Assembly (NCBI GenBank): GCA_000092065.1 | Contig: CP000584.1 | Direction: 5' to 3' (one strand) | Source of the DNA: Ostreococcus lucimarinus | Taxonomy: Eukaryota | Length of the DNA stretch: 64,000 bases | Shown here: positions 1 through 64,000 of the stretch, piece after piece | Layout of the letters: the number at the start of each line of letters is the position of its first letter | Numbering within the stretch: the stretch's first letter is position 1 | Translations under genes and position numbers: made by a program | The notes under the pieces: model-generated | Told to the model about the DNA's origin: nothing | Databases searched by the model: none | Seen by the model: only the letters and a program-made list of their open reading frames with translations

Positions 1-520
1 CCGGCACGGTGACGACGGCTTGCGACACGCCGTGTCCCAAGTACGCCTCCGCCGTTTCCTTCATCTTTTGCAACACGAAGGCGCCCACCTGGGAGGGAGA
101 ATATTGCTTCCCACCGGCGGCAACCCAGGCGTCGCCGTTCGACGCCTTGACAATTTCATACGGCACGAGCTTGGCTTCCTTTTGCGTGTGCTCGTCCTCG
201 AACGTGCGCCCAATGAGACGCTTCGTCGCGTACAAGGTATTCGTCGGGTTCGTCACCGCCTGCCGCTTCGCCGGCTGCCCGACCAAACGCTCCCCCTTAT
301 CCGTGAACGCCACCATCGACGGCGTCGTTCGCGCGCCCTCGGCGTTCTCGATCACGCGCGCATTCTTTCCCTCCATCACCGCCACACACGAGTTCGTCGT
401 TCCGAGATCGATCCCGATGACGTCGCCGCCCTTCGCGTACCCGCGCGTAAACGCCGCCGACGCCGCTCTCGCGTTCAACCATCCACCCTCGGGCGCGATC
501 GCGTCTCGCGCCGCATATCT
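1..520 (-). CDS. Mitochondrial-type HSP70 (DnaK family), N-terminal ATPase part; the gene continues past the window start towards its C-terminus
   Basis: Minus-strand translation reads ...[96 protein letters not shown]...[29 protein letters not shown]. These are hallmark mtHsp70/DnaK motifs ([29 protein letters not shown]). The listed + ORF 9..530 is the antisense shadow of this gene. There is no in-frame ATG between GIDLG and an upstream TGA. A T-rich tract plus CAG (about 521-541) looks like a 3' splice acceptor, so the Met and presequence are probably in an upstream exon. Confidence 0.85.
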
Positions 521-947
521 CTGTCGATAAAGAAAAATCACGCGATCGCGCGTCGTTCATCGTCAGTCCCGCGTCCATCGCCGCGTCTCTCGTCCCGCGT
601 CGCCGTCGTCCCGAACCTCTCCCGCGCGCGTCCCGACCGCGCGCGTCGAGACCCCCCCCCCGCCGTCCTCCCCGCGCCCGTTCGCCCGTTCGCGTCGCGT
701 CGATTCGCGCGTCGCGCGCGCCGACGCACGTGCACCGCGCTTCTCGTCGCCCGCGCCGCGCTCTCGCGCAAAAACCGCCGCATCGTTCGTCGTCCCGCCG
801 TCGATCGAAGCAATCTTCGTCAACCTCCGATGCGTCGTCGTCGCGCTGTGCGTCTCGCTCGCGTCGCGCGCGTCTCGGCCTGTCGTCGCTCGAGCGCGCC
901 GTCTGTCGATCTTCGTCGCGTCGCGCGCTCGGCCGTCGCGTCGTCGT

Positions 948-3900
948 GTGCGCGCGCGCGGCGTCGCGCCGCGCGTGACGTCGGCGCGATTTCGGCGCGC
1001 GAGTCCCCAGCGCTCGAGTCACGACTCGTCGATGGGTCTTTCACGCGCGCGTCGACGCCGTCGCGCGGCACACCGCGTCGCCGCGATGACGGACGCGCCG
1101 CCGGCGCGCGGCGAGATCCTCGCGCACTTCTGGTCGCTGAGCGCCGACGACGCGTCGACGCGGAAGCGCGCGTGCGAGGCGCTGATGCGCGATCTTCGAG
1201 CCGCCGCCGCCGCCGACGGCGCGCGCGCGCGGCGTGGCGACGACGACGGCGACGAAGGCGCGGACGCGCGGGCGTACGCGCTGCGAAGACTCACGCGAGG
1301 GCTGAGCTCGGGACGGGCGGGCGCGAGGCAGGGGTTCGCGCTGGCGCTGAGCGAACTGGCGACGCACGCGGCGACGCCGGCGGAGGCGCTGGACGCGCTG
1401 GACGCGAACGTCGCGCCGATCACGAAGGCGACGAAGGGACAGGAGGCGAGAGACATACTGTTGGGAAGACTGTTCGGGGCGGCGGCGATCGGATTAGCGC
1501 TGGGAGGGCGAGAAGACGTGCGCGAGGAGGAGCGGAGACGGTGCGGGGCGGAGGTGGCGAGACGCGCGGAGACGCTGTCGAGGGAGAAGACGTACTTGGC
1601 GGAGCCCGCGGCGGCGTGCGTGATCGAGCTCAGGGCTTCGTTGGGGGACGAGACGTTCGCGGGGGTGGTCGAAGACGCGGGAGAAGGGTTGGAGCGGTGG
1701 TTGAGCGGGGATTGCGGCGGCGACGCCGGGGCGGATACGCTTTGGCTGGCGTGCGAGACGTTTGAGGCGTTGCCGCGCGAGACGCGCGATAGAGTTCAGT
1801 GCGTGCGGGCGACGAAGAAGGGCAAGAAGGTTGATTGGGCCGAGATGTTTACTCGAACGCATTTGAGTAAGATTTCAAAGGCGCTTTTGGACACCGCGCA
1901 CACGCACCCGCGCATGCACAGCGCGTGGGAGATGATGCTTCGCGAAGCCCCGGGAGCCCGAGGCGTCGTACCGCTGTGGGAGATTGTGTGCGAAGACGGC
2001 TTATTCGTCTCCGGCTCGCATCAGCGTCGGTTTCTCGGATTCCGCGTGTTCGACACCTTACTCTCTTCCGCGGAAGCTCACGAAATCCCCGCACTGTTTT
2101 CTAGCAACTTTATCAAGTGCTTGTTGAACAACCTGAGCGCGCCGGACAACTACCTCCACGAATGCGCGGTGGACTGTTTGGCGAGAATCGTTGCGTTCGC
2201 GTCGGATAAGAAGACGAGCTCGGAGAAGAAGATTGCCGTCATAGCCGCGCTTCAGCGTCAAGGTCCGACACGTTTCGATAACGTGACGAAGACAAACGCG
2301 GTGCAGGACTTGGTGAAGAGTCTGGACAGCGACGATGCGTTGCACTACTTGCAGAGCATGTACGCCGTCGTGACTAAGGCGCCCGTACAAGATTCCGACG
2401 TCGTCGGCACAGAAGAAGAACTCGCGAGCGCGTTAGCGAACGGTACGGGTCAAAAGCGCCGCCTGTGGGCGCTCGAACAAATGGCTGGATTGGCGCCGAT
2501 GCTCCCGAGCGATAAAGTCGTGGAATTGATGCAGTTTATGCTTTTCCACGCATATTACAAAGCCACGGATGGTAAGGCGGGGAAGAAGGGCAAGTCCAAC
2601 ATTCCAGCGAGCATCCTGAAGTCACCGCTCGAAGAACCCACCGGGTCCGTGCGCTCGGCGTGCTCGACGCGCTTCTTAGCGATGATCAATTCTAACGTTC
2701 GCGCGCAACGCGCGGCGGCAAGTAAGGAGTCGGATGACAAGCAAGACGTCGTCGATTTATTGAGCGAAGCCACTTCGTTTTGCCGCGCTCTCGAGGGCGA
2801 GACAGCGGTGGACATGATCGACAGTATTCCGGACGAGTGCAGAGAAGTGCGCGCTGAGCTGTTCAAAGCCCTCGACGCGTGTGTCGGTAGCGGCGACGAG
2901 TTGGCGGCGAAGGTCGCACCACTCATTCGCGTCTTGTCCGTGCTCCAAGTCGGTGACTGGCGCGAATTCACGCCGGCATTGCAGGACCTTCCGCGTTGCG
3001 TCGGAGAACTCGTGAATCCTAAGAAAAAGTCAAAAAAGTCGAAAAAGTCGAAGAAAGACGGAGAGGACGAGCCTGAAGCGATCGATGTGCTCACTGATAT
3101 TCTTCTCAGCTTGCTTGCTCAACCGAGCGCGTTGCTTCGGGATGTCGTCGAGCACACCTTCAAAGCCGTCTCTGGACAAGTTTCCAAAGAAGGTATTCAG
3201 GACATGCTGCGAATCATCGCCGGGCCAGAAGTCGGTGAAGATGCTGGCGAGGGTGAGGGCGACGGTGAAGACGAAGACGTGCTCATGGAAGATGATGATA
3301 GCGACGTCGATGACGACGATGACGACGACGAAGAGAGCGACGACGACGACGATGACGAAGAGAGCGATGACGAGGAAGACTACGGTGAAGCTAACGATGC
3401 GGAAATCGCGGCTATGCGCGCTGCGGCGAGTAAAATCGTCGGGACTGCGGCGGAAGATTCGGATGATTCTGACTCAGAGTCTGAAGGTATGGATGACGCC
3501 GCGATGTTCCGAATCGACAAACTTCTCGCCGAGGCGTTCAAGAGTCGACAGCAAGATTTGATGCGTAAGAAGAATCTGAAGCGCGCAACGCGCGACTTCA
3601 AATTCCGAGTCATCTCTTTGTTCCAGTTGTACGCGAAAGCGCAGCCGGGAAGTGCATATCTACCTAACGCGGTCGTAACACTCTTGGAAGCTATGCGCGA
3701 CTCGCTCGGCAAGCAAGATCCACAAAGCGCGCAACTCGCTGAGCGCATCGCGGCGCTAATCAGCAAGCACATCGCGCACGCGCGCGATTTGCCCGAGCTC
3801 CTTGGGGACGAGGTGACGTCAAAAACAATCCAGTCCAAGTTGCTGGAAGTCATTGTCGCCGCAAACCGGGGTGCCAGTGACGCGCAGGTGTTCAACAAAG

Positions 3901-4706
3901 CAGCCGGCGCTGCTGCGGCGTATTTGTTGCGCGTTCTCGAAGCCGTCGCTCTTCACGAGAAAGGCGGAAAAGCCGCAAAGGTGGGTGAAGAAGTTGCGAG
4001 CGAAAATGCGATCGATTGTTTCCGCGAAGCATTGAAAATGTTCAAGTCGAAGAAGAGCAAGCTGAAAACGGGCTTCTTTTCGCAAACTTTTGCGAGACAT
4101 CCGGCGCTCGCTTCGGCGCTCTTGCCCGAATTGTTCAGTCTCGTCGCCATCGATGCCGACAAACCCAACGCAAGAGGCGAGTTCCTGCGACTGGAGGCCT
4201 TGAAACTTGTGAACCCAGTGATTCAGTCGGGTAAGAAACGTTATCCGCCGTTGGCGAAGAGCGCGACCAAGTCGATGAAGACGCTTTCGGTATCTTTGGC
4301 GGCAGCCATCGGCGCGCCTTATAAGAACAAGAACACACGCGCAGACGCGTGCCAACAAGCGGCGAACTGCATCGAGTCACTGAATCGATTGATTGGCGAG
4401 ATAGAAATCAAGACTATCATCGACGTCGACGCCATCATCGACGCTGTGGCGAAGCAAATGTCTCGCCCGCCCGCGTTGCCGCAAAAGGCGCAAAAAGCGT
4501 TCCAGCGCATTTGCGCTCTCCTCGATCGCGCTGTGCCGGATGTCGAAATGCAACCCAAGAGCGATGCGAACGACGACGACGGCGACGACGGGAGCGAGTC
4601 TGAAGAAGACGCCCCGAAACAGAAGAAAGATAAAAAGTCGAAGAAGCGGCGCGATTCCTCAGGTGGCGAAAACTCGAGCAAGAAAAAGGTCAAGAAGAAC
4701 CGTTAG
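948..4706 (+). CDS. MYBBP1A: Myb-binding protein 1A / DNA polymerase V (POL5) family nucleolar protein
   Basis: The 1252-aa ORF matches the family by recalled similarity: IDVLTDILLSLLAQPSALLRDVV versus human VEVLVEILLALLAQPSHLMRQV, and DFKFRVISLFQLY versus DFQIRVLDLVEVL. It has a long acidic poly-Asp/Glu tract (about 3290-3370) and a Lys-rich C-terminal NLS (KKKVKKNR). The ORF-table start at 948 is a GTG. The real ATG is probably 1026 (MGLSRA) or 1086 (MTDAPP). Confidence 0.8.
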   Translation: MRARGVAPRVTSARFRRASPQRSSHDSSMGLSRARRRRRAAHRVAAMTDAPPARGEILAHFWSLSADDASTRKRACEALMRDLRAAAAADGARARRGDDDGDEGADARAYALRRLTRGLSSGRAGARQGFALALSELATHAATPAEALDALDANVAPITKATKGQEARDILLGRLFGAAAIGLALGGREDVREEERRRCGAEVARRAETLSREKTYLAEPAAACVIELRASLGDETFAGVVEDAGEGLERWLSGDCGGDAGADTLWLACETFEALPRETRDRVQCVRATKKGKKVDWAEMFTRTHLSKISKALLDTAHTHPRMHSAWEMMLREAPGARGVVPLWEIVCEDGLFVSGSHQRRFLGFRVFDTLLSSAEAHEIPALFSSNFIKCLLNNLSAPDNYLHECAVDCLARIVAFASDKKTSSEKKIAVIAALQRQGPTRFDNVTKTNAVQDLVKSLDSDDALHYLQSMYAVVTKAPVQDSDVVGTEEELASALANGTGQKRRLWALEQMAGLAPMLPSDKVVELMQFMLFHAYYKATDGKAGKKGKSNIPASILKSPLEEPTGSVRSACSTRFLAMINSNVRAQRAAASKESDDKQDVVDLLSEATSFCRALEGETAVDMIDSIPDECREVRAELFKALDACVGSGDELAAKVAPLIRVLSVLQVGDWREFTPALQDLPRCVGELVNPKKKSKKSKKSKKDGEDEPEAIDVLTDILLSLLAQPSALLRDVVEHTFKAVSGQVSKEGIQDMLRIIAGPEVGEDAGEGEGDGEDEDVLMEDDDSDVDDDDDDDEESDDDDDDEESDDEEDYGEANDAEIAAMRAAASKIVGTAAEDSDDSDSESEGMDDAAMFRIDKLLAEAFKSRQQDLMRKKNLKRATRDFKFRVISLFQLYAKAQPGSAYLPNAVVTLLEAMRDSLGKQDPQSAQLAERIAALISKHIAHARDLPELLGDEVTSKTIQSKLLEVIVAANRGASDAQVFNKAAGAAAAYLLRVLEAVALHEKGGKAAKVGEEVASENAIDCFREALKMFKSKKSKLKTGFFSQTFARHPALASALLPELFSLVAIDADKPNARGEFLRLEALKLVNPVIQSGKKRYPPLAKSATKSMKTLSVSLAAAIGAPYKNKNTRADACQQAANCIESLNRLIGEIEIKTIIDVDAIIDAVAKQMSRPPALPQKAQKAFQRICALLDRAVPDVEMQPKSDANDDDGDDGSESEEDAPKQKKDKKSKKRRDSSGGENSSKKKVKKNR

Positions 4707-4772
4707 ACGACGCACACTCGCACTAGTAGCAGTACACTCCGAGTTATAATACACCATCTCTATCTTAGTCTG

Positions 4773-5006
4773 TCACGCCTCTCCCGATATCTCCACGCGC
4801 TGTCGCTTCAACGAGGCCAAAATTTCGCGTCCTCGAGCCGCGTCCCGGTTCTGACGATGTCGTTTCGACGCCACGTGCGTCTCATAGTTGTTCCGCGACC
4901 CACACTTACACGCGCACACGTCGCAAAAGTAATCGTTCTCGCTTCCCGCGACGTGTGCGTCGTCCGATTTCGCCTCCACGACGTCGCCTTCCACCGCGCG
5001 CGCGTC

Positions 5007-5095
<89 letters not shown>

Positions 5096-5396
5096 CCGCC
5101 TCTCGCGCGCGCTTCCTCCCCACCGTCCGCGCCGCCTTCGCCGCCTTCCCCGCCTCGCCCGCCAGGAACCGCGCGCGCAATCGCTGTCGCGCCGCGACCG
5201 AGCGCGCCGAGCCGCCCTCGCCCAGCCGCACGCCCGCGAGTCCGCGATTCGTCGTCGCGACGCCGCCCTGGCCGCCGCCCTTGAACCCGTTCGACTTGAC
5301 GCTGACGTTTTTAATCTCGCGCGTCAGCCCGCGCCGACCGCCGAGATCGCGACTGGCCTTGGACGCGTGCCCGTCCTTCGGGCCGGGCGCGGGCAT
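4773..5396 (-). CDS. Small C2H2 (matrin/U1-type) zinc-finger protein with an internal poly-Thr/Ala tract
   Basis: The 207-aa ORF has a C-terminal YFCDVCACKCGSRNNYETHVASKRHRQN, a U1-like C2H2 finger. The middle is TTTTTTTTTAATATTTTTTTTTAAAA, encoded by a (GNC)n trinucleotide microsatellite at about 4990-5100. Confidence 0.6.
4990..5100. repeat. Coding trinucleotide microsatellite (CCG/TCG/GTC)n
   Basis: Runs of ccgccgccg and tcgtcgtcg in frame within the zinc-finger gene. They encode poly-Thr/Ala on the minus strand. Confidence 0.8.
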
Positions 5397-5474
5397 GACG
5401 GCGCGACCGAGAGTGACGACCGACGACGAAGAATGGCTCGTCGAAACGCGCCGACGAGGGAGAACGGAGTGGCA

Positions 5475-6167
5475 TCACAACGCGCGTAATTTATCCATGA
5501 TGGTCGGCTCGGGCGCGGGTAATAAATCGCGCGCCTCGTACAGACGCGATAAAATCCTGTCGCGCACCTCCGCGCTCATCTCCGCCGTGGCGCCGTTCTT
5601 CTTGTAAAACGCGCTCAACTCGCGCAGCGCCTCGGCGATGTCGGCGTACGACGCGCTCGAGGACGCCGACGCGCTCCCTCCGCCGCCATCGTACGATATG
5701 TACGCCTTCACCGCCTCCTTGGCCGGTTTCGCGAATTTATACCGCTCTCCCGGGGATTTATTCGCGTTTCGCGCCTCGTGCTCGAGCGACGTCGACAGCG
5801 CGTCGACGAGCTCGCGCGCGACTCTCGCGTAGTCCCTCGGGACGTCCTCCAGCGCGTTCGCCGCGTCCGTCGCCGTCGAGCACGCCCCCGCCGCGAGCGC
5901 GATCGCGTTCGTCGCGAAGAACGTTCGACGTCGCACGTCGCGCGCGTCCGCGCCGCCCGCGCCGTCGTCGTCGCGCGCCGTCGTCGACGTCGCGTCGTCG
6001 CCGCGCACCAGCCCGAGCGCCTCGCAGCGGAAGATTTCCCCGACGCACGGCGTCACGCGCACGAGATTCGCCCTCGAGCGCGGGTCGCACGCGCGCGCGG
6101 ACGCATCGCGTCGCGTCGCGCGCGTCGGCGTCGTCGCGCGCGTCGGCGTCGTCGCGCGCGTCGGCAT
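5475..6167 (-). CDS. Thylakoid-lumen protein, Psb27-like (PSII assembly/repair factor) with a bipartite transit peptide
   Basis: The C-terminal half looks like a real protein: YKFAKPAKEAVKAYISYDGG...SYADIAEALRELSAFYKKNGATAEMSAEVRDRILSRLYEARDLL. This resembles Psb27 (..NDYISRYR...SFTTMQTALNSLAGHYKSYPNRPVPEKLRERL) by memory. The N-terminus has an RR-TFFATNAIALAAGA twin-arginine motif, a hydrophobic stretch and AxA. Start is trimmed to the Met MPTRATT at about 6167. The ORF-table extension to 6479 is an R/A-rich read-through. A 21-bp tandem repeat (6110-6175) encodes TRATTPTRATTPTRAT. Confidence 0.5.
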   Translation of the reverse strand: MPTRATTPTRATTPTRATRRDASARACDPRSRANLVRVTPCVGEIFRCEALGLVRGDDATSTTARDDDGAGGADARDVRRRTFFATNAIALAAGACSTATDAANALEDVPRDYARVARELVDALSTSLEHEARNANKSPGERYKFAKPAKEAVKAYISYDGGGGSASASSSASYADIAEALRELSAFYKKNGATAEMSAEVRDRILSRLYEARDLLPAPEPTIMDKLRAL

Positions 6168-6180
6168 CGCGCGTCGGCGT

Positions 6181-6891
6181 GTGCCGACCAACGGTCTCGT
6201 CGCGCGGCGCGCGCGCGGCCCGCACACGACGACGCGCGTCGCGTCGAGCCGCGTCGAGTCGCGCCGACGGATGGCGACGCCGCGGACGCCGGCGCGCGCG
6301 CGCGCGACGGCGCGCGCGCGCGTCGACGCGCGCCGAGCGACGCGCGCGCGCGCGCGCGGGGAGAGTGCGCGCGCGGCGACGTCGGAAAACGCCGGCGCGC
6401 GCGTCGCGCTCGTCGCCGGCGCGCTCGCGGTGTCGCTGGCGCGCGACGTCGACGTCGCGAGGGCGTTCGTCGGCGACATCGCGCTCGACGACGTGCGGTA
6501 CGAGGCGATGGAGAGGTGTCCGGAGAATCAGTACGTGCCAAACAAACAGAAGACGACGTGCCTGCGGTTCACCGCGCGAGCGACGAATGCGGTGAAAGGA
6601 CGGACGATCGAGAGCGCGAACGTGTTTGGGTTCGTGGAAGACGCGCAAGGGAACAGCGCGGCGACGGTGAACGCGGATGGGAATTCGAGGACGGTGTTGG
6701 CGAGCATCGACGCGCCGATACCGAAGGGCGAGTCCGACGTGCACTTCGTCGTCACGGTGTTCAAGGACTCGTTGGAGAATAATGGGCCGTTGAGATTGAA
6801 AGCGTTCAAGGCGGTGGGATCGGTGGCGGATATCGATAAGCGGTTCACGCCGTTCGACGCGTGCGAGGTCGATCCGGACTCGTGTCTTTGA
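6181..6891 (+). CDS. Hypothetical protein with an R/A/S-rich N-terminus followed by a hydrophobic segment (organelle-targeted?)
   Basis: The ORF ends in an AT-rich 3' region. The mature-looking part is CPENQYVPNKQKTTCLRFTARATNAVKGRTIESANVFGFVEDAQGNS...VHFVVTVFKDSLENNGPLRLKAFKAVGSVADIDKRFTPFDACEVDPDSCL. The N-terminal MATPRTPARARATARA...ARVALVAGALAVSLA looks like a transit peptide plus a signal segment. The real start may be 6271 (MATPRT). It lies head-to-head with the Psb27-like gene. Confidence 0.4.
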   Translation: MPTNGLVARRARGPHTTTRVASSRVESRRRMATPRTPARARATARARVDARRATRARARGESARAATSENAGARVALVAGALAVSLARDVDVARAFVGDIALDDVRYEAMERCPENQYVPNKQKTTCLRFTARATNAVKGRTIESANVFGFVEDAQGNSAATVNADGNSRTVLASIDAPIPKGESDVHFVVTVFKDSLENNGPLRLKAFKAVGSVADIDKRFTPFDACEVDPDSCL

Positions 6892-6986
6892 TTTAGGCGG
6901 TTAATTTAATTACAAGGCGTGTGACGTGTTAAAATGCACATAAATGTTTAAGTCAAACATGCGTCCTCTTAAGACTTCTCTCTGCG

Positions 6987-8768
6987 CTAGTAAAGACCGA
7001 TGAACTTCCACCACGACATACCGACGGTGCCATAGATGAAAAAGTTTACCACGGACATGTACAAGCCCTGTTTCCAAAGCTTGTTCAAACTGATTTCACC
7101 CGCGCCAAAGTATACAGCAGCTTGTCCACTGGCGTAGTGCGTCAAACCACCCATGTTGTTCGTGTTGAATGCCAACGAAAGCGCCGCGAGCGGCGGTGGC
7201 ACGCCCGCCGCCAAGAGGAGCGTCAGGAACGCCGGATACAACGCGCCGACGTGCGCCGACTGAGACGCGAAGAAGTAGTGCAAGAAGAAGTAAAACACAT
7301 GGAGCGCTGTGAACATACCCCACACGCCCAAGTTCAGGCTCAAGAGGTACGTAGACACGAATCCACTCAACCAGGAGACGACGCCCATCGCGTTGAGCTG
7401 GCCGCTGAAACCGACCAAAACGGCGAACCAAATCAGCGTATCCCATGAGCCTTTTTGCCCGAGCGCTTCGTCCCAAGACAGCACGCCGAACATGAGCATG
7501 AAGCACATGCCAATCATGGCCGCAACTACGGCGCTGATACCGAGCTGGACGCCGAACACCCACAAAAACACAGTCAAACTGAGCGACCCGACCATCTTCT
7601 TCTCGATGCTACTCAAAGGGCCGAGTTGTTTGAGACGTTCTGCTGCCGCCATGGGCGCCTCCGGGGTCTCGTTCAGCTCCGGTGGATCGAGCATAAACAC
7701 TACGAACGGAGTAGCGAGAAGTGACACGAGCGCGGGCACGCTCGCCGCGACGAACCAAGTATTGAACGGGTTCGAGAATGGAATTCCGCTCTGCAGTGCG
7801 ATTTGCATCGCCAAAAAGTTTTGAGCGGCACCAGATAACAAAAATGTCGACGTCGCGCTCGTGCCTTGGATTTGTTGTCCGATGAGATACTCTCGCGTGC
7901 GCTTATCGAGCGACTTGATGACCGGTACGAAGACACCAGCCGCTCGCGCGGTGGTGGACGGCATCGCCGGCGAAAGCAACGCCTCGGCGATTTGAAAACC
8001 GTACGCGAGTGAAAGCGTCGTCCCACCCGCGATGGACACGAAAAGCAACGCCAATCTATCACCAAAGCCAGTTTTTATGAACGCCCTGGCAAAAAACCCC
8101 GTGACGACGATGAGCCACACGACCTCGTTCGTTATCGCGCTCATACCCTGCGTAAACGTAAGCGTCTTCGTCGCCAGCGCCACCGTCAACGCCCCGAACG
8201 CCCACGCCCCGATCGGCATCGGTTTCAGCACTAAACCCGTCACCGTACTCACAAATATACTCAACAAGTCCCACGCCGGTGGATCCAGCGCCGCTGGACA
8301 ACCGATCCCGAACCGCAAAAACGCCCCGACCCCGACGGCGACGAGCGCGTTCGTCACGTTCAACTCGTCCGCCTCCTCCACCACCGCTCTCGTCGTCGAC
8401 GCGCCTCCCGCCGCGCTCACCGTCACATCCACCGTCTCCTTCTCGCCGTCTCCATCACCGTTCGACGACCGCATCGCGACCCGTCTCGCGCGTCTCGTCG
8501 TCCCTCGCGCGTCTCCCAGACACCCGATCGCGCGTTCGCCTCCCCCGTCGCCTCCGACCGCGTCCCGTCGCGCGCGCGCGCCGACGCGAACGAACCCATC
8601 GTACACGCTTCGCGCCTTGGCCTCGCACGTCTCTCCTCGCGCGCGGCGTCGCGCGCCGACGTGCGCGAAACGCGTCGCTTTTTGATTCCGGCGGCTCGAC
8701 GCGCGCGCGCGCGCGCCGTCGCACCGCGATCGCTCGACGCCCAGCGCGGGCGCGGCGACGACGCGCAT
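6987..8768 (-). CDS. Plastidic dicarboxylate (2-oxoglutarate/malate) translocator, DiT-type, DASS/SLC13 family
   Basis: The 593-aa ORF has an ATG at 8768, an R/A/S-rich transit-peptide-like N-terminus, then about 12 TM segments with DASS-family character (PIGAWAFGALTVALATKTLTF..., C-terminal ...GTVGMSWWKFIGLY). Confidence 0.65.
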   Translation of the reverse strand: MRVVAAPALGVERSRCDGARARASSRRNQKATRFAHVGARRRARGETCEAKARSVYDGFVRVGARARRDAVGGDGGGERAIGCLGDARGTTRRARRVAMRSSNGDGDGEKETVDVTVSAAGGASTTRAVVEEADELNVTNALVAVGVGAFLRFGIGCPAALDPPAWDLLSIFVSTVTGLVLKPMPIGAWAFGALTVALATKTLTFTQGMSAITNEVVWLIVVTGFFARAFIKTGFGDRLALLFVSIAGGTTLSLAYGFQIAEALLSPAMPSTTARAAGVFVPVIKSLDKRTREYLIGQQIQGTSATSTFLLSGAAQNFLAMQIALQSGIPFSNPFNTWFVAASVPALVSLLATPFVVFMLDPPELNETPEAPMAAAERLKQLGPLSSIEKKMVGSLSLTVFLWVFGVQLGISAVVAAMIGMCFMLMFGVLSWDEALGQKGSWDTLIWFAVLVGFSGQLNAMGVVSWLSGFVSTYLLSLNLGVWGMFTALHVFYFFLHYFFASQSAHVGALYPAFLTLLLAAGVPPPLAALSLAFNTNNMGGLTHYASGQAAVYFGAGEISLNKLWKQGLYMSVVNFFIYGTVGMSWWKFIGLY

Positions 8769-9174
8769 CGTCCGTTCGCTGCGCGGCTCGCACGCGCGGG
8801 CGCTCGCGCGTGCGCGTGTGAAGAGCGCGCCGCGCGCGAATCACTTTTTGGAAATGGTCACGCGGCGACGGTCGGCCGGTCGACGGCGCCGCGGGACGAC
8901 GAGCGAAACGCGAGAGCGAAGCGCGCGACGAAGCGCGCGAAATGGATGCATGGCCGCTGTGAATACACGCGAACTAATGATGATGCGCGAGAAAATCCGA
9001 GACGCACGCGCGGGAGACGGAATATCGACGCGAGCGGGGCGCGCCGAAGCGCGCGTGACCGCTCGCGCGTCACGGAGCGGAGAGGCTCGACGTCGTCTCC
9101 GCGGACGTTTGAAACGCGGATATATCGCGCGCGGCGTCGTCGATGGATGACGACGACGACGCGAAATAATGTGG

Positions 9175-9912
9175 TTAAATACCGACGGCTTTTAAGACGT
9201 CGGCGATCTCGGGATGCGCACCCGGGAGCGCGTCGGCCCAAGCGTATTCGACGTCGTCGCCGGCTAAAACGAACGTGCCGCCGAGACGCAACACACCCTC
9301 TGGAACGCCCTTTTGACCCTTCTTGATCGGCGCCAACTTCCCCGCGTTCCCGAGATACGCCAACCAATCCTTGAACGAAAAGTTCGTCGGCTTCAAATCC
9401 ACCTTCTCCGGCTTGGCGTCGGTAAATTTCCCGAATCCGCACGCGTCGTACAGCGCGAAATCGTCGCTATCGTCGACGAACGCGATGTCGCTCGGAATCT
9501 CCGGATTCAACTCCAAAAACGTCCTCAACTGCTCCGCCGTCCCGAGACTCACGAGCGTCACGCTCCCGCCCGCCGCCTCGATCCGTCCTCGACTGTCCGC
9601 CACGCTCCGCGCGTAGCTCCAACAAAACAGTCACGCGAGGTGACGAAGCACGACGACGACGTTCGGCGCGCCCGACGTCGCGCGTCCGAGCGGCGCGCGC
9701 GTCCCGTCGGCGCCGACGATCTCGCACGCGCGCAGCGCGGCCGCGGAGACGCTCGCGCCGTTGATGGTCGCCGTTCGCGCGCCGACGTCGTCGTCGACCG
9801 CGCACGCGATCTCGCCGCAGTCGAGCGCGCGCGGCGCGACGCGGCGCGCGGCGCGCGCGCGACGCGCGGCGACCGGCGCGGGCGCGACGGTCGGCGCGCG
9901 CGCGGCGCGCAT
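9175..9912 (-). CDS. SELU: Selenoprotein U (SelU / PRXL2-FAM213 thioredoxin-like family) with an in-frame UGA (Sec) codon at 9631-9633
   Basis: ORFs 9631..9912 and 9175..9603 are in the same minus frame, separated only by TGA (plus 9631-9633, tca) and 9 sense codons. The read-through gives ...GAPNVVVVLRHLA-U-LFCWSYARSVADSRGRIEAAGG...VLRLGGTFVLAGDD... This matches the PRXL2A redox motif (VRRPGCFLCREEA, CxxC becoming UxxC) and the downstream GGVFVVGSG region. ATG at 9910-9912 and TAA at 9175-9177. Confidence 0.75.
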
Positions 9913-9995
9913 GGCGTCGCTCGAGCGTCGCGATGTGACTCGCGCGCGGTGCGCGGTCGCGCGTCAGACGCGCGCGCGGCGCGACGGCGGCGACG

Positions 9996-10868
9996 ATGCC
10001 GGCGCGCGCGCGCGGGGCGACGCTCGCGTACGACGTCCCGAGGCTTCGCCTGGACGCCGCGACGCGCGCGGAGGTGGACGCGCTCCTGCGACGACGCGCG
10101 CCGTTGATTTTGGTGGATGACGACGCGCGCGCGCGCGTGCCGCGGTGGACGACGGAGACGCTCGCGCGCGCGGCGAGTCGCGACGCCGTCCCGCTCGAGC
10201 GCACGGGCGCGAACGAACGCGCGTGCGTCTTGACGGAGTATCTCAAGTTTGAAGACGAAGAGACGCGCGGGATGTACATGCGAAACTTGCACCTGTCGCG
10301 GTACTTTCCGAAGCTCGCCGAGGAGATTCGGTTGCCGGAGGATTTGTTCGGCGAGAACGCGCTGGCGGACGAGACGAAAACGCCGAACGCGCCCGCCGTC
10401 TGGCGGAATTGGTTCGAGCTGTTCGTGTGTCACGCGAAGCACTGCGCCGGGTTTCCTTTTTTACATCGCGATTCGTGCTGCGTGCACGCGGCGTCGTATC
10501 AAATTCTCGGTCGCAAGCGCTTCACGCTGTTCGCGCCGAGCGAAGGTCCGCGACTGTACCAATCCGGCGGCACTGGGAATCGTTCGATGATCGAAGACAT
10601 CGACGCCCCGGACGTCTTCGAGCGATATCCAGAGTTTCGACGCGCCCGCCGCTTAACGGTGGACGTCTCGGAGGGGGAAATATTAGTCGTGCCGTCGATG
10701 TGGTGGCACACCGCTTCGCCGCTCCCGTGCGAAGCCTCGGACGACGTCTGCGTCAGCGTCGCCGCGTCCTTCGTCGATGATTCCGTGTACGAAAACTTCT
10801 TAGACGCGCACGCGGAGTTTCAGGCGATGCAAAGCCTCGTCGCCGCCGGCGCGGCGAAGATGTTGTAG
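9996..10868 (+). CDS. JmjC/cupin-fold Fe(II)/2-oxoglutarate oxygenase (JMJD/FIH-like)
   Basis: The 290-aa ORF contains WFELFVCHAKHCAGFPFLHRDSCCVHAASYQILGRKRFTLFAP...GEILVVPSMWWH, a typical JmjC double-stranded beta-helix core with an HxD...H metal triad. Confidence 0.65.
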   Translation: MPARARGATLAYDVPRLRLDAATRAEVDALLRRRAPLILVDDDARARVPRWTTETLARAASRDAVPLERTGANERACVLTEYLKFEDEETRGMYMRNLHLSRYFPKLAEEIRLPEDLFGENALADETKTPNAPAVWRNWFELFVCHAKHCAGFPFLHRDSCCVHAASYQILGRKRFTLFAPSEGPRLYQSGGTGNRSMIEDIDAPDVFERYPEFRRARRLTVDVSEGEILVVPSMWWHTASPLPCEASDDVCVSVAASFVDDSVYENFLDAHAEFQAMQSLVAAGAAKML

Positions 10869-10906
10869 TCGTAACGTACGAAAAGTTCTCAGACTGCGAC
10901 GCCGCG

Positions 10907-12946
10907 ATGCGAAGCGCGTCCGGCGCCGCCGCCTCGACGGCGTCGTCACCGCGCGCGCGCGATCCTCGCGCGCGCCGCGCCGCGCCGCGCGTCGCCGTCA
11001 CCGCGCGCGCGGTGACGCGAGCGGACGCACCGCGCGCGCCGTCGCCCGCGCCCGAGAACGCGGACCAGAACACGCTGCTCGCGACCGCCGCGGTCGTCGG
11101 CGTCGCGAGCGGACTCGCGGTGTCCGCGTTCGCGGCGACGGAGAAGGCGATCAACGTGGTGGCGAGCGCGAGCTGCGCGAGCGTCGGGTGCGACGGCGCG
11201 GCGGCGTTCGGCGCGCTGGATCCGGGAGGAGAACTGGGGAACGCGCTGGGCACGGTCGCGGTGCCAGCGCTCGGAGGATTGTGCGTGAGTGCGCTTCGAG
11301 CGCTCGCGGGGGGGTTCGCGGGAGAACCGGAGCGAGGATGGATGTTTGGGAAGGCGAGCGCGAACGCGGGGAGCGCGAGCACGGACGATTACGCGGGGAT
11401 CGATTTGAATGAGTTCGATGAGAACGAGGACGTCAGGGTCGGCGTTAAGGTGCTCGCGAAGACCGCGGCGGCGGCGATCACACTCGGGACGGGATGTTCG
11501 CTCGGGCCAGAAGGGCCAAGCGTGGAGATTGGCGCGGCGGTGGCGGATCGAGTGGGCGCGGCGTTTCCATCCGTGGCGCCGAATAGATTGGGATTATTAG
11601 CCGCGGGGGCCGCCGCGGGGTTTAGCGCGGGTTTCGGCGCGCCGATTTCCGGGTTGTTCTTCGGGTTTGAGTCAATTCTCGTGCCCGGGTCGAAAGCTGG
11701 TGGTGATGGCGACACCAAAGCTGGCGCGGTGACGACGGAGATGGTCATCTTGGCGAGTGTCTTGGCGACAGTGGCGAGTAAAGCCGTCCTCGGCGCGCTG
11801 CCTTCCGTGGACGTGCCGCCGTTTGAAATTTCGGACTTTGTCGAGCTTCCTTTGTACCTGCCGCTCGGGTTCGCGTGTGGAGTCACCGCCGCTGCTCTGA
11901 GAAAGATGAATGTCGTTTTTGACGATTTCGCGGAGAATTTCGTCGCCGTAGAACGCGAAAAAGGCGGGTTGGGCATTTCTAGAATATGGCACGCCCCGAT
12001 AGGGGGATTTCTGCTCGGCTGCCTGGCGTTGAAGTTTCCTCAGGTGACGTACCAAGGTTTCGATAACGTCAACGCGCTGCTTGTGCAAAACGATGCCGGC
12101 GCTGGTTGGGCCGCGGCGACGTATACTCCATTGGTTCTCGGCGAGTTCGTGCTCGCGAAACTGCTCGCGACGGCGATTTGTCGAGGTTCAGGGTTGGTCG
12201 GTGGCGTATATGCACCTTCTCTATTTTTAGGCGCCGCTTTGGGTACGGCTTTCGGTGGCGCACTGGAATCGACGTATTTCCCACCTATGTTTGTCGCGCC
12301 GCCGCAAGCATACGCGCTCGTCGCCATGGCCGGCGTTCTCGGGGGCGTTTGTCGCGTCCCTCTCACAGCCATATTGCTTTTGTTCGAGCTCACAGGTGAT
12401 TATAGAATAATTTTGCCGCTGATGGGTACCGTCACGGTCGCAACCTCCATCGTGAATTCAGTGGAGACGAGCGCGGTGCCTTTCAGCACGAGCGACATCG
12501 AGACGCGCGGCGTGGCGGCTCTCGCTAGCTCGCTCGTGGCCCGTCCGCGTGATCTCATGAGGAGCGATATCGTCATCATCGATGAGGAGACTACGATTGA
12601 AGCGGCTTCGATGACTCTTTTGAGGGTATCTGATTCCGAAAATCCGCCGCCGTGCGCGTTCGTCGTCGCCGACGGCGTGTTCGTCGGCGTCGTCACTCCG
12701 AGTAGCATCGCGGATGCCATTGTGCAGCGCGGATTTGATACGCGTGCGCGCGTCGCTGAAGCATTGATCGACGTGAAGGTCATAGAGCCCGACGTCAAGT
12801 TACGAGACGTCGACTTCGCCGATGACGGCGCATTCGCCGTCGTTGTCGACTCGTCCAATCAGCCCTTGGGCGTGGTCGAGACTAGCGCGGCGTTGAAGCA
12901 AATGAGTCGCGAGCGTCTTCGTTCTGCCTTGTCTGGCGAATTGTAA
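10907..12946 (+). CDS. ClC-type chloride channel/transporter with C-terminal CBS domains
   Basis: The 679-aa ORF carries the ClC signature motifs GSGLVGGVYAPSLFLGAALG, GPEGP and GFGAPISGLFFGFE. It has many TM helices and a C-terminal CBS pair. Confidence 0.85.
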   Translation: MRSASGAAASTASSPRARDPRARRAAPRVAVTARAVTRADAPRAPSPAPENADQNTLLATAAVVGVASGLAVSAFAATEKAINVVASASCASVGCDGAAAFGALDPGGELGNALGTVAVPALGGLCVSALRALAGGFAGEPERGWMFGKASANAGSASTDDYAGIDLNEFDENEDVRVGVKVLAKTAAAAITLGTGCSLGPEGPSVEIGAAVADRVGAAFPSVAPNRLGLLAAGAAAGFSAGFGAPISGLFFGFESILVPGSKAGGDGDTKAGAVTTEMVILASVLATVASKAVLGALPSVDVPPFEISDFVELPLYLPLGFACGVTAAALRKMNVVFDDFAENFVAVEREKGGLGISRIWHAPIGGFLLGCLALKFPQVTYQGFDNVNALLVQNDAGAGWAAATYTPLVLGEFVLAKLLATAICRGSGLVGGVYAPSLFLGAALGTAFGGALESTYFPPMFVAPPQAYALVAMAGVLGGVCRVPLTAILLLFELTGDYRIILPLMGTVTVATSIVNSVETSAVPFSTSDIETRGVAALASSLVARPRDLMRSDIVIIDEETTIEAASMTLLRVSDSENPPPCAFVVADGVFVGVVTPSSIADAIVQRGFDTRARVAEALIDVKVIEPDVKLRDVDFADDGAFAVVVDSSNQPLGVVETSAALKQMSRERLRSALSGEL

Positions 12947-12957
12947 TTACATTATTT

Positions 12958-15642
12958 CTAGTCAACTCGCGAAATTGTCGCCATTTCGTTCATTACCTGG
13001 CCGTTCTCGACCCATGATAACTTCAGACGGAGCGCTATCGGCTTGCCTTCGTGTCCCGCCGCCGCCGAGACGAGCATGTTTTGCGTCACCGGCGCGCTCG
13101 ATGATATCGTCGACCCACTCGCCGCTTGCATGCTAAGAGTCATGGTTTTAGGAACCGCTGCGTGTAGAGAAAAGTTTTCGATATCAGCTGGACCCGCGTT
13201 AACGTAGCGAGCGCTCACGAGCGTCTTGCTTTGGTCGAGCTGATTCGGCTTTGACGCCGACAAGAAGATTGACAAAGAACCTTTCGCGTACGCCGGTTGC
13301 GGTGCTGTCGGAGGCGTGGGGGCCGTAGGCGCACCCAGCGCATCGATCAAGGATCCGGTAGAGGACGAAGAAACCACCGGGACATCGTCTGACATTAGAT
13401 CCATCAAGCCCGCGACGGCAGCCGGATGTGCCGCGTCCATGTTAGCAAACGGATCCGTCGTGGGCACTGGCGAAGACGACGACATCAGATCGCCGAGAAC
13501 ATCAACACGTGCCGAAGTAATAGTATGTGACACCGATGCCGAGCTCATATCGGTGCTACCGAAAAGATCAGCCAACGCGTCCGGCGCCGACGCCTTCGGT
13601 GGCGCGCTCGCCGGTATCGCTACGTCGGCTAGCATGTCACCGAGTAAATCCATCGCCTGACTTTGTTTCGCAGGCGTCACCGGCGCCGACGTCGGCGCAT
13701 CTGCCGAACTAGGGCTGAGTAAATCGTTCAACAAGTCGGCGCCGCTAGTTTGCGCCTGCGACGAGTCACCTTCATCGAAATTCAACAAGTCGCCAAAGCT
13801 TCTCGCCGGTCGAGCCGCGTCCGCAGCCTTTTTCTGAGCTAGAGTTTCCATGGTATCCGCAGCGACGAATTTCGGTGCCTCGGGAGGTGGCATGTGCTCG
13901 AAGAGCATATCCCGGAGATCTGGCATCTTTTCAAACATCGATTTGTACTCGTGCGCGCGCTTTTGCGTTTCGAGCTCGAGTGTTGTCTCATACTTGGCCA
14001 AGACGGGTATGATGACGGCTTGTTCGCTCGGTTCGCGCACCGCAATCTTGGCAAGCGCCGTCATGACTAACGGTCTCAACATCAGGTACTTTTCCTCGCT
14101 CAGAATCGCGATCATAAGCTTCGTGACATCGTTATGCTTCACCTTGGTCAATACTTCGTCCTCGACGGACGGCGCGTGCACCATCGCGTCTGAGTATTCC
14201 CCGCACACCCACACCGCGACTGCGCACAAACGCACGGGAGCATAATCGTCGCACGCCGCGCGATACAATGAACGCGCAGCGTAGCCGTGAAGCTGAGGCG
14301 TCCGCGCGACGAGCCCCATGAAATCGTTGCACTCGAGCTCGTCAATGTACTGCCCAGCGCGAATGAGGAGGGCGATGAACGTGTCAATGTACCACTGCTT
14401 ACTCGGCGAAAACTTCAATGCCAAGGAGGATATTTTCTTTGCCAACTCACACTTGAACTCCTCATCGCACACCTCCAAGTACTCGAGCAACTCATGTGAC
14501 AGCGTGGTGACGTTCTTGGCGTTCACCAAGCCGTACACTAATTGCAGCGCGCTTCGCCGAATGGTGATGTCCGCGTCTTTCACGCAATTCACGATGATAG
14601 CGCGGTGACGTTGGATGGCTTGCATGTCCACCTCGACAACTTTCGCGAGCGTATTCAGCGCGACGTAACGTATGTTGTTATCCTTGTTCTGTAAAAACCT
14701 GCCCAGAATGTTCACCGCCAGCACGCGCAAACCACCCACGGCCTCGATGGCGATGATGGTCTCGACAGCCTCGTACAGAATAGCGTTCCCGGCATTCTTC
14801 GCGCCATCCGTGTTCGACGCGATCTGCGCCAATATGTCGCTCATCGCATCGCTCGCGTCCGCGTCGCCTCGACCGAGCACGCGAAGCAATCGTAAAATCG
14901 CCACTTGCAAAAACGGATCCGCGTGACCGGCGATGTCGTGCTCAACACTCTTCCCCGCGTAAATCAACGACTTCAAAACCTTGCACAACTGCGGCACCTG
15001 CGCTCGCATTCTCTGCCGCACGTCGTCATCGTCTTCACACATCTCCGTCGCCAGCGTACACGCCGCCAGCAGCACCCCGTGATGCCTATCGCTCAACAAC
15101 TTTTCCGCCGCCGGCACGAACCCCTCCGTCAACTCTGGCACTTTTTTAATCACCCTCGTCGCCGTCAGCGCCGCCTTCTTCCTCACGTACGAATTCCCGT
15201 GTCCCATCAACTGCTCAACCTCCCCCGCCACGTCCCTCGCCATCTCCGCGCTGCATATGCTCCCCAACATGCACAACCCGAGTCCCACCACGTAGTGATT
15301 CTTATGACTCAAGTCGTTCTTCACGCTATTCGTCACCAGCATCGTCACCTCCTGGTCCTCGTCCAGCAGCAGCATCAGCCCCAGGTACCCGATCCGTTTC
15401 TCCGGGAACCCGTTCCTCGCCGTCAATCGCACGCACTCCATCTGCCCGAAGTGCGTCGCGTGTCCGAGCATGTGCACGAACATCAGCTTCGCGACGTTTC
15501 TCGGGACGAATCGCGCCTCGTCGGGGTTCCTGAACGACTCCCGAATCGCGCTCGACTCGCGCGCGATCACCGCGCGCTCCTCCGCCGCGGTCTTGCACTC
15601 GCGCACCTTGCGGATGAGGTCCCGCAGGCGCAGCGTCGACAT
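12958..15642 (-). CDS. AP1G: AP-1 adaptor complex gamma-adaptin large subunit
   Basis: The 894-aa N-terminus MSTLRLRDLIRKVRECKTAAEERAVIARESSAIRESF...NVAKLMFVHMLGHATHFGQMECVRL...FPEKRIGYLGLMLLLDE is near-colinear with gamma-adaptin. A C-terminal gamma-ear domain is present. Confidence 0.9.
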   Translation of the reverse strand: MSTLRLRDLIRKVRECKTAAEERAVIARESSAIRESFRNPDEARFVPRNVAKLMFVHMLGHATHFGQMECVRLTARNGFPEKRIGYLGLMLLLDEDQEVTMLVTNSVKNDLSHKNHYVVGLGLCMLGSICSAEMARDVAGEVEQLMGHGNSYVRKKAALTATRVIKKVPELTEGFVPAAEKLLSDRHHGVLLAACTLATEMCEDDDDVRQRMRAQVPQLCKVLKSLIYAGKSVEHDIAGHADPFLQVAILRLLRVLGRGDADASDAMSDILAQIASNTDGAKNAGNAILYEAVETIIAIEAVGGLRVLAVNILGRFLQNKDNNIRYVALNTLAKVVEVDMQAIQRHRAIIVNCVKDADITIRRSALQLVYGLVNAKNVTTLSHELLEYLEVCDEEFKCELAKKISSLALKFSPSKQWYIDTFIALLIRAGQYIDELECNDFMGLVARTPQLHGYAARSLYRAACDDYAPVRLCAVAVWVCGEYSDAMVHAPSVEDEVLTKVKHNDVTKLMIAILSEEKYLMLRPLVMTALAKIAVREPSEQAVIIPVLAKYETTLELETQKRAHEYKSMFEKMPDLRDMLFEHMPPPEAPKFVAADTMETLAQKKAADAARPARSFGDLLNFDEGDSSQAQTSGADLLNDLLSPSSADAPTSAPVTPAKQSQAMDLLGDMLADVAIPASAPPKASAPDALADLFGSTDMSSASVSHTITSARVDVLGDLMSSSSPVPTTDPFANMDAAHPAAVAGLMDLMSDDVPVVSSSSTGSLIDALGAPTAPTPPTAPQPAYAKGSLSIFLSASKPNQLDQSKTLVSARYVNAGPADIENFSLHAAVPKTMTLSMQAASGSTISSSAPVTQNMLVSAAAGHEGKPIALRLKLSWVENGQVMNEMATISRVD

Positions 15643-15707
15643 GATTCGCGCGCCGAGCGGACCCGGGCGTCACACTCTGCCGCGCCGCGTCGCGATTCGC
15701 GCGAGCG

Positions 15708-16967
15708 ATGCGCGCGCACGGCGTCGTGCTCGCGCTCGAGCGCGACGCGCCGTTCGGAGACGCGCTCCTGCGCGACGGCGACGCGTCGAGATACGACCTG
15801 GAGTGCGGCATGGCGCCGCTCGCGCACCACGCGCTGCGCGCGATCGCGTCGATGCGGCGACATCGCTGCGAGAAAATCACCGTCGTGTGCGCGGGAGACG
15901 CGCACGCGAGCGTCGCGCGCGAGCGAATCGAGCGATGGCGGGGAGAACCGTCGAGCGCGCTGCGAGAGGCGCCGACGATCGACGTGGTGGCGGCGGACGA
16001 GGGGACGGACACGGCGCGCGCGCTGGCGGCGTGCGAACGGTTCGCGGACGAGACGACGACGACGCTGCTGGTCGTGCAGGGAGACGTCGTGACGGATGTC
16101 GCGCTGGATGATGTGCTGAGCACACATTTGGTGAACGCGGCGACGGCGACGTGCGCGCTGGCGAAGAAACGGGCGTGGGCGGAGGTTGAGACGAAGGCGG
16201 GGCGAGCGCCGAAGGGGATGCGATACGTCGGGTTGAACGCGGATGAGACGCGCGTGGTTTTTCTCGCGGGAGGCGAACACGACGAGGCGAAGAAACGGTT
16301 GAAGTTGCAGCGGTCGGCGCTGAACGCGACGGCGGAGATGGTGATCAGGACGGATGTGATCGACGTGGGGATTTACGCTTTGGAGGCGCGAGAGACGTTC
16401 GCGGCGCTGCGAGAGAAGACGCATTTGAAGAGCTTACGGTTCGACTTGGTGCCGCACTTCGCCGCCGAGCAGTTTCGCGGCACCACCGCGGGCGGGGTGG
16501 CGGCGTACATGGTGAAGCCGGACAAGTATTGCGTCGCCGTGGATACGGCGAAGCCGGCGCTTCTCGAGGCGTCGCGAGAAATCGCCGCCGAGTTCCATCA
16601 CTTGCTCGAACGACCTCTGAGCAAGTACGACAACGTCGTCGACCCATCAACGGTGATCGGGGCCAAGAGTACGATCGGACCGGGATGTGCGGTGGCTGGT
16701 CAGTGCACGTTCAAGGACAAATGTTCGGTGAAGAAATCCGTCGTCGCCGCGGATTGCGTGTTTGGGTCGGGCGTTAAAATTTCCAACTCTCTCATTCTTA
16801 GAGGCGCCGTCGTGCACGATGGCGCACAGATTCAAGGCTGTATCGTCGGTCCCGGCGCCGTCATCGGCGCGCGTGTCACGGCAAAGGATAGCATCATCGG
16901 CGCCGCGTACGAAGTCGAAGAAGACGCCGACTTGGACGCCGAGACCGTGGTGGTCCAGAACAAGTAG
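15708..16967 (+). CDS. EIF2B3: Translation initiation factor eIF2B gamma subunit (nucleotidyltransferase plus left-handed beta-helix)
   Basis: LLVVQGDVVTDVALDDVLSTHLVN aligns with human eIF2B-gamma [24 protein letters not shown]. The C-terminal hexapeptide repeats IGPGCAVAGQCTFKDKCSVKKSVVAADCVFGSGVKISNSLILRGAVVHDGAQIQGCIVG match the eIF2B-gamma tail. Confidence 0.75.
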   Translation: MRAHGVVLALERDAPFGDALLRDGDASRYDLECGMAPLAHHALRAIASMRRHRCEKITVVCAGDAHASVARERIERWRGEPSSALREAPTIDVVAADEGTDTARALAACERFADETTTTLLVVQGDVVTDVALDDVLSTHLVNAATATCALAKKRAWAEVETKAGRAPKGMRYVGLNADETRVVFLAGGEHDEAKKRLKLQRSALNATAEMVIRTDVIDVGIYALEARETFAALREKTHLKSLRFDLVPHFAAEQFRGTTAGGVAAYMVKPDKYCVAVDTAKPALLEASREIAAEFHHLLERPLSKYDNVVDPSTVIGAKSTIGPGCAVAGQCTFKDKCSVKKSVVAADCVFGSGVKISNSLILRGAVVHDGAQIQGCIVGPGAVIGARVTAKDSIIGAAYEVEEDADLDAETVVVQNK

Positions 16968-17094
16968 CTAGCGTGCAATTAATATGGTACAACACGATTA
17001 TTTCAAGACGCGACGCAATTCGTCGATTTTAAACCCTCGACTCCGCCGACGCGCGCCGTGTGACTAGGCTAAAGACTACGCTACGCTAAAACTC

Positions 17095-17592
17095 TCAAGC
17101 CGCGAGCGCCGACAACGTCGGCGACACCGCGACGATTTCGCACGCGCACGCCCGCTCCTGCGACTCGTCCATGTACCCCGTCAAACTCAACGCGCTCCAC
17201 AACTTCCTACGATTCTCGTGCGCCACCTTCACCACGAACGTCCCCGCGAACGCCTCCCCCGCGCCCGCGCGCTCGCCGCCGACGAATTCCACCTCGAACC
17301 CGCCGTCGATCGCCCCGTGCGCCCGTCGCACCGCCGCGCGCACCATCGACTCCAAGCCCGCGCGCGACCACTTCCACGTCGCGTCTCGCGTGATCCTGCG
17401 CGTCGTTCGCGCGCGCGTCGTCGTCGTCAGTCTTCCAGTCTTCGTCCTCCCGCGCGCCTCGCGAGCGCCGACGCGTCCGTTCGCCGTCGCGCGCGCGCCT
17501 CGCCTCGCCTCGCCGACGCACAGTCGTATCCTCACGTACGCCCACCGCGCGCGCGGGAGCTCGAACGTGCGCTGCGCGACGTCGCTATCCAT
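17095..17592 (-). CDS. Hypothetical protein (conserved-looking C-terminal region only)
   Basis: Only the 3' third of ORF 17095..18228 looks protein-like (MDSDVAQRTFELPRARWAYVRIRL...GGFEVEFVGGERAGAGEAFAGTFVVKVAHENRRKLWSALSLTGYMDES). The remainder is R/A-rich read-through overlapping the + gene. Confidence 0.3.
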   Translation of the reverse strand: MDSDVAQRTFELPRARWAYVRIRLCVGEARRGARATANGRVGAREARGRTKTGRLTTTTRARTTRRITRDATWKWSRAGLESMVRAAVRRAHGAIDGGFEVEFVGGERAGAGEAFAGTFVVKVAHENRRKLWSALSLTGYMDESQERACACEIVAVSPTLSALAA

Positions 17593-17620
17593 CGCGCGCG
17601 CTCGCGTGACGCCGCACTCC

Positions 17621-18433
17621 ATGCCGACGCCCGCGCTCGCGCGCCTCGCGCTCGCGCGCCCGCGCGCGGACGTCCGCGCGGCGCGCGCGCGCGCGCGCGC
17701 CAACGTCAACGCCGACCTCGCGGACGTCGAGCGCGACGCGCGGAACGCCGGGCGCGCGCTCGTGCGCGTCTCGCGCGCGTTCGCCGTCGACCTCGGCGAC
17801 GCCGCGCGCGACGGCGCGCGCACCGCGCGCGAGTACGTCGCGCTGCCGGCGACGGAGTACAATCTCATCGACCCGGAGAACGTGTCGCGCGCGAGCGACG
17901 ACGCGAACGGGTTCGTCGTGAGCGCGGGGAGGCAAAAGCTGCTGTTTCTGGACGTCGAGCCGCGCGGGACGGTGCGCGTCGACGCGAGCGAGGAGGGATG
18001 CGTGCAGTCGCTCGTGGACGCGGTGATCGTGAATCGTAACCCGGACGACGCGAAGGCGACGAAAATAATCGACGCGATCAACGCGAGCCTGAAGGACCTG
18101 CGGTTGAGGAACGAGGTGACGGCGACGCGCTGCGAGGACACGGGGCGGGCGAGCATACGATGCCAAATCGACGTGTGGGGGGACTTTCGAGAGGGCGTGT
18201 TCGCGCGCGCGGGAACGCGGTTGAACACGATCTTAGGATGGAGCTTGGGGGCGGTGATGCCGTGGTTTTTGACGCAGCTCGCGGCGGATTACGCGAGATG
18301 GGCGCGCGACGAGCCGCGGACGACGGCGGAGAACGCGTCCCTGGCGAGCGTGGCGGGGAAAATCATCGCGGGGAGTCGAGGGAAGCTTCCCGAGGGCGTG
18401 CGCGAGTGCGAGTGCGTTGAAATAGTGCGATAA
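17621..18433 (+). CDS. Hypothetical protein (possible organellar protein; unknown domain)
   Basis: Protein-like region EYVALPATEYNLIDPENVSR...LLFLDVEPRGTVRVDASEEGCVQSLVDAVIVNRNPDDAKATKIIDAINASLKDLRLRNEVTATRCEDTGRASIRCQIDVWGDFREGVFARAGTRLNTILGWSLGAVMPWFLTQLAADYARW. The upstream part of ORF 17171.. is low-complexity. Start trimmed to MPTPALARLALARP. Confidence 0.4.
   Translation: MPTPALARLALARPRADVRAARARARANVNADLADVERDARNAGRALVRVSRAFAVDLGDAARDGARTAREYVALPATEYNLIDPENVSRASDDANGFVVSAGRQKLLFLDVEPRGTVRVDASEEGCVQSLVDAVIVNRNPDDAKATKIIDAINASLKDLRLRNEVTATRCEDTGRASIRCQIDVWGDFREGVFARAGTRLNTILGWSLGAVMPWFLTQLAADYARWARDEPRTTAENASLASVAGKIIAGSRGKLPEGVRECECVEIVR
17685..17715. repeat. (CG)n alternating microsatellite
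   Basis: gcgcgcgcgcgcgcgcgcgcgcc lies within or near the head-to-head 5' ends around 17592/17621. Confidence 0.7.
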
Positions 18434-18456
18434 ATATTGATTGATTTACATATTAC

Positions 18457-18990
18457 CTACAGCTCGTCGCGCGCGGTTGGACACGACCCGCTCGCCGCGT
18501 CGCACGTCTCCTCCTCCGCGAACGCCGCCGCGGTGTCGAACTCCAATCCATTCAGCACAAACCACGTGTTCGCGTCGTATTCGTCCCCGACCACTATTTT
18601 CCCATCCATCGTCACCGTCAACGAGCGCTCCGCGCCCTTCATCGTCACCTTCCACGGTTCGTCTCGCGTCGGTCGCGCCTCCGCCGGCAGCGGCGTCGCC
18701 AGCGCGTCGCTCCCCGCCTCCGTCGTCGCCGTGTTCGAGAACCATCCCCTGAACCGCGCCCGTCCGCCCGCGTCGACGTAATAACTCGGTCGATCGTACG
18801 ATTTCACCGTCTCGAACGCGTCCTCGTCCAGCGCGAGCTCGCGCCAGCGCGACGCCGCGGCCGATGGCGCCGATGGCTCGACCGACGCCTCCGCCGCGGC
18901 GCGTCCGCGCGTCGCCGCGCCGAGCGCGAGCGTCACCGCGATCGCGACGCGCGTCGACCACCCCGCGCGCGCGCGCGCGCGTCGCGACAT
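18457..18990 (-). CDS. Small secreted/ER-resident protein with a signal peptide and C-terminal RDEL retrieval motif; function unknown
   Basis: MSRRARARAGWSTRVAIAVTLALGAATRGRAAAEA looks like a cleavable signal peptide. The mature region (...FETVKSYDRPSYYVDAGG...WKVTMKGAERSLTVTMDGKIVVGDEYDANTWFVLNGLEFDTAAAF...) ends in ...SGSCPTARDEL, a KDEL-type ER retrieval signal. The upstream extension of ORF 18457..19239 is trimmed away. Confidence 0.5.
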   Translation of the reverse strand: MSRRARARAGWSTRVAIAVTLALGAATRGRAAAEASVEPSAPSAAASRWRELALDEDAFETVKSYDRPSYYVDAGGRARFRGWFSNTATTEAGSDALATPLPAEARPTRDEPWKVTMKGAERSLTVTMDGKIVVGDEYDANTWFVLNGLEFDTAAAFAEEETCDAASGSCPTARDEL

Positions 18991-19697
18991 CGATCTCCGA
19001 GCGCGCGCGTGTGCCGACGCGGCGACGCGCGATGATGATATGATGGCGTTCGCGCGCGTATTATATGAACGACCCCCGTTTCGCTTGAGTCGCGAACCGT
19101 CGCAGCGAATCCGACGGATGGTCGATCCCGCGACGACGCGCGCGACACAACACGACGACGCCATGAACGCGATCACGCAAACCATCGCCAGCTCGGCCGT
19201 CCGCGTCAACGCGACGTCCGCGAACGCCAAGCGCGTCAACCGGTGCGTCGGCGACGCGAACGCGACGACGAACGCGCGATGACGCGCGCGACGCGACGAC
19301 GCGAGCGATCGCGCGATCGCGCGCGCGCGCGCGGAGATGGACGCGCGCGCGCGAGTTCTGGGCGTGGAAACGCGCGCGCGCGTGGATGAATTTGCGTCGC
19401 GTCGAACGACGCGCGCGAAGGCGAGGGAGACGGGATCGGAGACGGCGCGGGCGTCGAACGTCGATGGGGGCGCGGTGAAGCCCTATCCACTGGATAAACC
19501 GACGCGCGCGGCGGTTCGCGCGGCGAACGGGGCGTTCGTGGACGAAGGTTCGGGCGAGGATGGGTGATTCATCGCGGGCGAGGGATAGCGCGCGAGCGAG
19601 CGCGGACGTGGGATGAGGACTGACGTGATGACGCGGGTGATTTTCGAAACGCAGCGCGACGCGACTCTCCGCGACGCGCGCCGTCGCCGGCGTCCCG

Positions 19698-20015
19698 GTG
19701 AAGAGGTGCGCGGAGGCGATTTTCGCGAACGCGCGCGGTGTCGTCGTCTTTCGTGTGCGAAGTGGGATAACGCCTGAACGCAGACTGACGTTTGATTATT
19801 TTTTCGTACGACGCAGCGCCCGTGTCGCGCCGCGCAAGTCCGTCCGCGGCGGCGCCGCCGTGACCAAGGCTTCCATGGTTGAGGTTGCGCAAATCGCCAA
19901 CCAGGGTGCGGAGATTGCGTCTATCGCCACGACGTGCTTCATCATCACCCTCATCGGTCTCGCCTTCGGTTTTGTGCTCCTTCGCGTCGAGGACTCCGTC
20001 GTGAACGGCGAATAA
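19698..20015 (+). CDS. PETM: Cytochrome b6-f complex subunit VII (PetM), nuclear-encoded; last exon plus an in-frame upstream extension
   Basis: The C-terminus MVEVAQIANQGAEIASIATTCFIITLIGLAFGFVLLRVEDSVVNGE matches PetM (spinach ..[34 protein letters not shown]). The in-frame extension back to 19698 (RSARVAPRKSVRGGAAVTKAS) resembles a transit-peptide tail but has no ATG. A candidate 62-nt GTGCGA...CAG intron with a T-rich tract lies at about 19755-19816. Exon 1 with the ATG is unresolved. Confidence 0.55.
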   Translation: MKRCAEAIFANARGVVVFRVRSGITPERRLTFDYFFVRRSARVAPRKSVRGGAAVTKASMVEVAQIANQGAEIASIATTCFIITLIGLAFGFVLLRVEDSVVNGE

Positions 20016-20273
20016 ACGCTCGTCGATCGGTTTTGACCACGGCGGCGTTCGGAGGGCGATTTGTTTGATTTTTGCTCAGCGAGTAGCGACGTCGCGCGCC
20101 ACGCGTGCGGCGACACATAGAAGCGATAAATATTACATCACACGATGTGCGTAACCACCGCGTTTTCCACGCACCAGCGCCCGCGTCCGTCGCCGAGCCG
20201 TTCGCCGACTCTCGCGCGTCTCGTCTCGCGCGAGGCGCGAGGCACACGCCGCGTCCGCACTTCAGAGCGTGAG

Positions 20274-20833
20274 ATGGAGTCCGTGTGGTGCCACGACTGC
20301 GCTCGGCGCGTGCACGTCGCCGCCGCGGCGCTGGATCAGGGCTCGCGAGACGCCAAGTGCCCGTCCTGCGACGGCATCTTTCTCGAGCGCGCCGAGTCGT
20401 CGTCCGCTGCCGCGCCCGCGCGCGGTCAAAGGACGGGCATCTCCGTCGTCTTCGGTCCCGCGTTCGTCGCGCACGGCGACGGCGCGTTCGGCGACTTTGA
20501 CTTCACGCAGTTGGACACGCGAAACTTCGACGCGCCGTGCGACGCGCGCGCGGTGGAGGCGCTTCCGGAGCGCGCGTGGGACGGCGGCGACGAGAAGACG
20601 TGCTCGGTGTGCCTCAGCGAGTTCGCGCGCGGCGATCGCGTGAAAACGATACCGAAGTGCTCGCATGAGTTTCATTTGAATTGTTTGACGGAGTGGTTGA
20701 AACTGGTGCGTGCGCGACGACGCGCGAGGATGAACGGATGGCGCGGACTGACGACGAATATAGCGCGATACGTGTCCGGTGTGCAGATGCAAGGTGTGCG
20801 ACGATGGCGTGGCGACGACGACGACGGCGTGAG
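20274..20833 (+). CDS. RING-H2 E3 ubiquitin ligase with N-terminal zinc ribbon (RNF126/BCA2-like); 2 exons
   Basis: The N-terminus MESVWCHDCARRVHV...CPSCDGIFLE is a zinc ribbon. The RING-H2 core is CSVCLSEFARGDRVKTIPKCSHEFHLNCLTEWLKL. A 59-nt intron (about 20706-20764) starts GTGCGT and ends ATATAG. Exon 2 supplies RDTCPVCRCKVCDDGVATTTTA-stop and completes the RING. The unspliced ORF 20145..20915 lacks the final CxxC. The table start 20145 was trimmed to the Met MESVW. Confidence 0.75.
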
Positions 20834-21048
20834 CGCGCGCGGGAGTACAAACAAACATAGCGATATAGATAGTCACCGCTTCGTGACTTTGCGAGCGAAA
20901 TGCAATGCGATTTAGACGAGCGCCGCGCGATATGATTTCGACGACTCCGTTCGATTACAACCGCTTCTCAAACGACGGTATCGCCGCCTGAGAAGCCAAT
21001 ATATCCACTAAGTAGAACTCGCTAAGATTGATCATTCACGCCCTGCGC

Positions 21049-21738
21049 TTACTTGCCTTCCTTGGCGGCTTGGAGCTTGAGCACTTTCTGTTTCGAGGAA
21101 AATCGCGTTCGTCGCGTGGGTTAGTCGCCGCGCTCGTCGTCGTCGCTTCACATCGCCTTTACACGCGCACAAACCGCTCGCAATGCGACGCACCTTGACA
21201 ATCTTTTGCTCCTCGACGAGGAACGCGCGCACGATGCGCTCACGAACCGCGCCAGCGGACAAGACGCCGCCGTACGCGCGCGTCACGCTCTTCTTGTTCT
21301 TGGACATGTGCTTGCGGCTATACTTTTGCGTCGCCACGCGCGGAACCTATCGATCGCGGACCATCAACGCGCGTCAACGTCAGTCAAAATGCTCTTCACC
21401 GCACGCGTCCTCCCTCGCGCGCGTTTGCGTCGCGCGCGCGTCGCGTCGACGACATCGATCGCGACGAAAGCCCTAGCGCGTCGACACCGATCGACATCGC
21501 CGCGCCCTCGCGCGCCTCTTCGCGCGCTCCCGCGCCCGCGCCCGCGAATCGACGACGAGTAATTATCCACACGCACCCCGTGAATGCGACCGGCATCACC
21601 AGCCGGCGTTTGCGCGCCCTTGGTCGTCTTCTTGACGTAGGCGATGCCCAAAGACCCGCCGGGCAATCGCTTCTTGACGATCTTGTTCGAGCGCGTGTTG
21701 TACGCGTGGCGTCGCTTGTACGTGATACGGGGCGCCAT
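21049..21738 (-). CDS. RPL34: 60S ribosomal protein L34e (eL34); 3 exons
   Basis: Exon 1 (about 21577-21738) is [54 protein letters not shown]. Exon 2 (about 21194-21346) is [51 protein letters not shown]. Exon 3 (about 21049-21087) is [12 protein letters not shown]-stop. Introns of about 230 and 106 nt both start GTGCGT and end with pyrimidine-rich ...AG. The spliced product is colinear with eL34. The unspliced ORFs 21364..21855 and 21032..21337 carry junk tails. Confidence 0.85.
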
Positions 21739-21952
21739 GTTTGTTTTCGTGCGTTTGGTGTCGCGCGGGAGCGAGCGAGGCGCAAAGAGACGGATTGTGC
21801 GCGCGATTGCTTCGTTTTGGTACCCGCGATCGAGTACAGGGTTGTGGGAACACATGTGCGCGCCGCGGCGCTTGATAAGTTAATACACGAGCTAGCGCGC
21901 GCGCGAGGACTAAACAACGCGCGCTTACGCGCGGGAAAATCACACAATCAAA

Positions 21953-23440
21953 TCACGGAAACCCTAAATCGCTCTCTTCATGGTCGTCGTCGTGGACGTA
22001 ACGCGATGGATGCGACGGGCGGCGCCAGAGCTTGATTTCGTTGAGCGTCGCGGTGAGCGCGGCTTCGGCGGTGAAACGCACGGCGGTGACGGGCGAGGTG
22101 TGGAGCTTGTGGGTCATGATAGGGACGAGACGTTCAACCTCGTCGCGATGGGCGGACTGAACGATGTTAGCGTCGGGGCCGACGAAAGAGGGCGCGCGAC
22201 GAGACGCGCGCGCGGCGCCGACGGAGAGTCGCGAGGCTTGGTCCGCGAGCGTGGCGGTGTTCGAGTCGCGCGCCGCGGTTTCGCCGAAGTCGTCGTCTTC
22301 GGGGAAATGCCAGTCCCAGAACGCCACTCGACAGTCCTCGCCCACGGAGGCGATTCGAAGGAAGCGATGACCTTCGCCGGCGGCGCGCTCGTCCACGGCG
22401 ACGTCGGTGATCCAGCTGCGATGGCCGCCGCACCCCCACGCGACGACTTCTCGCTCGTACAACCCCCATATTTCGAGCATATCGCTCTCACCACCAGCTA
22501 TGACGTACCGACCGCACGGGCTCCAAGTCACGGCGTTGAAACCGGCGTAGTAGGACTTGAAGCCGGCGACGATGTTCGGCCTGTCGAGCTCGACGTCCAA
22601 CACGCGACACATCCCCGCCCCATTCACGACGACTAAATAACGACAATCGGGAGAAAATGCCGCGGCATTCAGCGTATGTCGTCCGAAATGCCATCGCGCG
22701 CTCGGATTCGACCCGGGAACTTGCGACGCGGCGACGCTCAGCGCCGACGCGTCCGCCAACGCCTCAAACTTTGCCGCGACGACATCCTTCGACGAATCGT
22801 ACGTGTACATGCTCCCATCGGCGTGCAACGACACGAAATCGAACCCCGTCGCGAGGTTCTCCTTATCGTCCCCTCTCGTTCGCCACCGCACGCACGTCGT
22901 CCTCGACGCGTTCACCCCGTCGCCGTCCGCGTTCCATCGCGTCGTCGTCGCCGTCGCCCGCTTCGCCTTCTCCCCCAACCATCTCCCCAAATCCACCCCA
23001 CACACCTCCCCGTTCGCCAATCCGACGAGCAAATCGCATCGTTCGCCCTCCTCTTTCGCCCTCCACGCCAGCGACGTCACGCACGCGCCTCCGAACGTCA
23101 CGCTCGCCGCCGTCTTCGCGTCGTTCGCCTCGTCCAACGCCATCGCGCGCACCCCCTCTCCCGCGTTCACCAGCGCGTACCGCCGCCCCTCCACCGTCGC
23201 CACCTCCACGCGCTGTCGATTTCTCGCGTCGTACGCCTCGCGCGCGCCCGCGCCTCGCGCGCGCGCCCCCGCGCGTCGCAGCGACACCGCGCGCTCCAGG
23301 TTGTACCGCCCCTCGGGCGTCTTGAAGCAATCGCGCGCGTCGCCGCGCTCGCGCGCGCGGTCGAGCGACGTCGACGCGCGCGTCGCGTCGTCGAGCGACG
23401 CGCGCGCGCGCGACGGCGCGTCGAGCGACGCGCGCGGCAT
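21953..23440 (-). CDS. WD40-repeat protein (WDR20-like?)
   Basis: The C-terminal 500 aa of ORF 21953..24610 show WD repeats (...VTWSPCGRYVIAGGESDMLEIWGLYEREVVAWGCGGHRSWITDVAVDE...FLRIASVGEDCRVAFWDW...). An ATG lies at about 23438-23440 (MPRASLDAPS...). The 5' end of the CDS contains an ASLD-type tandem repeat (23340-23440). The further N-terminal extension to 24610 is a spurious R/A/S-rich read-through overlapping the + strand GDT1 gene. Confidence 0.65.
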   Translation of the reverse strand: MPRASLDAPSRARASLDDATRASTSLDRARERGDARDCFKTPEGRYNLERAVSLRRAGARARGAGAREAYDARNRQRVEVATVEGRRYALVNAGEGVRAMALDEANDAKTAASVTFGGACVTSLAWRAKEEGERCDLLVGLANGEVCGVDLGRWLGEKAKRATATTTRWNADGDGVNASRTTCVRWRTRGDDKENLATGFDFVSLHADGSMYTYDSSKDVVAAKFEALADASALSVAASQVPGSNPSARWHFGRHTLNAAAFSPDCRYLVVVNGAGMCRVLDVELDRPNIVAGFKSYYAGFNAVTWSPCGRYVIAGGESDMLEIWGLYEREVVAWGCGGHRSWITDVAVDERAAGEGHRFLRIASVGEDCRVAFWDWHFPEDDDFGETAARDSNTATLADQASRLSVGAARASRRAPSFVGPDANIVQSAHRDEVERLVPIMTHKLHTSPVTAVRFTAEAALTATLNEIKLWRRPSHPSRYVHDDDHEESDLGFP

Positions 23441-23625
23441 CGCGCGGCGGAGTGTCGCCGTCGCGTCTCGCCCCGCAGACGGCGACGCGATGGCGACCGC
23501 GGACGCGCGCGTCGACGCGTCGAGCGACGCCGACGCCGACGCCGACGCCGATGCGTCGTCGCCGACGCCGACGGCGCGCCGCCGCGACGGCGCGCCGCCG
23601 ACGCGACGCGCGCGGCGCGACGCGA

Positions 23626-23942
23626 TGGCGACGGACGCATCGAACGCGGACGACGCGCGCGGCGCGCGACGACCGAGCGACGACGCGCTGGCGCGCGCGT
23701 ACGAACTCCTGGACGCGCGCGGACGCGGATATTTCACCGCGCGCGACGTGCGGCGCGTGGCGGACGCGAACGGGTTCGCGGACTGGTCGGACGAGCGCGT
23801 GCGCGCGATGGTGTCGGCGTTCAAGCCCGAGGTCGAGCGGCGCGTCACGCGCGACGGCGCGGACGAGAGTTTGTTTAGAATGAGTAGAGTAGAGTTTGAG
23901 CGCGCGGTCGCGCGCGCGGGGGCGCGCGCGCCGCGCGCGTGA
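23626..23942 (+). CDS. Possible small EF-hand-like protein (weak)
   Basis: The tail of ORF 22803..23942 reads MATDASNADD...AYELLDARGRGYFTARDVRRVADANGFADWSDERVRAMVSAFKPEVERRVTRDGADESLFRMSRVEFERAV. This is EF-hand-like in spacing with non-canonical loops. It sits between the WD40 start and the GDT1 start. Confidence 0.25.
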
Positions 23943-24020
23943 TTGAAACGTACGACGGAGGCGCGCGCGCGCTCGAACGACTTCGGCGACGACGACGCGC
24001 GACACTCGACGACGCCGCCG

Positions 24021-24878
24021 ATGATGGCGCCGCGCGAGCGCGCGAGGACGATGTCTCGCGCGAGCGCGCGATCCCGCGCCGCGGTCGTCGCGGTGGTTTT
24101 CGCGGCGTGCGCGCTGTGCGGCGTCGTCGACGCCGCGCGCTTATCCGCCGCGGATCGCGCGGGCGACGACCTCACCGCGCTCGGCGCGGACGCCGTGCCC
24201 GAGGGCGACGGCGGATTCAACGACGGGTTCGTGTCTTCGCTCGGCATGGTGCTCGTGAGCGAACTCGGGGACGAGACGTTCATCATCGCCGCCATCATGG
24301 CGATGCGAAACTCGCGAGGCGTCGTCCTCGCGGGCGGGCTGTGCGCGCTCACCATCATGACCGTGCTGTCCGTCATGCTCGGGTTGGTGGTGCCGCAGTT
24401 GATTAGTAAAGAGACGGTGAGTAAGGCGGCGTTCGTTTTGTACACGTTCTTTGGATGTCGGTTGATGTACTTGGCGTACAAATCGGACGGCGCGGCGTCG
24501 ATGACGGGGGAAATCGAAGAGGTTGAAGAAAAGTTGGAAAAGGGAACGTCCGTGAGCACGCGCACGCGCGTGGCGCGTGTTTTGGCCAAGATTTCGTCCC
24601 CAGTGTTCATCGAAGCCTTTGTGCTGATCTTTTTGGCCGAGTGGGGTGACAGAAGTCAGATCACGACCATCGCGTTGGCGACGCATAAAAACCCGTACGG
24701 CGTCGCCATCGGCGGTATCCTGGGCCACACGTTCTGCACCTCCTTGGCGGTTGCTGGAGGCAGAATCGTCGCCATGAAGATTTCCCCTCGAACGGTGTCG
24801 TTCGTCGGTGGTATTCTCTTCTTCGGTTTCGCGTTGCACGCGCTTTATTTCGGCGCGCCCGGAACTGAGCACATGTGA
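24021..24878 (+). CDS. GDT1/TMEM165/UPF0016 family cation (Ca2+/Mn2+) transporter (PAM71-like)
   Basis: The two signature E-x-G-D-(K/R)-(T/S) motifs are present (ELGDETF and EWGDRSQ) in two homologous 3-TM halves, with a signal/transit N-terminus. The first ATG is at about 24021 (MMAPRER). The ORF-table start 23943 is a TTG. Confidence 0.85.
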   Translation: MMAPRERARTMSRASARSRAAVVAVVFAACALCGVVDAARLSAADRAGDDLTALGADAVPEGDGGFNDGFVSSLGMVLVSELGDETFIIAAIMAMRNSRGVVLAGGLCALTIMTVLSVMLGLVVPQLISKETVSKAAFVLYTFFGCRLMYLAYKSDGAASMTGEIEEVEEKLEKGTSVSTRTRVARVLAKISSPVFIEAFVLIFLAEWGDRSQITTIALATHKNPYGVAIGGILGHTFCTSLAVAGGRIVAMKISPRTVSFVGGILFFGFALHALYFGAPGTEHM

Positions 24879-25012
24879 GCGAAGCGCTCCGGCTTGACAA
24901 TAGCGATCACCGTAGTTTTTTAGAAGCGCGCCACACGGTGCGATGATTGAAAGCAATTCATATGGTTAATAAATCAAGCGATAACTACCAGTACTAGACA
25001 TCGATGGCGACT

Positions 25013-25708
25013 CTAAGAGCGATCTCTCTCGTCTTTGTTCTTTTGCATTTCGTCGATGAAGCGGTCGATGGCTGTCACCATCTCTAAGTTCACCTCATAC
25101 TCCGCCTTGAGCTCCTCCGTCGCGTCCGGCGACTCGTACATGTCTTGCAAGAACGAAACCATGTATTCGTACTCCTCCTTCGTGAATAACAGCGCGGCTT
25201 CCGCGACAGCGGACGTCGCCAACAAGCTCTGCCGCTTCAACTGCGGCGGCAAATCGTGAAACTTCTTGTAGCAGTTCCCGATTCGTTCCCAGTCCCCGTC
25301 GATCATGCTCTCGCACAAGATGCGCAAGTGCACATCAATGATCGTGCTGCACGTCGTGAGATCGCCTTCGTACACTTGCGTGTACACTTCCACCACGCTC
25401 AGTTCGTTCACCGCGTCGTACGTCGTCGTCGCCCCCAGCAGCGCCGCCGCCTGGAACCTCGCGTTCACGCTCGAGTCCCCGACGTTCGTCGCGCACGCGG
25501 CGATGAGCTTCGACTCGAGCTGCGCCCACCCGAGGACGTCGTCGTGCTCGATGATCTTCGCGGGCGCGTCCGGGAACTGCCGAAGCGCCGCGTTCGCGGG
25601 CGCCTCCGCCGTCGCGGCGAACGGTTTGGCGACGCGCGCGCGGTGCGCGCGCGATGCGCGCGCGATTCGCGCGGTCGGAGTGAAAACGGACGCACGCGCG
25701 GTGCTCAT
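25013..25708 (-). CDS. Hypothetical protein with an N-terminal transit-peptide-like region (possibly plastid)
   Basis: MSTARASVFTPTARIARASRAHRARVAKPFAATAEA is followed by a well-behaved domain: ...KIIEHDDVLGWAQLESKLIAACATNVGDSS...DGDWERIGNCYKKFHDLPPQLKRQSLLATSAVAEAALLFTKEEYEYMVSFLQDMYESPDATEELKAEY.. I recognise no family. Confidence 0.5.
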   Translation of the reverse strand: MSTARASVFTPTARIARASRAHRARVAKPFAATAEAPANAALRQFPDAPAKIIEHDDVLGWAQLESKLIAACATNVGDSSVNARFQAAALLGATTTYDAVNELSVVEVYTQVYEGDLTTCSTIIDVHLRILCESMIDGDWERIGNCYKKFHDLPPQLKRQSLLATSAVAEAALLFTKEEYEYMVSFLQDMYESPDATEELKAEYEVNLEMVTAIDRFIDEMQKNKDERDRS

Positions 25709-25975
25709 CGTTCGTCTCGAGGCGCGCGAGGGCGCGGACGGGCGCGAGCACGGCGCGATGTGCGGATAAGATGCGAGTCGCTCTGACGTCATTTCCAGTG
25801 TGCCAGACGCCGTGAGAGCGGACGCGCCGATCGTGTCGCGAAACGATGGATTGCGGGACGAAAGCGAAGCGAAACGGGTGATGTGAAACTTGCGAGCGTT
25901 GCAAATATGTTGGTCTAGCGTACAACCCGTCGCGCGCGACGGGGAAAGAATCGCTCGCCTCGGCGAGGCGAATCG

Positions 25976-27043
25976 TCATCCATACTTCGGCTTCCAAACC
26001 TTTTCGAACCAATCTCTGGTTTTCGCCCACGCCTCGTCGGGGGTGTAGATCGGCTCGTACCCGAGATCGTTTTTCGCGGCCTCGATGTTGAACCATCTGT
26101 TGATGAGCAACATGCGCACGGAGAACGGAGTAAGTTTGAACTTTTTGCCGCACAGGTAGCCGACGGCGTCGCACGCGTACGCGAGCGGCATCATGAAAGT
26201 CCAACCGGGAAGCTTGAACTTGTTCTTCAACGACGGATAGCCGAGTTCGACGAATGCGCGATCCAAGAAGTCCCACAGCTTGACCGGCTCACCGTCGGTG
26301 CAAATGTAAAACTTCTTCAACGCCGGCGAATTTGGATACAACGCTCGCTCGCCCAAAATCAACCCGTGGCAATAATTATCCACGTAACACACGCTGATCA
26401 AGTTTTCCCCGTTCCCGAAAATCCTCAACCTCTTGGCGTTGATCAGGAAGTTGTGCATGAACAGCATATCCCTCGGTCCGTACACCTGATGCGGCGCCAC
26501 GGCGACGCTAAAAAACGTCTTCCCGTCGCACGCGTCCATCATCGCCTGCTCACCCATCGCCTTACTCTCCGCGTACTCCTGCAAGAACACCTTCGGGAAA
26601 CCCAATTCGCTCTCTCGCTTTCCATTGATATCGTTCCCATCGAACCGCGTCGAGGGCGACGACGACATCACGCACTTCGTAATCCCGTGCTTTTTGCACG
26701 CCGCGATCACGTTCAGCGTCCCCACGCGATTCACCGCGTCGTACAGCTCGCGCTTATGATACGGCCCGACCAGCGCCGCGATGTGCCACACGCACTCCGC
26801 GCCCTCGAACGCTCGATCGACGTCATCGGGCTTCGTGAGATCGCCCTGAAACCACACGATGCGGTCGTCGTCCTCGGCGTCGCTCGGCCTCGGCGCGACG
26901 TCGAACGCCACCACGCGCTCGGCGCCGCGCTCGACGAGCATCTCGACCAGGCGACGGCCGACGAAGCCCATGCCGCCGGTGACGACGCATCGCTTGGGGA
27001 CGGGCGGGAAGGCGGCGGGGACGGATTTCTTCGACCTCGCCAT
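25976..27043 (-). CDS. NSDHL: 3-beta-hydroxysteroid dehydrogenase/decarboxylase (NSDHL-like, NAD-dependent epimerase/dehydratase fold)
   Basis: The 355-aa ORF has the Rossmann motif CVVTGGMGFVGRRLVEMLVERG and the catalytic YAESK. Overall it is colinear with sterol-4-alpha-carboxylate 3-dehydrogenases. Confidence 0.75.
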   Translation of the reverse strand: MARSKKSVPAAFPPVPKRCVVTGGMGFVGRRLVEMLVERGAERVVAFDVAPRPSDAEDDDRIVWFQGDLTKPDDVDRAFEGAECVWHIAALVGPYHKRELYDAVNRVGTLNVIAACKKHGITKCVMSSSPSTRFDGNDINGKRESELGFPKVFLQEYAESKAMGEQAMMDACDGKTFFSVAVAPHQVYGPRDMLFMHNFLINAKRLRIFGNGENLISVCYVDNYCHGLILGERALYPNSPALKKFYICTDGEPVKLWDFLDRAFVELGYPSLKNKFKLPGWTFMMPLAYACDAVGYLCGKKFKLTPFSVRMLLINRWFNIEAAKNDLGYEPIYTPDEAWAKTRDWFEKVWKPKYG

Positions 27044-27211
27044 CGCGCGAGGCGAACAGTGCGGCGAAGAGCGAGCGCGCGCGAGCGACGTCGACGAGCG
27101 CGCGTTCGGCTAAGAAGAGTTCGTGATGATGATCAACGCTACCTAGGATTGTGATCTCTCCGGATGAGTGGCTAATTCTATCGCGCGCGCGGCCGGCGCT
27201 CGTCTCTGCGC

Positions 27212-27702
27212 TCACGGCGCGCTCGGCGCCGTCGCGGAGTCGATGGCCGACTTCGCCGCTTTCAAACGCTCCTTCAACTCCAACGCGAACACGCTCTTTA
27301 AATCTTGATCGCGCGTGCGCAAGATGTACTCGTCCAACCCGCCGGCTTTGTCCATGCAGCGGAGCGCGTGCGCGGTGACGCGCATCGGGATCATCTCCTC
27401 CAGGAGTTCGCTGTACACTCGCTTCTTTTGCGCGTTCGGAAGCCATCGACGGCGAGTTCTGCGCGCGCGAAAATGCGACACGAATCGTTAGTCGATGACC
27501 GGCGGCGCGGCGGCGCGCCGAGACCGTGCGTCGGGGCGGTGAGATCGCTCGAACGCGACGCGAACACGCACTTGTTGCCCCCGTCCTCGCTCACGTTGTT
27601 GCCGAATTTGATGTGTTTACCCGCGAACAGACCGCGGCGCGCCTTGCCTTGCACCACGCGCGCGAGGGCGCGTCGCACGGCGGGCGCGAGCTCGGTGGAC
27701 AT
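27212..27702 (-). CDS. MRPL28: Mitochondrial ribosomal protein bL28m; 2 exons
   Basis: Exon 1 (about 27572-27702) is MSTELAPAVRRALARVVQGKARRGLFAGKHIKFGNNVSEDGGNK. Exon 2 (about 27212-27459) is TRRRWLPNAQKKRVYSELLEEMIPMRVTAHALRCMDKAGGLDEYILRT... The 112-nt intron starts GTGCGT and ends ...CGCGCAG. The spliced junction GGNK-TRRRW matches the bL28 consensus (GNxxSxxxxKTRRxWxPN). Confidence 0.75.
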
Positions 27703-27873
27703 CGAGGCGCGGCGCGGACGTGTGCGGTGAGGTATCGTTTTCGTGGGTGATATCGTACAGCGCGAGCTAGGTATGAGTGAATGAATGTTTCGTTTGTGCG
27801 CGCGACGCGCCGTGCGGTTTCGGTGGCGACCTCGGCGAGTGTTTCACGTTCGAGCGCGACGACTTGCGTCTCC

Positions 27874-29991
27874 TTAGCCGTCGTAGCTATCGCACGGCGA
27901 GTCGGGGACGCGACCGTGTCTGAACTTGCACGCGTCGCCGTTCCAGCAGTTGCCACGATCGAAGTGTTTGCAATACACCGGCCCTCGGCGCGGCGGATCG
28001 GGTTTCCTCGCGAAGAGCTCAATGCGCTTCCGCTTTAAACTCTGCTGCTGATGCTGTACGTTTTGTAAACGCTGTTGAATTTGCCGTCCGACGACGTCAC
28101 CGTATCTCGCGCCGTTGTTCATCGCCCCGACGTGTGTCTCTGTCGATGAACGACTCACGACTTCGCCCTCTTCGCCGGGCACCCAAAGCTTTTCTAACGG
28201 ATGCGACACACCGGCGTTTTTGTACTGGAACCCGAGCGCGCGTGCGCACCCTTCTGGTGGTGGCGGTGGAACTTCCGTGGCTTGTGTAATTTGCGCTTTC
28301 ATGATTCGGACATCTCCTTGATTCTCACCCTTAGCCATGGACGTCGGAGGCGGAGGAACGTCGACCATCTGCGCATACGCACGCTCTACGGGGGCCAACG
28401 AAGCGAGAGGATGAGGTGCTTGCTGCGGCGTATTCTTCGCATCTTTCTTCGCCTGCACCGCTGCTTTGTGCATCTTCGAAGTCTGATGCTGCGCCCAGAC
28501 GTTCGCCAAGGACGTAGGCGTAGGCGCATGGACGGTGTGATCGCAAATCTTGCACCGCTTTGAATGTTTGAAATCCTTGGTAGTTTCAGCTTTCAGCTGA
28601 GTTTTCGTCTTCTTCACTTGCACTTTTTCTCCGAGTCTTTCGAAAACAGAAGACGCCGGTGGAACTGGAAGTGACGGTATTGGCGACGACGACAACGATT
28701 GCAAGAGCGCGTGACTCTGCGGTGCGTTGTCTTCTTCCCACTTAATGTGTTGCTCCGCACCCTCGAGTGCAGCGTTCGCTTCTTGCCTCGTGATGCTGGC
28801 GTGAAACGGAATTCCGGCCCGATTTAATCGCGCTATTTGCTCTGTAGTGGCGCGCTGGACAAAAAGAACATCGTTCGCGCTTGGAGCGAGCGCGTGACCG
28901 TGGATCTTCATGAACTGGATGCTCGTCGGCAGCGCGACTTCGACTGGATTTGAGAGCACTTCGCGAATCTTTGTCACCTTATCTGACGACATCGAACCGT
29001 AGGCCGCGATGACGAGCGCTGGAAATAACTTGACTCGCTTCACCAAAGTATCCAAAGCGCAGTCCTTGGACGTTCGATTTTTGAAGAAGTCGCGCGCCTC
29101 CTTTTGTAGTGACGACGGAATCGCCTTGGCTATGAAAGAATCGACCGAATGTTGCTCAAAGAGCGCCTGCGAAAACGCGCGCAACACGCGCCACAAATAT
29201 TGCGCGTCTGTCGTCTTTTCGTCATGCGACATTTCCGTGAGCTGGTCGCTCGCAAAAGCGTCCAGTGCGTGCATCGGACCGCCCAAGTACTGCGAGTGCA
29301 TCGTCACCTTGGTGTCCGCTTCGGTGACGTTGAGCAAAGCCTGCGCCACGTCCTTGCAGCGCGTCGCCTTGTCATCCCACGCACTACCCGCTTTGCTCGA
29401 CGCCGCGCCTCGGGTGCGATCCAACGTGAGCTTCAAAGCGTTCAAAGATGTGATCGCATTGCGACCGTCGCTCTTATTCATCGCCTCGGGCACGCTCTCG
29501 GCGAGCGCGTTCGCCGCGTCTTCGATCGCGCGCACCGTCGACTCCGGCAAGTTCTTCGACATGTCATCGCGAACACCAACGCGCTGCGTCAGATGTCGCG
29601 TATATCGCATCAGTTTTTCGTACGGCGACTCCGCCGGAATGCGCATCTCCGACGGCAATCGATCGTGCGCGTCTCGCACGAGCTCCACCGCGTTCGCGAC
29701 CTCCGCGTCTCGCGTCCGCCCAGATCTCTTACACGCCCGAAACGCATTCGCCACCGCGTGCAGCGCGTCTTGAAATCTCTGTTGTCCCTCCCTGTCCGCC
29801 ACGCGCGTCGTCACGCGCGCGTCGTGCCCGCTCTGCAAACCTCGCGAGAGCGTGTTCGCGAACGCCGCGTCCTCGTCATCCTCCTCCGCCGCCGCCGCCG
29901 CCGCCGCGCGTCGCTTCTTCGCCGTCGGCGTCGCGCGCGCGCCGTCCGCGCGCGCGTCGTCCTCGTCGTCCGAGCTCTCCGCCGCGGGCAT
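27874..29991 (-). CDS. CCCH-type (plus a C2H2 U1-like) zinc-finger protein, probably RNA-binding
   Basis: The 705-aa ORF has an acidic N-terminus. An internal C2H2 is KRCKICDHTVHAPTPTSLANVWAQHQTSKMHK. The C-terminal C-x7-C-x5-C-x3-H finger is VYCKHFDRGNCWNGDACKFRHG. The central region (IHGHALAPSANDVLFVQRATTEQIARLNRAGIPF) may be a NYN/PIN-like nuclease fold, with low certainty. Confidence 0.6.
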   Translation of the reverse strand: MPAAESSDDEDDARADGARATPTAKKRRAAAAAAAEEDDEDAAFANTLSRGLQSGHDARVTTRVADREGQQRFQDALHAVANAFRACKRSGRTRDAEVANAVELVRDAHDRLPSEMRIPAESPYEKLMRYTRHLTQRVGVRDDMSKNLPESTVRAIEDAANALAESVPEAMNKSDGRNAITSLNALKLTLDRTRGAASSKAGSAWDDKATRCKDVAQALLNVTEADTKVTMHSQYLGGPMHALDAFASDQLTEMSHDEKTTDAQYLWRVLRAFSQALFEQHSVDSFIAKAIPSSLQKEARDFFKNRTSKDCALDTLVKRVKLFPALVIAAYGSMSSDKVTKIREVLSNPVEVALPTSIQFMKIHGHALAPSANDVLFVQRATTEQIARLNRAGIPFHASITRQEANAALEGAEQHIKWEEDNAPQSHALLQSLSSSPIPSLPVPPASSVFERLGEKVQVKKTKTQLKAETTKDFKHSKRCKICDHTVHAPTPTSLANVWAQHQTSKMHKAAVQAKKDAKNTPQQAPHPLASLAPVERAYAQMVDVPPPPTSMAKGENQGDVRIMKAQITQATEVPPPPPEGCARALGFQYKNAGVSHPLEKLWVPGEEGEVVSRSSTETHVGAMNNGARYGDVVGRQIQQRLQNVQHQQQSLKRKRIELFARKPDPPRRGPVYCKHFDRGNCWNGDACKFRHGRVPDSPCDSYDG

Positions 29992-30329
29992 GCCCGCGCG
30001 CCTCGCGTTGACCGACGCCGCCGCGCCGCCGCGCGTCGGCGCCTCGCCCGCGCCTCCACCGCCGCCGTCAGCGACCTCGACGTCGCATCCGCGCGCCGAC
30101 GCGTCGCGCGATGCCGACGCGCGACGCGACGCCGCGCGTCGTCGATGTCGCGTCCGTCGCGTCGGATCTCGGTCGCCCCGTCGATGGGTCGCGACTCGAC
30201 GAGAGTCTCACACTACGCGCCTCGTCCCATCATCCACGCGCGCGATCGCGGCGCGGCGATCGCGCGCGTCGGCGAATCGAAACGCGCGATCTCGACGTCG
30301 TCAGCCAATCGAAACGCGCCGTGGGTCTC

Positions 30330-30415
30330 CGGTGATCGCGCGAAAGATCGCGCGAAAAAGCGCTCGCCGCGAAAAAGCGCGCGCGCGACGCGCTTTTTCG
30401 CGCGACGCGTCGCGC
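30330..30415. promoter_or_regulatory. Palindromic cluster of E2F-like TTT(C/G)CGCG sites upstream of the CCCH zinc-finger gene
   Basis: cgcgcgaaagatcgcgcgaaaaagcgctcgccgcgaaaaagcgcgcgcgcgacgcgctttttcgcgcgacgcg contains at least 3 copies of GCGCGAAA / TTTCGCGC arranged as an inverted repeat. The position is about 350-420 bp upstream of the minus-strand start at 29991. Confidence 0.35.
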
Positions 30416-31489
30416 GCGCGAGACGGCGACGCGCGACGACACGCGAAGCGCGCGGGCGCGATCGAAGGGAACGGGCGTTTAGGGAACGCGCGCGAACGGA
30501 CGGACGGACGCGCGGACGGACGGCGGACGGCGGACATGCTGACGCGGGACGACAGCGCGAAGGCGCGACGCGGCGACGATTTCGGAAAGGGCGCGACGCC
30601 GCGGTGCGTGACGGGGTTCGGCGCGAGCGATGGATCGACGACGACGTCGGCGCGATCGACGCCGTCGACGAGCCCGCCGTCGGTGACCGTGGGGGCGTCG
30701 ACGAGCCCGCGACGGGCGCTGCTCGCCGAGGCGCTGCGATCGCGGGCGCGCGATGGCGCGGACGGGGGAACGACGCGCGACGCGCGCGCGCGACGGTCGC
30801 CGAGCGAGGACAGCGAGTATTCGTGCGATGAGAATTTCGTTTTAAAGAGTGCGGGCGGTGGTGTGGATGTCGGCGCGCGCGCGCGCGTTGGGAGCGGGCG
30901 AGACGTCGATGCCGACGTGGCGGTGCGCGAGGCGAGGGACTCGGACGAGGGGGGCTTCGCGTGCGAGTCGCGCGCGGCGTCGACGCCGATCGACATCCCG
31001 CGCGGGAGCGATGGAATGTTACACTGGAAAACATGCGTTCAAACGCGCGAGCGAGCGACGCGGGCCGATGCGCGACGCGCGCGAGGCGACGCGCGAGCGA
31101 GCCCGCCCGTTTTCGGGTGTTCTGACCTAACGACTGACGATCTGGTGTGATTCGACCGAATCCAGGCGCCGAAGACGACCGCTCGAACAGCCGCACGTGG
31201 CTTGACGAAGCGCGAACGAAGCGCGATCAAAGAAACTGATGATGACGACGACGTGTACTTTTTTATGATTCTTCGAATGATGCGCCCGAGACGTCGCGGG
31301 CGGTTTTGCACGCAATAAGGCTTCGAGTCCGCTCCTTCGCGTAATACGCGAAGGAACGATGGAACGCGACGCCTCGTGATTATTTTTTGCCGGTTTAGCT
31401 GGCCCAAGCCATATGTATATTCTGCGCCTCAATATCACTCCTTTCGCGCCGAGCAGTGCTGGCACTTGTGTCGATGTAAACTAACATGT

Positions 31490-34400
31490 TCAATTTTCAA
31501 ATTCTAAGACTTGCGCTTCGTTCGCGTCGCACTGTACCGCCATCGCGAGGAGAGGACCAATTTGAACGGTGAATAAATCGCAGAGAGCGTTCGATAGCTC
31601 GCTTGGTTTATCCTCACGCCGAATGAGGGCGGTAAGGAGCGGGTAGATATCGGAGAGGTGCGTTTTGAAACTCGCCGCGTCGAGCGAGCGAACGGCGTCG
31701 AGCGCGTCGACGCACACCTGCGAGTACACGCGCGAGTACTCGCGCAAGTCGACGTCCGATGTCACGGTCTGTAAGCATTCGTAGTTCTTGAATGCGACCG
31801 ACGCGGTGCGCGCGAGCTGATTCGATCGCGCTTCAGATCCATTCGCCGTTACTTGCAAACCGGCGAGCGTACGGAGCGCCAGAGACGCGGCGCTCGCTTC
31901 GACGCCGAGGACGTGTGGACGGGCTTCGTGAATGATGGCTGACACGCGCGGTATCGTTTCGTGCTCGCTGAAACATATGAGCGAAAGTGATGCCTTTGAT
32001 GCGGTGGCGTACACACCTTCAAGAACATCGAGTAACACGAAGAGTGTGTCGACGTTGAAAGACGCGCGCGACGACGCCTCGGCAGACAAGTCGTACGCGG
32101 CGGACACCAGGAGCGCTTGAGTCTTAACGCGCACGATCGCCGCATTGACGTTCACCTCCCATGCGGCATCATCGTGACCTCGAATGAAAACGTCGAAGTC
32201 AGGCGTTGTTTCACCGAAAGCCTTCTTCAGCGCCTCCATGCACTGGTGCCACTCTCGCTCCTTGATTGACGAAGCGCCATTGATGAGCAAGCGCTTGAAA
32301 GCCACGACGCCGCACGCGGCGAGCTGCTCGTGCGAACGCGACGCGAGACCGCACAATAGCTCGAGCAAATCTGGCATAACTCCGGCCTCGACGATTGGTT
32401 CGTGAAACTGCACCGCCAAATCGACGACGAGTTCAAGACAACGCGTACACGTGCCGTACAACCAATCATCGATGTCCTCCGCCGCTACTTCGTACTCGAC
32501 ATCGCCGCCAATCGTTCTCGTGCTCGGCATGATATCCGCACGGACGTGATCAAATATAGGGAAAAGAATGCGTCCGTACACGCGTGACCAAAACCCAGGA
32601 GCGAACGAGCCGCCGTGGAACTTGAGCGTGTCGAACAACACCTCGAGCGCTGAGGTGCGAATTTCTGCGCGAGGGTCAAACGTGAGCTCAGAAAGTCCAG
32701 CCAAAAGAGGGAACCAAAAGTATGTGTGCGCATCGGCGTCTGTGAAACACGTCGTGGTGACTGTTGACTTCATCTGTGTCACTTCCACGACACCATCCGT
32801 CGCGAGCTGCTTCTCCGTCGCGGCGGTTTCTTCCAAGTCTCCGAGCGCGCCTTCGGCGAGCTTGAGAGCGCAAAAGCGCAGAAACGCGAGGGCGTTCAAG
32901 CAAACTTCCGAACCCGCCTCAGAGTTTGTGAACGCAACGAGACAATTGACGCAGTCGGTAAACGCCACTGTATCGGTTTCGATGATGTAGTGAAAATGCT
33001 CGCGAATAATTCGCTCGATGGTCTGGAACGCCAGCGCCACGATTTGGCTACTTTCGTCCGCCGCCGCCGTGGTGAACACCATGAACATCGACTTCCAACC
33101 AGACTTGATATGCGCCACGCGAGCCTGCACCATCTGCGAAACACACCGAATGATGAGCTCTCTGATTTCGACAGCCGGAGACTGACGCATGACGATGACA
33201 AATGGTCGCAAAAATTCGTTTTGGAACGAGTAGTTGGCCAATTCGGTACGACTTAAGAATTTCATGGCGAGCTGTCGAAGAGAGTCGACTACTTGCATGG
33301 ATATTTGCAAGTTTGGCGAGCATCCCACCTTGACAAAGAAGTCGCTCAACACTTGCCATACTCTGGCCCAGATAAAACGAATACGATCCATGTTGAATGA
33401 AGCAACCTCGACAATCTTTCCGAGCGCGTACGCTCTCGGATGATTTGAAGACGTTTCTTCAATAGCAAGTTCACACAAGCTTCGAACGAAACCCACGATA
33501 GCATCACCGCTGAGATTGACGCTGGCGTGGAACAAATGATCAAGTTCATCGGGATGAAGTTGTTCGAGCACAGCTCGATCAGGTGGGTTCAAACCATCCA
33601 AGCCAAGTAAATCAAACTTTTGTTCGACCTCGACAGTGCTCGACGAATCGTCTCGCACGTTAACGTTGCTTGACTGCGGTGCGAGTGGAGACTTCAGTGC
33701 TCGGTCTGATGATATCGAACGCCGGAAGAGCCTAGGCCGGGCTTGTTTTTGTGCGTCGTCATCTCTACTGTATCCGGACTCCGAAAACAACGAACTATCG
33801 TTGAAACCGCTCGCGAGCGCATACAGATGCTCGTATCTACTCACACAAGCCAGAATTGTAGTCCACATGTCCCCGAGATCGTTTCCATTTTCGATCGCAA
33901 CGCGCACTAAAGTCTTCACCGCGATGACATTCTTCGTACGCATTGAGTGTGCATGATGCAAAGAAGTCAACTTTGTAAGGGACGCGATAAATGTGTCTCG
34001 AGTCTCTTGCATGCCGAGCGTCGAAGTGACGCTGATGACTCTTCGGAAACACTCCAAACAGTTCGATATCACGGACACACTTTCACTGTCTTCAAATGCA
34101 GTACCAAGCAGCGACAGTATGGGATTCCAGATCAATTCAAGCATCGGTTTCGCGCACCCGGCCTCCACGACGGTCAGAAAGCCTTTCGTCGTTGCGGCCC
34201 GCGCGCGAACTTGACTTATCAAATCGGCGGTGTCGATTTGTATTGTTTCTTCTTCTCGCTTACCAGACATGAGCGAAAAGAGGACATCCATACCTAATCT
34301 AGCGGAAAAGTTGTTCTTATCTTTCTTTTCCGCGGCGCTCAGAGCCACCTCTGCTGGCTCCTTCAATTTGATCTCGTTATTCACGATGCGGTCGTACAAA

Positions 34401-36775
34401 TCCTCGAGCACCTCGCTCGGCAAGTCTTGTCCGTCGTCGATCCCTCTGTTATTCCGAACAAACCCTTCCTTGGTCATTTTATTCTTAACCTGTGGGTTAT
34501 GCGCGTCCGTATTAAGCATGATGACAGAAAACGCCAAGACGTAAGCGGTGTCGGCACTCTTGTACACTTCCGGATTCAACTTATGGTAGCGCTCGGCAAA
34601 CTTCTCCATGAGCCTATCGATTTTTTGAGACTCACCTGGGAGGCGAAAGCCTTCTAAAAACTTGCGAATCGCGTCGTCAAGAGTTAGAGATGTGAAATCT
34701 AGCGCGTCAACGTATGCGTGCATGACCTGTAGCATCGGATCGTCGCGTTCACCCAAGTAATCGCCGACTACAGTCTTGTCCAGCCCAGGCGTCGTGCGTA
34801 AGAACTCGGCTATTTCATTGTGAGACGTCCCAAGGCGCCCAATCGATTGCAGATAAGCCAGACCTTTCTTCGCTTTCTTGTTGAAGAGAGTGATTCCCTC
34901 TTGGAACTCTTGCTTATCAGCCTTGAGCTTCGCTATGCTATCACCCAGATCCGCCGGGCTGCTCGTCTTCAAAGGTGTCGAAAATCCAGACTCAGATTCT
35001 TCCACGACGTCGTGCTGACTATCGCTCGTGCTCGCGTCGCCACCACTTTGTACCCTCACCCAATCGTCAAGTGATGCGACGAGGGTCGTCAAACATTCAA
35101 GCGCTTCGAGCTTGAGCACGGACTCGCGGGCCGCCTCTGGGCCGCTCGCCTGACTGACATCGACACCCTGCGCGATGCGAACCAAGGACAGAACACAGCG
35201 CTCGAACACGTTTTGGCTGTCTAAATCGCAGTCATAGTTCACGAAGAGATCAACCATGAGCTGCGAGTCGGCGCAGATGATTTGAAATCCCTTGACGAGC
35301 GTCGCGCGTTGATTGTATGCGCTCAACGGCGCGCCCTCCACGAGCTCGAGCGGCTTGAGCAACAACATAGGGAAAAAGAAACCAATTTCAGCCTTGAGGT
35401 AGGCCCGGTATCGAGTAAGCAGAGTCAAAAAGATTGAGCACGCTAGCTGATACGCTTCTGGAACATTAGGTGTCGCGTTGCTGACGATTGCGTCGCACAG
35501 ATATTCACGCATGGCGTCGGCAAAACGTGAGCTCGAAGAAAATGCATCCCCGGCGTTTTCGATGATAATCTTGAGCAACTGCAGCGACAACACTTTGCTT
35601 CGAACGAGCGCAACACCATTGACGTCGGAGCCTGGTTTTTTCGAGAGCTTGCACAGCGACCTAAAAACTAAAAAGGCATCTGTTTCGAGCTCAGAAGCTT
35701 GTTCTGTGCCCGAGGTGCGAGCGGGCGTCATAGCTCCCGGCGAAAACGCGTCCAACGACTGCGTCACCGCGTTCGGAGTCATAGGGGCGGTATCATTATC
35801 GAATTCGCTCTCCGTAATCTCGTGCTCGATTGCGTCCGATTTCACCACCGCGTCTGGGTCTGAAAAGTAATTGAACGATCCCACCGAATTCATATCCGTC
35901 GTGACTTTATTTACGAACGACTGTACCGCTGCCGACATGGCCGTAACGCCGTCAACTTCGGCTTCGGAACCAATCGGTCGAAGCAGGTCCGCAACGACAA
36001 TAGTCGGCGCTGAAGCGTGCGGGTCATCCGCCTCCAAACGATGAAAAACAGTCGTCAACATTTGCGTTAGCGTCGCCTTGGCTGTGTTTTGATTCACCTC
36101 TGACTTGCTCGAAAGGTAAATGTTGTAGCACGTCCGCACGACGCGCAAGAGCGCTCTATCGTGCACCTCGAACGTACGACTGCTCACTGCGGTGAGTATG
36201 CCCTTCAACACTTGTAACTCGACCGCCTCGTCTCGCACCTCCGCGGCGCCGCAGATCGCGTCCACGATTTCACCCGCGTGATTTCGCGCACCCGACGGCT
36301 CCGATTCGTCCCGCTCGCGCGACGCCGCGACCGTATCGCTCGCAACGTCGCCGTCATCCCGCGCGTCGACATCAGCCACGGCCTCCGCTCGTCCAGCCGC
36401 GTCGCTCGTCGACTCGAACCGCTCCAGCGTCCCGCCCGCGAGCGTCGCCCGTCCCTCCACCAAACCTCTCGAGATGAGCACCTGCACCGCTCCCAGCGCG
36501 GCCGCGATCACGCTCGCCGACCCGCTGTCCATCGCCGCGCGCAGTGGTGGCAGCACGACATCCATCTGCGCCTCTCGCAGCGCGTCCCCGCGTCCGCTCG
36601 TCGTCGTCGTCGTCGTCGTCGACGCCTTCGTCCCCAACGATTCAAACGTCCCATCCCGCGTCATCGCTCGCACCGCATCGATCGCATCGATGATAGCCGC
36701 GTGTTTCTTCGTCCCGCACGCGCGCTGGACGCGCTCGAGCGCGCCCTCGACGACGTCCACCGCGCCAGATGGCAT
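31490..36775 (-). CDS. Sec7-domain ARF guanine-nucleotide exchange factor, BIG/GBF (brefeldin-A-inhibited GEF) type
   Basis: The 1761-aa ORF has a central canonical Sec7 domain (FNKKAKKGLAYLQSIGRL...LGERDDPMLQVMHAYVDALDF...FRLPGESQKIDRLMEKFAERY...AYVLAFSVIMLNTDAHNPQVKNKMTKEGF) flanked by DCB/HUS and HDS-type helical regions. Confidence 0.95.
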   Translation of the reverse strand: MPSGAVDVVEGALERVQRACGTKKHAAIIDAIDAVRAMTRDGTFESLGTKASTTTTTTTSGRGDALREAQMDVVLPPLRAAMDSGSASVIAAALGAVQVLISRGLVEGRATLAGGTLERFESTSDAAGRAEAVADVDARDDGDVASDTVAASRERDESEPSGARNHAGEIVDAICGAAEVRDEAVELQVLKGILTAVSSRTFEVHDRALLRVVRTCYNIYLSSKSEVNQNTAKATLTQMLTTVFHRLEADDPHASAPTIVVADLLRPIGSEAEVDGVTAMSAAVQSFVNKVTTDMNSVGSFNYFSDPDAVVKSDAIEHEITESEFDNDTAPMTPNAVTQSLDAFSPGAMTPARTSGTEQASELETDAFLVFRSLCKLSKKPGSDVNGVALVRSKVLSLQLLKIIIENAGDAFSSSSRFADAMREYLCDAIVSNATPNVPEAYQLACSIFLTLLTRYRAYLKAEIGFFFPMLLLKPLELVEGAPLSAYNQRATLVKGFQIICADSQLMVDLFVNYDCDLDSQNVFERCVLSLVRIAQGVDVSQASGPEAARESVLKLEALECLTTLVASLDDWVRVQSGGDASTSDSQHDVVEESESGFSTPLKTSSPADLGDSIAKLKADKQEFQEGITLFNKKAKKGLAYLQSIGRLGTSHNEIAEFLRTTPGLDKTVVGDYLGERDDPMLQVMHAYVDALDFTSLTLDDAIRKFLEGFRLPGESQKIDRLMEKFAERYHKLNPEVYKSADTAYVLAFSVIMLNTDAHNPQVKNKMTKEGFVRNNRGIDDGQDLPSEVLEDLYDRIVNNEIKLKEPAEVALSAAEKKDKNNFSARLGMDVLFSLMSGKREEETIQIDTADLISQVRARAATTKGFLTVVEAGCAKPMLELIWNPILSLLGTAFEDSESVSVISNCLECFRRVISVTSTLGMQETRDTFIASLTKLTSLHHAHSMRTKNVIAVKTLVRVAIENGNDLGDMWTTILACVSRYEHLYALASGFNDSSLFSESGYSRDDDAQKQARPRLFRRSISSDRALKSPLAPQSSNVNVRDDSSSTVEVEQKFDLLGLDGLNPPDRAVLEQLHPDELDHLFHASVNLSGDAIVGFVRSLCELAIEETSSNHPRAYALGKIVEVASFNMDRIRFIWARVWQVLSDFFVKVGCSPNLQISMQVVDSLRQLAMKFLSRTELANYSFQNEFLRPFVIVMRQSPAVEIRELIIRCVSQMVQARVAHIKSGWKSMFMVFTTAAADESSQIVALAFQTIERIIREHFHYIIETDTVAFTDCVNCLVAFTNSEAGSEVCLNALAFLRFCALKLAEGALGDLEETAATEKQLATDGVVEVTQMKSTVTTTCFTDADAHTYFWFPLLAGLSELTFDPRAEIRTSALEVLFDTLKFHGGSFAPGFWSRVYGRILFPIFDHVRADIMPSTRTIGGDVEYEVAAEDIDDWLYGTCTRCLELVVDLAVQFHEPIVEAGVMPDLLELLCGLASRSHEQLAACGVVAFKRLLINGASSIKEREWHQCMEALKKAFGETTPDFDVFIRGHDDAAWEVNVNAAIVRVKTQALLVSAAYDLSAEASSRASFNVDTLFVLLDVLEGVYATASKASLSLICFSEHETIPRVSAIIHEARPHVLGVEASAASLALRTLAGLQVTANGSEARSNQLARTASVAFKNYECLQTVTSDVDLREYSRVYSQVCVDALDAVRSLDAASFKTHLSDIYPLLTALIRREDKPSELSNALCDLFTVQIGPLLAMAVQCDANEAQVLEFEN

Positions 36776-36810
36776 CTTTCGATTCGCTCGAGAATCGCCG
36801 CCTCACGTCA

Positions 36811-36870
36811 CCGTCTCGCGCGTTCGCGACGCGTTCGCGATCGACGCGCGTTCGCGATCTCGCGCGTTCG
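36811..36870. promoter_or_regulatory. Tandemly reiterated GCGTTCGCGA motif in the shared divergent promoter of the Sec7-GEF and TRAPPC2 genes
   Basis: ccgtctcgcgcgttcgcgacgcgttcgcgatcgacgcgcgttcgcgatctcgcgcgttcgcgcg. The core cgcgttcgcga occurs at least 4 times within about 60 bp, between the start codons at 36775 (-) and 36985 (+). Confidence 0.45.
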
Positions 36871-36984
36871 CGCGCGCGCGCCGGGCGCGGTCGCGGCGTC
36901 GCGCGTCGCGGTGTCGCGGTCGCGGAGTCGGCGACCGCGATGTCGTGGCGCGAGTAATCCGCATTCGGCGCCTCTCGACGCGCG

Positions 36985-37533
36985 ATGTCGTACTTCGCGC
37001 TCACGGTGGTGAGCGCGAACGACGTCCCGATATACACGCGCGACTTCACCGCGCGCGAAGACGACGGCGCGCGCGCGGAGGTGCGTCTGAGGGCGAATGT
37101 TTGTTCGAACGCGCGAAGGATGCGAGACCGCGCTCGGAAGACTGACGACGACGACGACGACGACGACGCGCAGACGAGCGCGCCGCTGGACGCGCCGATG
37201 CGCGAACTCGTCGTGCGCGCGGCGCTCGATTTCGTGGACGAACGGTCGTGGGAGACGAACGCGACGTACCTGCGCGTGGTGGATCGATTCAACGACGTCG
37301 ACGCGCACGCGCACTGCGCGCCGACGCGCGCGCGCATGGTGTTGCTCACGAACGGCGCGAGGACGAGCGGAGGCGAGGAAGCGGTGCGAGGGTTTTTCGG
37401 GGAAGTGCACGAGGCGCTGGCGATCGCGACGATGAATCCGATGCTCGGCGAGGACGAGGCGTTGGGGAGCGCGTTCGACGAGCGAGCGCGGTCGGCGGCG
37501 GCGCGGCGGTTGGGCGCGCGCGCGCCCGAGTGA
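36985..37533 (+). CDS. TRAPPC2: TRAPP complex subunit 2 (sedlin)
   Basis: MSYFALTVVSANDVPIY...ELVVRAALDFVDERSWETNATYLRVVDRFNDV...GFFGEVHEALAIATMNPM...SAFDER aligns with human sedlin ([31 protein letters not shown]...NFFTDVYDLYIKFSMNPF...SAFDRK). An inserted poly-Asp loop is present. Confidence 0.8.
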   Translation: MSYFALTVVSANDVPIYTRDFTAREDDGARAEVRLRANVCSNARRMRDRARKTDDDDDDDDAQTSAPLDAPMRELVVRAALDFVDERSWETNATYLRVVDRFNDVDAHAHCAPTRARMVLLTNGARTSGGEEAVRGFFGEVHEALAIATMNPMLGEDEALGSAFDERARSAAARRLGARAPE

Positions 37534-37742
37534 AGAGCGCGGAGAGCGATGGTGTGTAGATGATGTATTTTATATAGTCATAGTCGTGGTCATAGTCGTC
37601 GTAGCGCCGCGTGCGGTGCGCGTTAGGAATCAACCGTCGGTTCCGGTTCGCGACGAAACGACGCGACGCGTCGCGGCGACGCTCGCGACGGCGCTCGACG
37701 CCACACCGCGACGCGCGCGAACCGCCGTCGACGCGCGAAGCG

Positions 37743-38633
37743 ATGCACGCGTCCACGTCGACCGCATCGATCGCGTCCGCGCGCGCGCGCGGCGCCACCG
37801 CGTCGTTTCGCGCGCGAGTTCTCGCGCCGCGTCACCGCGCGCGCACGACGATGACGCGCGCGGAAGCCGCGGGATCTGTGCGTCGAGAGGTGCTGAAGAA
37901 GTCCGATCGCGCGAAGCTCGATCCGAGCTCGGACGCCGCGTTCTACGCCCAGCCGCGCTTCGTGACGCACGTCGACGACGATTTCATCAGCAAAGTGACC
38001 GAGTTGTACAGAAGACGAGTCCCGCGAGGAGCCGCGGTGCTCGACCTGTGCTCGAGCTGGGTGTCGCATCTACCGCGCGAGGTGGAATACGAAAAGGTGT
38101 GGGGCCACGGGATGAACGCGACGGAGCTCGGGAGGAACGAGAGGTTGGATGGGTTCTTCGTGCGGGACTTTAACGAGACGCCGAAAATCGACGCGAAGGA
38201 TTGCAGCTTCGACGCGGTGACGATGTGCGTGAGCGTGCAGTACTTGCAACGACCCGAGGAGGTGTTCGCGGAGATCTTTCGGGTGTTAAAACCGGGCGGT
38301 GTGTGCATCATCACGTTTTCGAATCGATTGTTTTATAGCAAAGCCGTGCAAGCGTGGAGAGACGCGAGCGGTTACTCGCGAACGCAGCTCGTGAAGCAAT
38401 ACTTTTCATCCGTCGCCGGATTCACGGCGCCGGAAGTGATCACCGATTTAGACGACATCGTCGACGACTCTCTGTTCTCCAAGTTTCGTCGGTTCTTTCA
38501 ACGCTCGCAGAGCGACCCATTTTACGCCGTCGTGGCGTATCGCAACTTCAAACCCGTCTACGAAGACGACTGCGTTCGCATGACGGACGAGGGCGAGTGC
38601 CTCACGGACAAGTCTTTCGATTCTATCGATTAA
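37743..38633 (+). CDS. Class I SAM-dependent methyltransferase (Methyltransf_11-like), with a transit-peptide-like N-terminus
   Basis: VLDLCSSWVSHLP (motif I-like) ... CSFDAVTMCVSVQYLQRPEEVFAEIFRVLKPGGVCIITFSN is a typical SAM-MTase core. Start is chosen at the ATG MHASTS. The ORF-table start 37611 is non-ATG. Confidence 0.55.
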   Translation: MHASTSTASIASARARGATASFRARVLAPRHRARTTMTRAEAAGSVRREVLKKSDRAKLDPSSDAAFYAQPRFVTHVDDDFISKVTELYRRRVPRGAAVLDLCSSWVSHLPREVEYEKVWGHGMNATELGRNERLDGFFVRDFNETPKIDAKDCSFDAVTMCVSVQYLQRPEEVFAEIFRVLKPGGVCIITFSNRLFYSKAVQAWRDASGYSRTQLVKQYFSSVAGFTAPEVITDLDDIVDDSLFSKFRRFFQRSQSDPFYAVVAYRNFKPVYEDDCVRMTDEGECLTDKSFDSID

Positions 38634-38771
38634 CGGCGTTCGATTCATTTTACCATCACTCACGATTCCACGGCTTTTGTAATTTCATCGCTCTCGCAGG
38701 CTTTCGCGTCGTCCCGGTGGTCTCGCGCAATCCAATCTCGATTCCCCGGGCGTCACAACCGCGCGCTCGAC

Positions 38772-40583
38772 ATGCGCGTCGCGCGTCGCGCGTCGTCCGC
38801 GCTCGTCGCGCTCGTCGCGCTCGTCGCGCTCGTCGCGTGCGCGCCCGCTCGCGCGCTTCGCGACGGCGCGCCCGCGGTCGACCCGCGCGAGTACACCTCG
38901 TGCCGCCCGCTCGAAGCGCCCGCGCTCGAACGCTGCGCGTACGTCACGCAGAACCCGCTGTGCGCGCGCGACGAAGCGCTGGTGCCGTATTTACGCCTGC
39001 ACTACTGCTCGCTCGCGGGCGATGGGTTCGCGAGCGGGATCGCGAGCGGGGCGCTCGCGCTGACGCTCTTCGCGGCGCTCGCGAGCGTGGCGGAACGCTT
39101 CTTCGTCCCGGCGCTGCGAAACATCGCGCGAGGACTGGCGCTGCGGGATGACGTCGCGGGAGCGACGCTGTTGAGCTTTGGAAACGGGGCGCCGGATATA
39201 TTCGCGCAGATCGCGGCGTTGAGTCACGAGGATGTGGCGGAGAGCGCGGCGTTGGCGGTTGGCGCGGTGACGGGCGCGGGCGCGTTCATCGCGAGTTTCG
39301 TGTTTCCGTGCGTGGTGTTGATCGCGACGAGAGCGGCGAGCGGGCGGGGGTTGGTTTTGGATAAGTGGAACTTCGGGAGAGACGTGGGGTTTTACGCCGT
39401 GGCGTCGGCGATGGCGCTCGGATTTTTTTTGGACGGGCGCGTGGAGGCGTACGAGGCGGCGGCGTTGTTTTCGCTGTACGCGGCGTATTTGTTTGTCTTG
39501 CTTTCGGGGCGAAGGCTGAAGCGGTTCGCGCGCGCCGTCGTCGCGCTCGTTCGCTACGGCGGCGATGATAGCGATAGTGATAGTGATTCATCCGTCGCTT
39601 GGTCGGATGACGAAGCGGCGGGCGAGCTTGTGCGAGACGCCGACGTTCGCGCGCCGATGCTGGAGACGGGCGATGACGGGGACGGCGACGAGGAAGCGCC
39701 AGTCGAAGGTGACGACGACGGCGACGACGACGACGATGACGACGACACGCGTTCGACGTCGTCTGATTCACACAGACCGATCCTGTTGATGATTGGGCAG
39801 AACGTGGCGCACGCGTTCAAGAAGATGGAGATTCCACTCGTCGCCACGCTTCGTTTGACAATGCCAGAGCTCGGCGACGAAACCGTCTCGATGCGGCACG
39901 CGGTGGCGTTGCCGATCGGTGCGCCGCTGTTTTTGTTATTCGCCACGGGTATGATGCCGGATCATATACGCTGGGTTGGCTTGAGTTATGGTATCGGCGT
40001 CTCTCTCGTGTGCGCGTTCATCATCGTTCAGTCGTGGTCGCACATTGGCGATGTAGCATCGATTCGCGCGTTGCTCGTCGCAGTTGCGTTTTTTCAGTCC
40101 ATACTGTGGATGAACACGGCGGCGAGCGAGCTCGTTTCTTTGCTCAGCGCGATCGGCAAGGTGACTGGCGTGAGTGAAGCCTTACTCGGCGCGACAGTCC
40201 TCGCGTGGGGGAACTCAGTCGGTGACTTTGTCTCCAACACCGTCGTCGCTCGCGCGGGCAACCCGAACATGGCAATCGCCGCGTGTTTTGCAGGGCCACT
40301 GATGAATCTTCTCGTCGGCACCTCGTTCGGACTTTTGCTTCACGTCGCCAAATACGGCCCTGTCACCGGCTACGTCATGCCTAACGAGCTGATCTTGCTC
40401 GGTGGTGCGCTGATGTTCGCATTGTTTTACGCGCTCTTCGTCATACCCTTCGTGCACAAGTGGCGCGTGGGGAAGAACGCGGCGTACGGCATGATTGGCT
40501 TTTACTTTTCATTCTCCATAGTGTACGCGTTGACGAGCACGCATTGCATCTTCCGAAAACCTTGGCTTGGGCCACCGCAGTAG
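38772..40583 (+). CDS. Cation/Ca2+ exchanger of the CaCA superfamily (CCX/NCKX-like)
   Basis: The 603-aa ORF has a signal peptide and two alpha-repeat regions (GNGAPDIFAQIAAL and AWGNSVGDFVSNTVVARAG). A large central acidic loop contains a poly-Asp run, and there are about 11 TM segments. Confidence 0.8.
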   Translation: MRVARRASSALVALVALVALVACAPARALRDGAPAVDPREYTSCRPLEAPALERCAYVTQNPLCARDEALVPYLRLHYCSLAGDGFASGIASGALALTLFAALASVAERFFVPALRNIARGLALRDDVAGATLLSFGNGAPDIFAQIAALSHEDVAESAALAVGAVTGAGAFIASFVFPCVVLIATRAASGRGLVLDKWNFGRDVGFYAVASAMALGFFLDGRVEAYEAAALFSLYAAYLFVLLSGRRLKRFARAVVALVRYGGDDSDSDSDSSVAWSDDEAAGELVRDADVRAPMLETGDDGDGDEEAPVEGDDDGDDDDDDDDTRSTSSDSHRPILLMIGQNVAHAFKKMEIPLVATLRLTMPELGDETVSMRHAVALPIGAPLFLLFATGMMPDHIRWVGLSYGIGVSLVCAFIIVQSWSHIGDVASIRALLVAVAFFQSILWMNTAASELVSLLSAIGKVTGVSEALLGATVLAWGNSVGDFVSNTVVARAGNPNMAIAACFAGPLMNLLVGTSFGLLLHVAKYGPVTGYVMPNELILLGGALMFALFYALFVIPFVHKWRVGKNAAYGMIGFYFSFSIVYALTSTHCIFRKPWLGPPQ

Positions 40584-40605
40584 ACATTTGTTGTTGTATT
40601 GTACA

Positions 40606-41646
40606 TTACAAGGATCTCGCGTACTCTTTCGCGCGTTCCAAACTACCGTCGAACGCCTCCGCGAGCGCTCGCGCTGCGTCTTCCGCATTTCGTGGCTGTC
40701 CCCCTCGCTCGAATAATTTAATCCAGTGGCGCTTTCGAAAGTTAATGAACCAGTTATTGACCTGCGTCGCGTCGAGTTTTGTTTGCGCGATGAGTTCGCG
40801 CTTATCATCTTCAGTCGGGTACGGCCACACGATGTTTTCGGACCACCAGTTCTTTAGCACCTCTGTGGATTGGTCTGGAAGCTTGCCTTTCTTTCGTTTT
40901 CGCATGAACTCCGACTTGAGCGTCATAATACTGCTCGCGTACTTACGTTTAAGGGCTTCTCTGAGTCGTTCCTCGTGGTCGCGACGCTGTTGCGAGTTAG
41001 ACAGTATCTGATCAAAGTCGCCGCTCGCCGCGGCGTGCTCCGCCGCCGTAGCCGGCGCTCGGCGTTTGCTCTCTGCGGCTTCACCTCGAATATCGGCGCT
41101 TTTCACCACATCCGAACGCACTTTCCGCGCGCGCGTCTCGAGTTCTCGACAGCACGACTTCGCGTCTTCGTATAGCGCGTGTAGCTCCTTGACGTACGAT
41201 TCAAGTTCGTGCGTGCACTCTCGCATGAACCGGTCCAAATCTCGTTGCGGTACGTCATGCGCGCCGCCCGAGCTCGACGCGTCTTCATTCATCACCTGAA
41301 CCGAGTACAACATCGCATCGCGCTCTCGATCGAGCGCTTCCAACACATCACCCTCAGCGCCAATTTGCCGGCACTCGTAATACGCTTCCACAAGCCGCGG
41401 ATACATGGGATGAGCGCGCACCGCGAGCGTCATCTCCTCTGAATCCGTCGCGCTCTCGCTCGAGCCCGTCTCTCTAACCTTTGTCCCGATGAACGCCTCG
41501 ATTTCATCGGCAAAACCGGGCAACGCGTCGACGTCGTCGCAATCAAATCCGCGCGCGCCGTCGTGAAAACAATCGTGCGTCGCGCACGCGAGCACATCCC
41601 ACTGCGCCGACTCCACGCTCGCGTCAAAGTCCATCGAGTCGAACAT
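40606..41646 (-). CDS. KNOX-class TALE homeodomain transcription factor
   Basis: The C-terminal TALE homeodomain with its three-residue loop reads KKGKLPDQSTEVLKNWWSENIVWPYPTEDDKRELIAQTKLDATQVNNWFINFRKRHW (WFxNxRxR). It is preceded by an ELK-like segment (LKSEFMRKRKKGKLP) and KNOX1/2-like helices. Confidence 0.8.
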   Translation of the reverse strand: MFDSMDFDASVESAQWDVLACATHDCFHDGARGFDCDDVDALPGFADEIEAFIGTKVRETGSSESATDSEEMTLAVRAHPMYPRLVEAYYECRQIGAEGDVLEALDRERDAMLYSVQVMNEDASSSGGAHDVPQRDLDRFMRECTHELESYVKELHALYEDAKSCCRELETRARKVRSDVVKSADIRGEAAESKRRAPATAAEHAAASGDFDQILSNSQQRRDHEERLREALKRKYASSIMTLKSEFMRKRKKGKLPDQSTEVLKNWWSENIVWPYPTEDDKRELIAQTKLDATQVNNWFINFRKRHWIKLFERGGQPRNAEDAARALAEAFDGSLERAKEYARSL

Positions 41647-41913
41647 GTCGCGCGCGCGCCGGTCTCAATTCAGTCCCACGCCGCGTCTTCCCGCGCCCCG
41701 CTCGAACGGCACCGCACTGTCAACCACCACAAATCGCGCGTCCGGCGCCGCGGAGCGCTCGCCGCGCGCGCGACCGTGACGCCTCGCGTCGCTCGCCGCG
41801 CGACGAAAATAGTTCGCCGCGCGCCGCAGAGTTAACAATCCAATGCTCACGCCTCCAGACCGCGCCGTCTCGAAACCCGAGACGCGTCCGGGACGCCGCG
41901 CGTCGACGCAGGC

Positions 41914-42519
41914 ATGCGCGATGTGCTCCGCGCCGTCGCGCGCGCTGCGTCGACGTCGCGCGCGCGCGCGGCGACGCTCGACCGCGGCGCGGCGTCGAAG
42001 CGTCACGGCGCATTCGACCGCGCTTTCCGACGTTTTTCTTCCTCGGAAGACGACGTCGCGGCGAGAGTGCGCTCGAAAGTGCGCGCCGGGGAGCAGCCAG
42101 ACTTCATGGACGTCGCGGGGCACGTGTTCGCGAGGCGCGAGGGCGCGAGCGCGCGGACGGGTGGTGGTCGCACGCGCGGCGAGCGAGGCTGGGACTGGCA
42201 CGCGTGGCAACTGCTCGTCGCGTGCGTGCCCGCGGCGATGTCGTACGCGTGCGTGATGTATATCGATAAGAACTACGTGCCGGTGTACGTGAATGAGATG
42301 GAGGCGCGCGAACGGGCGAGGGAGGCGAAGATTATGGAGACCACGGCGCCGGCGGACGCGAGGCGCGACGAAGAGGCGACGAGGCTGCGCGCGCGATTGG
42401 CAGAGTTAGAGGCGAGCGTGCGCGAGGTAGGGGCGCGCATGGCGAGTTTAGAGCAACCGAAACCTAGCGAAGACGCGCAAACGGCGAGTGAAGGCGAGAA
42501 ATCTCGAACGACGGCGTGA
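41914..42519 (+). CDS. Hypothetical single-TM coiled-coil protein
   Basis: The 201-aa ORF has a hydrophobic segment WQLLVACVPAAMSYACVMYI followed by a charged coiled-coil tail (EMEARERAREAKIMETT...RLRARLAELEASVREVGARM). The N-terminus is R/A-rich (presequence?). I recognise no family. Confidence 0.35.
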   Translation: MRDVLRAVARAASTSRARAATLDRGAASKRHGAFDRAFRRFSSSEDDVAARVRSKVRAGEQPDFMDVAGHVFARREGASARTGGGRTRGERGWDWHAWQLLVACVPAAMSYACVMYIDKNYVPVYVNEMEARERAREAKIMETTAPADARRDEEATRLRARLAELEASVREVGARMASLEQPKPSEDAQTASEGEKSRTTA

Positions 42520-42622
42520 GGCGAGCGCGTTCAATCTTCTCGACGGAGTCGCGACGCAGCACACTAGTCCATAGATCCCACGTAGCGCTTGAACACATCA
42601 ATAGTTAGTTTACATTCCATCA

Positions 42623-43213
42623 TCACACGCGTCCGCGAAGCTTAGACTTCTTCGGCGCTCGAAAATCGACGCGGGTCGTCCCCGCCGACGCCGCCTCCTC
42701 GCGCCAGTAGTGATACGACTCCGTCATCTTCATCAACGTCCCAGACGAGTGCTGCATCGCGTTCCTCTTCCTATCCATCACCATCGCGCTCAAATCATCT
42801 CCGTGCGCTTTCACCAGCGCCTCCACCACGCGCGTTTGTTTCGGCGTCAACCGCTTCGGCGCCGAGAACCCGCTCGTTTTCGTCTCTCCCAGCAGCGCGC
42901 GCGTCTCGTCCCCGTTCGACGTCGCCAGCGTCGCCACCGCCTCTCGCACCGACGCCCCCGGGTCGTCCATCGCGTTTCGTCCGCCGCGTCCCGCGACGTT
43001 CGCGTCGCTCGCGAGTCCGCTCGCCGCGTAGTTTCGCGTCAGCGTCGCGTCCACGTTCCAGGGCTCGGTCGCGCGCGGCGCGCCGGGCAGGCTCACGACG
43101 GCGTGATCGACGCGCGCGCGACCGGTTTGGAAGTTTGTCGTGACGCCGACTTTTTGCGTCTTCTTCCCGGCCGCCGCCTTGGCGCGCTTCTTGCGACGGA
43201 GCGAACCAGCCAT
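42623..43213 (-). CDS. NOP16: Nucleolar protein 16 (NOP16)
   Basis: It has a basic N-terminus. KRLTPKQTRVVEALVKAHGDDLSAMVMDRKRNAMQHSSGTLMKMTESYHYW aligns with human NOP16 NTLSRDLIDYVRYMVENHGEDYKAMARDEKNYYQDTPKQIRSKINVYKRF. Confidence 0.65.
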   Translation of the reverse strand: MAGSLRRKKRAKAAAGKKTQKVGVTTNFQTGRARVDHAVVSLPGAPRATEPWNVDATLTRNYAASGLASDANVAGRGGRNAMDDPGASVREAVATLATSNGDETRALLGETKTSGFSAPKRLTPKQTRVVEALVKAHGDDLSAMVMDRKRNAMQHSSGTLMKMTESYHYWREEAASAGTTRVDFRAPKKSKLRGRV

Positions 43214-43343
43214 GGCGACGGCGGCGGTTCGCGTCTTGCACTGCGGCCGGGCTCGGCGCGCTCGGCGCGCGCGCGTCGGTCGTTCGGTCGGCGCTTCTAC
43301 GGTTACAATCGCGCGCGTCGCGTCGCGCCCGAGCTACGGCTAC

Positions 43344-43955
43344 TCACATCGGATCGTCCTCGAAACTCTTCATCATCATGTTCCCCAACAGCACGTCGTC
43401 CACCGTCGTCGTCTTCGCGCACCGCAGCACGCTCGCGAGCTTCGCCGCGAGCTGGTGCTTGCACGCCAACGCCTCGCCTCGATTGACGCACTCCCAAAAA
43501 AACGATCGACACGAGCAAAAGTGCGCGGGAAAGCACAAATACGGCGCCCTTTCGTGCGCGCCGCTGCCGTGCACGGCGTACATCGACCGTCCGCTCCTCT
43601 CGGCGACGACGCGCCGCACGCGTCCCGCCTGCATCACCTCGAGCGCCTTTTGCAGGTGTTTCGCCCCGTACAGCCACGCCAGCGCTTCCAGCGCGTCGTC
43701 CGGGACGTCGATCGCGCGGTTCGCATCGCGCGCGACGCGCGCGCGCCTCGCGAGCGCGTCGAACGCCGCCTCGGCGATCGCCGCGCCGCGATGTCGCGCG
43801 TCGTTCGACGCGTCGCGCCAGCGCTTCGGATTCGAATCATCCTCCGCCTCCGACGTCGACGTCGCGCGTCGTCGCGCGGGCGCCGCGCCCATGAACGCGG
43901 GCACCGACGACGCGTTCGCGTCCGCGGCGTCCCGGTCGACGTCGCGCGGCATGGC
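43344..43955 (-). CDS. ZSWIM7: SWIM-domain protein, ZSWIM7/SWS1 homolog (Shu-complex homologous-recombination factor)
   Basis: The C-terminus ...RRVVAERSGRSMYAVHGSGAHERAPYLCFPAHFCSCRSFFWECVNRGEALACKHQLAAKLASVL carries the SWIM CxCxnCxH signature in the arrangement typical of SWS1. Start is trimmed to MPRDVDRD at about 43952. The upstream part of ORF 43344..44882 is low-complexity read-through. Confidence 0.6.
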   Translation of the reverse strand, partial: AMPRDVDRDAADANASSVPAFMGAAPARRRATSTSEAEDDSNPKRWRDASNDARHRGAAIAEAAFDALARRARVARDANRAIDVPDDALEALAWLYGAKHLQKALEVMQAGRVRRVVAERSGRSMYAVHGSGAHERAPYLCFPAHFCSCRSFFWECVNRGEALACKHQLAAKLASVLRCAKTTTVDDVLLGNMMMKSFEDDPM

Positions 43956-44741
43956 GCGTCGGCGTCGCGCGATGGCGGCGCGAACGGGCGCGCGCGCGTC
44001 GTCGTCGGCACATCGCGACGGCATGCCCGCGGTCGTGCGTCGAGGCGAAGAGTCGAGCTCGGACGACGACGACGACGACGACGACGTCGACGCCGTCGCG
44101 TGCTCGCCCGAGCGCGCGCGCGCGGCGTCGCCGACGACGCGAAGCGCGCGCGCGCGCGCGACGAACGACGGCGACGCGCGCGACGACGCGCGGTCGAACG
44201 CGGCGCGCGTCGTCGAGCGGCGACGCGCGGTGGTGGCGCGCGACGCGAGCGACGACGACGGAGGCGGCGCGCGCGCGCGCGCGGGCGCGGACGGACGGGG
44301 GGAGGGCGCGCCCAACACTAAATTCGTCGCGGCGTGCGTCGCGCCGCTGCGAGACGGACCGATCGCGCGCGCGGCGGTCGCGGCGAAGGCGCGCGATCGA
44401 GATTTGGGGATATTATCGCAGACGTCGGCGTCGATGACGAGGGTGAACGCGCACGCGAGGGAGGCGGCGTTGGCGGCGAGGGAGGCGGCGGATACGACGC
44501 GGCGGTTGACGCGACGGCACGGACGAGACGACGACGACGACGACGAGGCGTAGGCGTGGGCGGCGCACGTTTCGGGGCACACGGAGAGGTGGTATTTCTT
44601 AGACGACGTGTAATAGAGCTTAGCGATGCACCACGAGGGCGACGTCGTCGCCGCGCGCGCCGCGGCGCGCGCGCTCGCCGGCTCGAACGAACCGCCTCGC
44701 CGCACACGCGCGCGCATCGATCGCTCGCCCGCGCGCGCGCC

Positions 44742-47234
44742 ATGTCCGCGCGCGTCGACGACGATGCGCTCGCGGTGTGCGTCAGAGCCGCCGAGCGCGG
44801 GCGCATCGCGCGCGTGCGCGACGACCAAACCGTGTTCAAAGATGAGTGCGCGTTCTCGTTCGACTCTCCGTTGAGCGCGCACGGCGTGTACGTCAACGCG
44901 GAGACGCTGTTCGGGTACTCGCGAAAGTATGTGGCGCTAGACGCCGCGCGCACGGGGTGCGAGGTGTACGTTCGGGTGAAGACGACGCGGACGTTGAAAC
45001 CGACGAGCGAGGGCGAAGCGAAGGACGAGACGCCGACGACGCTCGGATTCGGTGTCGACGGTGGATTCGCGAGTGAGAGCGATAAATACGACGTGGATAC
45101 GACGTATGCGTTAGTGATCGCTCCCGATTTCGACGATGTCTCGCGCGCGCTGCCTTTGGAAGGATTACCGGAGACGCTTCGCGAAGCGTGCGAGAAAATC
45201 GCGCAAAAGCAAGGCTTCCACGACACCGAGGAGACGAAATCTTGGCAAGAGATTCGCGAGGTGTCCAGGTACGCGCTGGAGCTCGCGCAGGAGGACAACG
45301 GAAAGAAGATTCCGAGCGATCCCTCGAAGTGGCGTTGCGAGGAGACCGGAGAGAGTGGAAACTTGTGGGTCAACTTGAGCGACGGTCACATCGGGAGCGG
45401 GCGCAGACATTTTGATGGGTCGGGTGGTAACGGGAGCGCGCTGCGGCACTACGAAGCGATGAAGGCGCAAGGAAAGCACTATCCGCTGGTGGTGAAGCTC
45501 GGTACGATCAGTGCGAACGGCGCGGATGTGTATTCGTACTCCCCAGACGAAGACGACATGGTGGAGGATCCGTACTTGGCCGTGCACCTGCGACACTGGG
45601 GAATCAACATGCTGTCAATGGAGAAGACGGAAAAGAGCATGGCTGAGTTGCAAATTGAGCTCAATAAAGGTTTTGAGTTTGACAAAATCACCGAGGCCGG
45701 GTCGCAGTTGGAGTCGGCGTACGGGCCGCGACTCGTCGGCTTGAAAAACATGGGCAACACGTGCTACTTGAACTCGGTCATGCAGGTGCTTAAGCAAGTG
45801 CCTGCGGTGTGCGATCGGTACTTTGACAAATATGAAATCTTTCAGAGCGCGCCGGAAGATCCCGTGACTGATTTCCCGACGCAAATGTCAAAACTCGTGA
45901 ATGCTCTCGTCTCTGATGAGTACGCGAGTCCAGAGGCTGAGAACGCGGCGGTGGCGGTGTGCCCGCGCATGTTTAAACAGCTCGTCGGCAAAGGACATCC
46001 AGAGTTTAGTACTGGTCGTCAACAAGACGCGGTAGAGTATTTCCAGCACTTGTTAGACGTGATGACTCGCGCTGAACGAGCTGCGAGCTCGCGAGTATCA
46101 GCTGGTCCACCGACTGCGGCGCAGTTTACGTTTGAGATCGAGGACAAGCTCACGTGCGTGGAAAGTGGGAACGTGCGCTACTCGACGCGAAAGGACAACA
46201 TCCTGTCGCTCGGTATTCCTTTAGACAAGGCAACGAACAAGGCATCGGTTGCCGCTTTCAAAGAACGCGAGCTCAAGCGCCAGAAAAAGGAGGAGGAGGA
46301 CGTGGAAGAAATCGTGCGACCCGAGGTGCCGTTTTCTGCGTGCCTTGAAGTCTTCGGCTCGACTGAGACCGTTGAAGACTTCTACAGCACTGCGCTCAAA
46401 CGCAAATCGATCGCGTCAAAAGTGGCGCGCATGAAGACGATGCCCAACTTTCTCGCGGTGCAGCTCAGGCGTTATTACGTTGGTGACGATTGGACGCCGA
46501 AAAAGCTCGACGTCCTCGTCGACGTCCCGAAGACGATTTCGCTCGAGCATCTTCGCGCGCGGGGGCTACAGCCTGGGGAAGTCGAACTTCCCGAAGACCA
46601 AGATGGTGCCGCCATGGAAACCTCATCCACGCCAGCGCCAGCGCGCGTTGAACCCGACATGGCGATCGTAAGCGCGCTCATGTCGATGGGTTTTAGCGAA
46701 AACGGAAGCAAGCGCGCCGCGCTCGCGACGAACAACGCGTCTACTGAGGTGTCGATGGAATGGGTGTTCGCGCACATGGAAGACGCGGACTTCAACGAGC
46801 CGCTTCCCGATCCATCTGAGTTACCATCTGTGAGTGCTCCATCCGCGGTGAATCCAGAATCGGTCATGATGCTCACGTCCATGGGCTTCGGCGAAGACGC
46901 CGCGGAGGCCGCGCTCAAGGCGTGCGCGGGGAATCTGGAGCGCGCGGCGGACTGGTTGTTTTCGCACGCAGATGATCTCCAATCGGCGATCGCTCAAGTG
47001 AACGGTGCCACAAACGATGTGGGTACGGACGTCGACAGCACCACGCTGGACGGCGCCGGCGAATACGAGCTCTTTGGTATCATCAGCCACATGGGCGGGA
47101 ACACGAACTGCGGGCATTACGTCGCCCACGTGGAAATCGACGGCAAGTGGTACATCTTTAACGATCGCAAGGTGGCGCTTTCGAGACAGCCGCCTACCGA
47201 CCTCGGTTACTTGTACGTTTTTAGAAGACGATGA
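44742..47234 (+). CDS. USP5: Ubiquitin carboxyl-terminal hydrolase 5/13 (isopeptidase T; plant UBP14-like)
   Basis: The N-terminus MSARVDDDALAVCVRA...VFKDECAFSFDSP matches USP5 (VHKDECAFSFDTP). It is followed by a ZnF-UBP, the Cys box GLKNMGNTCYLNSVMQVL, two UBA domains (IVSALMSMGFSENGSKRA.. and VMMLTSMGFGEDAAEAAL..) and the His box GHYVAHVEIDGKWYIFNDRKV. ATG at 44742. Confidence 0.9.
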   Translation: MSARVDDDALAVCVRAAERGRIARVRDDQTVFKDECAFSFDSPLSAHGVYVNAETLFGYSRKYVALDAARTGCEVYVRVKTTRTLKPTSEGEAKDETPTTLGFGVDGGFASESDKYDVDTTYALVIAPDFDDVSRALPLEGLPETLREACEKIAQKQGFHDTEETKSWQEIREVSRYALELAQEDNGKKIPSDPSKWRCEETGESGNLWVNLSDGHIGSGRRHFDGSGGNGSALRHYEAMKAQGKHYPLVVKLGTISANGADVYSYSPDEDDMVEDPYLAVHLRHWGINMLSMEKTEKSMAELQIELNKGFEFDKITEAGSQLESAYGPRLVGLKNMGNTCYLNSVMQVLKQVPAVCDRYFDKYEIFQSAPEDPVTDFPTQMSKLVNALVSDEYASPEAENAAVAVCPRMFKQLVGKGHPEFSTGRQQDAVEYFQHLLDVMTRAERAASSRVSAGPPTAAQFTFEIEDKLTCVESGNVRYSTRKDNILSLGIPLDKATNKASVAAFKERELKRQKKEEEDVEEIVRPEVPFSACLEVFGSTETVEDFYSTALKRKSIASKVARMKTMPNFLAVQLRRYYVGDDWTPKKLDVLVDVPKTISLEHLRARGLQPGEVELPEDQDGAAMETSSTPAPARVEPDMAIVSALMSMGFSENGSKRAALATNNASTEVSMEWVFAHMEDADFNEPLPDPSELPSVSAPSAVNPESVMMLTSMGFGEDAAEAALKACAGNLERAADWLFSHADDLQSAIAQVNGATNDVGTDVDSTTLDGAGEYELFGIISHMGGNTNCGHYVAHVEIDGKWYIFNDRKVALSRQPPTDLGYLYVFRRR

Positions 47235-47369
47235 ATTCCATCGCAAACTCGGAAACTTGCTTCGCCACAACTACTGGGCTGTTGCGTCACCGCTGTCGAC
47301 TGTGCTCGGCATGGATCCGATTCGATTCCACGTCGCGCATCCAAAGCTCTGAGGACTCTCGAAAACTGT

Positions 47370-48419
47370 TTAGCTTCGATTATCGATTGATATTCTACGT
47401 GAATCTTCCTCGTTTTCTCTATGTTTTTCCGCGAGCGATTTATCGTGCGCCACCGTGGTCAACGCGACGCCTAAAATCGTAACAATGGCGCCGACGATTT
47501 CACGCACGGTCAAGATTGGCGTACCTACGAGGGCGTGTGAAAACAATGTTTGAACGATTGGCAACAGCGTCAACGACACGCTCGCGACGAGAAGTGGCAG
47601 GTTTTGAACCGCAACGGTAATCGCCAAGTGTCCCACAGCGATGAGTACACCAACGGCGATGATGAATCGAACATCGTCGCAGTGCGGCCAAGCGAACACG
47701 CCGTAAGGCGGAGTGAGTGACCAGTCAGCTTGATCTGGCACGATCGCAAGAATTAGAAACGAGCACATCATCATGATGATAGTTGCAAATCCTTGAACGA
47801 TGAAGACGCTTGCATTTGTAATCCTGGGTTGTAATCCTGGGTACATCGCATTCTGGGTGCGCCGCATGGATGCGATGTACCCAGCGTACGAGATGGCCGA
47901 ACAAAGTGCAACGAGATCACCAGTGATCGTAGACGGGCGTTGCTGATCACGACGGTTGGAATACGTCGTTGTGATGATTGCCCCAGATATGGTTACGCCC
48001 ACGCCGAACCACTCCGTCCGACTTGGAAACGTCACCAACTCGGACTGGGCATGTCTACTCACGAAAGCAGCACACGCGGCGCCGAGCAAAATGAAAACGG
48101 GATGAACCTGCGCGAAGAGCGCGGTCCGAGGAAACGTCGTCATCTCTAGAGCGATATTCCACGTCGCGTACGACAGTTCTAGGCACACACCGACGACGAA
48201 AAGGGTGAGAATGACCGTTTTCGTCCATCGGATGCTATCGTCAGTAAAACAAGACCAACAGAGCGAAGGAAACAAAAACATCGCCGAAATCTGACTCCTC
48301 CACGAATTGCGCACAATAGGAGGAACCTCGACTAGGTCAAACATCGGGCCGCCAATTCCACAGGCGCACATCACGACGAAAAGCGCGAAAATCCCCGTCC
48401 AACGCGAACGCGGTGCCAT
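47370..48419 (-). CDS. Drug/metabolite transporter superfamily (EamA-like) membrane protein, about 10 TM
   Basis: It is polytopic and hydrophobic throughout, with two EamA-like halves (...LVALCSAISYAGYIASMRR... / ...LIAVGHLAITVAVQNLPLLVASVSLTLLPIVQTLFSHALVGTPI...). Start is probably MAPRSRW at about 48419. Confidence 0.6.
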   Translation of the reverse strand: MAPRSRWTGIFALFVVMCACGIGGPMFDLVEVPPIVRNSWRSQISAMFLFPSLCWSCFTDDSIRWTKTVILTLFVVGVCLELSYATWNIALEMTTFPRTALFAQVHPVFILLGAACAAFVSRHAQSELVTFPSRTEWFGVGVTISGAIITTTYSNRRDQQRPSTITGDLVALCSAISYAGYIASMRRTQNAMYPGLQPRITNASVFIVQGFATIIMMMCSFLILAIVPDQADWSLTPPYGVFAWPHCDDVRFIIAVGVLIAVGHLAITVAVQNLPLLVASVSLTLLPIVQTLFSHALVGTPILTVREIVGAIVTILGVALTTVAHDKSLAEKHRENEEDSRRISIDNRS

Positions 48420-48437
48420 GTTGTGAGGACGCACGTG

Positions 48438-48540
48438 CGACATTAAGCATCTAATACAGCATCTAATACACCACAACCGGTGATCACTAACGCGCGACTA
48501 AGCATCTAATACACCACAACTGGTGATCACTAACGCGCGC
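48438..48540. repeat. About 50-bp AT-rich direct repeat (2 copies)
   Basis: agcatctaatacaccacaaccggtgatcactaacgcgcga... is followed by ...agcatctaatacaccacaactggtgatcactaacgcgcgc. A partial third copy (catctaatacagcatctaatac) lies just upstream. The repeat sits between the DMT start and the cyclophilin stop. Confidence 0.8.
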
Positions 48541-49463
48541 GTCGGTTTGATCCACGCCGCCTTGGCCTTTCCCGCCCGCGAATCGCCTACGAGGTTGGCC
48601 AACGCGTTATACGCTCGCGCCGTCTCGCTCGGCTTGAATGTTTTTTCATTCGAAAGCCGCTGCACGACGTCCAAACCTTGTTCGACGCGACCAAAAACGA
48701 TGTTTTTGTTGTCGAGCGACGGTACCGGCGCTGGACCAGTCGTAATGAGAAATTGAGCCGTCGTTCCGTATTCGCCATCCTTCGCCGCTGACTCGAGCGC
48801 CAGACTCACCGTGCCCGGCCTAAAGTGCCGTCCCTCGAACGCGGACGCGCGCGTGACGTCGCCGTTACTAAACCTCTCCCCGCTCAGCGCCGAAACCTGC
48901 CCCAGTCTCGGACTCCCGCTCTTACCTCCGACGACGTACCCGTTGCCTTTGTCGATTTTATGAAACACCGTCCCCGCCAGCGTCGGCGTCGACGCCGCGT
49001 TCGAGCACAGCGCGAGAAAATTCCGCACCGTATCCGGCGCGGCGTCGCCGTACAATCCGACGACGATCCTCCCGAACGGTTCCGGCGTCGCGCACAGCGC
49101 GCCGCCGTCGTCGCCGAGCGCGCGCGCCGCGTTCGCCGCGCCCTCGCACGCGCCCACGTCCAGGTACACCCTCGCCGTGACGTTCGCCGTCGCGTCCATC
49201 GCGCGCGCGCGCGGCGTCATCACCGCCGCCGCGCACGCGCCGACGAGCGTCGCGCGCCGTCCCGTCGTCGCGTCGTCGTCGTCGTCGTCGTCGTCGTTCG
49301 TTTTCCCGTTTTCCAGCCGCGCGCGCCGCGCCGCCGCGCGCGCCGTCCCTCGCGCCGCGCGCGCGTCGCGTCCGACCGCGCGCGCGCTTCCCGCGTCGCG
49401 TCCGACCGCGCGCGCGCTTCCCGCGTCGCGCGCCGTCGCCGCCGCGACGCCGCGCGACGCCAT
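48498..49463 (-). CDS. Divergent cyclophilin-type peptidyl-prolyl isomerase with a twin-arginine lumenal targeting signal (thylakoid-lumen cyclophilin)
   Basis: The cyclophilin-like domain is GRIVVGLYGDAAPDTVRNFLALCSN...GTVFHKIDKGNGYVVGG...FGRVEQGLDVVQRL. The N-terminus is MASRGVAAATARDAGSARAVGRDAGSARAVGRDA... (tandem repeat), followed by an acidic run and then TTGRRATLVGACAAAVMTPRARA (RR, hydrophobic stretch, AxA). The upstream part of ORF 48498..50009 is trimmed. Confidence 0.7.
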   Translation of the reverse strand: MASRGVAAATARDAGSARAVGRDAGSARAVGRDARAARGTARAAARRARLENGKTNDDDDDDDDATTGRRATLVGACAAAVMTPRARAMDATANVTARVYLDVGACEGAANAARALGDDGGALCATPEPFGRIVVGLYGDAAPDTVRNFLALCSNAASTPTLAGTVFHKIDKGNGYVVGGKSGSPRLGQVSALSGERFSNGDVTRASAFEGRHFRPGTVSLALESAAKDGEYGTTAQFLITTGPAPVPSLDNKNIVFGRVEQGLDVVQRLSNEKTFKPSETARAYNALANLVGDSRAGKAKAAWIKPTRALVITSCGVLDA

Positions 49464-49487
49464 CGCGCGCGACACTGCGGCGCGCGC

Positions 49488-50459
49488 ATGCGCTGCATCG
49501 CGTCCGCGTCGCCGTCGGACGCGCGCGTCGTCGGTCGCGTGAAGCGCATCCACGCCTACGCGCTCAAGGGCGCGCGCTCGACGACGCTCGACGCCGCGGT
49601 CGTGCGTCCCGGCGGCGGCGTCCCCGACGACCGCGCGTTCGCGCTGCTGCGCGCGGAGCACGCCGAGCGCTGGCGACGCGACGGCGCGCGCGACGTCCTG
49701 CGCGCGGGCGAGGGCAAAGACCCGGGACATCACTCGAACAAGCACCTGTTTCACCAGCTCATCACGGACGGCGAGCTGGCGCGCGTGCGGGGACGCGCGT
49801 TCGGCGCGCGCGGCTTGGCGGTGGAGTGCGCGGCGAGCGGGAGGACGCTGGCGACGTGCGCGGACGCGGCGATAGAGAGCGAGCGAGCGAAGATCGAAGC
49901 GTTTTTCGGGACGCTGCTGAAGGGCGCGCGCGGGGCGCCGACGCTGACGCGGGCGGATGGGTGCTCGTTCGCGAACGTCGGCGGACGGCCGGGCGAACAC
50001 ACGCTGCACGTGAACACGACGGCGTCGGTGAGAGAGGCGTACGAGCGAACGTCGTCGTGGGAGCGAACGGGAGAGACGATGGAGGATTTCGCGCGTCGAT
50101 TTCGACCGAATCTCGTCGTCGAGGACGCGGGCGACGGCGCGTTGAAACCTTTCGACGAGTTCGCGTGGTGCGGTCGAGACGTTCGCTTCGGCGAAGTCGT
50201 CGTTCGCGTCGACGAACCGACGATTCGATGTCCGAGCACGCGCGTCCGATACGACGAATCCGGCGACGCCGGCGCGAATATCGACGCCGGCGCCCGTCCC
50301 GACGTCGACATTCGCGCCGCGTTTCCCGCGCTCGAGGCGTCCATATTCGGACGCGACCCCGTCGCGCTCGCCGACCGAGGCTCGTATTTCGGCGTGTACG
50401 CGCGAGTCGTCGTCGGCGGCGTCATTCGCGTCGGCGACGACGTCGCGTTGTTGCCGTGA
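49488..50459 (+). CDS. MOSC-domain protein (mARC/Mo-cofactor sulfurase C-terminal domain family)
   Basis: RVKRIHAYALKGARSTTLDAAVVRPGGGVPDDRAFALL is the MOSC N-terminal beta-barrel. ...TLLKGARGAPTLTRADGCSFANVGGRPGEHTLHVNTTASV...DFRFRPNLVVEDAG...YFGVYARVVVGGVIRVGDDVALLP is the MOSC domain with its conserved Cys. ATG at about 49488. The ORF-table start 48825 is read-through across the cyclophilin gene. Confidence 0.7.
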   Translation: MRCIASASPSDARVVGRVKRIHAYALKGARSTTLDAAVVRPGGGVPDDRAFALLRAEHAERWRRDGARDVLRAGEGKDPGHHSNKHLFHQLITDGELARVRGRAFGARGLAVECAASGRTLATCADAAIESERAKIEAFFGTLLKGARGAPTLTRADGCSFANVGGRPGEHTLHVNTTASVREAYERTSSWERTGETMEDFARRFRPNLVVEDAGDGALKPFDEFAWCGRDVRFGEVVVRVDEPTIRCPSTRVRYDESGDAGANIDAGARPDVDIRAAFPALEASIFGRDPVALADRGSYFGVYARVVVGGVIRVGDDVALLP

Positions 50460-50628
50460 CGTTCATCGCGTCGAGTCTCCTGGAAGTCTCGCCCGTCGAG
50501 TCTCGCCCGTCCGGCGAACCGGGAGTCGCGGCGTCGACCGCTCGGGAGCGCCCGGCGGGAGTGCCCAGTGACGACGCGCGATTCGGTGTCGATCTGAATC
50601 GGCGTCACAAACCCGCGCGGCGACGCTC

Positions 50629-51915
50629 GTGACCATGCTGAGCCACGCCATCGCGTTCAGTAACAACAAAGGAGGGTCCGGGAAGACGTTCATGGCGTTT
50701 CAGATCGCGTGCGAGGCCGCGAGGGCGCGGCCGGAGTCGAAAGTGTGCGTCATCGATTTCTCGCTGTACAGCGACATTAGCGCTTTGATGCTCGGCGGAA
50801 GCGCGCGCGAGGGGATCGGTGCGCCCATGCGCGGTCTGCAGACGTGCGTGGACATCACGGAGGCGGATAATCGCGCGGAAGGGCTGGTGCGCGCGCTGGA
50901 GGTGGCGGCGCAGGCGAGAGGGGAAGGGGACGAAGCGAGACGCGGCGAAAACGGCGGACGCGCGGGGCAGAGGAGCGTGTTCGGAACGTGGTTCTCGCGC
51001 GCGGGGAGCTCGGCGCAGTTGAAACACGAACCGCGAACGGATGTGGATTTGACGGATTTCATGATTCGTCCGCACGACGTGAACGAGGAAGTGCCGAAGA
51101 ACTTGTATCTGGTCGCCGGCGCCGGCACGGTGAGTTGGAATAGCGAGACGACGGCGATGGCGACGGATGATGAGATGGAGATTCCTTTGTGGGCGCGCAC
51201 GGGAGATGAGTGGGTTGGCGCTGGAGAAGTGTTTCGCGACGCCGTGCAGGCGTTGCCCGAGGCCTTTGACGCTATTTTTGTCGACACCGATCACTTGGCC
51301 GCGTGCGTGTTGACCAAGCTCGCGTTCGCCGCGATGGATTCCATCGTGATTCCTCTGAGTTACAACGACATGGATTTCAACCGCCTGTTCGCTGATATCA
51401 CCGGTAATGGATTGTTCACCGATGTTTTGCGGACGATGGACGAGCAAGGGCAGCTCCGAGCGCGCGTGAAGAAGTTTATGTTTACGCGCGTCGGGAGCAC
51501 GGCGAACGCTCCGCACAAGTCTCCGGGCGGCATCGCCTCGCCGTTCACTCCGACGAAAACGTCGACGGCTCAGATGGACGATATGGCGAGACAAATCTGG
51601 AGCGCGTGCGACCAGCCGCTGTACAAGGCGTTATTTGCAAACTTGGACGCTCTCGAAGCCGAGGGCGGGAACGTCGTGCAGTCCTTCATGACTGAATACT
51701 TTGGTATGTTCAAGCTCGTTCCAGAACTCGCCTCCCTGATCTCGACCATGAACGGTATCCCAGTGTGCGGCATGACCTCCAAGTCCTACACCGCCGCTAA
51801 TGGTCTGACTGGCTCCACCGGCTCGGCGGTTTTGAACAGCTTGAAGGCTGAGCTCGCGGCGAGCACGCAAACCATCTTGGACGCGCGATACAACGCCGCG
51901 ATTTCCTCCTCGTAA
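50629..51915 (+). CDS. ParA/MinD-class (SIMIBI) P-loop ATPase with deviant Walker A, atypical for a eukaryotic nuclear gene
   Basis: MTMLSHAIAFSNNKGGSGKTFMAFQIACEAA is the deviant Walker A KGGxGKT at the extreme N-terminus. ...KVCVIDFSLYSD is Walker A'-like. ...AFDAIFVDTDHLAAC is Walker B (hhhhD). ...DSIVIPLSYNDMDFNRL is followed by a 150-aa C-terminal extension with no recognisable domain. Confidence 0.6.
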   Translation: MTMLSHAIAFSNNKGGSGKTFMAFQIACEAARARPESKVCVIDFSLYSDISALMLGGSAREGIGAPMRGLQTCVDITEADNRAEGLVRALEVAAQARGEGDEARRGENGGRAGQRSVFGTWFSRAGSSAQLKHEPRTDVDLTDFMIRPHDVNEEVPKNLYLVAGAGTVSWNSETTAMATDDEMEIPLWARTGDEWVGAGEVFRDAVQALPEAFDAIFVDTDHLAACVLTKLAFAAMDSIVIPLSYNDMDFNRLFADITGNGLFTDVLRTMDEQGQLRARVKKFMFTRVGSTANAPHKSPGGIASPFTPTKTSTAQMDDMARQIWSACDQPLYKALFANLDALEAEGGNVVQSFMTEYFGMFKLVPELASLISTMNGIPVCGMTSKSYTAANGLTGSTGSAVLNSLKAELAASTQTILDARYNAAISSS

Positions 51916-52092
51916 TCCGAGCGGACGACGCAACCGTGAAGAATAAACACGCATAAACGAAAGTAGCCCGCGCGCCGCCGTACAGTCGGCGCGACTAGCG
52001 AACCATTGTAATCCACCAATTCCTGCATCGACCAGCCGCCGCGTCGTCGAGACGCGCCGCCCGCACACTTCGCCTGGCGCGCCGGTTCTTTC

Positions 52093-52824
52093 ATGCGAGT
52101 CAAGCGCGCGCGCAAGGTGCGAAAGTACCTGCGCTACTACCGCTCCGCGCACGGTTTTCGCGAGCCGTACAAGGTGATTTGCGACGGAAACTTCATCGCC
52201 GCCTGCGAAAAGCTCAACCTCGGCGACGCCAAAGACGTCGTCGCCAAGTACTTGGGCTCCAACGCGAAGGACGTCAAGGTGTTCACGACGCGATGCGTGC
52301 AAGAGGAGCTGCGAAACATGGGCCCGGAGTACAAGGGGGCGTCGATGCAGACGAAGAAGTTGCACCTGGTGGGCGGCGGACCGGCGCCGGGAGAGGCGAC
52401 GGCGGCGGCGTCCATCGTCGACGCGTGCGGGGCGAAGAACGAGGAACGATTCGTGGTGTGCACGCAAGACGATACATTGAAGGAGAAGTTGCGCGAGTGC
52501 GCGGGGGCGGTGCCGATTGTGTTCGCGCACACGAGTGGGTTGCAGATGGAGCCGCCGCCTGACGCGACGGCTGGGGGATTGACGTCGCAGCAGGAAGAGG
52601 TGCTGGGATTGAGCGCGGAGGAGCTGCGCGCGCTCGGGGTGGATGAACGCGAAGTGCGCGATGTGTACAAGGTTCGTACGAACGTCAAGTTCAAGAAGAA
52701 GTCGGGTGGGAAGAATCCGTTGAGTTGTTTGAAGAAGAAGCAAAAGGCGGCGCCGACGCCGACGCCGACGCAGGGTGGGGAGAAAAAGAAACGAGCTCGA
52801 CGCAAGAAAAAGAATAGCGAATGA
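52093..52824 (+). CDS. UTP23: rRNA-processing protein UTP23 (PIN-domain, Fcf1/Utp23 family)
   Basis: MRVKRARKVRKYLRYYRSAHGFREPYKVICDGNFIAAC... aligns with human UTP23 MKQKRAKSYRKQLLVYSHTFKFREPYQVLVDNQLVLEC. There is a PIN-like core and a Lys-rich C-terminal tail. Confidence 0.85.
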   Translation: MRVKRARKVRKYLRYYRSAHGFREPYKVICDGNFIAACEKLNLGDAKDVVAKYLGSNAKDVKVFTTRCVQEELRNMGPEYKGASMQTKKLHLVGGGPAPGEATAAASIVDACGAKNEERFVVCTQDDTLKEKLRECAGAVPIVFAHTSGLQMEPPPDATAGGLTSQQEEVLGLSAEELRALGVDEREVRDVYKVRTNVKFKKKSGGKNPLSCLKKKQKAAPTPTPTQGGEKKKRARRKKKNSE

Positions 52825-52923
52825 TTCTCGCGAGTAGCAATCGCGTGGGATGAATGGGTAGTGTGTATATTACGAGAACTAAAACATGTTTGATCCTCCA
52901 CGAACGCGAAAATCATTTCGCTA

Positions 52924-53970
52924 TTAATCCGCATCCATGTCGGCCGGACCCTTGCCACTTTCGATCGTTGCTTTCGATTCCGTGATCGCCGCGCGCAGTT
53001 CTTCAAACATCTCCAACGCCGCTTCGTCGCCCCCGCGTTGACGCACTATCTCTTCGCCCTGTTCCAAGTGTTCCAACGCGACGTCAAACTCGAGCGCGCC
53101 GTGATGCGCGTACGCGAGCATGTACCAAACGTCAACGTTGTCGTCACGCTCGCGAAGAAGTTCACAGAGAATGTCGATAGCAATCTCGGTCGTGGTGTCC
53201 AGTTCAAGTAACAGCTTGGCGGTCTCGAACCTAAACTCAAAAGATACGTTGAACTCGTGTTGAAACTCTTCGGCGCCGTTTTCTTCGTCCTCGTCCCGAT
53301 GCATCGCCCCTTGACGCCACATCTGTATGGATTCCTTCAAAATCTTCAGCGCTTCGTCGGTTTTTCCTTGTTCGTTTCTCAAGCTCGCTAACAGCTGCAA
53401 AGGCTCCGCCGAGACCGGATCGCTCGCTTTCGCGCGATTTATCAACTCCTCCACCTGAGCGCTCGTCTCCGCGTCCATCTCATCAGCCGTCCCGAGAATT
53501 TGCTCCGCCAGCGCACAACACGCCGAAGCGTGCGCACCTTGCGCGTCTTCATCACCCTTGTGCGCCTGTGCCTCTAATATCGCCAACCCTTGTCTCGTAC
53601 ACTTCGTCGCCGCCTCGCCGTCGTCCAGCAACTGCCCCAGATACATAAACTTTTCGTACCCTTCCGTCGGCGACAGCATCGCCGCTCGTTTCAGCGCCGC
53701 GATCGCCTCTTCTTGCGTTCCAAACTCCGCGAGCGTCATCGCCAGCGTCTCCGCCAGCGACGCATCATTCGGATGTTTCTTCGCCTCGGCGCGCAGCGTC
53801 GCGAGGCCCTCGTCGACGCGACCGTCCTCGATCGCCGCGTACGCCCCCTCGATCGCGCCCTCGATCGCGACGACGCGCGACGTCGTCGCCCCCCTCGGCG
53901 GTCCCGATTTCGCCTGTTTCGCCACTCCCGGCTTCGCCGCGCGCCGTCTCCCGCCTTGGCGCGCGCCCAT
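52924..53970 (-). CDS. Acidic TPR-like helical-repeat protein (possible ribosomal-protein chaperone, Acl4-like)
   Basis: About 348 aa from the ATG at about 53968-53970 (MGARQGGRRR...). TPR-like Ala/Leu-rich repeats are present (AYAAIEDGRVDEGLATLRAE..., KFMYLGQLLDDGEAATKCTRQGLAIL...) plus a very acidic C-terminal third. The upstream part of the ORF is trimmed. Confidence 0.4.
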   Translation of the reverse strand: MGARQGGRRRAAKPGVAKQAKSGPPRGATTSRVVAIEGAIEGAYAAIEDGRVDEGLATLRAEAKKHPNDASLAETLAMTLAEFGTQEEAIAALKRAAMLSPTEGYEKFMYLGQLLDDGEAATKCTRQGLAILEAQAHKGDEDAQGAHASACCALAEQILGTADEMDAETSAQVEELINRAKASDPVSAEPLQLLASLRNEQGKTDEALKILKESIQMWRQGAMHRDEDEENGAEEFQHEFNVSFEFRFETAKLLLELDTTTEIAIDILCELLRERDDNVDVWYMLAYAHHGALEFDVALEHLEQGEEIVRQRGGDEAALEMFEELRAAITESKATIESGKGPADMDAD

Positions 53971-54649
53971 GGTCGCGGTCGGAGCAATGGAACTCCGAAT
54001 TCGATTTCGACTTCGCGTCGCCTCGCGCGCGTTCGACGGCGCCCCGCGCGCCGCCGCTCGACCCGCGCGCGACGCGCGCGCGCGCTCGACGCTCGCTCGC
54101 GCGCGACCGCGCGCGTGCGTGCGAGACGCGGTGCGACGCGCAATGCCGCCGACGCCGAGTGGCGGCGGCAGAATGACGCTCGCCGGCGTCGCGACCGCGC
54201 CGCGCGCGCTCGCGGACACGCGACGGGCGACGATGGCGAAGACGATCGTCGGCGCGCTCGCGCCGCTCGTCGCGGCGCGCGCGCGCGCGAGCGACGGCGT
54301 CGTGATCGTGGAAGAAACCGTCGGTCGCGGCGTCGAGGTGCTCGCCGGCGTCGACGTCGTCAAGGTGAATTACACCGTCGCGCTCGCGTCGAGCAAGGCG
54401 AGGGTCGACTCGGCAAAGTTTTTCGTCTTCGGCGTCGGCGCCGGAGAGGTGGTCGAAGGATTCGACGCGATCGTGGGCGGGGACGGGGCGACGCCGCCGA
54501 TGCGCGTCGGCGGCGCGCGAAGAGCGGTGGTGCCGGCGGCGCTGGCGTACGGCGATCGCGGCGCGGGGTGCGATAAGACGGGAAATGCGTGTTCGATTCC
54601 GCCAGGGGAAGATTTAGAGTTCACCGTGGAGCTTTTAGAGGTCAAGTGA
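53969..54649 (+). CDS. FKBP-type peptidyl-prolyl isomerase with a bipartite transit peptide (thylakoid-lumen FKBP13-like)
   Basis: The FKBP domain is GVDVVKVNYTVALASSKARVDSAKFFVFGVGAGEVVEGFDAIVGGDGATPPMRVGGARRAVVPAALAYGDRGAG...IPPGEDLEFTVELLEV. It is preceded by an R/A/S-rich stretch and DTRRATMAKTIVGALAPLVAARARA (RR Tat motif, hydrophobic stretch, AxA). The start is either 53969 (MVAVGAMELRI...) or 54143 (MPPTPSGGG). Confidence 0.75.
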   Translation: MVAVGAMELRIRFRLRVASRAFDGAPRAAARPARDARARSTLARARPRACVRDAVRRAMPPTPSGGGRMTLAGVATAPRALADTRRATMAKTIVGALAPLVAARARASDGVVIVEETVGRGVEVLAGVDVVKVNYTVALASSKARVDSAKFFVFGVGAGEVVEGFDAIVGGDGATPPMRVGGARRAVVPAALAYGDRGAGCDKTGNACSIPPGEDLEFTVELLEVK

Positions 54650-54682
54650 CGCGGCGCGCGTTGCTTTGTAAATTACAGCGAC

Positions 54683-55945
54683 TCAACGCGCGGAGAGACT
54701 GGCGCACGCTTTTTGCGCGGCGTCGTCGAGGTCTTCGGCGGTGACGATGGTCATCCCGGACGACTTGAGAATCTTGTTCCCAGCCTCGACGTTCGTTCCC
54801 TCTAATCGCACGATGAGCGGGACTTTGAGATCGACTTGCTTGGCCGCGGCGACGATGCCGGCGGCGATGACGTCGCACTTCATGATGCCGCCGAAAATGT
54901 TCACCAAGATGGCTTGAACTTTCGGGTCGGCGGTCAAAATCTTGAAAGCTTCGACGACTTGCTCTTCGCTCGCGTTCCCGCCGACGTCGAGGAAATTCGC
55001 GGGCGAACCTCCGTAGAGTTGGATGATGTCCATGGTCGCCATGGCCAAACCCGCTCCGTTCACCATGCATCCGATGTTGCCGTCCAATCCGATGTAGTTC
55101 AAGTCGAATTTGCTCGCCTGCACCTCGCGCGGATCTTCCTGCGATGTATCGCGAAGGGAGAACAACTCGCTCTGTCGATATTCGGCGTTGTCGTCGAAGT
55201 TTAACTTGGCGTCCGCGGCGACGACGCGTCCGTCTTGATCCTCCGCGAGCGGATTCACCTCGATCATCGTGCAGTCGGTCTTGGAGAACGTTTCGTACAA
55301 CCCCATGAGTTGTTTCGCCGCCTCATCGACGTGTTTCAAAATTCCGAGTCGTTTCACCAGCTCGTCCGCCTGCGTCTTCGTCATCCCGCGCTCGATGTCC
55401 AACCGCATCTTAATAATCTTCTCCGGATGACTCTGCGCCAAGTCCTCGATCGACGTGCCGCCCTCCGCGCTCGCGATCACCAACGGTCCCGCGCTCGCCC
55501 TATCGAGCGTGATCGCGAAGTACATCTCCCGCGTCAGCGTCATTTTCTCCGCCACGTACACCACGTTCACCGGTTTCCCCGCCGGTCCGCTCTGTTTCGT
55601 CACCAACGTCCCCCCCAGCATCTTCGCCGCCGTCTCTCGCGCGCGCGTCTTCGCCACCGCGTGCACCCCTCCCTCGAACCCGCTCGCGAACGTCCCGAGT
55701 CCGCGCCCACCGGCGAGGATCTGCGACTTCACCACCACCTCGTCTCCGCGCATCGCGCGCGCGGCGTCGTCGACCTCGTCCAGCGTCCCGCACGCCGCGC
55801 CGATCGGCACGCGCACGCCAAACTTCTTCATGATTTCCGCGCCTTGGTACTCGTGCACGTGCAGCGCGCGCCGCGCGACGCGCGTCCACGGCGCGCGTTC
55901 GCGCGTCGCGCGTCGCGCGATCGCGATCGCGATCGCGCGCGACAT
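54683..55945 (-). CDS. Succinyl-CoA ligase (succinate-CoA synthetase) beta subunit, mitochondrial
   Basis: The 420-aa ORF begins with an ATP-grasp N-terminus ([22 protein letters not shown]...[14 protein letters not shown]) and is full-length colinear with SCS-beta, including the ..[31 protein letters not shown].. CoA-ligase motifs. A mitochondrial presequence is present. Confidence 0.95.
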
Positions 55946-56037
55946 CGTCGGCGCGCGAGGGAGTGACGCGCGATCGCGATCGCGCGGGCGTAACGACTTT
56001 GCACCGCGCGGGCGTCACTCGTCGACGCGCGCGCGCG

Positions 56038-56370
56038 ATGGCGACGTCGGCGCGCGACGTCGGCGCGAGGGACGACTCGCGAGACGCGGTGACGGCGTTC
56101 GCGAGCGCGGGGGCGGCGTCGCTCGCGAGCGCGGTGTATTTCTGGAGGAAACGCGCGACGATGCCTTTTAAAATCAGCGCCGCGGCGACGTGGTTGACCG
56201 CGGGACCGGCGGCGGTGCTGTGGTACGCCCCGTCGCGGGCGTCGCTGGAGCGGGAGTTGGCGGAGAAGGCGGCGGCGCGAGGGGCGAGCGCGCGCGAGGA
56301 CGCGATACGGCGCGACGGGGTCGCGGCGGCGAGGACGCTGTTGGAGAAGAGAGCGAGCGAGGAAAGCTAG
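56038..56370 (+). CDS. Possible small membrane protein (2 hydrophobic segments)
   Basis: It lies in the 430-bp gap between the SCS-beta start and the SET stop. MATSARDVGARDDSRDAVTAFASAGAASLASAVYFWRKRATMPFKISAAATWLTAGPAAVLWYAPSRASLERELAEKAAARG... I recognise no family. Confidence 0.25.
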   Translation: MATSARDVGARDDSRDAVTAFASAGAASLASAVYFWRKRATMPFKISAAATWLTAGPAAVLWYAPSRASLERELAEKAAARGASAREDAIRRDGVAAARTLLEKRASEES

Positions 56371-56376
56371 GAGAAA

Positions 56377-57369
56377 CTACGGGTGGGCTAGACTATTCGC
56401 GGCGCGCTGTTCGCCCGCCGCGCAGCGGGAACACGCGCAATCGAAGGCGTAGGAATTCGCGAGACGCGCGCGTCTGGCGTCGCGCGGAGAATCGGCGTCC
56501 ACGTACGTTATCGTGAGCTCTTCGCCCGGAGCGATTTCGCGAAGCGCGCGAATCGTGAGCGACGAATCGCCGTTTTCCCAGTGCGTGTGACAGTTGGGCG
56601 CGCACGAGTGATTGAGTAGGGACACGTACTTGTATACCGCCGAACCCGACGCGGTGCCTTGCGTGATGGCGTCCAATCCGGCGGATAGGACGTCCTTGAA
56701 ATCCGTCGTCGACGCCGCGGCGTCGACTGGAATTTCCACTCGGAACGAGTTTAAATGAAGACGGGACGTGATTCCGGCGTACCACGCGGGTGTGATGATA
56801 TCTTTCCCCGCGTCGCCGAATGCTCGTCGCAACACATCGCACTCTTCGAGCCACTGCGCGGGCGGATTGGTTTCCACGTCGTTCGCCGCGCACAACCATT
56901 CCAGCGTGCTCTTGTTCAACGCTCCGCTGGCGATCATAGACGCCGCTCTGGCGGTGATCAAAGGAAATTTTAAACCACCATTCTTTTCGCAGTACGCTTC
57001 GAGCTCGCTCAAATCCACCCCGTGCGTCTTTTCGAAATCGCCGTACGCCAATCGACGCGCGTCGGCGCACGATTCGCACGTCGCCCCGCCCGCGGACGCC
57101 CGCAAGCACCACTCGCACCTCGATCGCGCGTTGTCCATGGTTCTGTGCCACATCAACGGTCTTTCCCGCGATATGACCGCCTCGTTCGCCGCCAGCGCGC
57201 GCGCGGCGTACGCCCCTCGCCCCGAACGCGCCGTCGCGCCGATGAAGAACGCATCCTCGGCCCCGTACGTGGGCACGCTTTTCGACGCATCCGTGCGATG
57301 CGAGCGCGCGTCCGACCGCCGCGCGCGCGCGCGAGAAGCTCTCGCGCACCGCCGCGCCGCCGCGCGCAT
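56377..57369 (-). CDS. SET-domain protein-lysine methyltransferase (SMYD/LSMT-like with an inserted Cys-rich region)
   Basis: The SET core and post-SET read ...LLNHSCAPNCHTHWENGDSSLTIRALREIAPGEELTITYVD...AFDCACSRCA. A Cys-rich insert is CEWCLRASAGGATCESCA. Start is trimmed to MRAAARRCA at about 57369. Confidence 0.75.
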   Translation of the reverse strand: MRAAARRCARASRARARRSDARSHRTDASKSVPTYGAEDAFFIGATARSGRGAYAARALAANEAVISRERPLMWHRTMDNARSRCEWCLRASAGGATCESCADARRLAYGDFEKTHGVDLSELEAYCEKNGGLKFPLITARAASMIASGALNKSTLEWLCAANDVETNPPAQWLEECDVLRRAFGDAGKDIITPAWYAGITSRLHLNSFRVEIPVDAAASTTDFKDVLSAGLDAITQGTASGSAVYKYVSLLNHSCAPNCHTHWENGDSSLTIRALREIAPGEELTITYVDADSPRDARRARLANSYAFDCACSRCAAGEQRAANSLAHP

Positions 57370-57494
57370 GCGATCGCGCTCGGCGATGCGCTCTGCGGCG
57401 CCGCGCGCGCGAGCGTTGGATGACTGACAATGGATAACGCGGGAAACGAGACGGCACACCTCGACGCCGCGCTCGCGAGCGATCGCGCGCCGCG

Positions 57495-58712
57495 ATGACC
57501 GTCGCGCGAACGATGCAAACCTCGCCCGTCGTCCGCGCGCGCGCGACGACGCTCGCGAAGCGCTCGAACCGACGCGCGGCGACGAAAACGATCGTCACGC
57601 GCGCGAGCGCGGGCGACGCCTGGGGACCGTGCTCGTGCCACGGCGGCGCGCATCTCTCGAGCGAGCGCAAGGCTGAGCTCGAGGCGGTGTGCGCGGCGAT
57701 CGGACAGGCGGGGAAAGGGATCACGGCGTGCGATGAGGGACCGGGGACGATCGGGATGCGGTTCGAGAACGTGGGGGTGACGAATACGGAGGAAAACCGA
57801 CGGGCGTATCGACAAATGTTGTTCGAAACGCCCGGGGCGAACAAGTACCTGAGCGCGGCTATTTTGGACCCGGAAACGTTGTATCAAAAGAGCACGACGA
57901 ACGGGAAGCTGTTCCCGGAGGTGCTGAGCGAACTCGGCATCGTGCCGGGCGTGAAACCGCACTTGAAGGTGTACGCGCTGCCGGGCCAGAGCGGAGCGAC
58001 GGTGATGCAAGGCTTGGACTCGCTCGCGGTGCGATTGCAAGAGTACAAAGACGCCGGGTGCAAATTCGCCAAATGGCGCTCGCCGTTGGAGATTGACTTG
58101 GCCACCGGTCAGCCGAGCGAGCTCACCATCGAGACGAACATGAAGGATTTGGCGCGATACGCGTTGATTTGCCAAGACGTCGGCTTGGTGCCGATCGTGG
58201 AGCCGGATATTTCTCTCAAGGGTGATCACGACCTTGAGACCGCGGTTCGCGTGAACGTCAAGGTGCAGAGCATGCTGTTCAAGTCGATGCTCGACCACGG
58301 CGTGTACATGGAAGGCGCGCTCCTCAAGTCCAACATGGTGAACCCGGGTAAGAAGTGCAAGACCAACTACACCGTGGACGAACTCGCGATTGCGAATCTG
58401 CAAGTCTTCCGTCGATGCTTCCCGACCGCCATGGTGAGCGCCAACTTCTTGTCCGGCGGCCAATCGCTCGAAGACGCCGCTGCTCGCCTCGATGCCATCA
58501 ACAAGCACAAGTCCGCGAAGGATCCTTGGAACTTGTCTTTCTCCTGGTCTGCGGCGCTGCAGATGCCACTTTTCGAGCTTTGCCGAGGTAAGACTGAGCT
58601 TCCGCTCAAGGAGATGGGTGACTTGTACATCGCCGAATTGGAAAAGGCAGGCGCCGCCGCGCTCGGCCAATATTCGCGCAACGGCAAGGAGGGCGACCAC
58701 TCCGCCAAGTAA
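57495..58712 (+). CDS. FBA: Fructose-1,6-bisphosphate aldolase, class I, with a plastid transit peptide
   Basis: Full-length colinear with class I aldolases: ..LSAAILDPETL...IVPGVKPH.., the active-site region LVPIVEPDISLKGDHD (Schiff-base Lys), LSGGQS and a C-terminal Tyr-region. The N-terminal 40 aa are R/A/T-rich. Confidence 0.95.
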   Translation: MTVARTMQTSPVVRARATTLAKRSNRRAATKTIVTRASAGDAWGPCSCHGGAHLSSERKAELEAVCAAIGQAGKGITACDEGPGTIGMRFENVGVTNTEENRRAYRQMLFETPGANKYLSAAILDPETLYQKSTTNGKLFPEVLSELGIVPGVKPHLKVYALPGQSGATVMQGLDSLAVRLQEYKDAGCKFAKWRSPLEIDLATGQPSELTIETNMKDLARYALICQDVGLVPIVEPDISLKGDHDLETAVRVNVKVQSMLFKSMLDHGVYMEGALLKSNMVNPGKKCKTNYTVDELAIANLQVFRRCFPTAMVSANFLSGGQSLEDAAARLDAINKHKSAKDPWNLSFSWSAALQMPLFELCRGKTELPLKEMGDLYIAELEKAGAAALGQYSRNGKEGDHSAK

Positions 58713-58936
58713 GACGGCGTCGTACCACCACCGTCGCGAGTGATATCATATCATATCGAAAATCTCGCGTACGTCGCGCGTATCCCGTATTTTTAATACA
58801 CGCATCCTCTACCTGCCTCTCGCACCGTCGCTCGCTCGACCAAAAAGCGCATCCAGCAGCGACCATCTTTATCCACGTCATTCACGCGCGCGAGCGGTGC
58901 AGGTCTGCGATCCAATCGCCTAACACGCGTGTCGCA

Positions 58937-60184
58937 ATGTTCGCTCCGTCAATTTCGCGCGCGACGCCGTGTGTGGCGCTCGAGCGCGCCACGACAACGC
59001 GACGAACCACCCGCAGACGTCATCACAACACGCGCGCATCGACGCCCGATGACGCGTCCGCGCCGCCTGCGCTCGCGCGTTCGCGGCGCGACTTCGTTCG
59101 CGACGCTGTTTTACTGTCGACGCTCGGCGTTGGGCTCGCGGCGCGCGCGGATGCGGACGTCGACGTCGACGTCGCGCCCGCGGCGGCGACGAAGACGCCG
59201 TGCGTGCTGATAACCGGCGCCAATTCAGGCGTGGGGTACACGGCGGCGAAACAGATCGCCGCGCAGGGCAAGACAGTCGTTATCGCGTGCAGAAGCGTGC
59301 ATAAGGCTGAGCAAGCGGCTCGAGAGTTGAAGGAAGACGTCGGCGCGAACGCGAAGGTGGTGACGCTGCCAGTCGGTTTGGAACTCACGGATTTGGCGAG
59401 CGTGCGCGAGTATGCGCTCGCGTTTTTAGATCGTTCGGATTTGGCACTCGAGGCATTGGTGTGTAACGCCGGGATCATGGCGGCGCCGTTGGAGCGCACC
59501 ACGCAAGGACACGAATTGCACTTCGGTATTAACCATTTGGGACATTTTTTACTCGCCGACGCGCTGACGCCGGCGTTGAGAGAAACCAAAGGGCGCGTCG
59601 TGAGCGTATCGAGTTTGCTCTCGATGATTGGCGATTTCGCGTTGGACTTAGACGACTTAGATTGGAACAGACGCGAGTACGACCCTTGGTACGCGTACGG
59701 TGCGTCGAAGGCGCAAAACGTCTTGTTCGCCGACGAATTCGCTCGCCGCGAAGGCAAGAATGGTATCGTGGCGAACAGTTTGCACCCAGGAATCGTAACG
59801 ACCAATTTAGTCCGTTATTCGGTGCCCGACTTGGTGCAGTCCAAGCGTGATTTGGCGAAAGAGCGCGAGAGCTTCGCGGGGCGACTCGCGGCGAAAGCTG
59901 GCATTCGCAACCCGGACGAAGGCGGCCGGACGTCCGTCTGGCTCGCCACTTCCGATGCCGCGGCGAAAGAAACCGGCAAGTTCTTCATTGATCCTGGTTT
60001 GGTTTACCCGGGTGCCACGCGCGCGCAACTCGTCGAAGCTGGCGACTGGTTCTTGTCGAGTGGTACCGAGTTTTTGGCGCCGCAGCTCGGGATGCCGGAA
60101 AAATTGTTTGAATGGCGCACCGAGGCTAACGCGACCGCGCTCTGGTCAAAGTCGCAAGAGATGGTGAGCAAGTACACAATCTAG
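58937..60184 (+). CDS. Short-chain dehydrogenase/reductase (retinol-dehydrogenase/TIC32-like classical SDR) with an N-terminal twin-arginine-type signal
   Basis: CVLITGANSGVGYTAAKQIA (TGxxxGxG) ... NAG ... YAYGASKAQN (YxxxK) ... HPGIVTTNL. The N-terminus ...ALARSRRDFVRDAVLLSTLGVGLAARADA has an SRRxF motif, a hydrophobic stretch and AxA. Confidence 0.85.
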   Translation: MFAPSISRATPCVALERATTTRRTTRRRHHNTRASTPDDASAPPALARSRRDFVRDAVLLSTLGVGLAARADADVDVDVAPAAATKTPCVLITGANSGVGYTAAKQIAAQGKTVVIACRSVHKAEQAARELKEDVGANAKVVTLPVGLELTDLASVREYALAFLDRSDLALEALVCNAGIMAAPLERTTQGHELHFGINHLGHFLLADALTPALRETKGRVVSVSSLLSMIGDFALDLDDLDWNRREYDPWYAYGASKAQNVLFADEFARREGKNGIVANSLHPGIVTTNLVRYSVPDLVQSKRDLAKERESFAGRLAAKAGIRNPDEGGRTSVWLATSDAAAKETGKFFIDPGLVYPGATRAQLVEAGDWFLSSGTEFLAPQLGMPEKLFEWRTEANATALWSKSQEMVSKYTI

Positions 60185-60231
60185 TCTTCGCAATTAAATA
60201 CAGCACATTGACGCCGCGCGTCTACCAACGT

Positions 60232-61095
60232 TCACGAAGCGTCAACCACCGCTGGTAATTCTTCATCGCTCTCCAACTCAAACGTTTGCACGCTCGTGTC
60301 GTTGAACGCGCCTTGCACGGCAAACGTATCCCCCGGATCAAGCAGTGATGCGCGAGCGATGGACGACGCCGCGATGACGTGCGAGGGTCGCTTCTTCTCG
60401 GGATCCGCGCTCTTCGCTCGCCATCGATCGGCGTACGTCTCAAACGTGTTCCCGACGCACACTAAATCTCTCAACGCGCCCACGCTCCAACGCGCGCGAA
60501 CGACGTCTTCGTACAAGTGTCCCTCACAATGCGGCATGTAAAACACCACCAACTCATCCCTCGTCGACGAAGACGCCGACACGTACTCGTCGCACCTTTC
60601 CCGCGTCAACGTCTCGCATTCGTCGCCGTCGCCCGCGAGCACCTTTTCGTCCACAATCGTAAAGCACGGATCGTACGCCTTCAACCGCACGCGCGTCGCG
60701 TCGTCGTTCGACCGTTCGCGCAACCGCTCGCACGCGCGCGACGCGAACGCGAGCTGACACCTCGCCGCCGCGCTCGCGTCCGGCGACCCCAAACCCAACG
60801 CGAGCACCGTCACCGCCCGCCCGCGCGCGCGCGTCGCCGCCGCGTCGCGCACCGCGTCGACGGCGGCGTCCAGGCGCGACGCCGCGCGCACGTCCGCCGT
60901 CGCGCGTTCGACGCGCGTCGCGCACGCGGCGACGCGCGCGGCGAGTTCTTCCGCCGACAGCGCCGCTTCCTCGGCGCGCGCGTCGACGGCGCGGTTCGTC
61001 GCCGCCGCGCGCGCGGCGAGCGCGGCCTCGGCCCTGGCGCCGATCGCGCGCTTACCCGCGCGCGTCACCGGCGTCCAGGCGTCGTCGGGCGCCAT
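60232..61095 (-). CDS. SRR1-domain protein (SENSITIVITY TO RED LIGHT REDUCED 1 family)
   Basis: ...RAVTVLALGLGSPDASAAARCQLAFA...LKAYDPCFT..DEKVL...ELVVFYMPHCEGHLYEDVVRARWS has SRR1-family spacing and the FYMPHC motif. Start is probably MAPDDAW at about 61095. ORF 60232..61344 extends further upstream. Confidence 0.55.
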   Translation of the reverse strand: MAPDDAWTPVTRAGKRAIGARAEAALAARAAATNRAVDARAEEAALSAEELAARVAACATRVERATADVRAASRLDAAVDAVRDAAATRARGRAVTVLALGLGSPDASAAARCQLAFASRACERLRERSNDDATRVRLKAYDPCFTIVDEKVLAGDGDECETLTRERCDEYVSASSSTRDELVVFYMPHCEGHLYEDVVRARWSVGALRDLVCVGNTFETYADRWRAKSADPEKKRPSHVIAASSIARASLLDPGDTFAVQGAFNDTSVQTFELESDEELPAVVDAS

Positions 61096-61388
61096 CGCGC
61101 CGCCGCGACGTCGCGCGCGCGGTGTGACGTTTCGCGACGGCGCGCGCGCGTCGGCCGCGTCGCGCGACGGCGCGCCCGTAACTTTCGCGAGCTCGCGGCG
61201 CGCGACGCGCGCCGCTTGGCTTACGGGTACACTAAATACGCACTGTACCTGAAAGTGTCCGAACCCTAAATTTTTTTGTTTACGACGCGAACCGACGGTT
61301 TTGACGCGACACTCTCGAGGCGACGCTCGGGCGTTACGACGCACACGACGACGCGCGAGGACGACGACGACGACGACGCGCGAGGACG

Positions 61389-61977
61389 ATGCGGGTGCAC
61401 ATCAAGCCCAGGCTGCAGCAGGAGAAGTGGAGCCTGTACTGGAAGACGTCGATGTCCACGAGAACGTTCGCGCTCGACGAATTCGACTTGGAGGTGAAGC
61501 ACGACGAGACGACGGCGAAGGAGGTGAGGACGCGCGAAAACTTTGAAATGCGGCATTCGATGACGTTTCACGCGCGCAGGTGAAGGCGAGAGTGGCGGAG
61601 TTCATCGGGCTCCCGCCCGTGGAGACGTTGCATCGATTGGAAGAGTTCGTCGAGCCTTGGGAGTTGATGTGCGCGCGAGACGACGCGACGGCGACGGCGA
61701 AGACGCGACTCCGTCGATAGTCTCGCGAAACGTGACTGACTGCGTCGTGAATTGACCTGTGTTTCCGATTTAAAACAGTATGTATAACGGCCGCGAGCTC
61801 GATGACGGCAAAACGCTCGCCGCGTGCGGCGTTCCGGCCGAAGACGGCGTGAGCGTCGTCGTCGTACGCAAGCAGCTCGTCGCCGAAGGTTGGAAGCTAC
61901 GATTTGAAGATAACGAAGACTCGGACACGGAAGACGACGATTTTTAAGCCATCGTAACGACGCGCGCGGATGTAACG
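61389..61977 (+). CDS. ELOB: Elongin B-like ubiquitin-fold protein; multi-exon (at least 2 introns)
   Basis: Exon 1 is MRVHIK...TFALDEFDLEVKHDETTAKE. A 56-nt GTGAGG...CGCAG intron follows. Exon 2 is VKARVAEFIGLPPVETLHRL.. Another intron ends at the acceptor ttccgatttaaaacag. The last exon is (M)YNGRELDDGKTLAACGVPAEDGVSVVVVRK...EDNEDSDTEDDDF-stop. Compare elongin B ..[40 protein letters not shown]. Exact exon 2/3 junctions are unresolved. Confidence 0.6.
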
Positions 61978-62002
61978 TAACGTGATCATGAGAAGCGTGC
62001 GA

Positions 62003-63229
62003 TTACATTGCGGGTTCCTCCGCGTCTTGCGTCTCGGGCGCCGATTTCGTGAACTCGGCCTCGAACGCCATGACTTGTGATTCCGCCGCTTGCACGGCTT
62101 CGCGGTCCATGAGCGCCAAGAATTCGTCCAACTTCCCGATCGCGCTCTTGCTCGCCTTGCTCGAAAACTTGGCGTACTCGGCGGCTTTGCCGCCTCCGAC
62201 GGCGCCCATGTTCTCGAAATACTTCGAGTAGTTGACCTTTTCCATGTACTCCAAGAAATCGAACGCGATCTCGCGCGCCTTTTGCTCTTTACTCCCGCTC
62301 AAGTACGCCGCGGCTTTGAATAGATTATCCTTCACGTTGTTCGGCGGTCCCACGACGCGACTCACCGTCGAGTTCAACTCGTCCCACGCGCCGTCCTCCG
62401 CCAACGTCGCCGCCCTGCGCAGCAACTCCCGACTCCGCACCACGGGCACCAAATAAAAGAACAACGGTTTCACCGGCTCCGGGCTCTCGATCGAGATCTG
62501 ACTCAGCCCCACGAACGCCGCCGTCAGCGCCGCGCCGACGATCGCTCGTCGCCGCACCGTCTTCTCCTCCTCCTCCGTCATCCCAGCCTCACCGACCCCA
62601 CCCGCCTCGCTCGGCTGTTCGCGCACCAAGAACTCCATTCCATCTTTCAACCACGCGTCGCCCTCGCTCCTCGTTCCGAACAGCGTCTCTCGCTTTCCGA
62701 CGCCGTCCACGCGCGCCTTGCCCGTCGTCCCGCGCGGCGTCTCGCGCGCCAGCTCGTCCACCGTCTTCACCGTCGCCGCGCCGCCGCTCTTCGCCTCCAG
62801 CGCCGCGCGCAGGCGCTCGCGATCCTCCTCCGCGCGTTTCAGCCGCTCGACGACGTCCGCGAGCGACGCCTCGCTCAGCGGCGCGTCGTCGCCGTCGTCG
62901 TCGCGCGACGTCGACGCGCGTCGCGATCGCCGCGCGTCGCCTCGTCGCGCGCGTCGCCTCGTCGCCGCGCGGACGCGCGACGACGCGCCGCGCGTCGTCG
63001 TCGTCGTCGCGCGCGCGCGCATGGCGTCGCGTCGCGTCGCGTCGCGGCGTCGCGCGTCGCCGTCTCGCGCGTCGTCACTTCGCGCGTCGATGCGACGCGC
63101 GGCGTCGACGCTTCGCTTCGCGGCGCGACGCGAGGCCTCGAGCGCGAGCGCGCGAAGGGTCGTCTCGGGATCGGCGTCGCGCGCGCGCGTCGGGACGGCG
63201 CGTCGCGCGCGCGCGCGCGCGGCGAGCAT
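62003..63229 (-). CDS. Thylakoid-lumen protein with a Tat signal and a PsbQ-like helical C-terminal domain (assignment tentative)
   Basis: ...EEKTVRRRAIVGAALTAAFVGLSQISIESP has an RR motif and a hydrophobic stretch. It is followed by LFFYLVPVVRSRELLRRAATLAEDGAWDELNSTV..NVKDNLFKAAAYLSGSKEQKAREIAFDFLEYMEKVNYSKYFEN... (a 4-helix PsbQ-like feel). A long R/D-rich, coiled-coil N-terminal region precedes it. The start Met is uncertain (MLAARARARR at about 63226, or internal). Confidence 0.45.
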   Translation of the reverse strand: MLAARARARRAVPTRARDADPETTLRALALEASRRAAKRSVDAARRIDARSDDARDGDARRRDATRRDAMRARATTTTTRGASSRVRAATRRRARRGDARRSRRASTSRDDDGDDAPLSEASLADVVERLKRAEEDRERLRAALEAKSGGAATVKTVDELARETPRGTTGKARVDGVGKRETLFGTRSEGDAWLKDGMEFLVREQPSEAGGVGEAGMTEEEEKTVRRRAIVGAALTAAFVGLSQISIESPEPVKPLFFYLVPVVRSRELLRRAATLAEDGAWDELNSTVSRVVGPPNNVKDNLFKAAAYLSGSKEQKAREIAFDFLEYMEKVNYSKYFENMGAVGGGKAAEYAKFSSKASKSAIGKLDEFLALMDREAVQAAESQVMAFEAEFTKSAPETQDAEEPAM

Positions 63230-64000
63230 GCGCGCGCGCGTCGACGGCGGCGGCGGCGGCGAACGCGTCGCGGACGCGCGCGGCGAGGAGACGCGCGGCG
63301 AGGGCGCGAGCGCGAGCGAGGGCGGTAAAAAGCAAAAGCGCGACCCGGCGGCGTCGCTGGGCGTGACGGGGATGCGGAACTTTACGCTGAAGCACGGCGC
63401 GCTGCTCATGACGGAGGCGAGCGCGTTCGCGGATTTGAACCTGCAGGAGGCGAGTAAAAAGGTGAGAGGGGTGCGCGTGCGTCAGCACGTGAACCCGCTG
63501 ACGAAGAGGTTTCAAACGCAGGCGCCGGCGCCGGCGTGGAGGGAGGTGTATAGGGACGCGGGGAAGCCGTTGACGATCGACGTGGGGTGCGCGGGCGGGC
63601 GGTTCGATTTGTTGTACGCGAAGCGGAATCCGGATAAGAACGTGCTGGGGTTGGACATCCGCGAACCGCTCGTCGAACGAGGGTTATCGTGGGGAGAGGC
63701 GTCGGGGGTGGTGGATAACGTGCACTTCGCGACGTGTAACGCGACGGTGTCCATCGGGGAGTGGATCAAGAGTTATCACGAGACGAGCGGCGCGACGGTG
63801 GACTTGGTGACCATTTTACACCCGGATCCGCACTTTAAGACGAAGCACAAGAAGCGTCGAATCGTGCAGGCGACGATGGTTCGGCAGCTGGCGAGGGAGA
63901 TGCGCCCCGGTGCGCGCGTGTACTTGCAATCGGATGTGGAAGAGCTCACCGAGGACATGCGCGAGAAATTCGAGCGCTTTTCCGACGGGTGCTTCGATTT
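63225..64000 (+). CDS. METTL1: tRNA (guanine46-N7)-methyltransferase (TrmB/Trm8/METTL1), 5' part; continues beyond the window end
   Basis: ...VRVRQHVNPLTKRFQTQAPAPAWREVYRDAGKPLTIDVGCAGGRFDLLYAKRNPDKNVLGLDIREPLVERG...ILHPDPHFKTKHKKRRIVQATMVRQL... has the TrmB signature motifs (HVNPL, IDIGCGxG, FPDPHFK). There is a Lys/Gly-rich N-terminal extension from the ATG at about 63225. No stop occurs before position 64000, so it is absent from the ORF table. Confidence 0.8.

Follow-up and report, generated by a model that had tools for sequence, protein, structure and literature searches.

Four predicted twin-arginine-type lumen proteins and a putative membrane-anchored PsbQ-like protein encoded in 64 kb of Ostreococcus lucimarinus DNA

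Four proteins encoded in a single 64-kb stretch of Ostreococcus lucimarinus DNA (contig CP000584.1; hereafter the window), namely Psb27, the cyclophilin CYP28, an FKBP13-like FKBP and an SDR, look from their sequences like chloroplast substrates of the twin-arginine (Tat) pathway. A fifth, PsbQ-like protein would instead be held in the membrane by an anchor. This combined picture, in which the five genes lie in one window by coincidence, is in our judgement probably correct. The window is unexceptional nuclear DNA from a compact green alga and carries ~36 genes, including those for KNOX, adaptin, Sec7/BIG, Nop16, Fcf1, SCS-beta and aldolase. An earlier note had described all five proteins as lumen proteins with RR-type signals. 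The five reported ORFs are all present, the quoted peptides are found in the sequence, and each protein does carry an RR with a hydrophobic stretch. The description is supported for Psb27, the cyclophilin, the FKBP and the SDR, in which the RR is conserved, but not for the PsbQ-like protein, in which it is internal and lacks an AxA. Coordinates are given in Table 1.

Table 1 Features of the window discussed in the text, with strand and supporting evidence
Feature	Position	Strand	Evidence
Psb27-family gene, 230-aa model	5475..6167	-	PF13326, E 2.4e-33, full-length match
Psb27 Tat-type signal RRRTFFATNAIALAAGACSTATDAANA, aa 79-105	5853..5933	-	invariant RR region
PetM (cytochrome b6f subunit VII), 3' coding part	19698..20015	+	PF08041, 31.6 bits vs cutoff 25.1
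CYP28-orthologous cyclophilin gene, 321-aa model	48498..49463	-	PF00160, E 2e-21
CYP28 Tat-type signal RRATLVGACAAAVMTPRARA, aa 69-88	49200..49259	-	RR + h-region in orthologues
FKBP13-like lumenal-type FKBP gene, corrected 168-aa model	54143..54649	+	FKBP_C, E 2e-14
FKBP Tat-type signal RRATMAKTIVGALAPLVAARARA, aa 27-49	54221..54289	+	kept in L001, L005 orthologues
Classical NADP(H)-type SDR, POR/RDH/WWOX branch, 415 aa	58937..60184	+	adh_short, E 6e-25
SDR Tat-type signal RRDFVRDAVLLSTLGVGLAARADA, aa 50-73	59084..59155	+	R50/R51 invariant
SDR C-terminal extension (GDWFL..LAPQL..WRTEAN..LW..S.EM)	59987..60181	+	kept in A1 and A4
PsbQ-like C-terminal-domain protein gene, predicted single-pass, 339 aa	62003..63022	-	identical to P0122
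PsbQ-like conserved N-terminal domain, predicted stromal	62606..62878	-	invariant columns across 20 sequences
PsbQ-like RRR + predicted transmembrane anchor AIVGAALTAAFVGLSQISI, aa 157-178	62489..62554	-	fixed hydrophobic segment
PsbQ-like four-helix-bundle domain, aa 187-326, predicted lumenal	62045..62464	-	fold comparison

The bare pattern of an RR followed by a hydrophobic region (h-region) is not above chance and is unspecific in this R- and A-rich proteome, with four of ~30 other models matching. When RR-h-AxA was applied strictly, three of the five candidates escaped the scan and non-genic ORFs were matched. A relaxed RR-h rule applied uniformly to 35 gene models flagged the five candidates and four others: two ORFs whose starts are doubtful, an EamA loop and a Na/Ca exchanger carrying an ER-type signal. 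Four of the five rise above chance through their conservation, since orthologues retain the RR with little or no exception in an otherwise variable presequence.

For example, the proposed identity of Psb27 is borne out by its full-length Pfam match, and R80, R81, F83, F84, A85 and N87 are unchanged across the alignment (n = 11 sequences), RRxFFATN being kept in 10 relatives. Relatives in metagenome contigs are 55–100% identical, and Arabidopsis PSB27 and LPA19 are among the Tat substrates listed in PMC3813922. Similarly, the ‘divergent cyclophilin’ with a Tat signal proves to be a CYP28 orthologue: land-plant matches named ‘CYP28, chloroplastic’ are 39–43% identical over 96–97% of the mature domain, and orthologues also occur in Chlamydomonas, Volvox and Coccomyxa. 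The RR and h-region are present in 19/19 aligned orthologues, the RR thus being kept from alga to angiosperms, while the h-region varies (12–26 aa), as does its distance to the mature domain. Comparison with lumen proteomes, which the earlier note had proposed as a check, places AtCYP28 in the measured Arabidopsis set (PMC8346976) and yields no SDR in the main texts.

The FKBP has AtFKBP13 as its best PDB match (1u79, 2.5e-18) and PnsL4 as its second, and an RR signal is retained both in the L001 orthologue (STRRRMVFGAPMLALL...RADA) and in a distant orthologue in L005 (NKRRSVLLLLSTVTVLVPVIATTEAALA). These observations uphold the claim of an FKBP with a Tat signal, and lumenal FKBPs are all Tat substrates according to PMC3813922. 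The start assigned to the FKBP at 53969 does not stand, since the start codon of a divergently oriented TPR gene (52924–53970, minus strand) overlaps it; the ATG at 54143 is the realistic one. The protein has a C-terminal CxxxxxC pair; AtFKBP13 has two disulfide pairs, whereas the FKBP here has one of those and the L005 orthologue none. The missing pair counts against an FKBP13-like lumen reading. Psb27, CYP28 and this FKBP are unremarkable as lumen candidates because their plant counterparts are already known there.

PetM, which the earlier note added as a sixth photosynthetic-membrane protein, is a thylakoid membrane protein, and neither a Tat nor a lumen protein. Its start at 19698, a bacterial-code GTG, is doubtful, the single in-frame ATG lying at 19875. 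The start of the PsbQ-like gene also needs correcting (see below). Transcript support for the 5' end exists here for the SDR gene only, whose complete 415-aa ORF occurs identically in an MMETSP transcriptome.

For the four soluble proteins we infer a two-part presequence in which a variable stromal transit peptide is followed by the conserved twin-arginine signal. They would be imported into the chloroplast stroma by TOC/TIC, lose the transit peptide and fold in the stroma, after which the chloroplast Tat translocase would move the folded proteins across the thylakoid membrane, with cleavage after AxA.

The PsbQ-like protein appears to be built differently. Its name is upheld at the level of fold, the C-terminal domain having the PsbQ fold by structure comparison, but not at the level of sequence, where neither a Pfam search nor a PDB sequence search returned a match. 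All 37 relatives found are unnamed or hypothetical, and an Ostreococcus tauri ‘unnamed product’ is a homologue with 70% identity. The start at 63229 was rejected, as the identical database model has 339 aa and begins with M at 63022. The RRR therefore falls at residues 157–159 and is not N-terminal, contrary to what had been claimed for all five proteins. The ~100 residues ahead of it are strongly conserved, forming a domain with a coiled coil and the motif DGxGxRE..FG..GDAWLxDGMxFL..QPSE, and many orthologues begin right at that domain. Across 20 sequences, the hydrophobic segment is 17–19 aa long and conserved in sequence, lies 27 residues from the next motif in 18 (29 in the other two) and is followed by no AxA. 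The claim of an N-terminal Tat signal is not supported in view of these features, and the segment looks like a membrane anchor rather than a cleavable signal. The protein would thus comprise a stromal N-terminal domain, a transmembrane anchor flanked by RR in keeping with the positive-inside rule, and a lumenal four-helix bundle. Its plastid targeting is not secure, because several orthologue models have no transit peptide.

Tat could handle this protein too, either with cleavage behind a long n-region or as an uncleaved signal-anchor, and the earlier figure of five Tat clients would then hold. The chloroplast Rieske protein, which Tat inserts while its anchor stays uncleaved, offers a precedent, and the compact helical C-terminal bundle could fold before transport. 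The RR is invariant in 20/20 members, in a TVxRR context adjoining the hydrophobic segment, and Arabidopsis PsbQ and PsbQ-like proteins are all Tat substrates according to PMC3813922. However, this invariance says little because the whole region is highly conserved and the family narrow, and the positive-inside rule accounts equally well for the RR. In addition, some 100 conserved residues would have to remain stromal, and both the AxA and the length variation of a cleavable signal are missing. Transport by Tat therefore seems to us unlikely for this protein, and a membrane anchor is preferred.

Clustering was estimated for ~36 window genes, assuming 40–80 lumenal proteins per 8,000–10,500 genes. 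On these assumed fractions 0.14–0.36 lumenal genes would be expected and 4–5 are observed, giving genome-wide p values of roughly 0.004–0.11 for at least four and 1e-4 to 0.008 for at least five, for a category that was set post hoc. The clustering is thus nominally unusual but post hoc. A neighbourhood maintained for coordinated expression of lumenal proteins could produce such numbers, and four of the five genes lie inside 14.7 kb (48498–63229). Further plastid-related genes (PetM, an N-extended aldolase, DUF1997 and a Na/sulfate-symporter-type transporter) are also nearby. Gene order in L001 is the same as in the window, and L005 retains an FKBP...aldolase-SDR-SRR1 core, preserving the FKBP-SDR linkage. 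However, the intervening and unrelated Fcf1, SCS-beta, SET, SRR1 and UBP genes are just as syntenic, the lumenal genes are never mutually adjacent, and neither L003 nor L005 has the PsbQ-like gene at the corresponding position. Functional co-location is accordingly regarded as very improbable. The earlier wording, enrichment rather than an operon, was apt because housekeeping genes intervene on both strands, and the co-location of the five genes would represent inherited synteny among unrelated housekeeping genes, most simply a coincidence.

As judged from its residues, the SDR is POR/RDH-like, catalytically intact and of NADP(H) type. TGxxxGxG and the catalytic tetrad N177/S225/Y254/K258 are invariant in its orthologues, its top structural neighbours are LPOR chains, and the alignment pairs its R119 and K123 with two POR residues at the NADPH 2'-phosphate, Arg38 and Lys42 (PMC4970445). 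Its C-terminal extension, matched in five of the 150 representatives listed (P0015, P0337, P0339, P0344 and P0347), appears specific to a Mamiellophyceae-like orthologue group.

The Tat-type signal claimed for this protein is supported in that R50 and R51 are invariant in 19/19 orthologues, preceded by a transit-peptide-like, S/T/R/A-rich stretch (aa 1–49). The consensus, S/T-R-R-D-F/V-V/L-R, is near the Tat motif SRRxFLK (PMC7317946). The h-regions are short, Gly/Ser-rich and weakly hydrophobic and vary in sequence, length (10–27 aa) and spacing; in 18/19 sequences their best 19-residue hydropathy does not exceed the ~1.6 transmembrane threshold. The c-region carries a basic residue (ARADA). 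In the AF2 model, aa 1–81 are disordered except for a short helix (50–58) that begins at the RR. Among more distant relatives, RR-bearing, N-extended forms occur in Pyramimonas, Mesostigma, Spirogloea, Odontella and the Mediolabrus cluster, and three diatom-type sequences (P0396, P0398 and P0478) have an ER signal peptide before the RR, with an ASAF-like junction in two. An RR with h-region was present in 17 of 49 N-extended representatives versus 4.1 expected from shuffles, a count to be read with the search profile in mind, as RR-bearing distant homologues ranked favourably because it contained presequence columns, and these are just 29–37% identical and may not be orthologues.

The SDR may alternatively be non-lumenal, the RR stretch belonging to the stromal transit peptide or serving as a membrane tether, whether peripheral or N-terminal, and the enzyme working on the stromal thylakoid or envelope face or in another NADPH-containing compartment. 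Its nearest structural relatives, the LPORs, are membrane-associated enzymes that use NADPH on the stromal side, and POR, Tic32-type SDRs and ROQH1 all behave in this way. ROQH1, the nearest candidate for a lumenal SDR, is described as stroma-lamella associated (PMC8614926). A literature look-up found no described lumenal SDR, nor was one found in the main text of the Arabidopsis lumen papers (PMC8346976, PMC3813922), so the earlier remark that such enzymes are rarely described was if anything understated. No NADP(H) pool is known in the lumen, and lumenal processes that depend on nucleotides are termed ‘contentious’ (PMC3813922), which speaks against a lumenal SDR that cycles catalytically. 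In addition, RR is common in R-rich presequences, the SDR presequence has three, and the h-region is only weakly hydrophobic. However, the sole positionally invariant RR is the one adjoining the h-region, while the other arginines drift, and S/T-RR-x-F/V-L/V-K/R, an AxA-type site and a basic c-region residue are hallmarks of Tat signals. The architecture also recurs in distant algae, with a tripartite form in the diatom-type sequences, and even an N-in anchor with stromal RR would put the catalytic domain in the lumen. Nor is the missing cofactor pool an absolute obstacle, as bacterial GFOR is exported by Tat already loaded with NADP. A non-lumenal SDR is consequently given real but minority weight, and the lumenal placement is preferred.

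On this lumenal placement, the SDR is the interesting member of the set, being an NADP-dependent dehydrogenase type for which no report from the thylakoid lumen was found. We infer that it would load NADP(H) in the stroma and cross as a holoenzyme, as GFOR does in bacteria, and that it would act at the membrane's lumenal face, on a hydrophobic substrate resembling a pigment or lipid.

Four of the five proteins that the earlier note had placed in the thylakoid lumen as substrates of the twin-arginine translocase (Tat) carry conserved Tat-type signals, whereas the fifth, a PsbQ-like protein, is predicted to have a membrane anchor. Overall, the note's observation was confirmed in part and its reading supported in part. 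Three of these four, Psb27, a CYP28-type cyclophilin and an FKBP, are ordinary members of known lumenal families and only confirm that the standard lumenal helpers are present in a prasinophyte, a result of little consequence. The fourth is an SDR.

All five open reading frames, and the peptides quoted for them, were found in the window sequence, and the identities given to Psb27 (E 2e-33), the cyclophilin, the FKBP, the classical SDR and PetM were upheld by Pfam. The window has a G+C content of 63% and holds about 36 genes in 64 kb, and the Pfam set of its long ORFs is that of typical eukaryotic nuclear genes, with DNA polymerase phi, gamma-adaptin, a Sec7/BIG exchange factor, sedlin, a KNOX/ELK homeobox protein, ubiquitin hydrolase, Nop16, Fcf1, succinyl-CoA ligase beta, class-I aldolase, SRR1, a SET protein and a CLC channel among them. 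Gene density, the KNOX gene and an Ostreococcus tauri homologue with 70% identity to one of the genes suggest a green alga of the Mamiellophyceae, probably Micromonas-like. The gene map was built from Pfam matches and synteny, as gene calling based on GC3 was too blunt and antisense frames also scored high. NCBIfam gave no match for Psb27, the PsbQ-like protein or a DUF1997 protein. The DUF1997 protein (420 aa) has a borderline match to this family (26.8 bits, cutoff 27) after a long N-terminal extension and lacks an RR signal; the family is typical of cyanobacteria and plastids, and this may be another plastid-targeted gene of the window. Within the Sec7/BIG gene, G+C falls to 52.6% over 4 kb, compared with 59-67% elsewhere, and third-position G+C for the gene is 0.64 against approximately 0.7-0.9 in its neighbours.

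Several gene starts proposed earlier did not hold. Position 53969, given for the FKBP, coincides with the first codon of a TPR gene that is read divergently and whose N-terminus agrees with that of the orthologue from a related contig; the FKBP more realistically begins with the ATG at 54143, leaving 26 residues ahead of the twin arginine (RR). For the PsbQ-like gene, the start at 63229 is replaced by 63022, where an identical database protein of 339 aa begins. PetM (PF08041, 31.6 bits versus a gathering cutoff of 25.1) had been started at a GTG of the bacterial code, and its sole in-frame ATG, at 19875, would give a protein without a transit peptide, which makes an upstream exon likely; inspection found no upstream ATG exon.

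Coordinates of the features discussed, in the window and in related algal contigs (L001, close; L003 and L005, distant)
Feature	Sequence	Coordinates	Strand
Psb27	window	5475-6167	-
Psb27 presequence block (aa 30-52)	window	6012-6080	-
DUF1997 protein	window	17171-18433	+
PetM, as first delimited	window	19698-20015	+
Sec7/BIG gene	window	31490-36775	-
Low-G+C segment inside Sec7/BIG gene	window	32001-36000	
Na/Ca exchanger	window	38772-40583	+
ORF with SWIM-type motif	window	43344-44882	-
SWIM-type zinc-finger motif	window	43344 to ~43700	-
CYP28-type cyclophilin	window	48498-49463	-
TPR gene	window	52924-53970	-
FKBP	window	54143-54649	+
Class-I aldolase	window	57495-58712	+
SDR	window	58937-60184	+
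PsbQ-like gene	window	62003-63022	-
Aldolase-SDR pair	L001	8760-11392	
FKBP orthologue	L005	3850-4428	
Aldolase-SDR pair	L005	8566-11341	
Phytochrome-type gene	L003	10054-15128	-

The arrangement of an RR, a hydrophobic stretch (h-region) and the cleavage-site motif AxA carries no meaning alone in this arginine- and alanine-rich genome. For example, a strict RR-h-AxA scan of the ORFs in all six frames failed to pick up three of the five candidates and matched non-genic ORFs, while a relaxed RR-h rule, applied uniformly to 35 gene models, flagged the five candidates and four further models: an Na/Ca exchanger (ER-type signal), an EamA transporter (in one of its internal loops) and two ORFs whose starts are doubtful. 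The exchanger (N-terminus MRVARRASSALVALVALVALV / MRVARRASSALVALVALVALVACAPARA) was rejected as a candidate and its signal read as ER-type, as the RR lies at residue 5 with no transit peptide. Behind this RR are a very hydrophobic h-region and an AxA, indicating that RR-h-AxA arises easily in this genome. Since the bare pattern is unspecific, evaluation rested on orthology and on how presequences evolve. An ORF considered as a sixth candidate, with an RR and h-region near residue 123, was likewise discarded, as its RR sits in upstream low-complexity sequence and its conserved part is C-terminal. The C-terminus of this ORF contains a SWIM-type zinc-finger motif, CFPAHFCSCRSFFWECVNRGEALACKH, that was unreported by Pfam, and its upstream two-thirds are of low complexity and overlap the 5' end of the UBP ORF.

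Comparison with relatives bore out the lumenal assignment of Psb27, the divergent cyclophilin and the FKBP. Psb27 matches PF13326 over all 140 profile positions (115.8 bits; gathering cutoff 25), and an RR followed by FFA(T)N is kept in ten relatives from metagenome contigs (55-90% identity) while the flanks vary. Arabidopsis PSB27 (At1g03600) and LPA19/Psb27-H2 (At1g05385), which belong to the same Pfam family and share the twin-arginine signal ahead of the mature domain, are given in a lumen review as Tat-imported lumenal proteins of PSII assembly and repair (PMC3813922). Unlike these, the window protein has an unusually conserved presequence block, RSRAxLVRVxPCxGE, upstream of the RR. The conserved stretch (RSRAxLVRVxPCxGE..R..ALG) is situated some 30 residues before the RR and is kept among relatives with 55-66% overall identity. 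Conservation of this kind is not normal for transit peptides.

The closest named relatives of the cyclophilin, in a one-direction search, were land-plant proteins labelled 'CYP28, chloroplastic' (39-43% identity over 96-97% of the mature domain), with one relative named CYP19-4 and generic cyclophilins scoring far lower; others came from Chlamydomonas, Volvox, Coccomyxa and Chlorokybus. An RR directly ahead of a variable hydrophobic stretch was present in all 19 aligned sequences; green algae and angiosperms alike keep the RR signal. With the lumenal Arabidopsis CYP28 (At5g35100), which belongs to the measured Arabidopsis lumen proteome (PMC8346976), the window protein has in common the divergent cyclophilin core and a C-terminal extension.

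For the FKBP (168 aa), the best solved relative is AtFKBP13 (At5g45680; PDB 1u79/1y0o; 1u79 at E 2.5e-18), followed by the lumenal NDH subunit PnsL4/FKBP16-2 (2.5e-13). The protein shares with FKBP13 a Tat-type signal and a C-terminal cysteine pair at the FKBP13 disulfide position (GAGC.....C.IPP), but it has no cysteines besides these two and therefore lacks the N-terminal disulfide pair of FKBP13. Both pairs are redox-active in AtFKBP13. The RR, h-region and AxA are kept in the orthologues on L001 and on the distant L005, the latter with 50% identity and a very different composition, and all Arabidopsis lumenal FKBPs are Tat substrates according to the lumen review (PMC3813922). The window protein is best called an ordinary lumenal-type FKBP, and FKBP13 orthology in the strict sense is not claimed. 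In the L005 orthologue, a run of 11 glutamates stands straight after the predicted cleavage site and both C-terminal FKBP13-type cysteines are lost. The FKBP and TPR genes are divergent, with 172 bp between their start codons, and this pairing is kept in L001 and L005, suggesting that a bidirectional promoter may be common to both.

The guess 'Psb27-like' was confirmed by Pfam, whereas for 'PsbQ-like' support came only from the predicted fold, and no link to PsbQ (PF05757) was found at the sequence level. None of 20 family members had any Pfam match at E values up to 5, phmmer was negative and no PsbQ chain was recovered when the family profile was compared with the PDB. Only 37 relatives of this protein were detectable, all unnamed or hypothetical, among them an Ostreococcus tauri homologue with 70% identity, and the family was seen only in Mamiellophyceae-like sequences. 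A Tat signal at the N-terminus had also been claimed, but no cleavable arrangement of n-region, h-region and AxA was found, and the RR (residue 94-223, depending on the gene model) follows a strongly conserved domain of about 100 residues, consisting of a coiled coil and then DGxGxRE..FG..GDAWLxDGMxFL..QPSE, at which many orthologue models directly start. The hydrophobic segment after the RR has a fixed length of 17-19 residues, is conserved in sequence and lacks an AxA, and its spacing to the next motif is 27 residues in all but two of the 20 sequences, which have 29. A fixed, conserved segment without AxA argues for a retained transmembrane anchor and not a cleavable signal.

The gene product is described here as a predicted PsbQ-like fold behind a probable membrane anchor. 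In contrast to the PsbQ family (PsbQ, CyanoQ, PsbQ' and PnsL2-3; PF05757), to which it has no sequence-level similarity, it has a predicted transmembrane-helix anchor and a conserved N-terminal domain with a coiled coil, and it lacks a cleavable signal. A 447-aa neighbour of the SDR on L003 was considered as its orthologue and rejected, as the two have no similarity. If the protein is truly PsbQ-related, it would represent a new way to attach a PsbQ-type module to the thylakoid membrane, although this is a smaller point than that raised by the SDR.

The description of the five genes as an enrichment and not an operon was correct: they lie on both strands with unrelated housekeeping genes between them and do not form a contiguous, co-oriented gene cluster. 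On L001, whose SDR is 80% identical, the same order is found (UBP-CYP28-...-TPR-FKBP-SCSbeta-SET-aldolase-SDR-SRR1, then a 319-aa ORF taken to be a putative PsbQ-like gene), and a distant contig with 47% SDR identity keeps TPR-FKBP-SCSbeta...SET-aldolase-SDR-SRR1. Assuming 40-80 lumenal proteins per 8,000-10,500 genes, 0.14-0.36 lumenal genes would be expected in a 36-gene window, against which four or five are nominally unusual (genome-wide p ~0.004-0.11 for four and 1e-4 to 0.008 for five, both subject to the assumed fractions and to a category chosen post hoc). These figures would favour a functional meaning for the clustering, yet such a meaning is improbable given that the interspersed unrelated genes are equally well conserved in relatives and that neither of the two distant contigs has the PsbQ-like gene at the corresponding place. 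The co-location is probably a coincidence on an ordinary synteny background.

Some other features of this neighbourhood were observed. The class-I aldolase gene that immediately precedes the SDR and is read in the same direction has an N-terminal extension of about 60 residues, which suggests a plastid isoform. The two genes are 35 bp apart in L001 and remain adjacent at 47% SDR identity in L005, while in L003 a DLH gene lies between them. Approximately 5 kb downstream of the L003 SDR orthologue is a very large phytochrome-type gene (PAS-GAF-PHY-HisKA-HATPase-receiver; ~1,958 aa).

The SDR is, on its motifs, a classical SDR of the POR/RDH/WWOX branch. The TGxxxGxG motif (T93-G94-x3-G98-x-G100) and N177/S225/Y254/K258 are invariant in 19 sequences, LPOR chains account for ten of the top 11 structural matches, and the fold, the TGxxxGxG motif and the N-S-Y-K tetrad are shared with LPOR and with the RDH11-14/WWOX/Tic32 branch. 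It was nonetheless rejected as an LPOR itself (23-28% identity; 103.1 bits for TIGR01289 in NCBIfam versus an equivalog cutoff of 331.35). The ACRxxxK residues that contact the NADPH 2'-phosphate are common to LPOR and the window SDR, and its invariant R119 and K123 align gap-free with Arg38 and Lys42 of T. elongatus POR, which lie at the 2'-phosphate and determine coenzyme specificity (PMC4970445); the enzyme is thus predicted to be of the NADP(H) type. What distinguishes it from LPOR, RDH, WWOX and Tic32 is the Tat-type signal and a lineage-specific C-terminal extension, the latter limited to a Mamiellophyceae-like group when 1.8 billion representatives were searched exhaustively with a profile. 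An MMETSP transcript contains an identical, complete 415-aa ORF.

Database entries related to these genes showed further peculiarities. A protein identical to the SDR (P0258, NCBI MDA9627171.1) is filed as 'SDR family NAD(P)-dependent oxidoreductase [bacterium]', and a CYP28 relative (P0182) is also labelled '[bacterium]'; it would seem that contigs of picoeukaryotes were placed in bacterial MAGs during binning. Several high-scoring SDR relatives, including P0026 (645 aa), P0338 (967 aa) and P0341 (655 aa), contain two or three SDR domains in tandem and lack an RR presequence.

The presequence of the SDR shows a selective pattern of conservation, as R50 and R51 never vary among the 19 orthologues, whose identity falls as low as 45%, while the other presequence arginines drift. 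The RR context is [ST]RR[DAE][FVI][VL], and the h-regions that follow are 10-27 aa long, Gly/Ser-rich and variable in sequence, with 29-57 aa between the RR and the core. In 18 of 19 orthologues the best 19-residue Kyte-Doolittle window is at most 1.5, under the hydropathy of a transmembrane helix. Tat signals have been described as carrying the consensus SRRxFLK and a moderately hydrophobic, Gly/Ser-rich h-region shorter than a transmembrane helix (PMC7317946), a description that the predicted RR and h-region of the SDR match. Where an AxA-type cleavage site and a basic 'Sec-avoidance' residue would be expected in the c-region, the window protein has AARADA, a weak sign in an alanine-rich proteome; most orthologues have small-x-small sites that cannot be aligned. 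Across the orthologues, 33-90 aa of variable, disordered sequence rich in S, T, R and A, a candidate stromal transit peptide, precede the RR, the relative P0030 having its RR at residue 5 in a model that is probably truncated. In a structure model of the SDR, residues 1-81 are disordered save for a short helix (50-58) that begins at the RR.

An RR and h-region ahead of the Rossmann core also recurred in other N-extended members of this SDR branch in the same search, with named sources including Pyramimonas, Mesostigma viride, Spirogloea muscicola, Odontella aurita and Mediolabrus comicus. In three diatom-type sequences an ER signal peptide comes first and the RR second, with an ASAF-like junction in two of the three. 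Such a tripartite layout is expected for lumenal proteins of secondary plastids. Without hand-picking, 17 of 49 N-extended representatives had an RR and h-region, compared with approximately four expected from composition-matched shuffles, although the search profile held presequence columns and RR-bearing hits were therefore favoured in the ranking. As the RR-bearing distant relatives are only 29-37% identical to the SDR, a common origin of the signal is a possibility only.

The lumen is regarded as a compartment free of NAD(P)H chemistry, and the lack of a known lumenal NADP(H) pool presents a mechanistic obstacle to an SDR there. The lumen review calls nucleotide-dependent lumenal processes 'contentious' (PMC3813922), and the terms 'dehydrogenase' and 'oxidoreductase' led to no SDR in the main text of either that review or PMC8346976. 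Literature linking twin-arginine signals, SDRs and the thylakoid was also sought, and no relevant title or abstract came up; lumenal SDRs had been called rarely described, and indeed none was found described. ROQH1, an Arabidopsis protein of qH relaxation that acts on the thylakoid antenna system, was considered as a precedent and rejected. It also belongs to the SDR superfamily, but is an atypical member associated with the stroma-lamella membrane (PMC8614926) and not lumenal, whereas the window SDR is classical with an intact catalytic tetrad; ROQH1 therefore offers no precedent for a lumenal SDR.

A mechanistic analogue is offered by the glucose-fructose oxidoreductase (GFOR) of Zymomonas mobilis, which folds and takes up NADP in the cytoplasm before Tat exports the holoenzyme to a compartment without a pyridine-nucleotide pool, although it has the unrelated Gfo/Idh/MocA fold and works in the bacterial periplasm. 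By this route, the SDR would be imported into the stroma and loaded there with NADP(H), Tat would carry the loaded enzyme across the thylakoid membrane, and it would then act on a hydrophobic substrate at the lumenal face. We consider this sequence of events somewhat probable. In the main rival reading, which we hold to be rather unlikely, the RR region would not direct the protein to the lumen and the enzyme would work on the stromal side, as its relatives POR and ROQH1 do. More broadly, it is tentatively proposed that a conserved POR/RDH-like family of catalytically intact, NADP(H)-type SDRs, found in prasinophytes, streptophyte algae and diatoms, may work in the lumen after delivery by Tat together with its cofactor.

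Violaxanthin de-epoxidase acts on membrane pigments from the lumenal side, and by analogy the target of the SDR might, speculatively, be membrane pigments reached from that side. In the Mamiellophyceae these could, on the same speculative footing, be micromonal, uriolide and prasinoxanthin, xanthophylls specific to this lineage (PMC5867620). If the SDR is truly lumenal, it would bring pyridine-nucleotide chemistry to a compartment where none is established, and would imply either GFOR-like, non-dissociable NADP with redox-neutral chemistry or an unrecognised lumenal supply of NADP(H). As a candidate, the SDR may credibly stand for a new class of lumenal enzyme. Its intact active site, its NADP(H)-type residues and its Tat-type signal, invariant among orthologues and recurring in distant algal lineages, provide a concrete, testable handle on lumenal nucleotide chemistry.

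Follow-up and report, generated by a model that had tools for sequence, protein, structure and literature searches.

We find that the segments interrupting several conserved genes in the window, by which we mean the whole 64-kb stretch of DNA analysed here, are spliceosomal introns of canonical U2 type with GT-AG ends and belong to the class found outside chromosome 2 in an intron-poor genome, a reading to which we give a probability of about 97%. A first-pass annotation, made from the sequence alone, had proposed that removing such segments restores conserved proteins, and this is borne out by Pfam domains, by exact RefSeq matches and by contigs that lack exactly these segments. Ostreococcus lucimarinus CCE9901, or a strain all but identical to it, is the source of this nuclear DNA: five proteins match CCE9901 RefSeq entries exactly, three of the five being spliced products, and there is synteny with O. 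tauri chromosome 4 (record CAID01000004.2). Its GC content was measured as 0.63, where about 68% had been estimated before. The intron set comprises 11 members, two each in RPL34, PetM and an EloB-like gene and one each in the RING, bL28m, sedlin, Pop5 and mtHSP70 genes, and six of them (both in RPL34, both in PetM, RING and bL28m) have support from transcript-like contigs. These contigs, L001-L014, are environmental, are 99-100% identical to the window and come from SRA and JGI samples (DRR699210, DRR699222, DRR066263, SRR17264770, SRR23599312, SRR17229381, SRR17229554, SRR28369152, SRR28369054, SRR28369094, SRR28369095, SRR28368996, ERR9850597 and IMG 3300019261); we infer their RNA origin from the splice patterns that they display.

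The RPL34 gene (eL34; 21049..21738, minus strand) has coding exons at 21738-21577, 21346-21194 and 21087-21049, stop codon included, and encodes a product of 117 aa. Intron 1 (21347..21576, minus strand, 230 nt) has the donor GGG|GTGCGTG and the acceptor TAG, with the branch point TGACTGACG 33 nt ahead of the latter, and intron 2 (21088..21193, minus strand, 106 nt) has the donor AAG|GTGCGTC, the branch point CGACTAACC and the acceptor CAG; the coordinates proposed earlier for these two GTGCGT introns were exact. The Pfam L34e domain covers positions 1-94 of 94 in the spliced product, with 100 bits against 47 bits for the unspliced form, and the product equals XP_001417580.1 residue for residue. 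Contig L009 lacks both introns. Intron 2 is missing from L009, L010, L012 and L013, and intron 1 is retained in L010 and L013; since these last two contigs keep the first intron and have lost the second, they point to RNA processing and not to intron-less DNA alleles. The position of intron 1 is common to O. tauri and M. commoda, and that of intron 2 is occupied in O. tauri, whereas M. commoda and Bathycoccus have no intron there; one RPL34 position is shared, one is specific to Micromonas and Bathycoccus, and one is specific to Ostreococcus.

On the plus strand, the RING-H2 E3 ligase gene (20274..20832; exons 20274-20705 and 20764-20832) encodes a 166-aa product with an N-terminal zinc ribbon and a RING. 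Its intron (20706..20763, plus strand, 58 nt) has the donor CTG|GTGCGTG and the acceptor TAG, which follows the branch point GGACTGACG after 12 nt; the GTGCGT donor at 20706 was placed correctly before and the acceptor one base off (59 nt, to 20764). Its removal brings back the last CPVC of the RING through the junction ...LKL-RDTCPVC, as already described, and zf-RING_2 then matches over 2-44 of 44 positions with 48.5 bits against 34.7 unspliced. The spliced product is identical to XP_001417334.1 in every residue, the intron is missing from L010-L014, and O. tauri has a 61-nt intron with the donor GTGCGTT at the identical position. The bL28m gene (27212..27702, minus strand; exons 27702-27572 and 27458-27212; 125 aa) is interrupted by a phase 2 intron of 113 nt (27459..27571, minus strand) with the donor CAA|GTGCGTG and the acceptor CAG, 29 nt past the branch point CGACTAACG. 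Here too the predicted donor was right and the acceptor lay one base away, at 27459 and not at 27460 as in the 112-nt version. Eight contigs (L001-L008) skip 27459-27571 exactly, with flanks that are 99.5-100% identical, and splicing yields the expected GGNK-TRRRW junction, a Pfam L28 match of 79.5 bits where the unspliced ORF has no match, and a protein that agrees with XP_001417584.1 residue for residue. All four donors on which the original proposal was built thus read GTGCGT, and the profile comparison it suggested finds L34e, L28 and zf-RING_2 full only after splicing. The description of these genes as mis-called applies to a prokaryote-style ORF table, whereas in the public eukaryotic annotation their introns are already removed.

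PetM has two introns on the plus strand, and contig L011 lacks both. Intron 1 (19243..19654, 412 nt; donor CCG|GTGCGTC; acceptor CAG, 31 nt past the branch point GGACTGACG) had been overlooked. Intron 2 (19706..19816, 111 nt; branch point AGACTGACG) has the donor GAG|GTGCGCG; the GTGCGA at 19755 suggested earlier lies inside it, and L011 uses the GTGCGC at 19706. The three exons join in frame into a product with the PetM domain. In O. tauri PetM there is an intron at the position of intron 1, with the donor GTGCGTC, and none at that of intron 2. The EloB-like gene had been called elongin B, a label that we reduce to ubiquitin-like, as PDB and Pfam matches are to ubiquitin only (27.6 bits for Pfam ubiquitin with the spliced product, over the cut-off). 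Its intron 1 (61524..61579, plus strand, 56 nt) has no ACTRAC branch point and begins at the GTGAGG donor (GAG|GTGAGG) recognised before; XP_001417350.1 and orthologues read KE-VKARV across the junction. Intron 2 (61669..61778, plus strand, 110 nt; donor GAT|GTGCGCG; branch point TGACTGACT) is left unspliced in the RefSeq model of 91 aa. When it is spliced, the product reads ...VEPWELI-MYNGRELDDGKTL... and matches Ostreococcus-like, Micromonas and Bathycoccus orthologues over their full length; a search for this junction in JGI contigs returned no transcript contig.

EloB-like intron 2 is one of four further likely introns, the others being in mtHSP70, Pop5 and sedlin, that came from a combined scan of the window for a donor, the branch point ACTRAC and AG, and that are judged likely on motifs and homology. 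The candidate intron in sedlin/TRAPPC2 (37081..37173, plus strand, 93 nt; donor GAG|GTGCGTC; branch point AGACTGACG), found by motif scan only, is in frame and without stop codons, and Sedlin_N becomes contiguous once it is spliced (1-127 of 129 positions against 25-127 unspliced). The homologue search for sedlin returned unspliced ORF calls only and no transcript support, and the public sedlin model is partial. The candidate in Pop5/Rpp14, from the motif scan (17396..17521, minus strand, 126 nt; donor ACT|GTGCGTC; branch point AGACTGACG), would give a spliced protein of 123 aa that matches Rpp14/Pop5 over 5-98 of 104 positions with 25.2 bits, over a cut-off of 23, where the unspliced form matches over 47-98. 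The probable intron in a DnaK/HSP70-type gene, presumed mitochondrial (521..729, minus strand, 209 nt; donor CAC|GTGCGTC; branch point GGACTGACG), comes from the motif scan and frame analysis only; a first exon of 18 codons (783-730) precedes it, MRRFLRESAARATRSAVH would be joined to ...GDVIGIDLG, and the gene extends beyond the window. This fragment had no Pfam match, and the junction search in JGI contigs was empty. For PetM and three of the four scan genes the public models are incomplete or none matches, and the spliced products of EloB-like, sedlin and PetM had no match when looked up by exact sequence. Four other scan candidates are ascribed to chance: 13951-14085 is antisense within the long conserved AP-1 gamma ORF, 32726-33230 and 34794-35186 are antisense within the 1761-aa ORF of a Sec7-type GEF, and 57022-57450 is antisense and overlaps a SET-domain gene. 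For the candidate 30923-31165, Pfam was blank for the flanking ORFs.

All 11 introns begin with GT and end with AG. Donor positions +1 to +5 read GTGCG in 10 of the 11, with T at +6 in eight and G at +7 in five. The branch point is ACTGAC in eight introns and ACTAAC in two to three; in 10 of 11, CTRAC precedes the acceptor by 12-42 nt, usually with the branch point 28-33 nt upstream of a YAG acceptor, and EloB-like intron 1 has only GATGAC. Taken by themselves in 64 kb, the motif counts are not significant. The hexamer GTGCGT occurs at 75 sites against 74.9 expected, and about eight of the 75 are donors; being not enriched, it is a poor seed alone, contrary to the earlier recommendation, and becomes useful when ACTRAC is added. 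Combinations of donor and branch point number 21 against 23.7 in shuffles for introns of up to 600 nt, and GACTRACG shows a mild enrichment (11 against 6.2 expected), with seven of the 11 copies within these introns. The branch point GACTGAC/GACTAAC, which had been missed, is much more diagnostic than the donor. The "unusually T/C-rich" acceptor tracts reported earlier proved weak and inconsistent: over the last 20 nt the pyrimidine fraction is 0.40-0.70 and the T fraction 0.0-0.5 against a background of 0.19, and the tract is absent from the RING and sedlin introns. Across the whole window no Rfam family reached the gathering threshold, and over 19000-28000 a single weak miRNA-like match appeared at E<=1; as these scans are near empty, we see no recognisable snoRNA or snRNA within the introns.

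The contigs would be uninformative on splicing if they were genomic sequence from wild strains of Ostreococcus with precise intron loss, and they do keep neighbouring genes in genomic order. We consider this very unlikely, however, because one and the same locus, with 100% flank identity, occurs in differing combinations, without both RPL34 introns in L009 and without intron 2 only in L010 and L013, and because each of the absent segments has GT...AG at its ends and contains a branch point. Moreover, it is the unspliced ORFs that are widespread in DNA metagenomes (RING as 196 aa on 590 contigs and 213 aa on 105 contigs; the 182-aa sedlin form on 470 contigs), and the RefSeq models of the reference strain splice the identical segments.

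Less likely again is that the introns are a mobile repeated family sharing GTGCGT by copy descent, like the introner elements of Micromonas pusilla CCMP1545. Such elements are known in the sister genus (PMC3879977), and GACTGACG is also the branch point of IE-C elements, but all-against-all BLAST of the 11 introns gave only matches of 12-43 nt in CG-rich or splice-signal stretches, a BLAST search of the window for further intron copies found none, and the positions, unlike the diverged interiors, are common to O. tauri. In the O. tauri RPL34 and RING genes the introns lie at identical positions, with GTACGT or GTGCGT donors and GACTGAC branch points. That the genes are broken by frameshifts from sequencing or by decay into pseudogenes, with coincidental GT...AG boundaries, has nothing more in its favour than the broken ORFs themselves; O. 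tauri is interrupted at identical codons, wild-population flanks are 99-100% identical with exact excision, and GCGT at +3 to +6 in five of the six transcript-verified donors would recur by chance with p of about 4e-11 at window composition. Contig excision and the O. tauri positions refute this explanation, to which we give the least credence of all. U12-type (minor) introns, with 5' /RTATCCTT and the branch point TCCTTAAC, are likewise rejected, as none of the 11 introns starts with RTATCC.

Both the 5' splice site of these U2-type introns, G|GTGCG(T/C), and their branch point, (G)ACTGAC(G) or ACTAAC, are rigid, the latter in the manner of yeast. From general knowledge of the spliceosome, U1 would pair at +1, +2, +5 and +6 with a wobble at +3 and a mismatch at +4, and U2 would pair with ACUGAC with the branch A bulged. 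Mamiellales U1 is reported in a 2022 preprint to keep the standard ACUUAC, with no compensatory change (bioRxiv 10.1101/2022.06.08.495308). The introns and their GTGCGT signal are already known: the signal was published in 2008, and the introns are mostly in public gene models. For O. lucimarinus outside chromosome 2 the consensus is GTGCGTG with GACTGACG (Irimia and Roy, 2008; PMC2483917), and ACTGAC is present in 87.2% of confirmed introns (PMC2483917). The window introns are members of that set, alike in organism, in GTGCGTG, in ACTGAC/GACTGACG and in size range; G or C about equally often at +7 and some ACTAAC branch points are no substantial difference. Micromonas has AG|GTGCGT and NCTGAC (Verhelst et al., 2013; PMC3879977), a donor and branch point in common with the window, and the gene order WD40-RPL34-RING is conserved, although the M. 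commoda RPL34 introns examined have GTGAGT donors, unlike the window. Hemiascomycete yeasts use GTATGT ... TACTAAC where the window has GTGCGT and ACTGAC, and the yeast-like signals are an independent convergence. EloB-like intron 1 is similar in form to introns in the low-GC region of Ostreococcus chromosome 2 (40-65 nt, GTRNGT, weak signals), whereas the other ten have strong signals and the window has 63% GC and synteny with O. tauri chromosome 4.

To genome science this adds little. A prokaryote-style ORF caller would run through the introns into junk tails, and when picoeukaryote DNA is treated in this way the proteins come out truncated or with junk tails, also for Ostreococcus chromosomes that were submitted as metagenome bins labelled 'bacterium'. 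The model of donor, branch point and AG still betters the public models, in EloB-like intron 2, in the partial sedlin and in the unrecorded three-exon PetM.

The octamer AAGCCCTA/TAGGGCTT has exactly two copies in the 64-kb window, both inside first introns, with AAGCCCTA sense in PetM intron 1 and antisense in RPL34 intron 1. A literature search on AAGCCCTA or the telo-box in Ostreococcus gave nothing relevant. We tentatively raise the possibility, somewhat doubtful as it is, that AAGCCCTA could be an orientation-independent transcriptional element in first introns of highly expressed genes; if so, it would offer a concrete reason for an extremely compact genome to keep introns preferentially in such genes. 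It resembles the plant telo-box AAACCCTAA, and, splice signals aside, no other block is as well conserved when either intron is aligned with its equivalent in O. tauri.

We find that joining exons across short introns with a GTGCGT donor yields complete conserved proteins from three genes, as the first-pass annotation had claimed. Exons were joined by script after direct reading of the region. RPL34, on the minus strand, consists of exons 21738-21577, 21346-21194 and 21087-21049, and its introns at 21347-21576 (230 nt) and 21088-21193 (106 nt) match exactly the coordinates proposed earlier. The RING-H2 gene (20274-20832, plus strand) contains a single intron at 20706-20763 (58 nt), which had been started correctly and ended 1 base too far, and bL28m (27702-27212, minus strand) contains a single phase-2 intron at 27459-27571 (113 nt), for which the end was right and the start was 1 base off. 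All four donors, read directly, are GTGCGT. In Pfam the spliced RPL34 product covers Ribosomal_L34e completely (1-94/94, 100.4 bits), while the unspliced form reaches 47.1 bits over the first 55 columns only, and the junk tail that had been quoted for the latter was found in the ORF table. Spliced bL28m covers Ribosomal_L28 1-60/60 (79.5 bits), with no match for the unspliced form, and the RING product covers zf-RING_2 2-44/44 (48.5 bits), compared with 34.7 bits and an early end at column 35 without splicing.

By exact-sequence look-up, the three spliced products are identical in every residue to the O. lucimarinus CCE9901 records XP_001417580.1 (RPL34), XP_001417334.1 (RING) and XP_001417584.1 (bL28m). 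These introns are therefore already part of the public annotation, and the mis-calling of the three genes is limited to the prokaryote-style ORF table. Two intron-less neighbours, of 355 and 705 aa, also have exact RefSeq matches on the same 930,724-bp contig, which identifies the window as nuclear DNA of O. lucimarinus. The earlier observation is confirmed, and its interpretation supported with minor corrections, as a correct rediscovery of already-known biology, and both the excision of the introns and the restoration of the proteins are demonstrated here.

The excision is seen in environmental transcript-like contigs, which were chosen for carrying uninterrupted ORFs of the spliced proteins and were then aligned to the window. 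Precisely 27459-27571 is missing from eight contigs with 99.5-100% identity to the window (seven Logan runs and one JGI sample). Contig L009 lacks both RPL34 introns, and 20706-20763 is missing from L010-L014, three of which (L010, L012 and L013) also lack 21088-21193. In L010 and L013, RPL34 intron 1 is kept although intron 2 has been spliced out. Such a mixture of intron states within a single locus, between perfectly matching flanks, is expected of partly processed RNA and not of intron-less DNA alleles, and we infer an RNA origin. The retained first intron could reflect slow or regulated removal, or assembled pre-mRNA. L009 is probably chimeric, since its nt 1-694 have no match to the window. 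In the RING-RPL34 intergenic/3′UTR stretch (20764-21089), all the environmental contigs differ from the window by the same 4-nt indel. One JGI contig (L002) lacks, in frame, 150 nt of the 705-aa C3H1 zinc-finger gene (28050-28199, minus strand); this gap, which is bordered by a GCATC direct repeat and lacks GT-AG boundaries, resembles the outcome of reverse-transcriptase template switching, an assembly artefact or an indel rather than an intron.

In L011, PetM (plus strand) runs from 19242 directly into 19655 and from 19705 directly into 19817. The gene therefore has two introns, one of 412 nt at 19243-19654 with a GTGCGT donor and one of 111 nt at 19706-19816 with a GTGCGC donor. The GTGCGA previously put forward as the PetM donor at 19755 lies inside intron 2 and is unused. 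The three-exon gene (19163-20015) encodes, in frame, a 109-aa product with a PetM domain and a transit-peptide-like N-terminus, for which exact look-up found no record.

It had been suggested that the donor consensus could seed a search for further introns. A scan for GTGCG[TC], then ACTRAC, then the first AG recovered all six transcript-verified introns and proposed others, which were weighed by frame analysis and Pfam; taken together, these support four further candidates, for none of which was transcript support found. On the minus strand, Pop5/Rpp14 (17095-17622) has a predicted intron at 17396-17521 (GTGCGT/GACTGACG), and its profile coverage is 5-98/104 after splicing (25.2 bits, over the cut-off) against 47-98 before. 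A DnaK/HSP70-type gene, probably mitochondrial, has a candidate at 521-729 (minus strand, GTGCGT/GACTGACG) after an 18-codon first exon, supported by frame continuity and motifs; the fragment at 521-783 gave no Pfam match. In sedlin/TRAPPC2 (36985-37533, plus strand) the 93-nt intron at 37081-37173 is in frame and stop-free, which leaves the unspliced ORF of 182 aa seemingly intact and ORF logic blind to the intron; splicing makes Sedlin_N contiguous over 1-127/129. The RefSeq sedlin, XP_001417338.1, is a 109-aa partial model, and in prokaryote-style gene calls the 182-aa form appears on 470 contigs. The gene earlier called elongin B (61389-61947, plus strand), for which support stops at "ubiquitin-like", has intron 1 at 61524-61579 (GTGAGG) and intron 2 at 61669-61778 (GTGCGC). 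RefSeq XP_001417350.1 (91 aa) splices intron 1 only, reads into intron 2 and loses the conserved C-terminal half, while the three-exon model gives a ubiquitin-like protein of 130 aa, alignable over its full length with the Ostreococcus-like, Micromonas and Bathycoccus orthologues. Four other scan candidates, antisense to long conserved ORFs, were rejected as chance. A candidate at 30923-31165 (plus strand; GTGCGC donor, branch point CGACTGACG) falls in a gene that gave no Pfam match and is situated between those for the C3H1 protein and the GEF.

GTGCGT occurs at 75 sites on both strands of the window (74.9 expected), of which only about 8 are donors, so the hexamer alone is not enriched; GACTRACG occurs 11 times (6.2 expected), and a loosely defined donor-branch point-AG pattern is not commoner in the window than in shuffles. 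GCGT nevertheless occupies +3 to +6 in five of the six transcript-verified donors (p about 4e-11 under window composition), and the non-random part of the signal is its coincidence with verified junctions. Across all 11 introns, GTGCG stands at +1 to +5 in ten and T at +6 in eight. A branch point that the first-pass annotation did not report, (G)ACTGAC(G)/ACTAAC, is located 12-42 nt (mostly 28-33 nt) upstream of the acceptor in 10/11. That annotation overstated both the T/C-richness of the acceptor tracts, which is modest (mean pyrimidine fraction of the last 20 nt about 0.55; a short T run in several, none in the RING and sedlin introns), and the GC content (0.63 in the window, against the about 68% given for the genome).

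As to the kind of intron, all-against-all BLAST gave only short CG-rich or splice-signal matches and hence no repeated family, which rules out introner elements; U12-type identity was rejected, and Rfam found no embedded RNA genes. For O. lucimarinus introns that lie outside chromosome 2 and are confirmed by ESTs, Irimia and Roy (2008; PMC2483917) describe very strong 5′ sites of "atypical consensus GTGCGTG", with ACTGAC in 87.2% and GACTGACG in 66.5%, and the Micromonas signals are AG/GTGCGT and NCTGAC (Verhelst et al., 2013; PMC3879977). By inference, U1 would form Watson-Crick pairs at +1, +2, +5 and +6, a wobble at +3 and a mismatch at +4, and U2 would pair with ACUGAC, leaving the branch A bulged. 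A U1 snRNA search in five Mamiellales found the standard pairing region in every candidate identified, and thus no compensatory change (Roy and Bowser, bioRxiv 10.1101/2022.06.08.495308). Lanier et al. (2008; PMC2367439) report that introns are over-represented among strongly expressed genes of O. lucimarinus, which fits the RPL34 and PetM cases.

The syntenic O. tauri locus (chromosome 4 record) has the gene order WD40-RPL34-RING-PetM-DUF1997. Its RPL34 has introns at both same codon positions (donors GTACGT and GTGCGT, branch points GACTGAC), and in its RING gene an intron of 61 nt occupies the corresponding position (donor GTGCGTT, branch point TTGACTGACG); intron interiors have diverged between the two species. 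PetM intron 1 is common to both (O. tauri donor GTGCGTC), but intron 2 is missing in O. tauri and was therefore gained or lost between them. The annotated O. tauri PetM (64 aa; L018, the O. tauri locus, 4191-4890) lacks the first exon. Micromonas commoda keeps the order WD40-RPL34-RING, but its RPL34 (L020 601-1464) shares one intron position with Ostreococcus, has a new one and lacks Ostreococcus intron 2, with GTGAGT donors. The Bathycoccus prasinos RPL34 model (160 aa; L022 601-1142) has a junk N-terminus from reading through an N-terminal intron. The 885-aa "WD40" ORF of the window (21953-24610, minus strand) is about 400 aa longer than its O. tauri orthologue (478-489 aa), and its upstream half overlaps an opposite-strand GDT1-family gene (23943-24878, plus strand); it is a spurious ORF extension in GC-rich DNA.

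Exactly two copies of AAGCCCTA occur in the window (0.14 expected; two copies in 0/100 shuffles), both in first introns, at 19478-19485 in PetM (sense) and 21468-21475 in RPL34 (antisense). They are the best-conserved internal blocks relative to the orthologous O. tauri introns (L018 4571-4578 and 2786-2793), the PetM block extending to GAAGCCCTATCCAyTGGATA with the palindrome TATCCA-N-TGGATA inside. Judged from sequence, AAGCCCTA may be a putative telo-box-like regulatory element. The telo-box-like AACCCTAA also has two copies (0.18 expected): that at 21960-21967 precedes the RPL34 start by about 220 bp, and that at 61262-61269 precedes the elongin B-like start by about 125 bp.

MDA9599443.1, MDA9599195.1 and MDA9599196.1, labelled "hypothetical protein N9S31_... 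[bacterium]" at NCBI, come from contigs 925-932 kb long and match unspliced ORFs of Ostreococcus exactly or almost exactly. It seems that a chromosome of Ostreococcus was submitted as a bacterial metagenome bin, its genes called as for a prokaryote. Within the 1761-aa Sec7/BIG-type GEF ORF (31490-36775, minus strand), GC content dips to 52-53% over 4 kb (32001-36000), compared with 56-70% elsewhere in the window.

What the first reader, a model, noticed from the sequence alone, without database searches (positions are those of the whole stretch)
36775..36985. Two membrane-trafficking genes (Sec7 ARF-GEF and TRAPPC2) share a 210-bp divergent promoter with a reiterated GCGTTCGCGA element
The BIG-type ARF-GEF (minus, start 36775) and sedlin/TRAPPC2 (plus, start 36985) are both Golgi-trafficking components transcribed head-to-head. 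The spacer contains at least 4 tandem copies of cgcgttcgcga (36811-36870). This is the kind of arrangement expected for a co-regulating bidirectional promoter. The motif is not one I can assign to a known factor.
Basis: seen in the sequence. Interest (0 to 1): 0.5.

Follow-up and report, generated by a model that had tools for sequence, protein, structure and literature searches.

The report
Ordinary CG-rich repeat in shared promoter
Two Golgi-trafficking genes do sit head-to-head, and that pairing is kept in ten related algal lineages, but the repeated CGCGTTCGCGA word between them is a species-specific tandem duplication typical of this genome, with only weak signs of being a regulatory element.

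Summary
The gene calls are right. A 1761-aa BIG/Sec7-type ARF-GEF starts at 36775 (-) and sedlin/TRAPPC2 starts at 36985 (+), 209 bp apart. The repeat is real but at slightly different coordinates: CGCGTTCGCGA exact at 36819, 36830 and 36847, plus CGCGTTCGCGC at 36863.

The head-to-head pair is kept in all 10 related lineages recovered from metagenomes, down to 47% ARF-GEF identity, while other neighbours change.

The four-copy array occurs only in the window's species. The window holds 38 comparable CG-rich tandem arrays, about one per gene and mostly near gene 5' ends; this one ranks 18th. As a single word, GCGTTCGCG occurs at chance frequency, with 15 of 26 hits in coding sequence. Its sub-words are no denser in non-coding than in coding DNA. 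It is absent upstream of the window's adaptin and GDT1 genes.

One hint remains. A single copy lies 17-89 nt upstream of the ARF-GEF ATG in 4 of 10 orthologous spacers (nominal P about 0.005; 0.25 in an unbiased scan).

Verdict: a conserved divergent pair with an ordinary, lineage-specific promoter repeat. The co-regulation motif is not established. No tool named the organism; the genome looks like a compact prasinophyte (Mamiellales-like).

The parts
31490..36775 (-). BIG/Sec7-type ARF-GEF coding sequence (1761 aa, single ORF)
   Evidence: Pfam DCB, HUS, Sec7, HDS, Mon2_C and BIG2_C. The N-terminus aligns with orthologues. The exact protein is found on 4 metagenome contigs.
36776..36984 (.). 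209-bp divergent spacer between the two start codons (GC 0.73)
   Evidence: It has the same length in 14 same-species contigs.
36814..36873 (+). Reiterated CG-rich array: four copies of CGCGTTCGCG(A/C), and TCTCGCGCGTTCGCG twice, lying 43-97 nt upstream of the ARF-GEF ATG
   Evidence: (family D4).
36819..36829 (+). copy 1, CGCGTTCGCGA
36830..36840 (+). copy 2, CGCGTTCGCGA
36847..36857 (+). copy 3, CGCGTTCGCGA
36863..36873 (+). copy 4, CGCGTTCGCGC (one mismatch at the last base)
36874..36952 (+). Adjacent second degenerate CG-rich repeat (units around GTCGCGG; periods 8, 23 and 29)
   Evidence: TRF rows 36862-36952; family D3.
36780..36797 (.). Inverted repeat CGATTC-N6-GAATCG, 5 nt upstream of the ARF-GEF ATG
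   Evidence: hairpin in the fold. CGATTC is a predicted MYB word in Ostreococcus RCC809 (PMC10662239).
36985..37080 (+). sedlin/TRAPPC2 exon 1
37081..37173 (+). Probable in-frame 93-nt intron (GTGCGT...CAG)
   Evidence: Orthologues L005, L011, L014 and L015 need an intron at the same point to keep the reading frame. The spliced protein aligns end to end with sedlin 1H3Q.
37174..37533 (+). sedlin/TRAPPC2 exon 2 (includes the stop codon)
   Evidence: Pfam Sedlin_N; solved-structure matches.

Best explanation
The 209-bp spacer is the shared 5' region of a conserved head-to-head pair, BIG ARF-GEF and sedlin, in a very compact, CpG-rich green-algal genome.

The reiterated CGCGTTCGCGA is a young, lineage-specific local tandem duplication: four copies whose starts lie 11, 17 and 16 nt apart. 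It most likely arose by replication slippage, like the roughly one-per-gene CG-rich arrays found near other gene 5' ends in this window.

It lies 43-97 nt upstream of the ARF-GEF ATG, so it probably sits in that gene's core promoter or 5' leader (inferred; no transcription start site data). It most likely acts only as generic CpG-dense promoter DNA, not as a dedicated co-regulatory or secretory-pathway element.

The stable coupling of the two genes is best explained by the short spacer. A breakpoint there would damage both promoters, which is the usual reason divergent pairs persist.
For: - Array only in this species: orthologous spacers from 10 lineages carry at most single copies.
- Arrays of this type are generic: 38 merged TRF loci with score >= 60 in 64 kb. 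This one ranks 18th, and 24 of the 38 lie within about 300 nt of a gene 5' end. Other divergent spacers carry their own private repeated words, for example 9825-10023, 44111-44283 and 56076-56136.
- The word is at chance frequency: 26 observed against 17.7 +/- 4.2 expected, or 22 without the array.
- 15 of 26 hits are in coding sequence. Density is 0.29/kb in coding DNA and 0.56/kb in non-coding DNA, which matches the 1.66-fold higher CGCG density of non-coding DNA.
- Sub-words have a non-coding/coding ratio of 1.0-1.3.
- No copy lies upstream of the adaptin or GDT1 genes.
- The pair is conserved in 10 of 10 lineages while flanking genes change (identity matrix).
- Head-to-head pairs with spacers of about 200 bp are the norm in such genomes (PMC4035068, PMC10662239).
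Against: - The pre-specified 9-mer GCGTTCGCG occurs as a single copy in 4 of 10 orthologous spacers, always 17-89 nt from the ARF-GEF ATG. Shuffles give an expectation of about 0.9 (P = 0.005; P = 0.001 on 8 spacers). Density there is 2.3/kb (4 hits in the 8 spacers; 1.3/kb over all 10), against 0.26-0.29/kb elsewhere in the same loci. An ancestral functional site amplified here is therefore not excluded.
- Copy number is invariant in 14 same-species contigs from different samples, and none of the 7 polymorphic spacer sites falls in the array. This is weak evidence: the chance of that under uniformity is about 0.12.
Confidence: 0.6

Rival explanations
1. Amplified ancestral binding site. A single GCGTTCGCGCG-type site for an unknown transcription factor is an old feature of the ARF-GEF-proximal part of this spacer. 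In the window's species it was multiplied into a cluster of four identical sites, which raises occupancy and the output of the ARF-GEF gene and perhaps of sedlin.
For: - The 9-mer is present in 4 of 10 orthologous spacers that are otherwise unalignable (L007, L013, L014, L015). One-mismatch versions occur in L005 and L008. All lie 17-89 nt from the ARF-GEF ATG.
- It is the top-ranked of the 171 9-mers of the window's spacer for sharing against shuffle expectation (P = 0.005).
- The array is invariant within the species.
Against: - The signal depends on how the motif is defined: exact 10-mer P = 0.075, one mismatch allowed P = 0.02.
- An unbiased scan gives a family-wise P of 0.25.
- Orientation differs: the word is on the sedlin-sense strand in the window, L008 and L013, and on the ARF-GEF-sense strand in L005, L007, L014 and L015.
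- It is absent from L011, L016 and L017; L012 has only the core-altered variant CGCGCTCGCG.
- The lineages are not independent.
- There is no enrichment in other non-coding DNA of the window.
- No cognate factor was found in the literature. The Ostreococcus E2F word is reported as GTTCCCC (PMC10662239).
Confidence: 0.25
2. Secretory-pathway regulon element. The word marks promoters of membrane-trafficking genes and co-regulates both genes of the pair.
For: Both genes act in Golgi traffic: BIG/Sec7 activates Arf, and sedlin is a TRAPP subunit (established knowledge). The pairing is conserved.
Against: - The only other trafficking or Golgi genes in the window, the adaptin large subunit (12958-15669) and GDT1 (about 24000-24878), have no copy upstream, even allowing one mismatch.
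- Hits to the word lie in or beside unrelated genes: DNA polymerase phi, a CLC channel, succinyl-CoA ligase, a short-chain dehydrogenase, SRR1 and TrmB.
- The array is not conserved.
- A chance pairing of two trafficking genes is expected a few times per genome when about half of all genes are in divergent pairs. This is an inference from PMC4035068, assuming roughly 4% of genes are trafficking genes.
Confidence: 0.05
3. 5'-leader RNA or DNA structure. The self-complementary CGCG units form a hairpin or cruciform that controls translation or initiation.
For: The units are partly self-complementary, and many short inverted repeats are present.
Against: - The ARF-GEF-sense RNA of 36776-36880 folds less stably than its shuffles (z = +1.71; 196 of 200 shuffles fold at least as well).
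- The whole spacer folded as DNA gives z = -0.65.
- No Rfam family reaches its threshold.
- No comparable element occurs in orthologues.
Confidence: 0.03

Closest known systems
[quoted passage not shown]
   Same: The two start codons are 209 bp apart on opposite strands. The orientation and adjacency are retained in 10 of 10 related lineages while other neighbours change. This matches the general finding that divergent pairs are preferentially conserved (context: PMC2993538, PMC2670823, PMC5654408).
   Different: Transcription start sites and co-expression are unknown here. In this kind of genome about half of all genes are in such pairs (PMC4035068), so the layout alone carries little information.
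Promoter-associated tandem repeats (as in about 25% of yeast promoters; Vinces et al. 2009, as cited in PMC3887541)
   Same: Short units are repeated within about 100 nt of a start codon. The array is lineage-specific, and similar arrays occur at many other 5' ends in the same genome.
   Different: There are only four copies, and no copy-number polymorphism was seen in 14 same-species contigs. The composition is CpG-rich rather than AT-rich. Any effect on expression is untested.
E2F sites (TTTSSCGC) and the Ostreococcus E2F word GTTCCCC
   Same: They share the core TTCGCG / TTCGCGC.
   Different: The T-run is missing (GTTCGCGA/C), and the word does not match the Ostreococcus form reported in PMC10662239. 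The resemblance comes from inspection and recall only.
CGCG-type promoter words (plant CAMTA 'CGCG box' vCGCGb; vertebrate TCTCGCGAGA of bidirectional CpG-island promoters)
   Same: Each unit contains two CGCG cores, and the array contains TCTCGCG and TCGCGA halves.
   Different: CGCG occurs 36-61 times per kb in this window, so the match has no discriminating power. This is recalled from memory and was not tested. The factors reported to bind TCTCGCGAGA are animal proteins (from memory); no counterpart in this alga was looked for.

Membership tests
BIG/Sec7-type large ARF-GEF | DCB, HUS, Sec7 and HDS domains in order, plus the BIG C-terminal region | tested here: met
   Pfam: DCB 65-251, HUS 365-523, Sec7 621-802 (E=4.7e-75), HDS 1172-1254, BIG2_C 1552-1735.
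Sedlin/TRAPPC2 (not TRAPPC2L) | Sedlin_N fold over the whole ~140-aa protein; closest to TRAPPC2/Trs20 | tested here: met
   Sedlin_N 5e-20. The spliced 151-aa model aligns at residues 4-139 with residues 5-132 of sedlin 1H3Q. The matching chains are TRAPPC2 (1H3Q, 2J3W, 7B6D) and Trs20 (7E2C).
Divergent gene pair / bidirectional promoter | Opposite strands, head-to-head, starts less than 1 kb apart | tested here: met
   ATGs at 36775 (-) and 36985 (+); spacer of 209 bp.
Divergent gene pair / bidirectional promoter | Arrangement conserved in related genomes | tested here: met
   Sedlin lies head-to-head with the ARF-GEF in L005, L007, L008, L011, L012, L013, L014, L015, L016 and L017. ARF-GEF identity ranges from 74% down to 47%.
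Divergent gene pair / bidirectional promoter | Both transcripts start in the spacer, and the two genes are co-expressed | not testable with these tools
   No transcription start site or expression data were available.
Functional cis-regulatory motif / cluster of identical binding sites | Word enriched in promoters relative to coding DNA | tested here: not met
   Non-coding/coding ratio is 1.0-1.3 for CGTTCGCG, GCGTTCGC, GTTCGCGA and GTTCGCGC. 15 of 26 hits are in coding sequence.
Functional cis-regulatory motif / cluster of identical binding sites | Conserved in orthologous promoters | tested here: inconclusive
   The array is not conserved. A single 9-mer occurs in 4 of 10 spacers (P = 0.005 as a pre-specified test, 0.25 family-wise; P = 0.075 for the exact 10-mer). 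Orientation varies.
Functional cis-regulatory motif / cluster of identical binding sites | Shared by functionally related genes (secretory pathway) | tested here: not met
   No copy with one mismatch or fewer lies upstream of the adaptin (12958-15669) or GDT1 genes. Only these two genes were available.
Functional cis-regulatory motif / cluster of identical binding sites | Known cognate factor | tested here: not met
   Literature searches found none. Reported Ostreococcus promoter words are GATATTT, GGATAG, CGATTC, GTTCCCC and CCACGTGG.
Slippage-type promoter tandem repeat | Head-to-tail copies of a short unit; similar arrays common in the genome; lineage-specific | tested here: met
   TRF periods 11, 17 and 28. 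There are 38 such arrays in 64 kb. The array is absent from orthologues.
Slippage-type promoter tandem repeat | Copy-number polymorphism within the species (typical, not obligatory) | tested here: not met
   All 14 same-species contigs have the same 209-bp spacer and an identical array.
Structured RNA element | Folding more stable than shuffles, or a match to a known family | tested here: not met
   z = +1.71 for RNA and -0.65 for DNA. The best Rfam hit scores 23 bits against a threshold of 67.

The most novel reading that the evidence does not exclude
GCGTTCGCG(C/A) is a real, anciently retained cis-element of the BIG-sedlin divergent promoter in this group of picoalgae. It would be bound by an unidentified factor and has been amplified to four copies in this species. 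The conserved pairing would then reflect selection to co-express an Arf-GEF with a TRAPP subunit, two parts of the Arf/Rab activation circuitry at the Golgi.
Probability: 0.12. Interest if true: 0.5.

Novelty: new member of a known kind. Interest (0 to 1): 0.22.

Why it matters
If the array were a true co-regulatory element, it would give a handle on how a minimal eukaryote coordinates Golgi traffic genes, and a promoter part for engineering picoalgae. As the evidence stands, the array is ordinary. The more durable result is that the BIG-sedlin head-to-head pair is kept across deep divergences in these compact genomes. That makes it a good test case for whether divergent pairs persist because of shared regulation or simply because short spacers cannot tolerate breakpoints.

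Tried and rejected
- **Metagenome-wide pattern scan.** I searched for two copies of the word 0-8 nt apart, as a substitute for a genome-wide search. It did not even return the window's own locus, so it was uninformative.
- **Naming the organism.** The closest ARF-GEF and aldolase relatives carry no species names. The taxon is inferred only from genome architecture: about 200-bp spacers, few short introns, GC about 0.63, a KNOX gene, green-algal best hits, and marine metagenome sources.
- **RNA or DNA structure.** There is no excess stability and no Rfam family.
- **Bacterial promoter and terminator scan.** Nothing was found, and it is not applicable to a eukaryote.
- **E2F, CAMTA CGCG-box and TCTCGCGAGA readings.** I considered these from memory and rejected them as membership claims. 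The T-run is missing, and CGCG is too frequent here to be informative.
- **Periodicity-based coding map.** It was too coarse, because the ARF-GEF gene has weak GC3. I replaced it with a map supported by Pfam matches. That map is still approximate at gene 5' ends, so the coding/non-coding counts carry some error.
Full report
**What is in the sequence**

The ORF 31490-36775 (-) encodes a 1761-aa protein with DCB, HUS, Sec7 (E=4.7e-75), HDS, Mon2_C and BIG2_C domains. This is a BIG/Sec7-type large ARF-GEF.

The ORF 36985-37533 (+) matches Sedlin_N (5e-20). Four orthologues need an intron at the same point to keep the reading frame. The in-frame stretch 37081-37173 (GTGCGT...CAG) is therefore probably a 93-nt intron. 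The spliced 151-aa protein aligns end to end with sedlin/TRAPPC2 structures and with yeast Trs20.

Both N-termini agree with those of orthologues. The spacer is 36776-36984, 209 bp, with GC 0.73.

**The repeat**

CGCGTTCGCGA is exact at 36819, 36830 and 36847, and CGCGTTCGCGC is at 36863. The longer unit TCTCGCGCGTTCGCG occurs twice, at 36814 and 36858. The coordinates are slightly off, and the copies are only partly contiguous.

The array lies 43-97 nt upstream of the ARF-GEF ATG and 111-170 nt upstream of the sedlin ATG. A second degenerate CG-rich repeat follows it, at 36874-36952.

**Is it more than chance, and is it special?**

Four copies in 55 nt reflect a genuine local duplication. Several results show that neither the word nor the array is special.

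- The core GCGTTCGCG occurs 26 times in the window, against 17.7 +/- 4.2 in dinucleotide shuffles. Without this array the count is 22.
- I built a gene map from Pfam matches to about 36 ORFs. On that map, 15 of 26 hits fall in coding sequence.
- Density is 0.29/kb in coding DNA and 0.56/kb in non-coding DNA, excluding the array. That matches the 1.66-fold higher CGCG density of non-coding DNA.
- Sub-words of the motif have non-coding/coding ratios of 1.0-1.3.
- TRF finds 38 separate CG-rich degenerate arrays with score >= 60 in 64 kb. This one ranks 18th. Of the 38, 24 lie within about 300 nt of an approximate gene 5' end.
- Other divergent spacers carry their own private repeated words, for example 9825-10023, 44111-44283 and 56076-56136.
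- The window holds two more trafficking or Golgi genes: an adaptin large subunit (12958-15669, -) and GDT1 (about 24000-24878, +). Neither has a copy upstream, even with one mismatch allowed.

**Related sequences**

The exact ARF-GEF protein, and a 1759-aa variant of it, lie on 14 metagenome contigs of the same species. All have the same 209-bp spacer and an identical array. The seven polymorphic spacer sites all fall in 36919-36945, outside the array.

Ten further lineages were recovered. Their ARF-GEF identity to the window ranges from 74% down to 47%. In every one, sedlin sits head-to-head with the ARF-GEF. After I corrected the start codons, the spacers measure 86-971 bp. The other neighbours change: a methyltransferase and a Na/Ca exchanger in the near group, and ABC1 or rhodanese in the far group.

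The pairing is therefore old and stable. None of these spacers has the array.

**A residual signal**

The pre-specified 9-mer is present once in 4 of 10 orthologous spacers (L007, L013, L014, L015). One-mismatch 10-mers occur in L005 and L008. All of these lie 17-89 nt from the ARF-GEF ATG.

Evidence for a real signal:
- Shuffles of each spacer give an expectation of about 0.9 spacers containing the word (P = 0.005; P = 0.001 on the first 8 spacers).
- Density is 2.3/kb in the 8 spacers (4 hits; 1.3/kb once L016 and L017 are added). It is 0.26-0.29/kb in genes and other intergenic DNA of the same loci.

Evidence against reading much into it:
- The exact 10-mer gives P = 0.075, and the one-mismatch version gives P = 0.02.
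- An unbiased scan of all 171 9-mers of the window's spacer gives a family-wise P of 0.25.
- The strand differs between lineages.
- The lineages are not independent.

I treat this as a lead, not a finding.

**Other tests**

- The array region folds less stably than its shuffles as RNA (z = +1.71), and the whole spacer is unremarkable as DNA (z = -0.65).
- No Rfam family reaches its threshold.
- The literature held no factor for this word.
- Reported Ostreococcus promoter words are MYB-type (GATATTT, GGATAG, CGATTC), E2F (GTTCCCC) and bHLH (CCACGTGG). The same paper reports an intergenic length peak near 200 bp (PMC10662239).
- In O. tauri, 2288 head-to-head pairs involve 3884 transcripts (PMC4035068). 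In this window, about 10 such pairs occur among about 36 genes.

**Interpretation**

My best reading (about 0.6) has three parts.
- The spacer is an ordinary CpG-dense divergent promoter of a compact prasinophyte-type genome.
- The array is a young slippage product, with no dedicated regulatory role.
- The gene pair persists because a 100-300-bp spacer cannot take a breakpoint without damaging both genes.

The main rival (about 0.25) is that an ancestral single site near the ARF-GEF start was amplified here. A secretory-pathway regulon (about 0.05) and a structural leader element (about 0.03) are poorly supported.

From established yeast work, recalled and not tested here, Sec7 and TRAPPII regulate each other through Arf1 and Ypt/Rab GTPases. 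Co-expression of the two genes would therefore make biological sense. That is a reason to test the idea, not evidence for it.

**Limits**

- No tool named the organism.
- Gene 5' ends in my map are approximate.
- The metagenome-wide motif scan failed, swamped by (CGCGTT)n microsatellites.
- No expression or transcription start site data were available.

Noticed in passing
window 36940-36957: There is a five-codon upstream ORF (ATG TCG TGG CGC GAG TAA) in the likely sedlin leader. Its first 11 nt context, CGCGATGTCGT, duplicates the context of the real start at 36981-36991. The upstream ATG is ATA in same-species contigs L002 and L003, so the upstream ORF is not fixed.
   Followed up: partly
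window 36919-36945: All seven polymorphic spacer sites seen among 14 same-species contigs fall in this 27-nt stretch. The remaining 182 nt of the spacer, including the array, are invariant.
   Followed up: partly
window 36780-36797: An inverted repeat CGATTC-N6-GAATCG lies 5 nt upstream of the ARF-GEF ATG. CGATTC is a predicted MYB word in Ostreococcus RCC809 (PMC10662239). CGATTCGC is 3.3-fold denser in non-coding than in coding DNA of the window.
   Followed up: no
window 31490-36775: The ARF-GEF gene has much lower GC (0.52-0.53 over 32-36 kb) and lower GC3 (0.64) than its neighbours, which have GC 0.6-0.7 and GC3 0.72-0.89.
   Followed up: no
window 37081-37173: Sedlin has a probable 93-nt intron that is in frame and free of stop codons, so a plain ORF reading gives a 182-aa protein with a spurious acidic insert (DDDDDDDD). 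Metagenome gene callers made this error (182-aa calls in L002, L003 and L138-L147).
   Followed up: yes
window 12958-15669 (-) and 15645-16967 (+): Another trafficking gene, an AP adaptin large subunit, is head-to-head with an eIF2B-epsilon/NTP-transferase-like gene. Their stop-to-stop ORFs overlap by about 25 nt, so the true spacer must be very short. It contains no copy of the motif.
   Followed up: partly
window 48458-48539: A 43-nt unit is repeated 1.9 times at 97% identity (AGCATCTAATACACCACAACCGGTGATCACTAACGCGCGACTA). It is unlike the CG-rich arrays elsewhere in the window, and it sits at the 5' end of the EamA-type transporter gene. It has the second-highest TRF score in the window.
   Followed up: no
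window 18434-20129: This 1.7-kb stretch has no Pfam-supported gene. It holds four copies of the 9-mer (19046, 19219, 19255, 19724) and two CG-rich arrays (18892-18988, 19251-19331).
   Followed up: no
L009 11957-13217 versus L008 10394-12550: Two contigs carry the identical ARF-GEF protein. Downstream, one has a 1572-aa reverse-transcriptase (RVT_1) gene where the other has a zf-CCCH gene. This looks like a retroelement insertion polymorphism.
   Followed up: no
protein P0124 (NCBI MDA9599196.1): A 1761-aa member of the window's ARF-GEF cluster is deposited in NCBI as 'DUF1981 domain-containing protein [bacterium]'. It is a eukaryotic algal contig mis-binned into a bacterial MAG.
   Followed up: no
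L023, L045, L091, L093, L103, L105, L112, L135 (metagenome contigs): (CGCGTT)n hexanucleotide microsatellites of four or more units are frequent in contigs of GC 0.60-0.67. Their source organisms were not determined.
   Followed up: no
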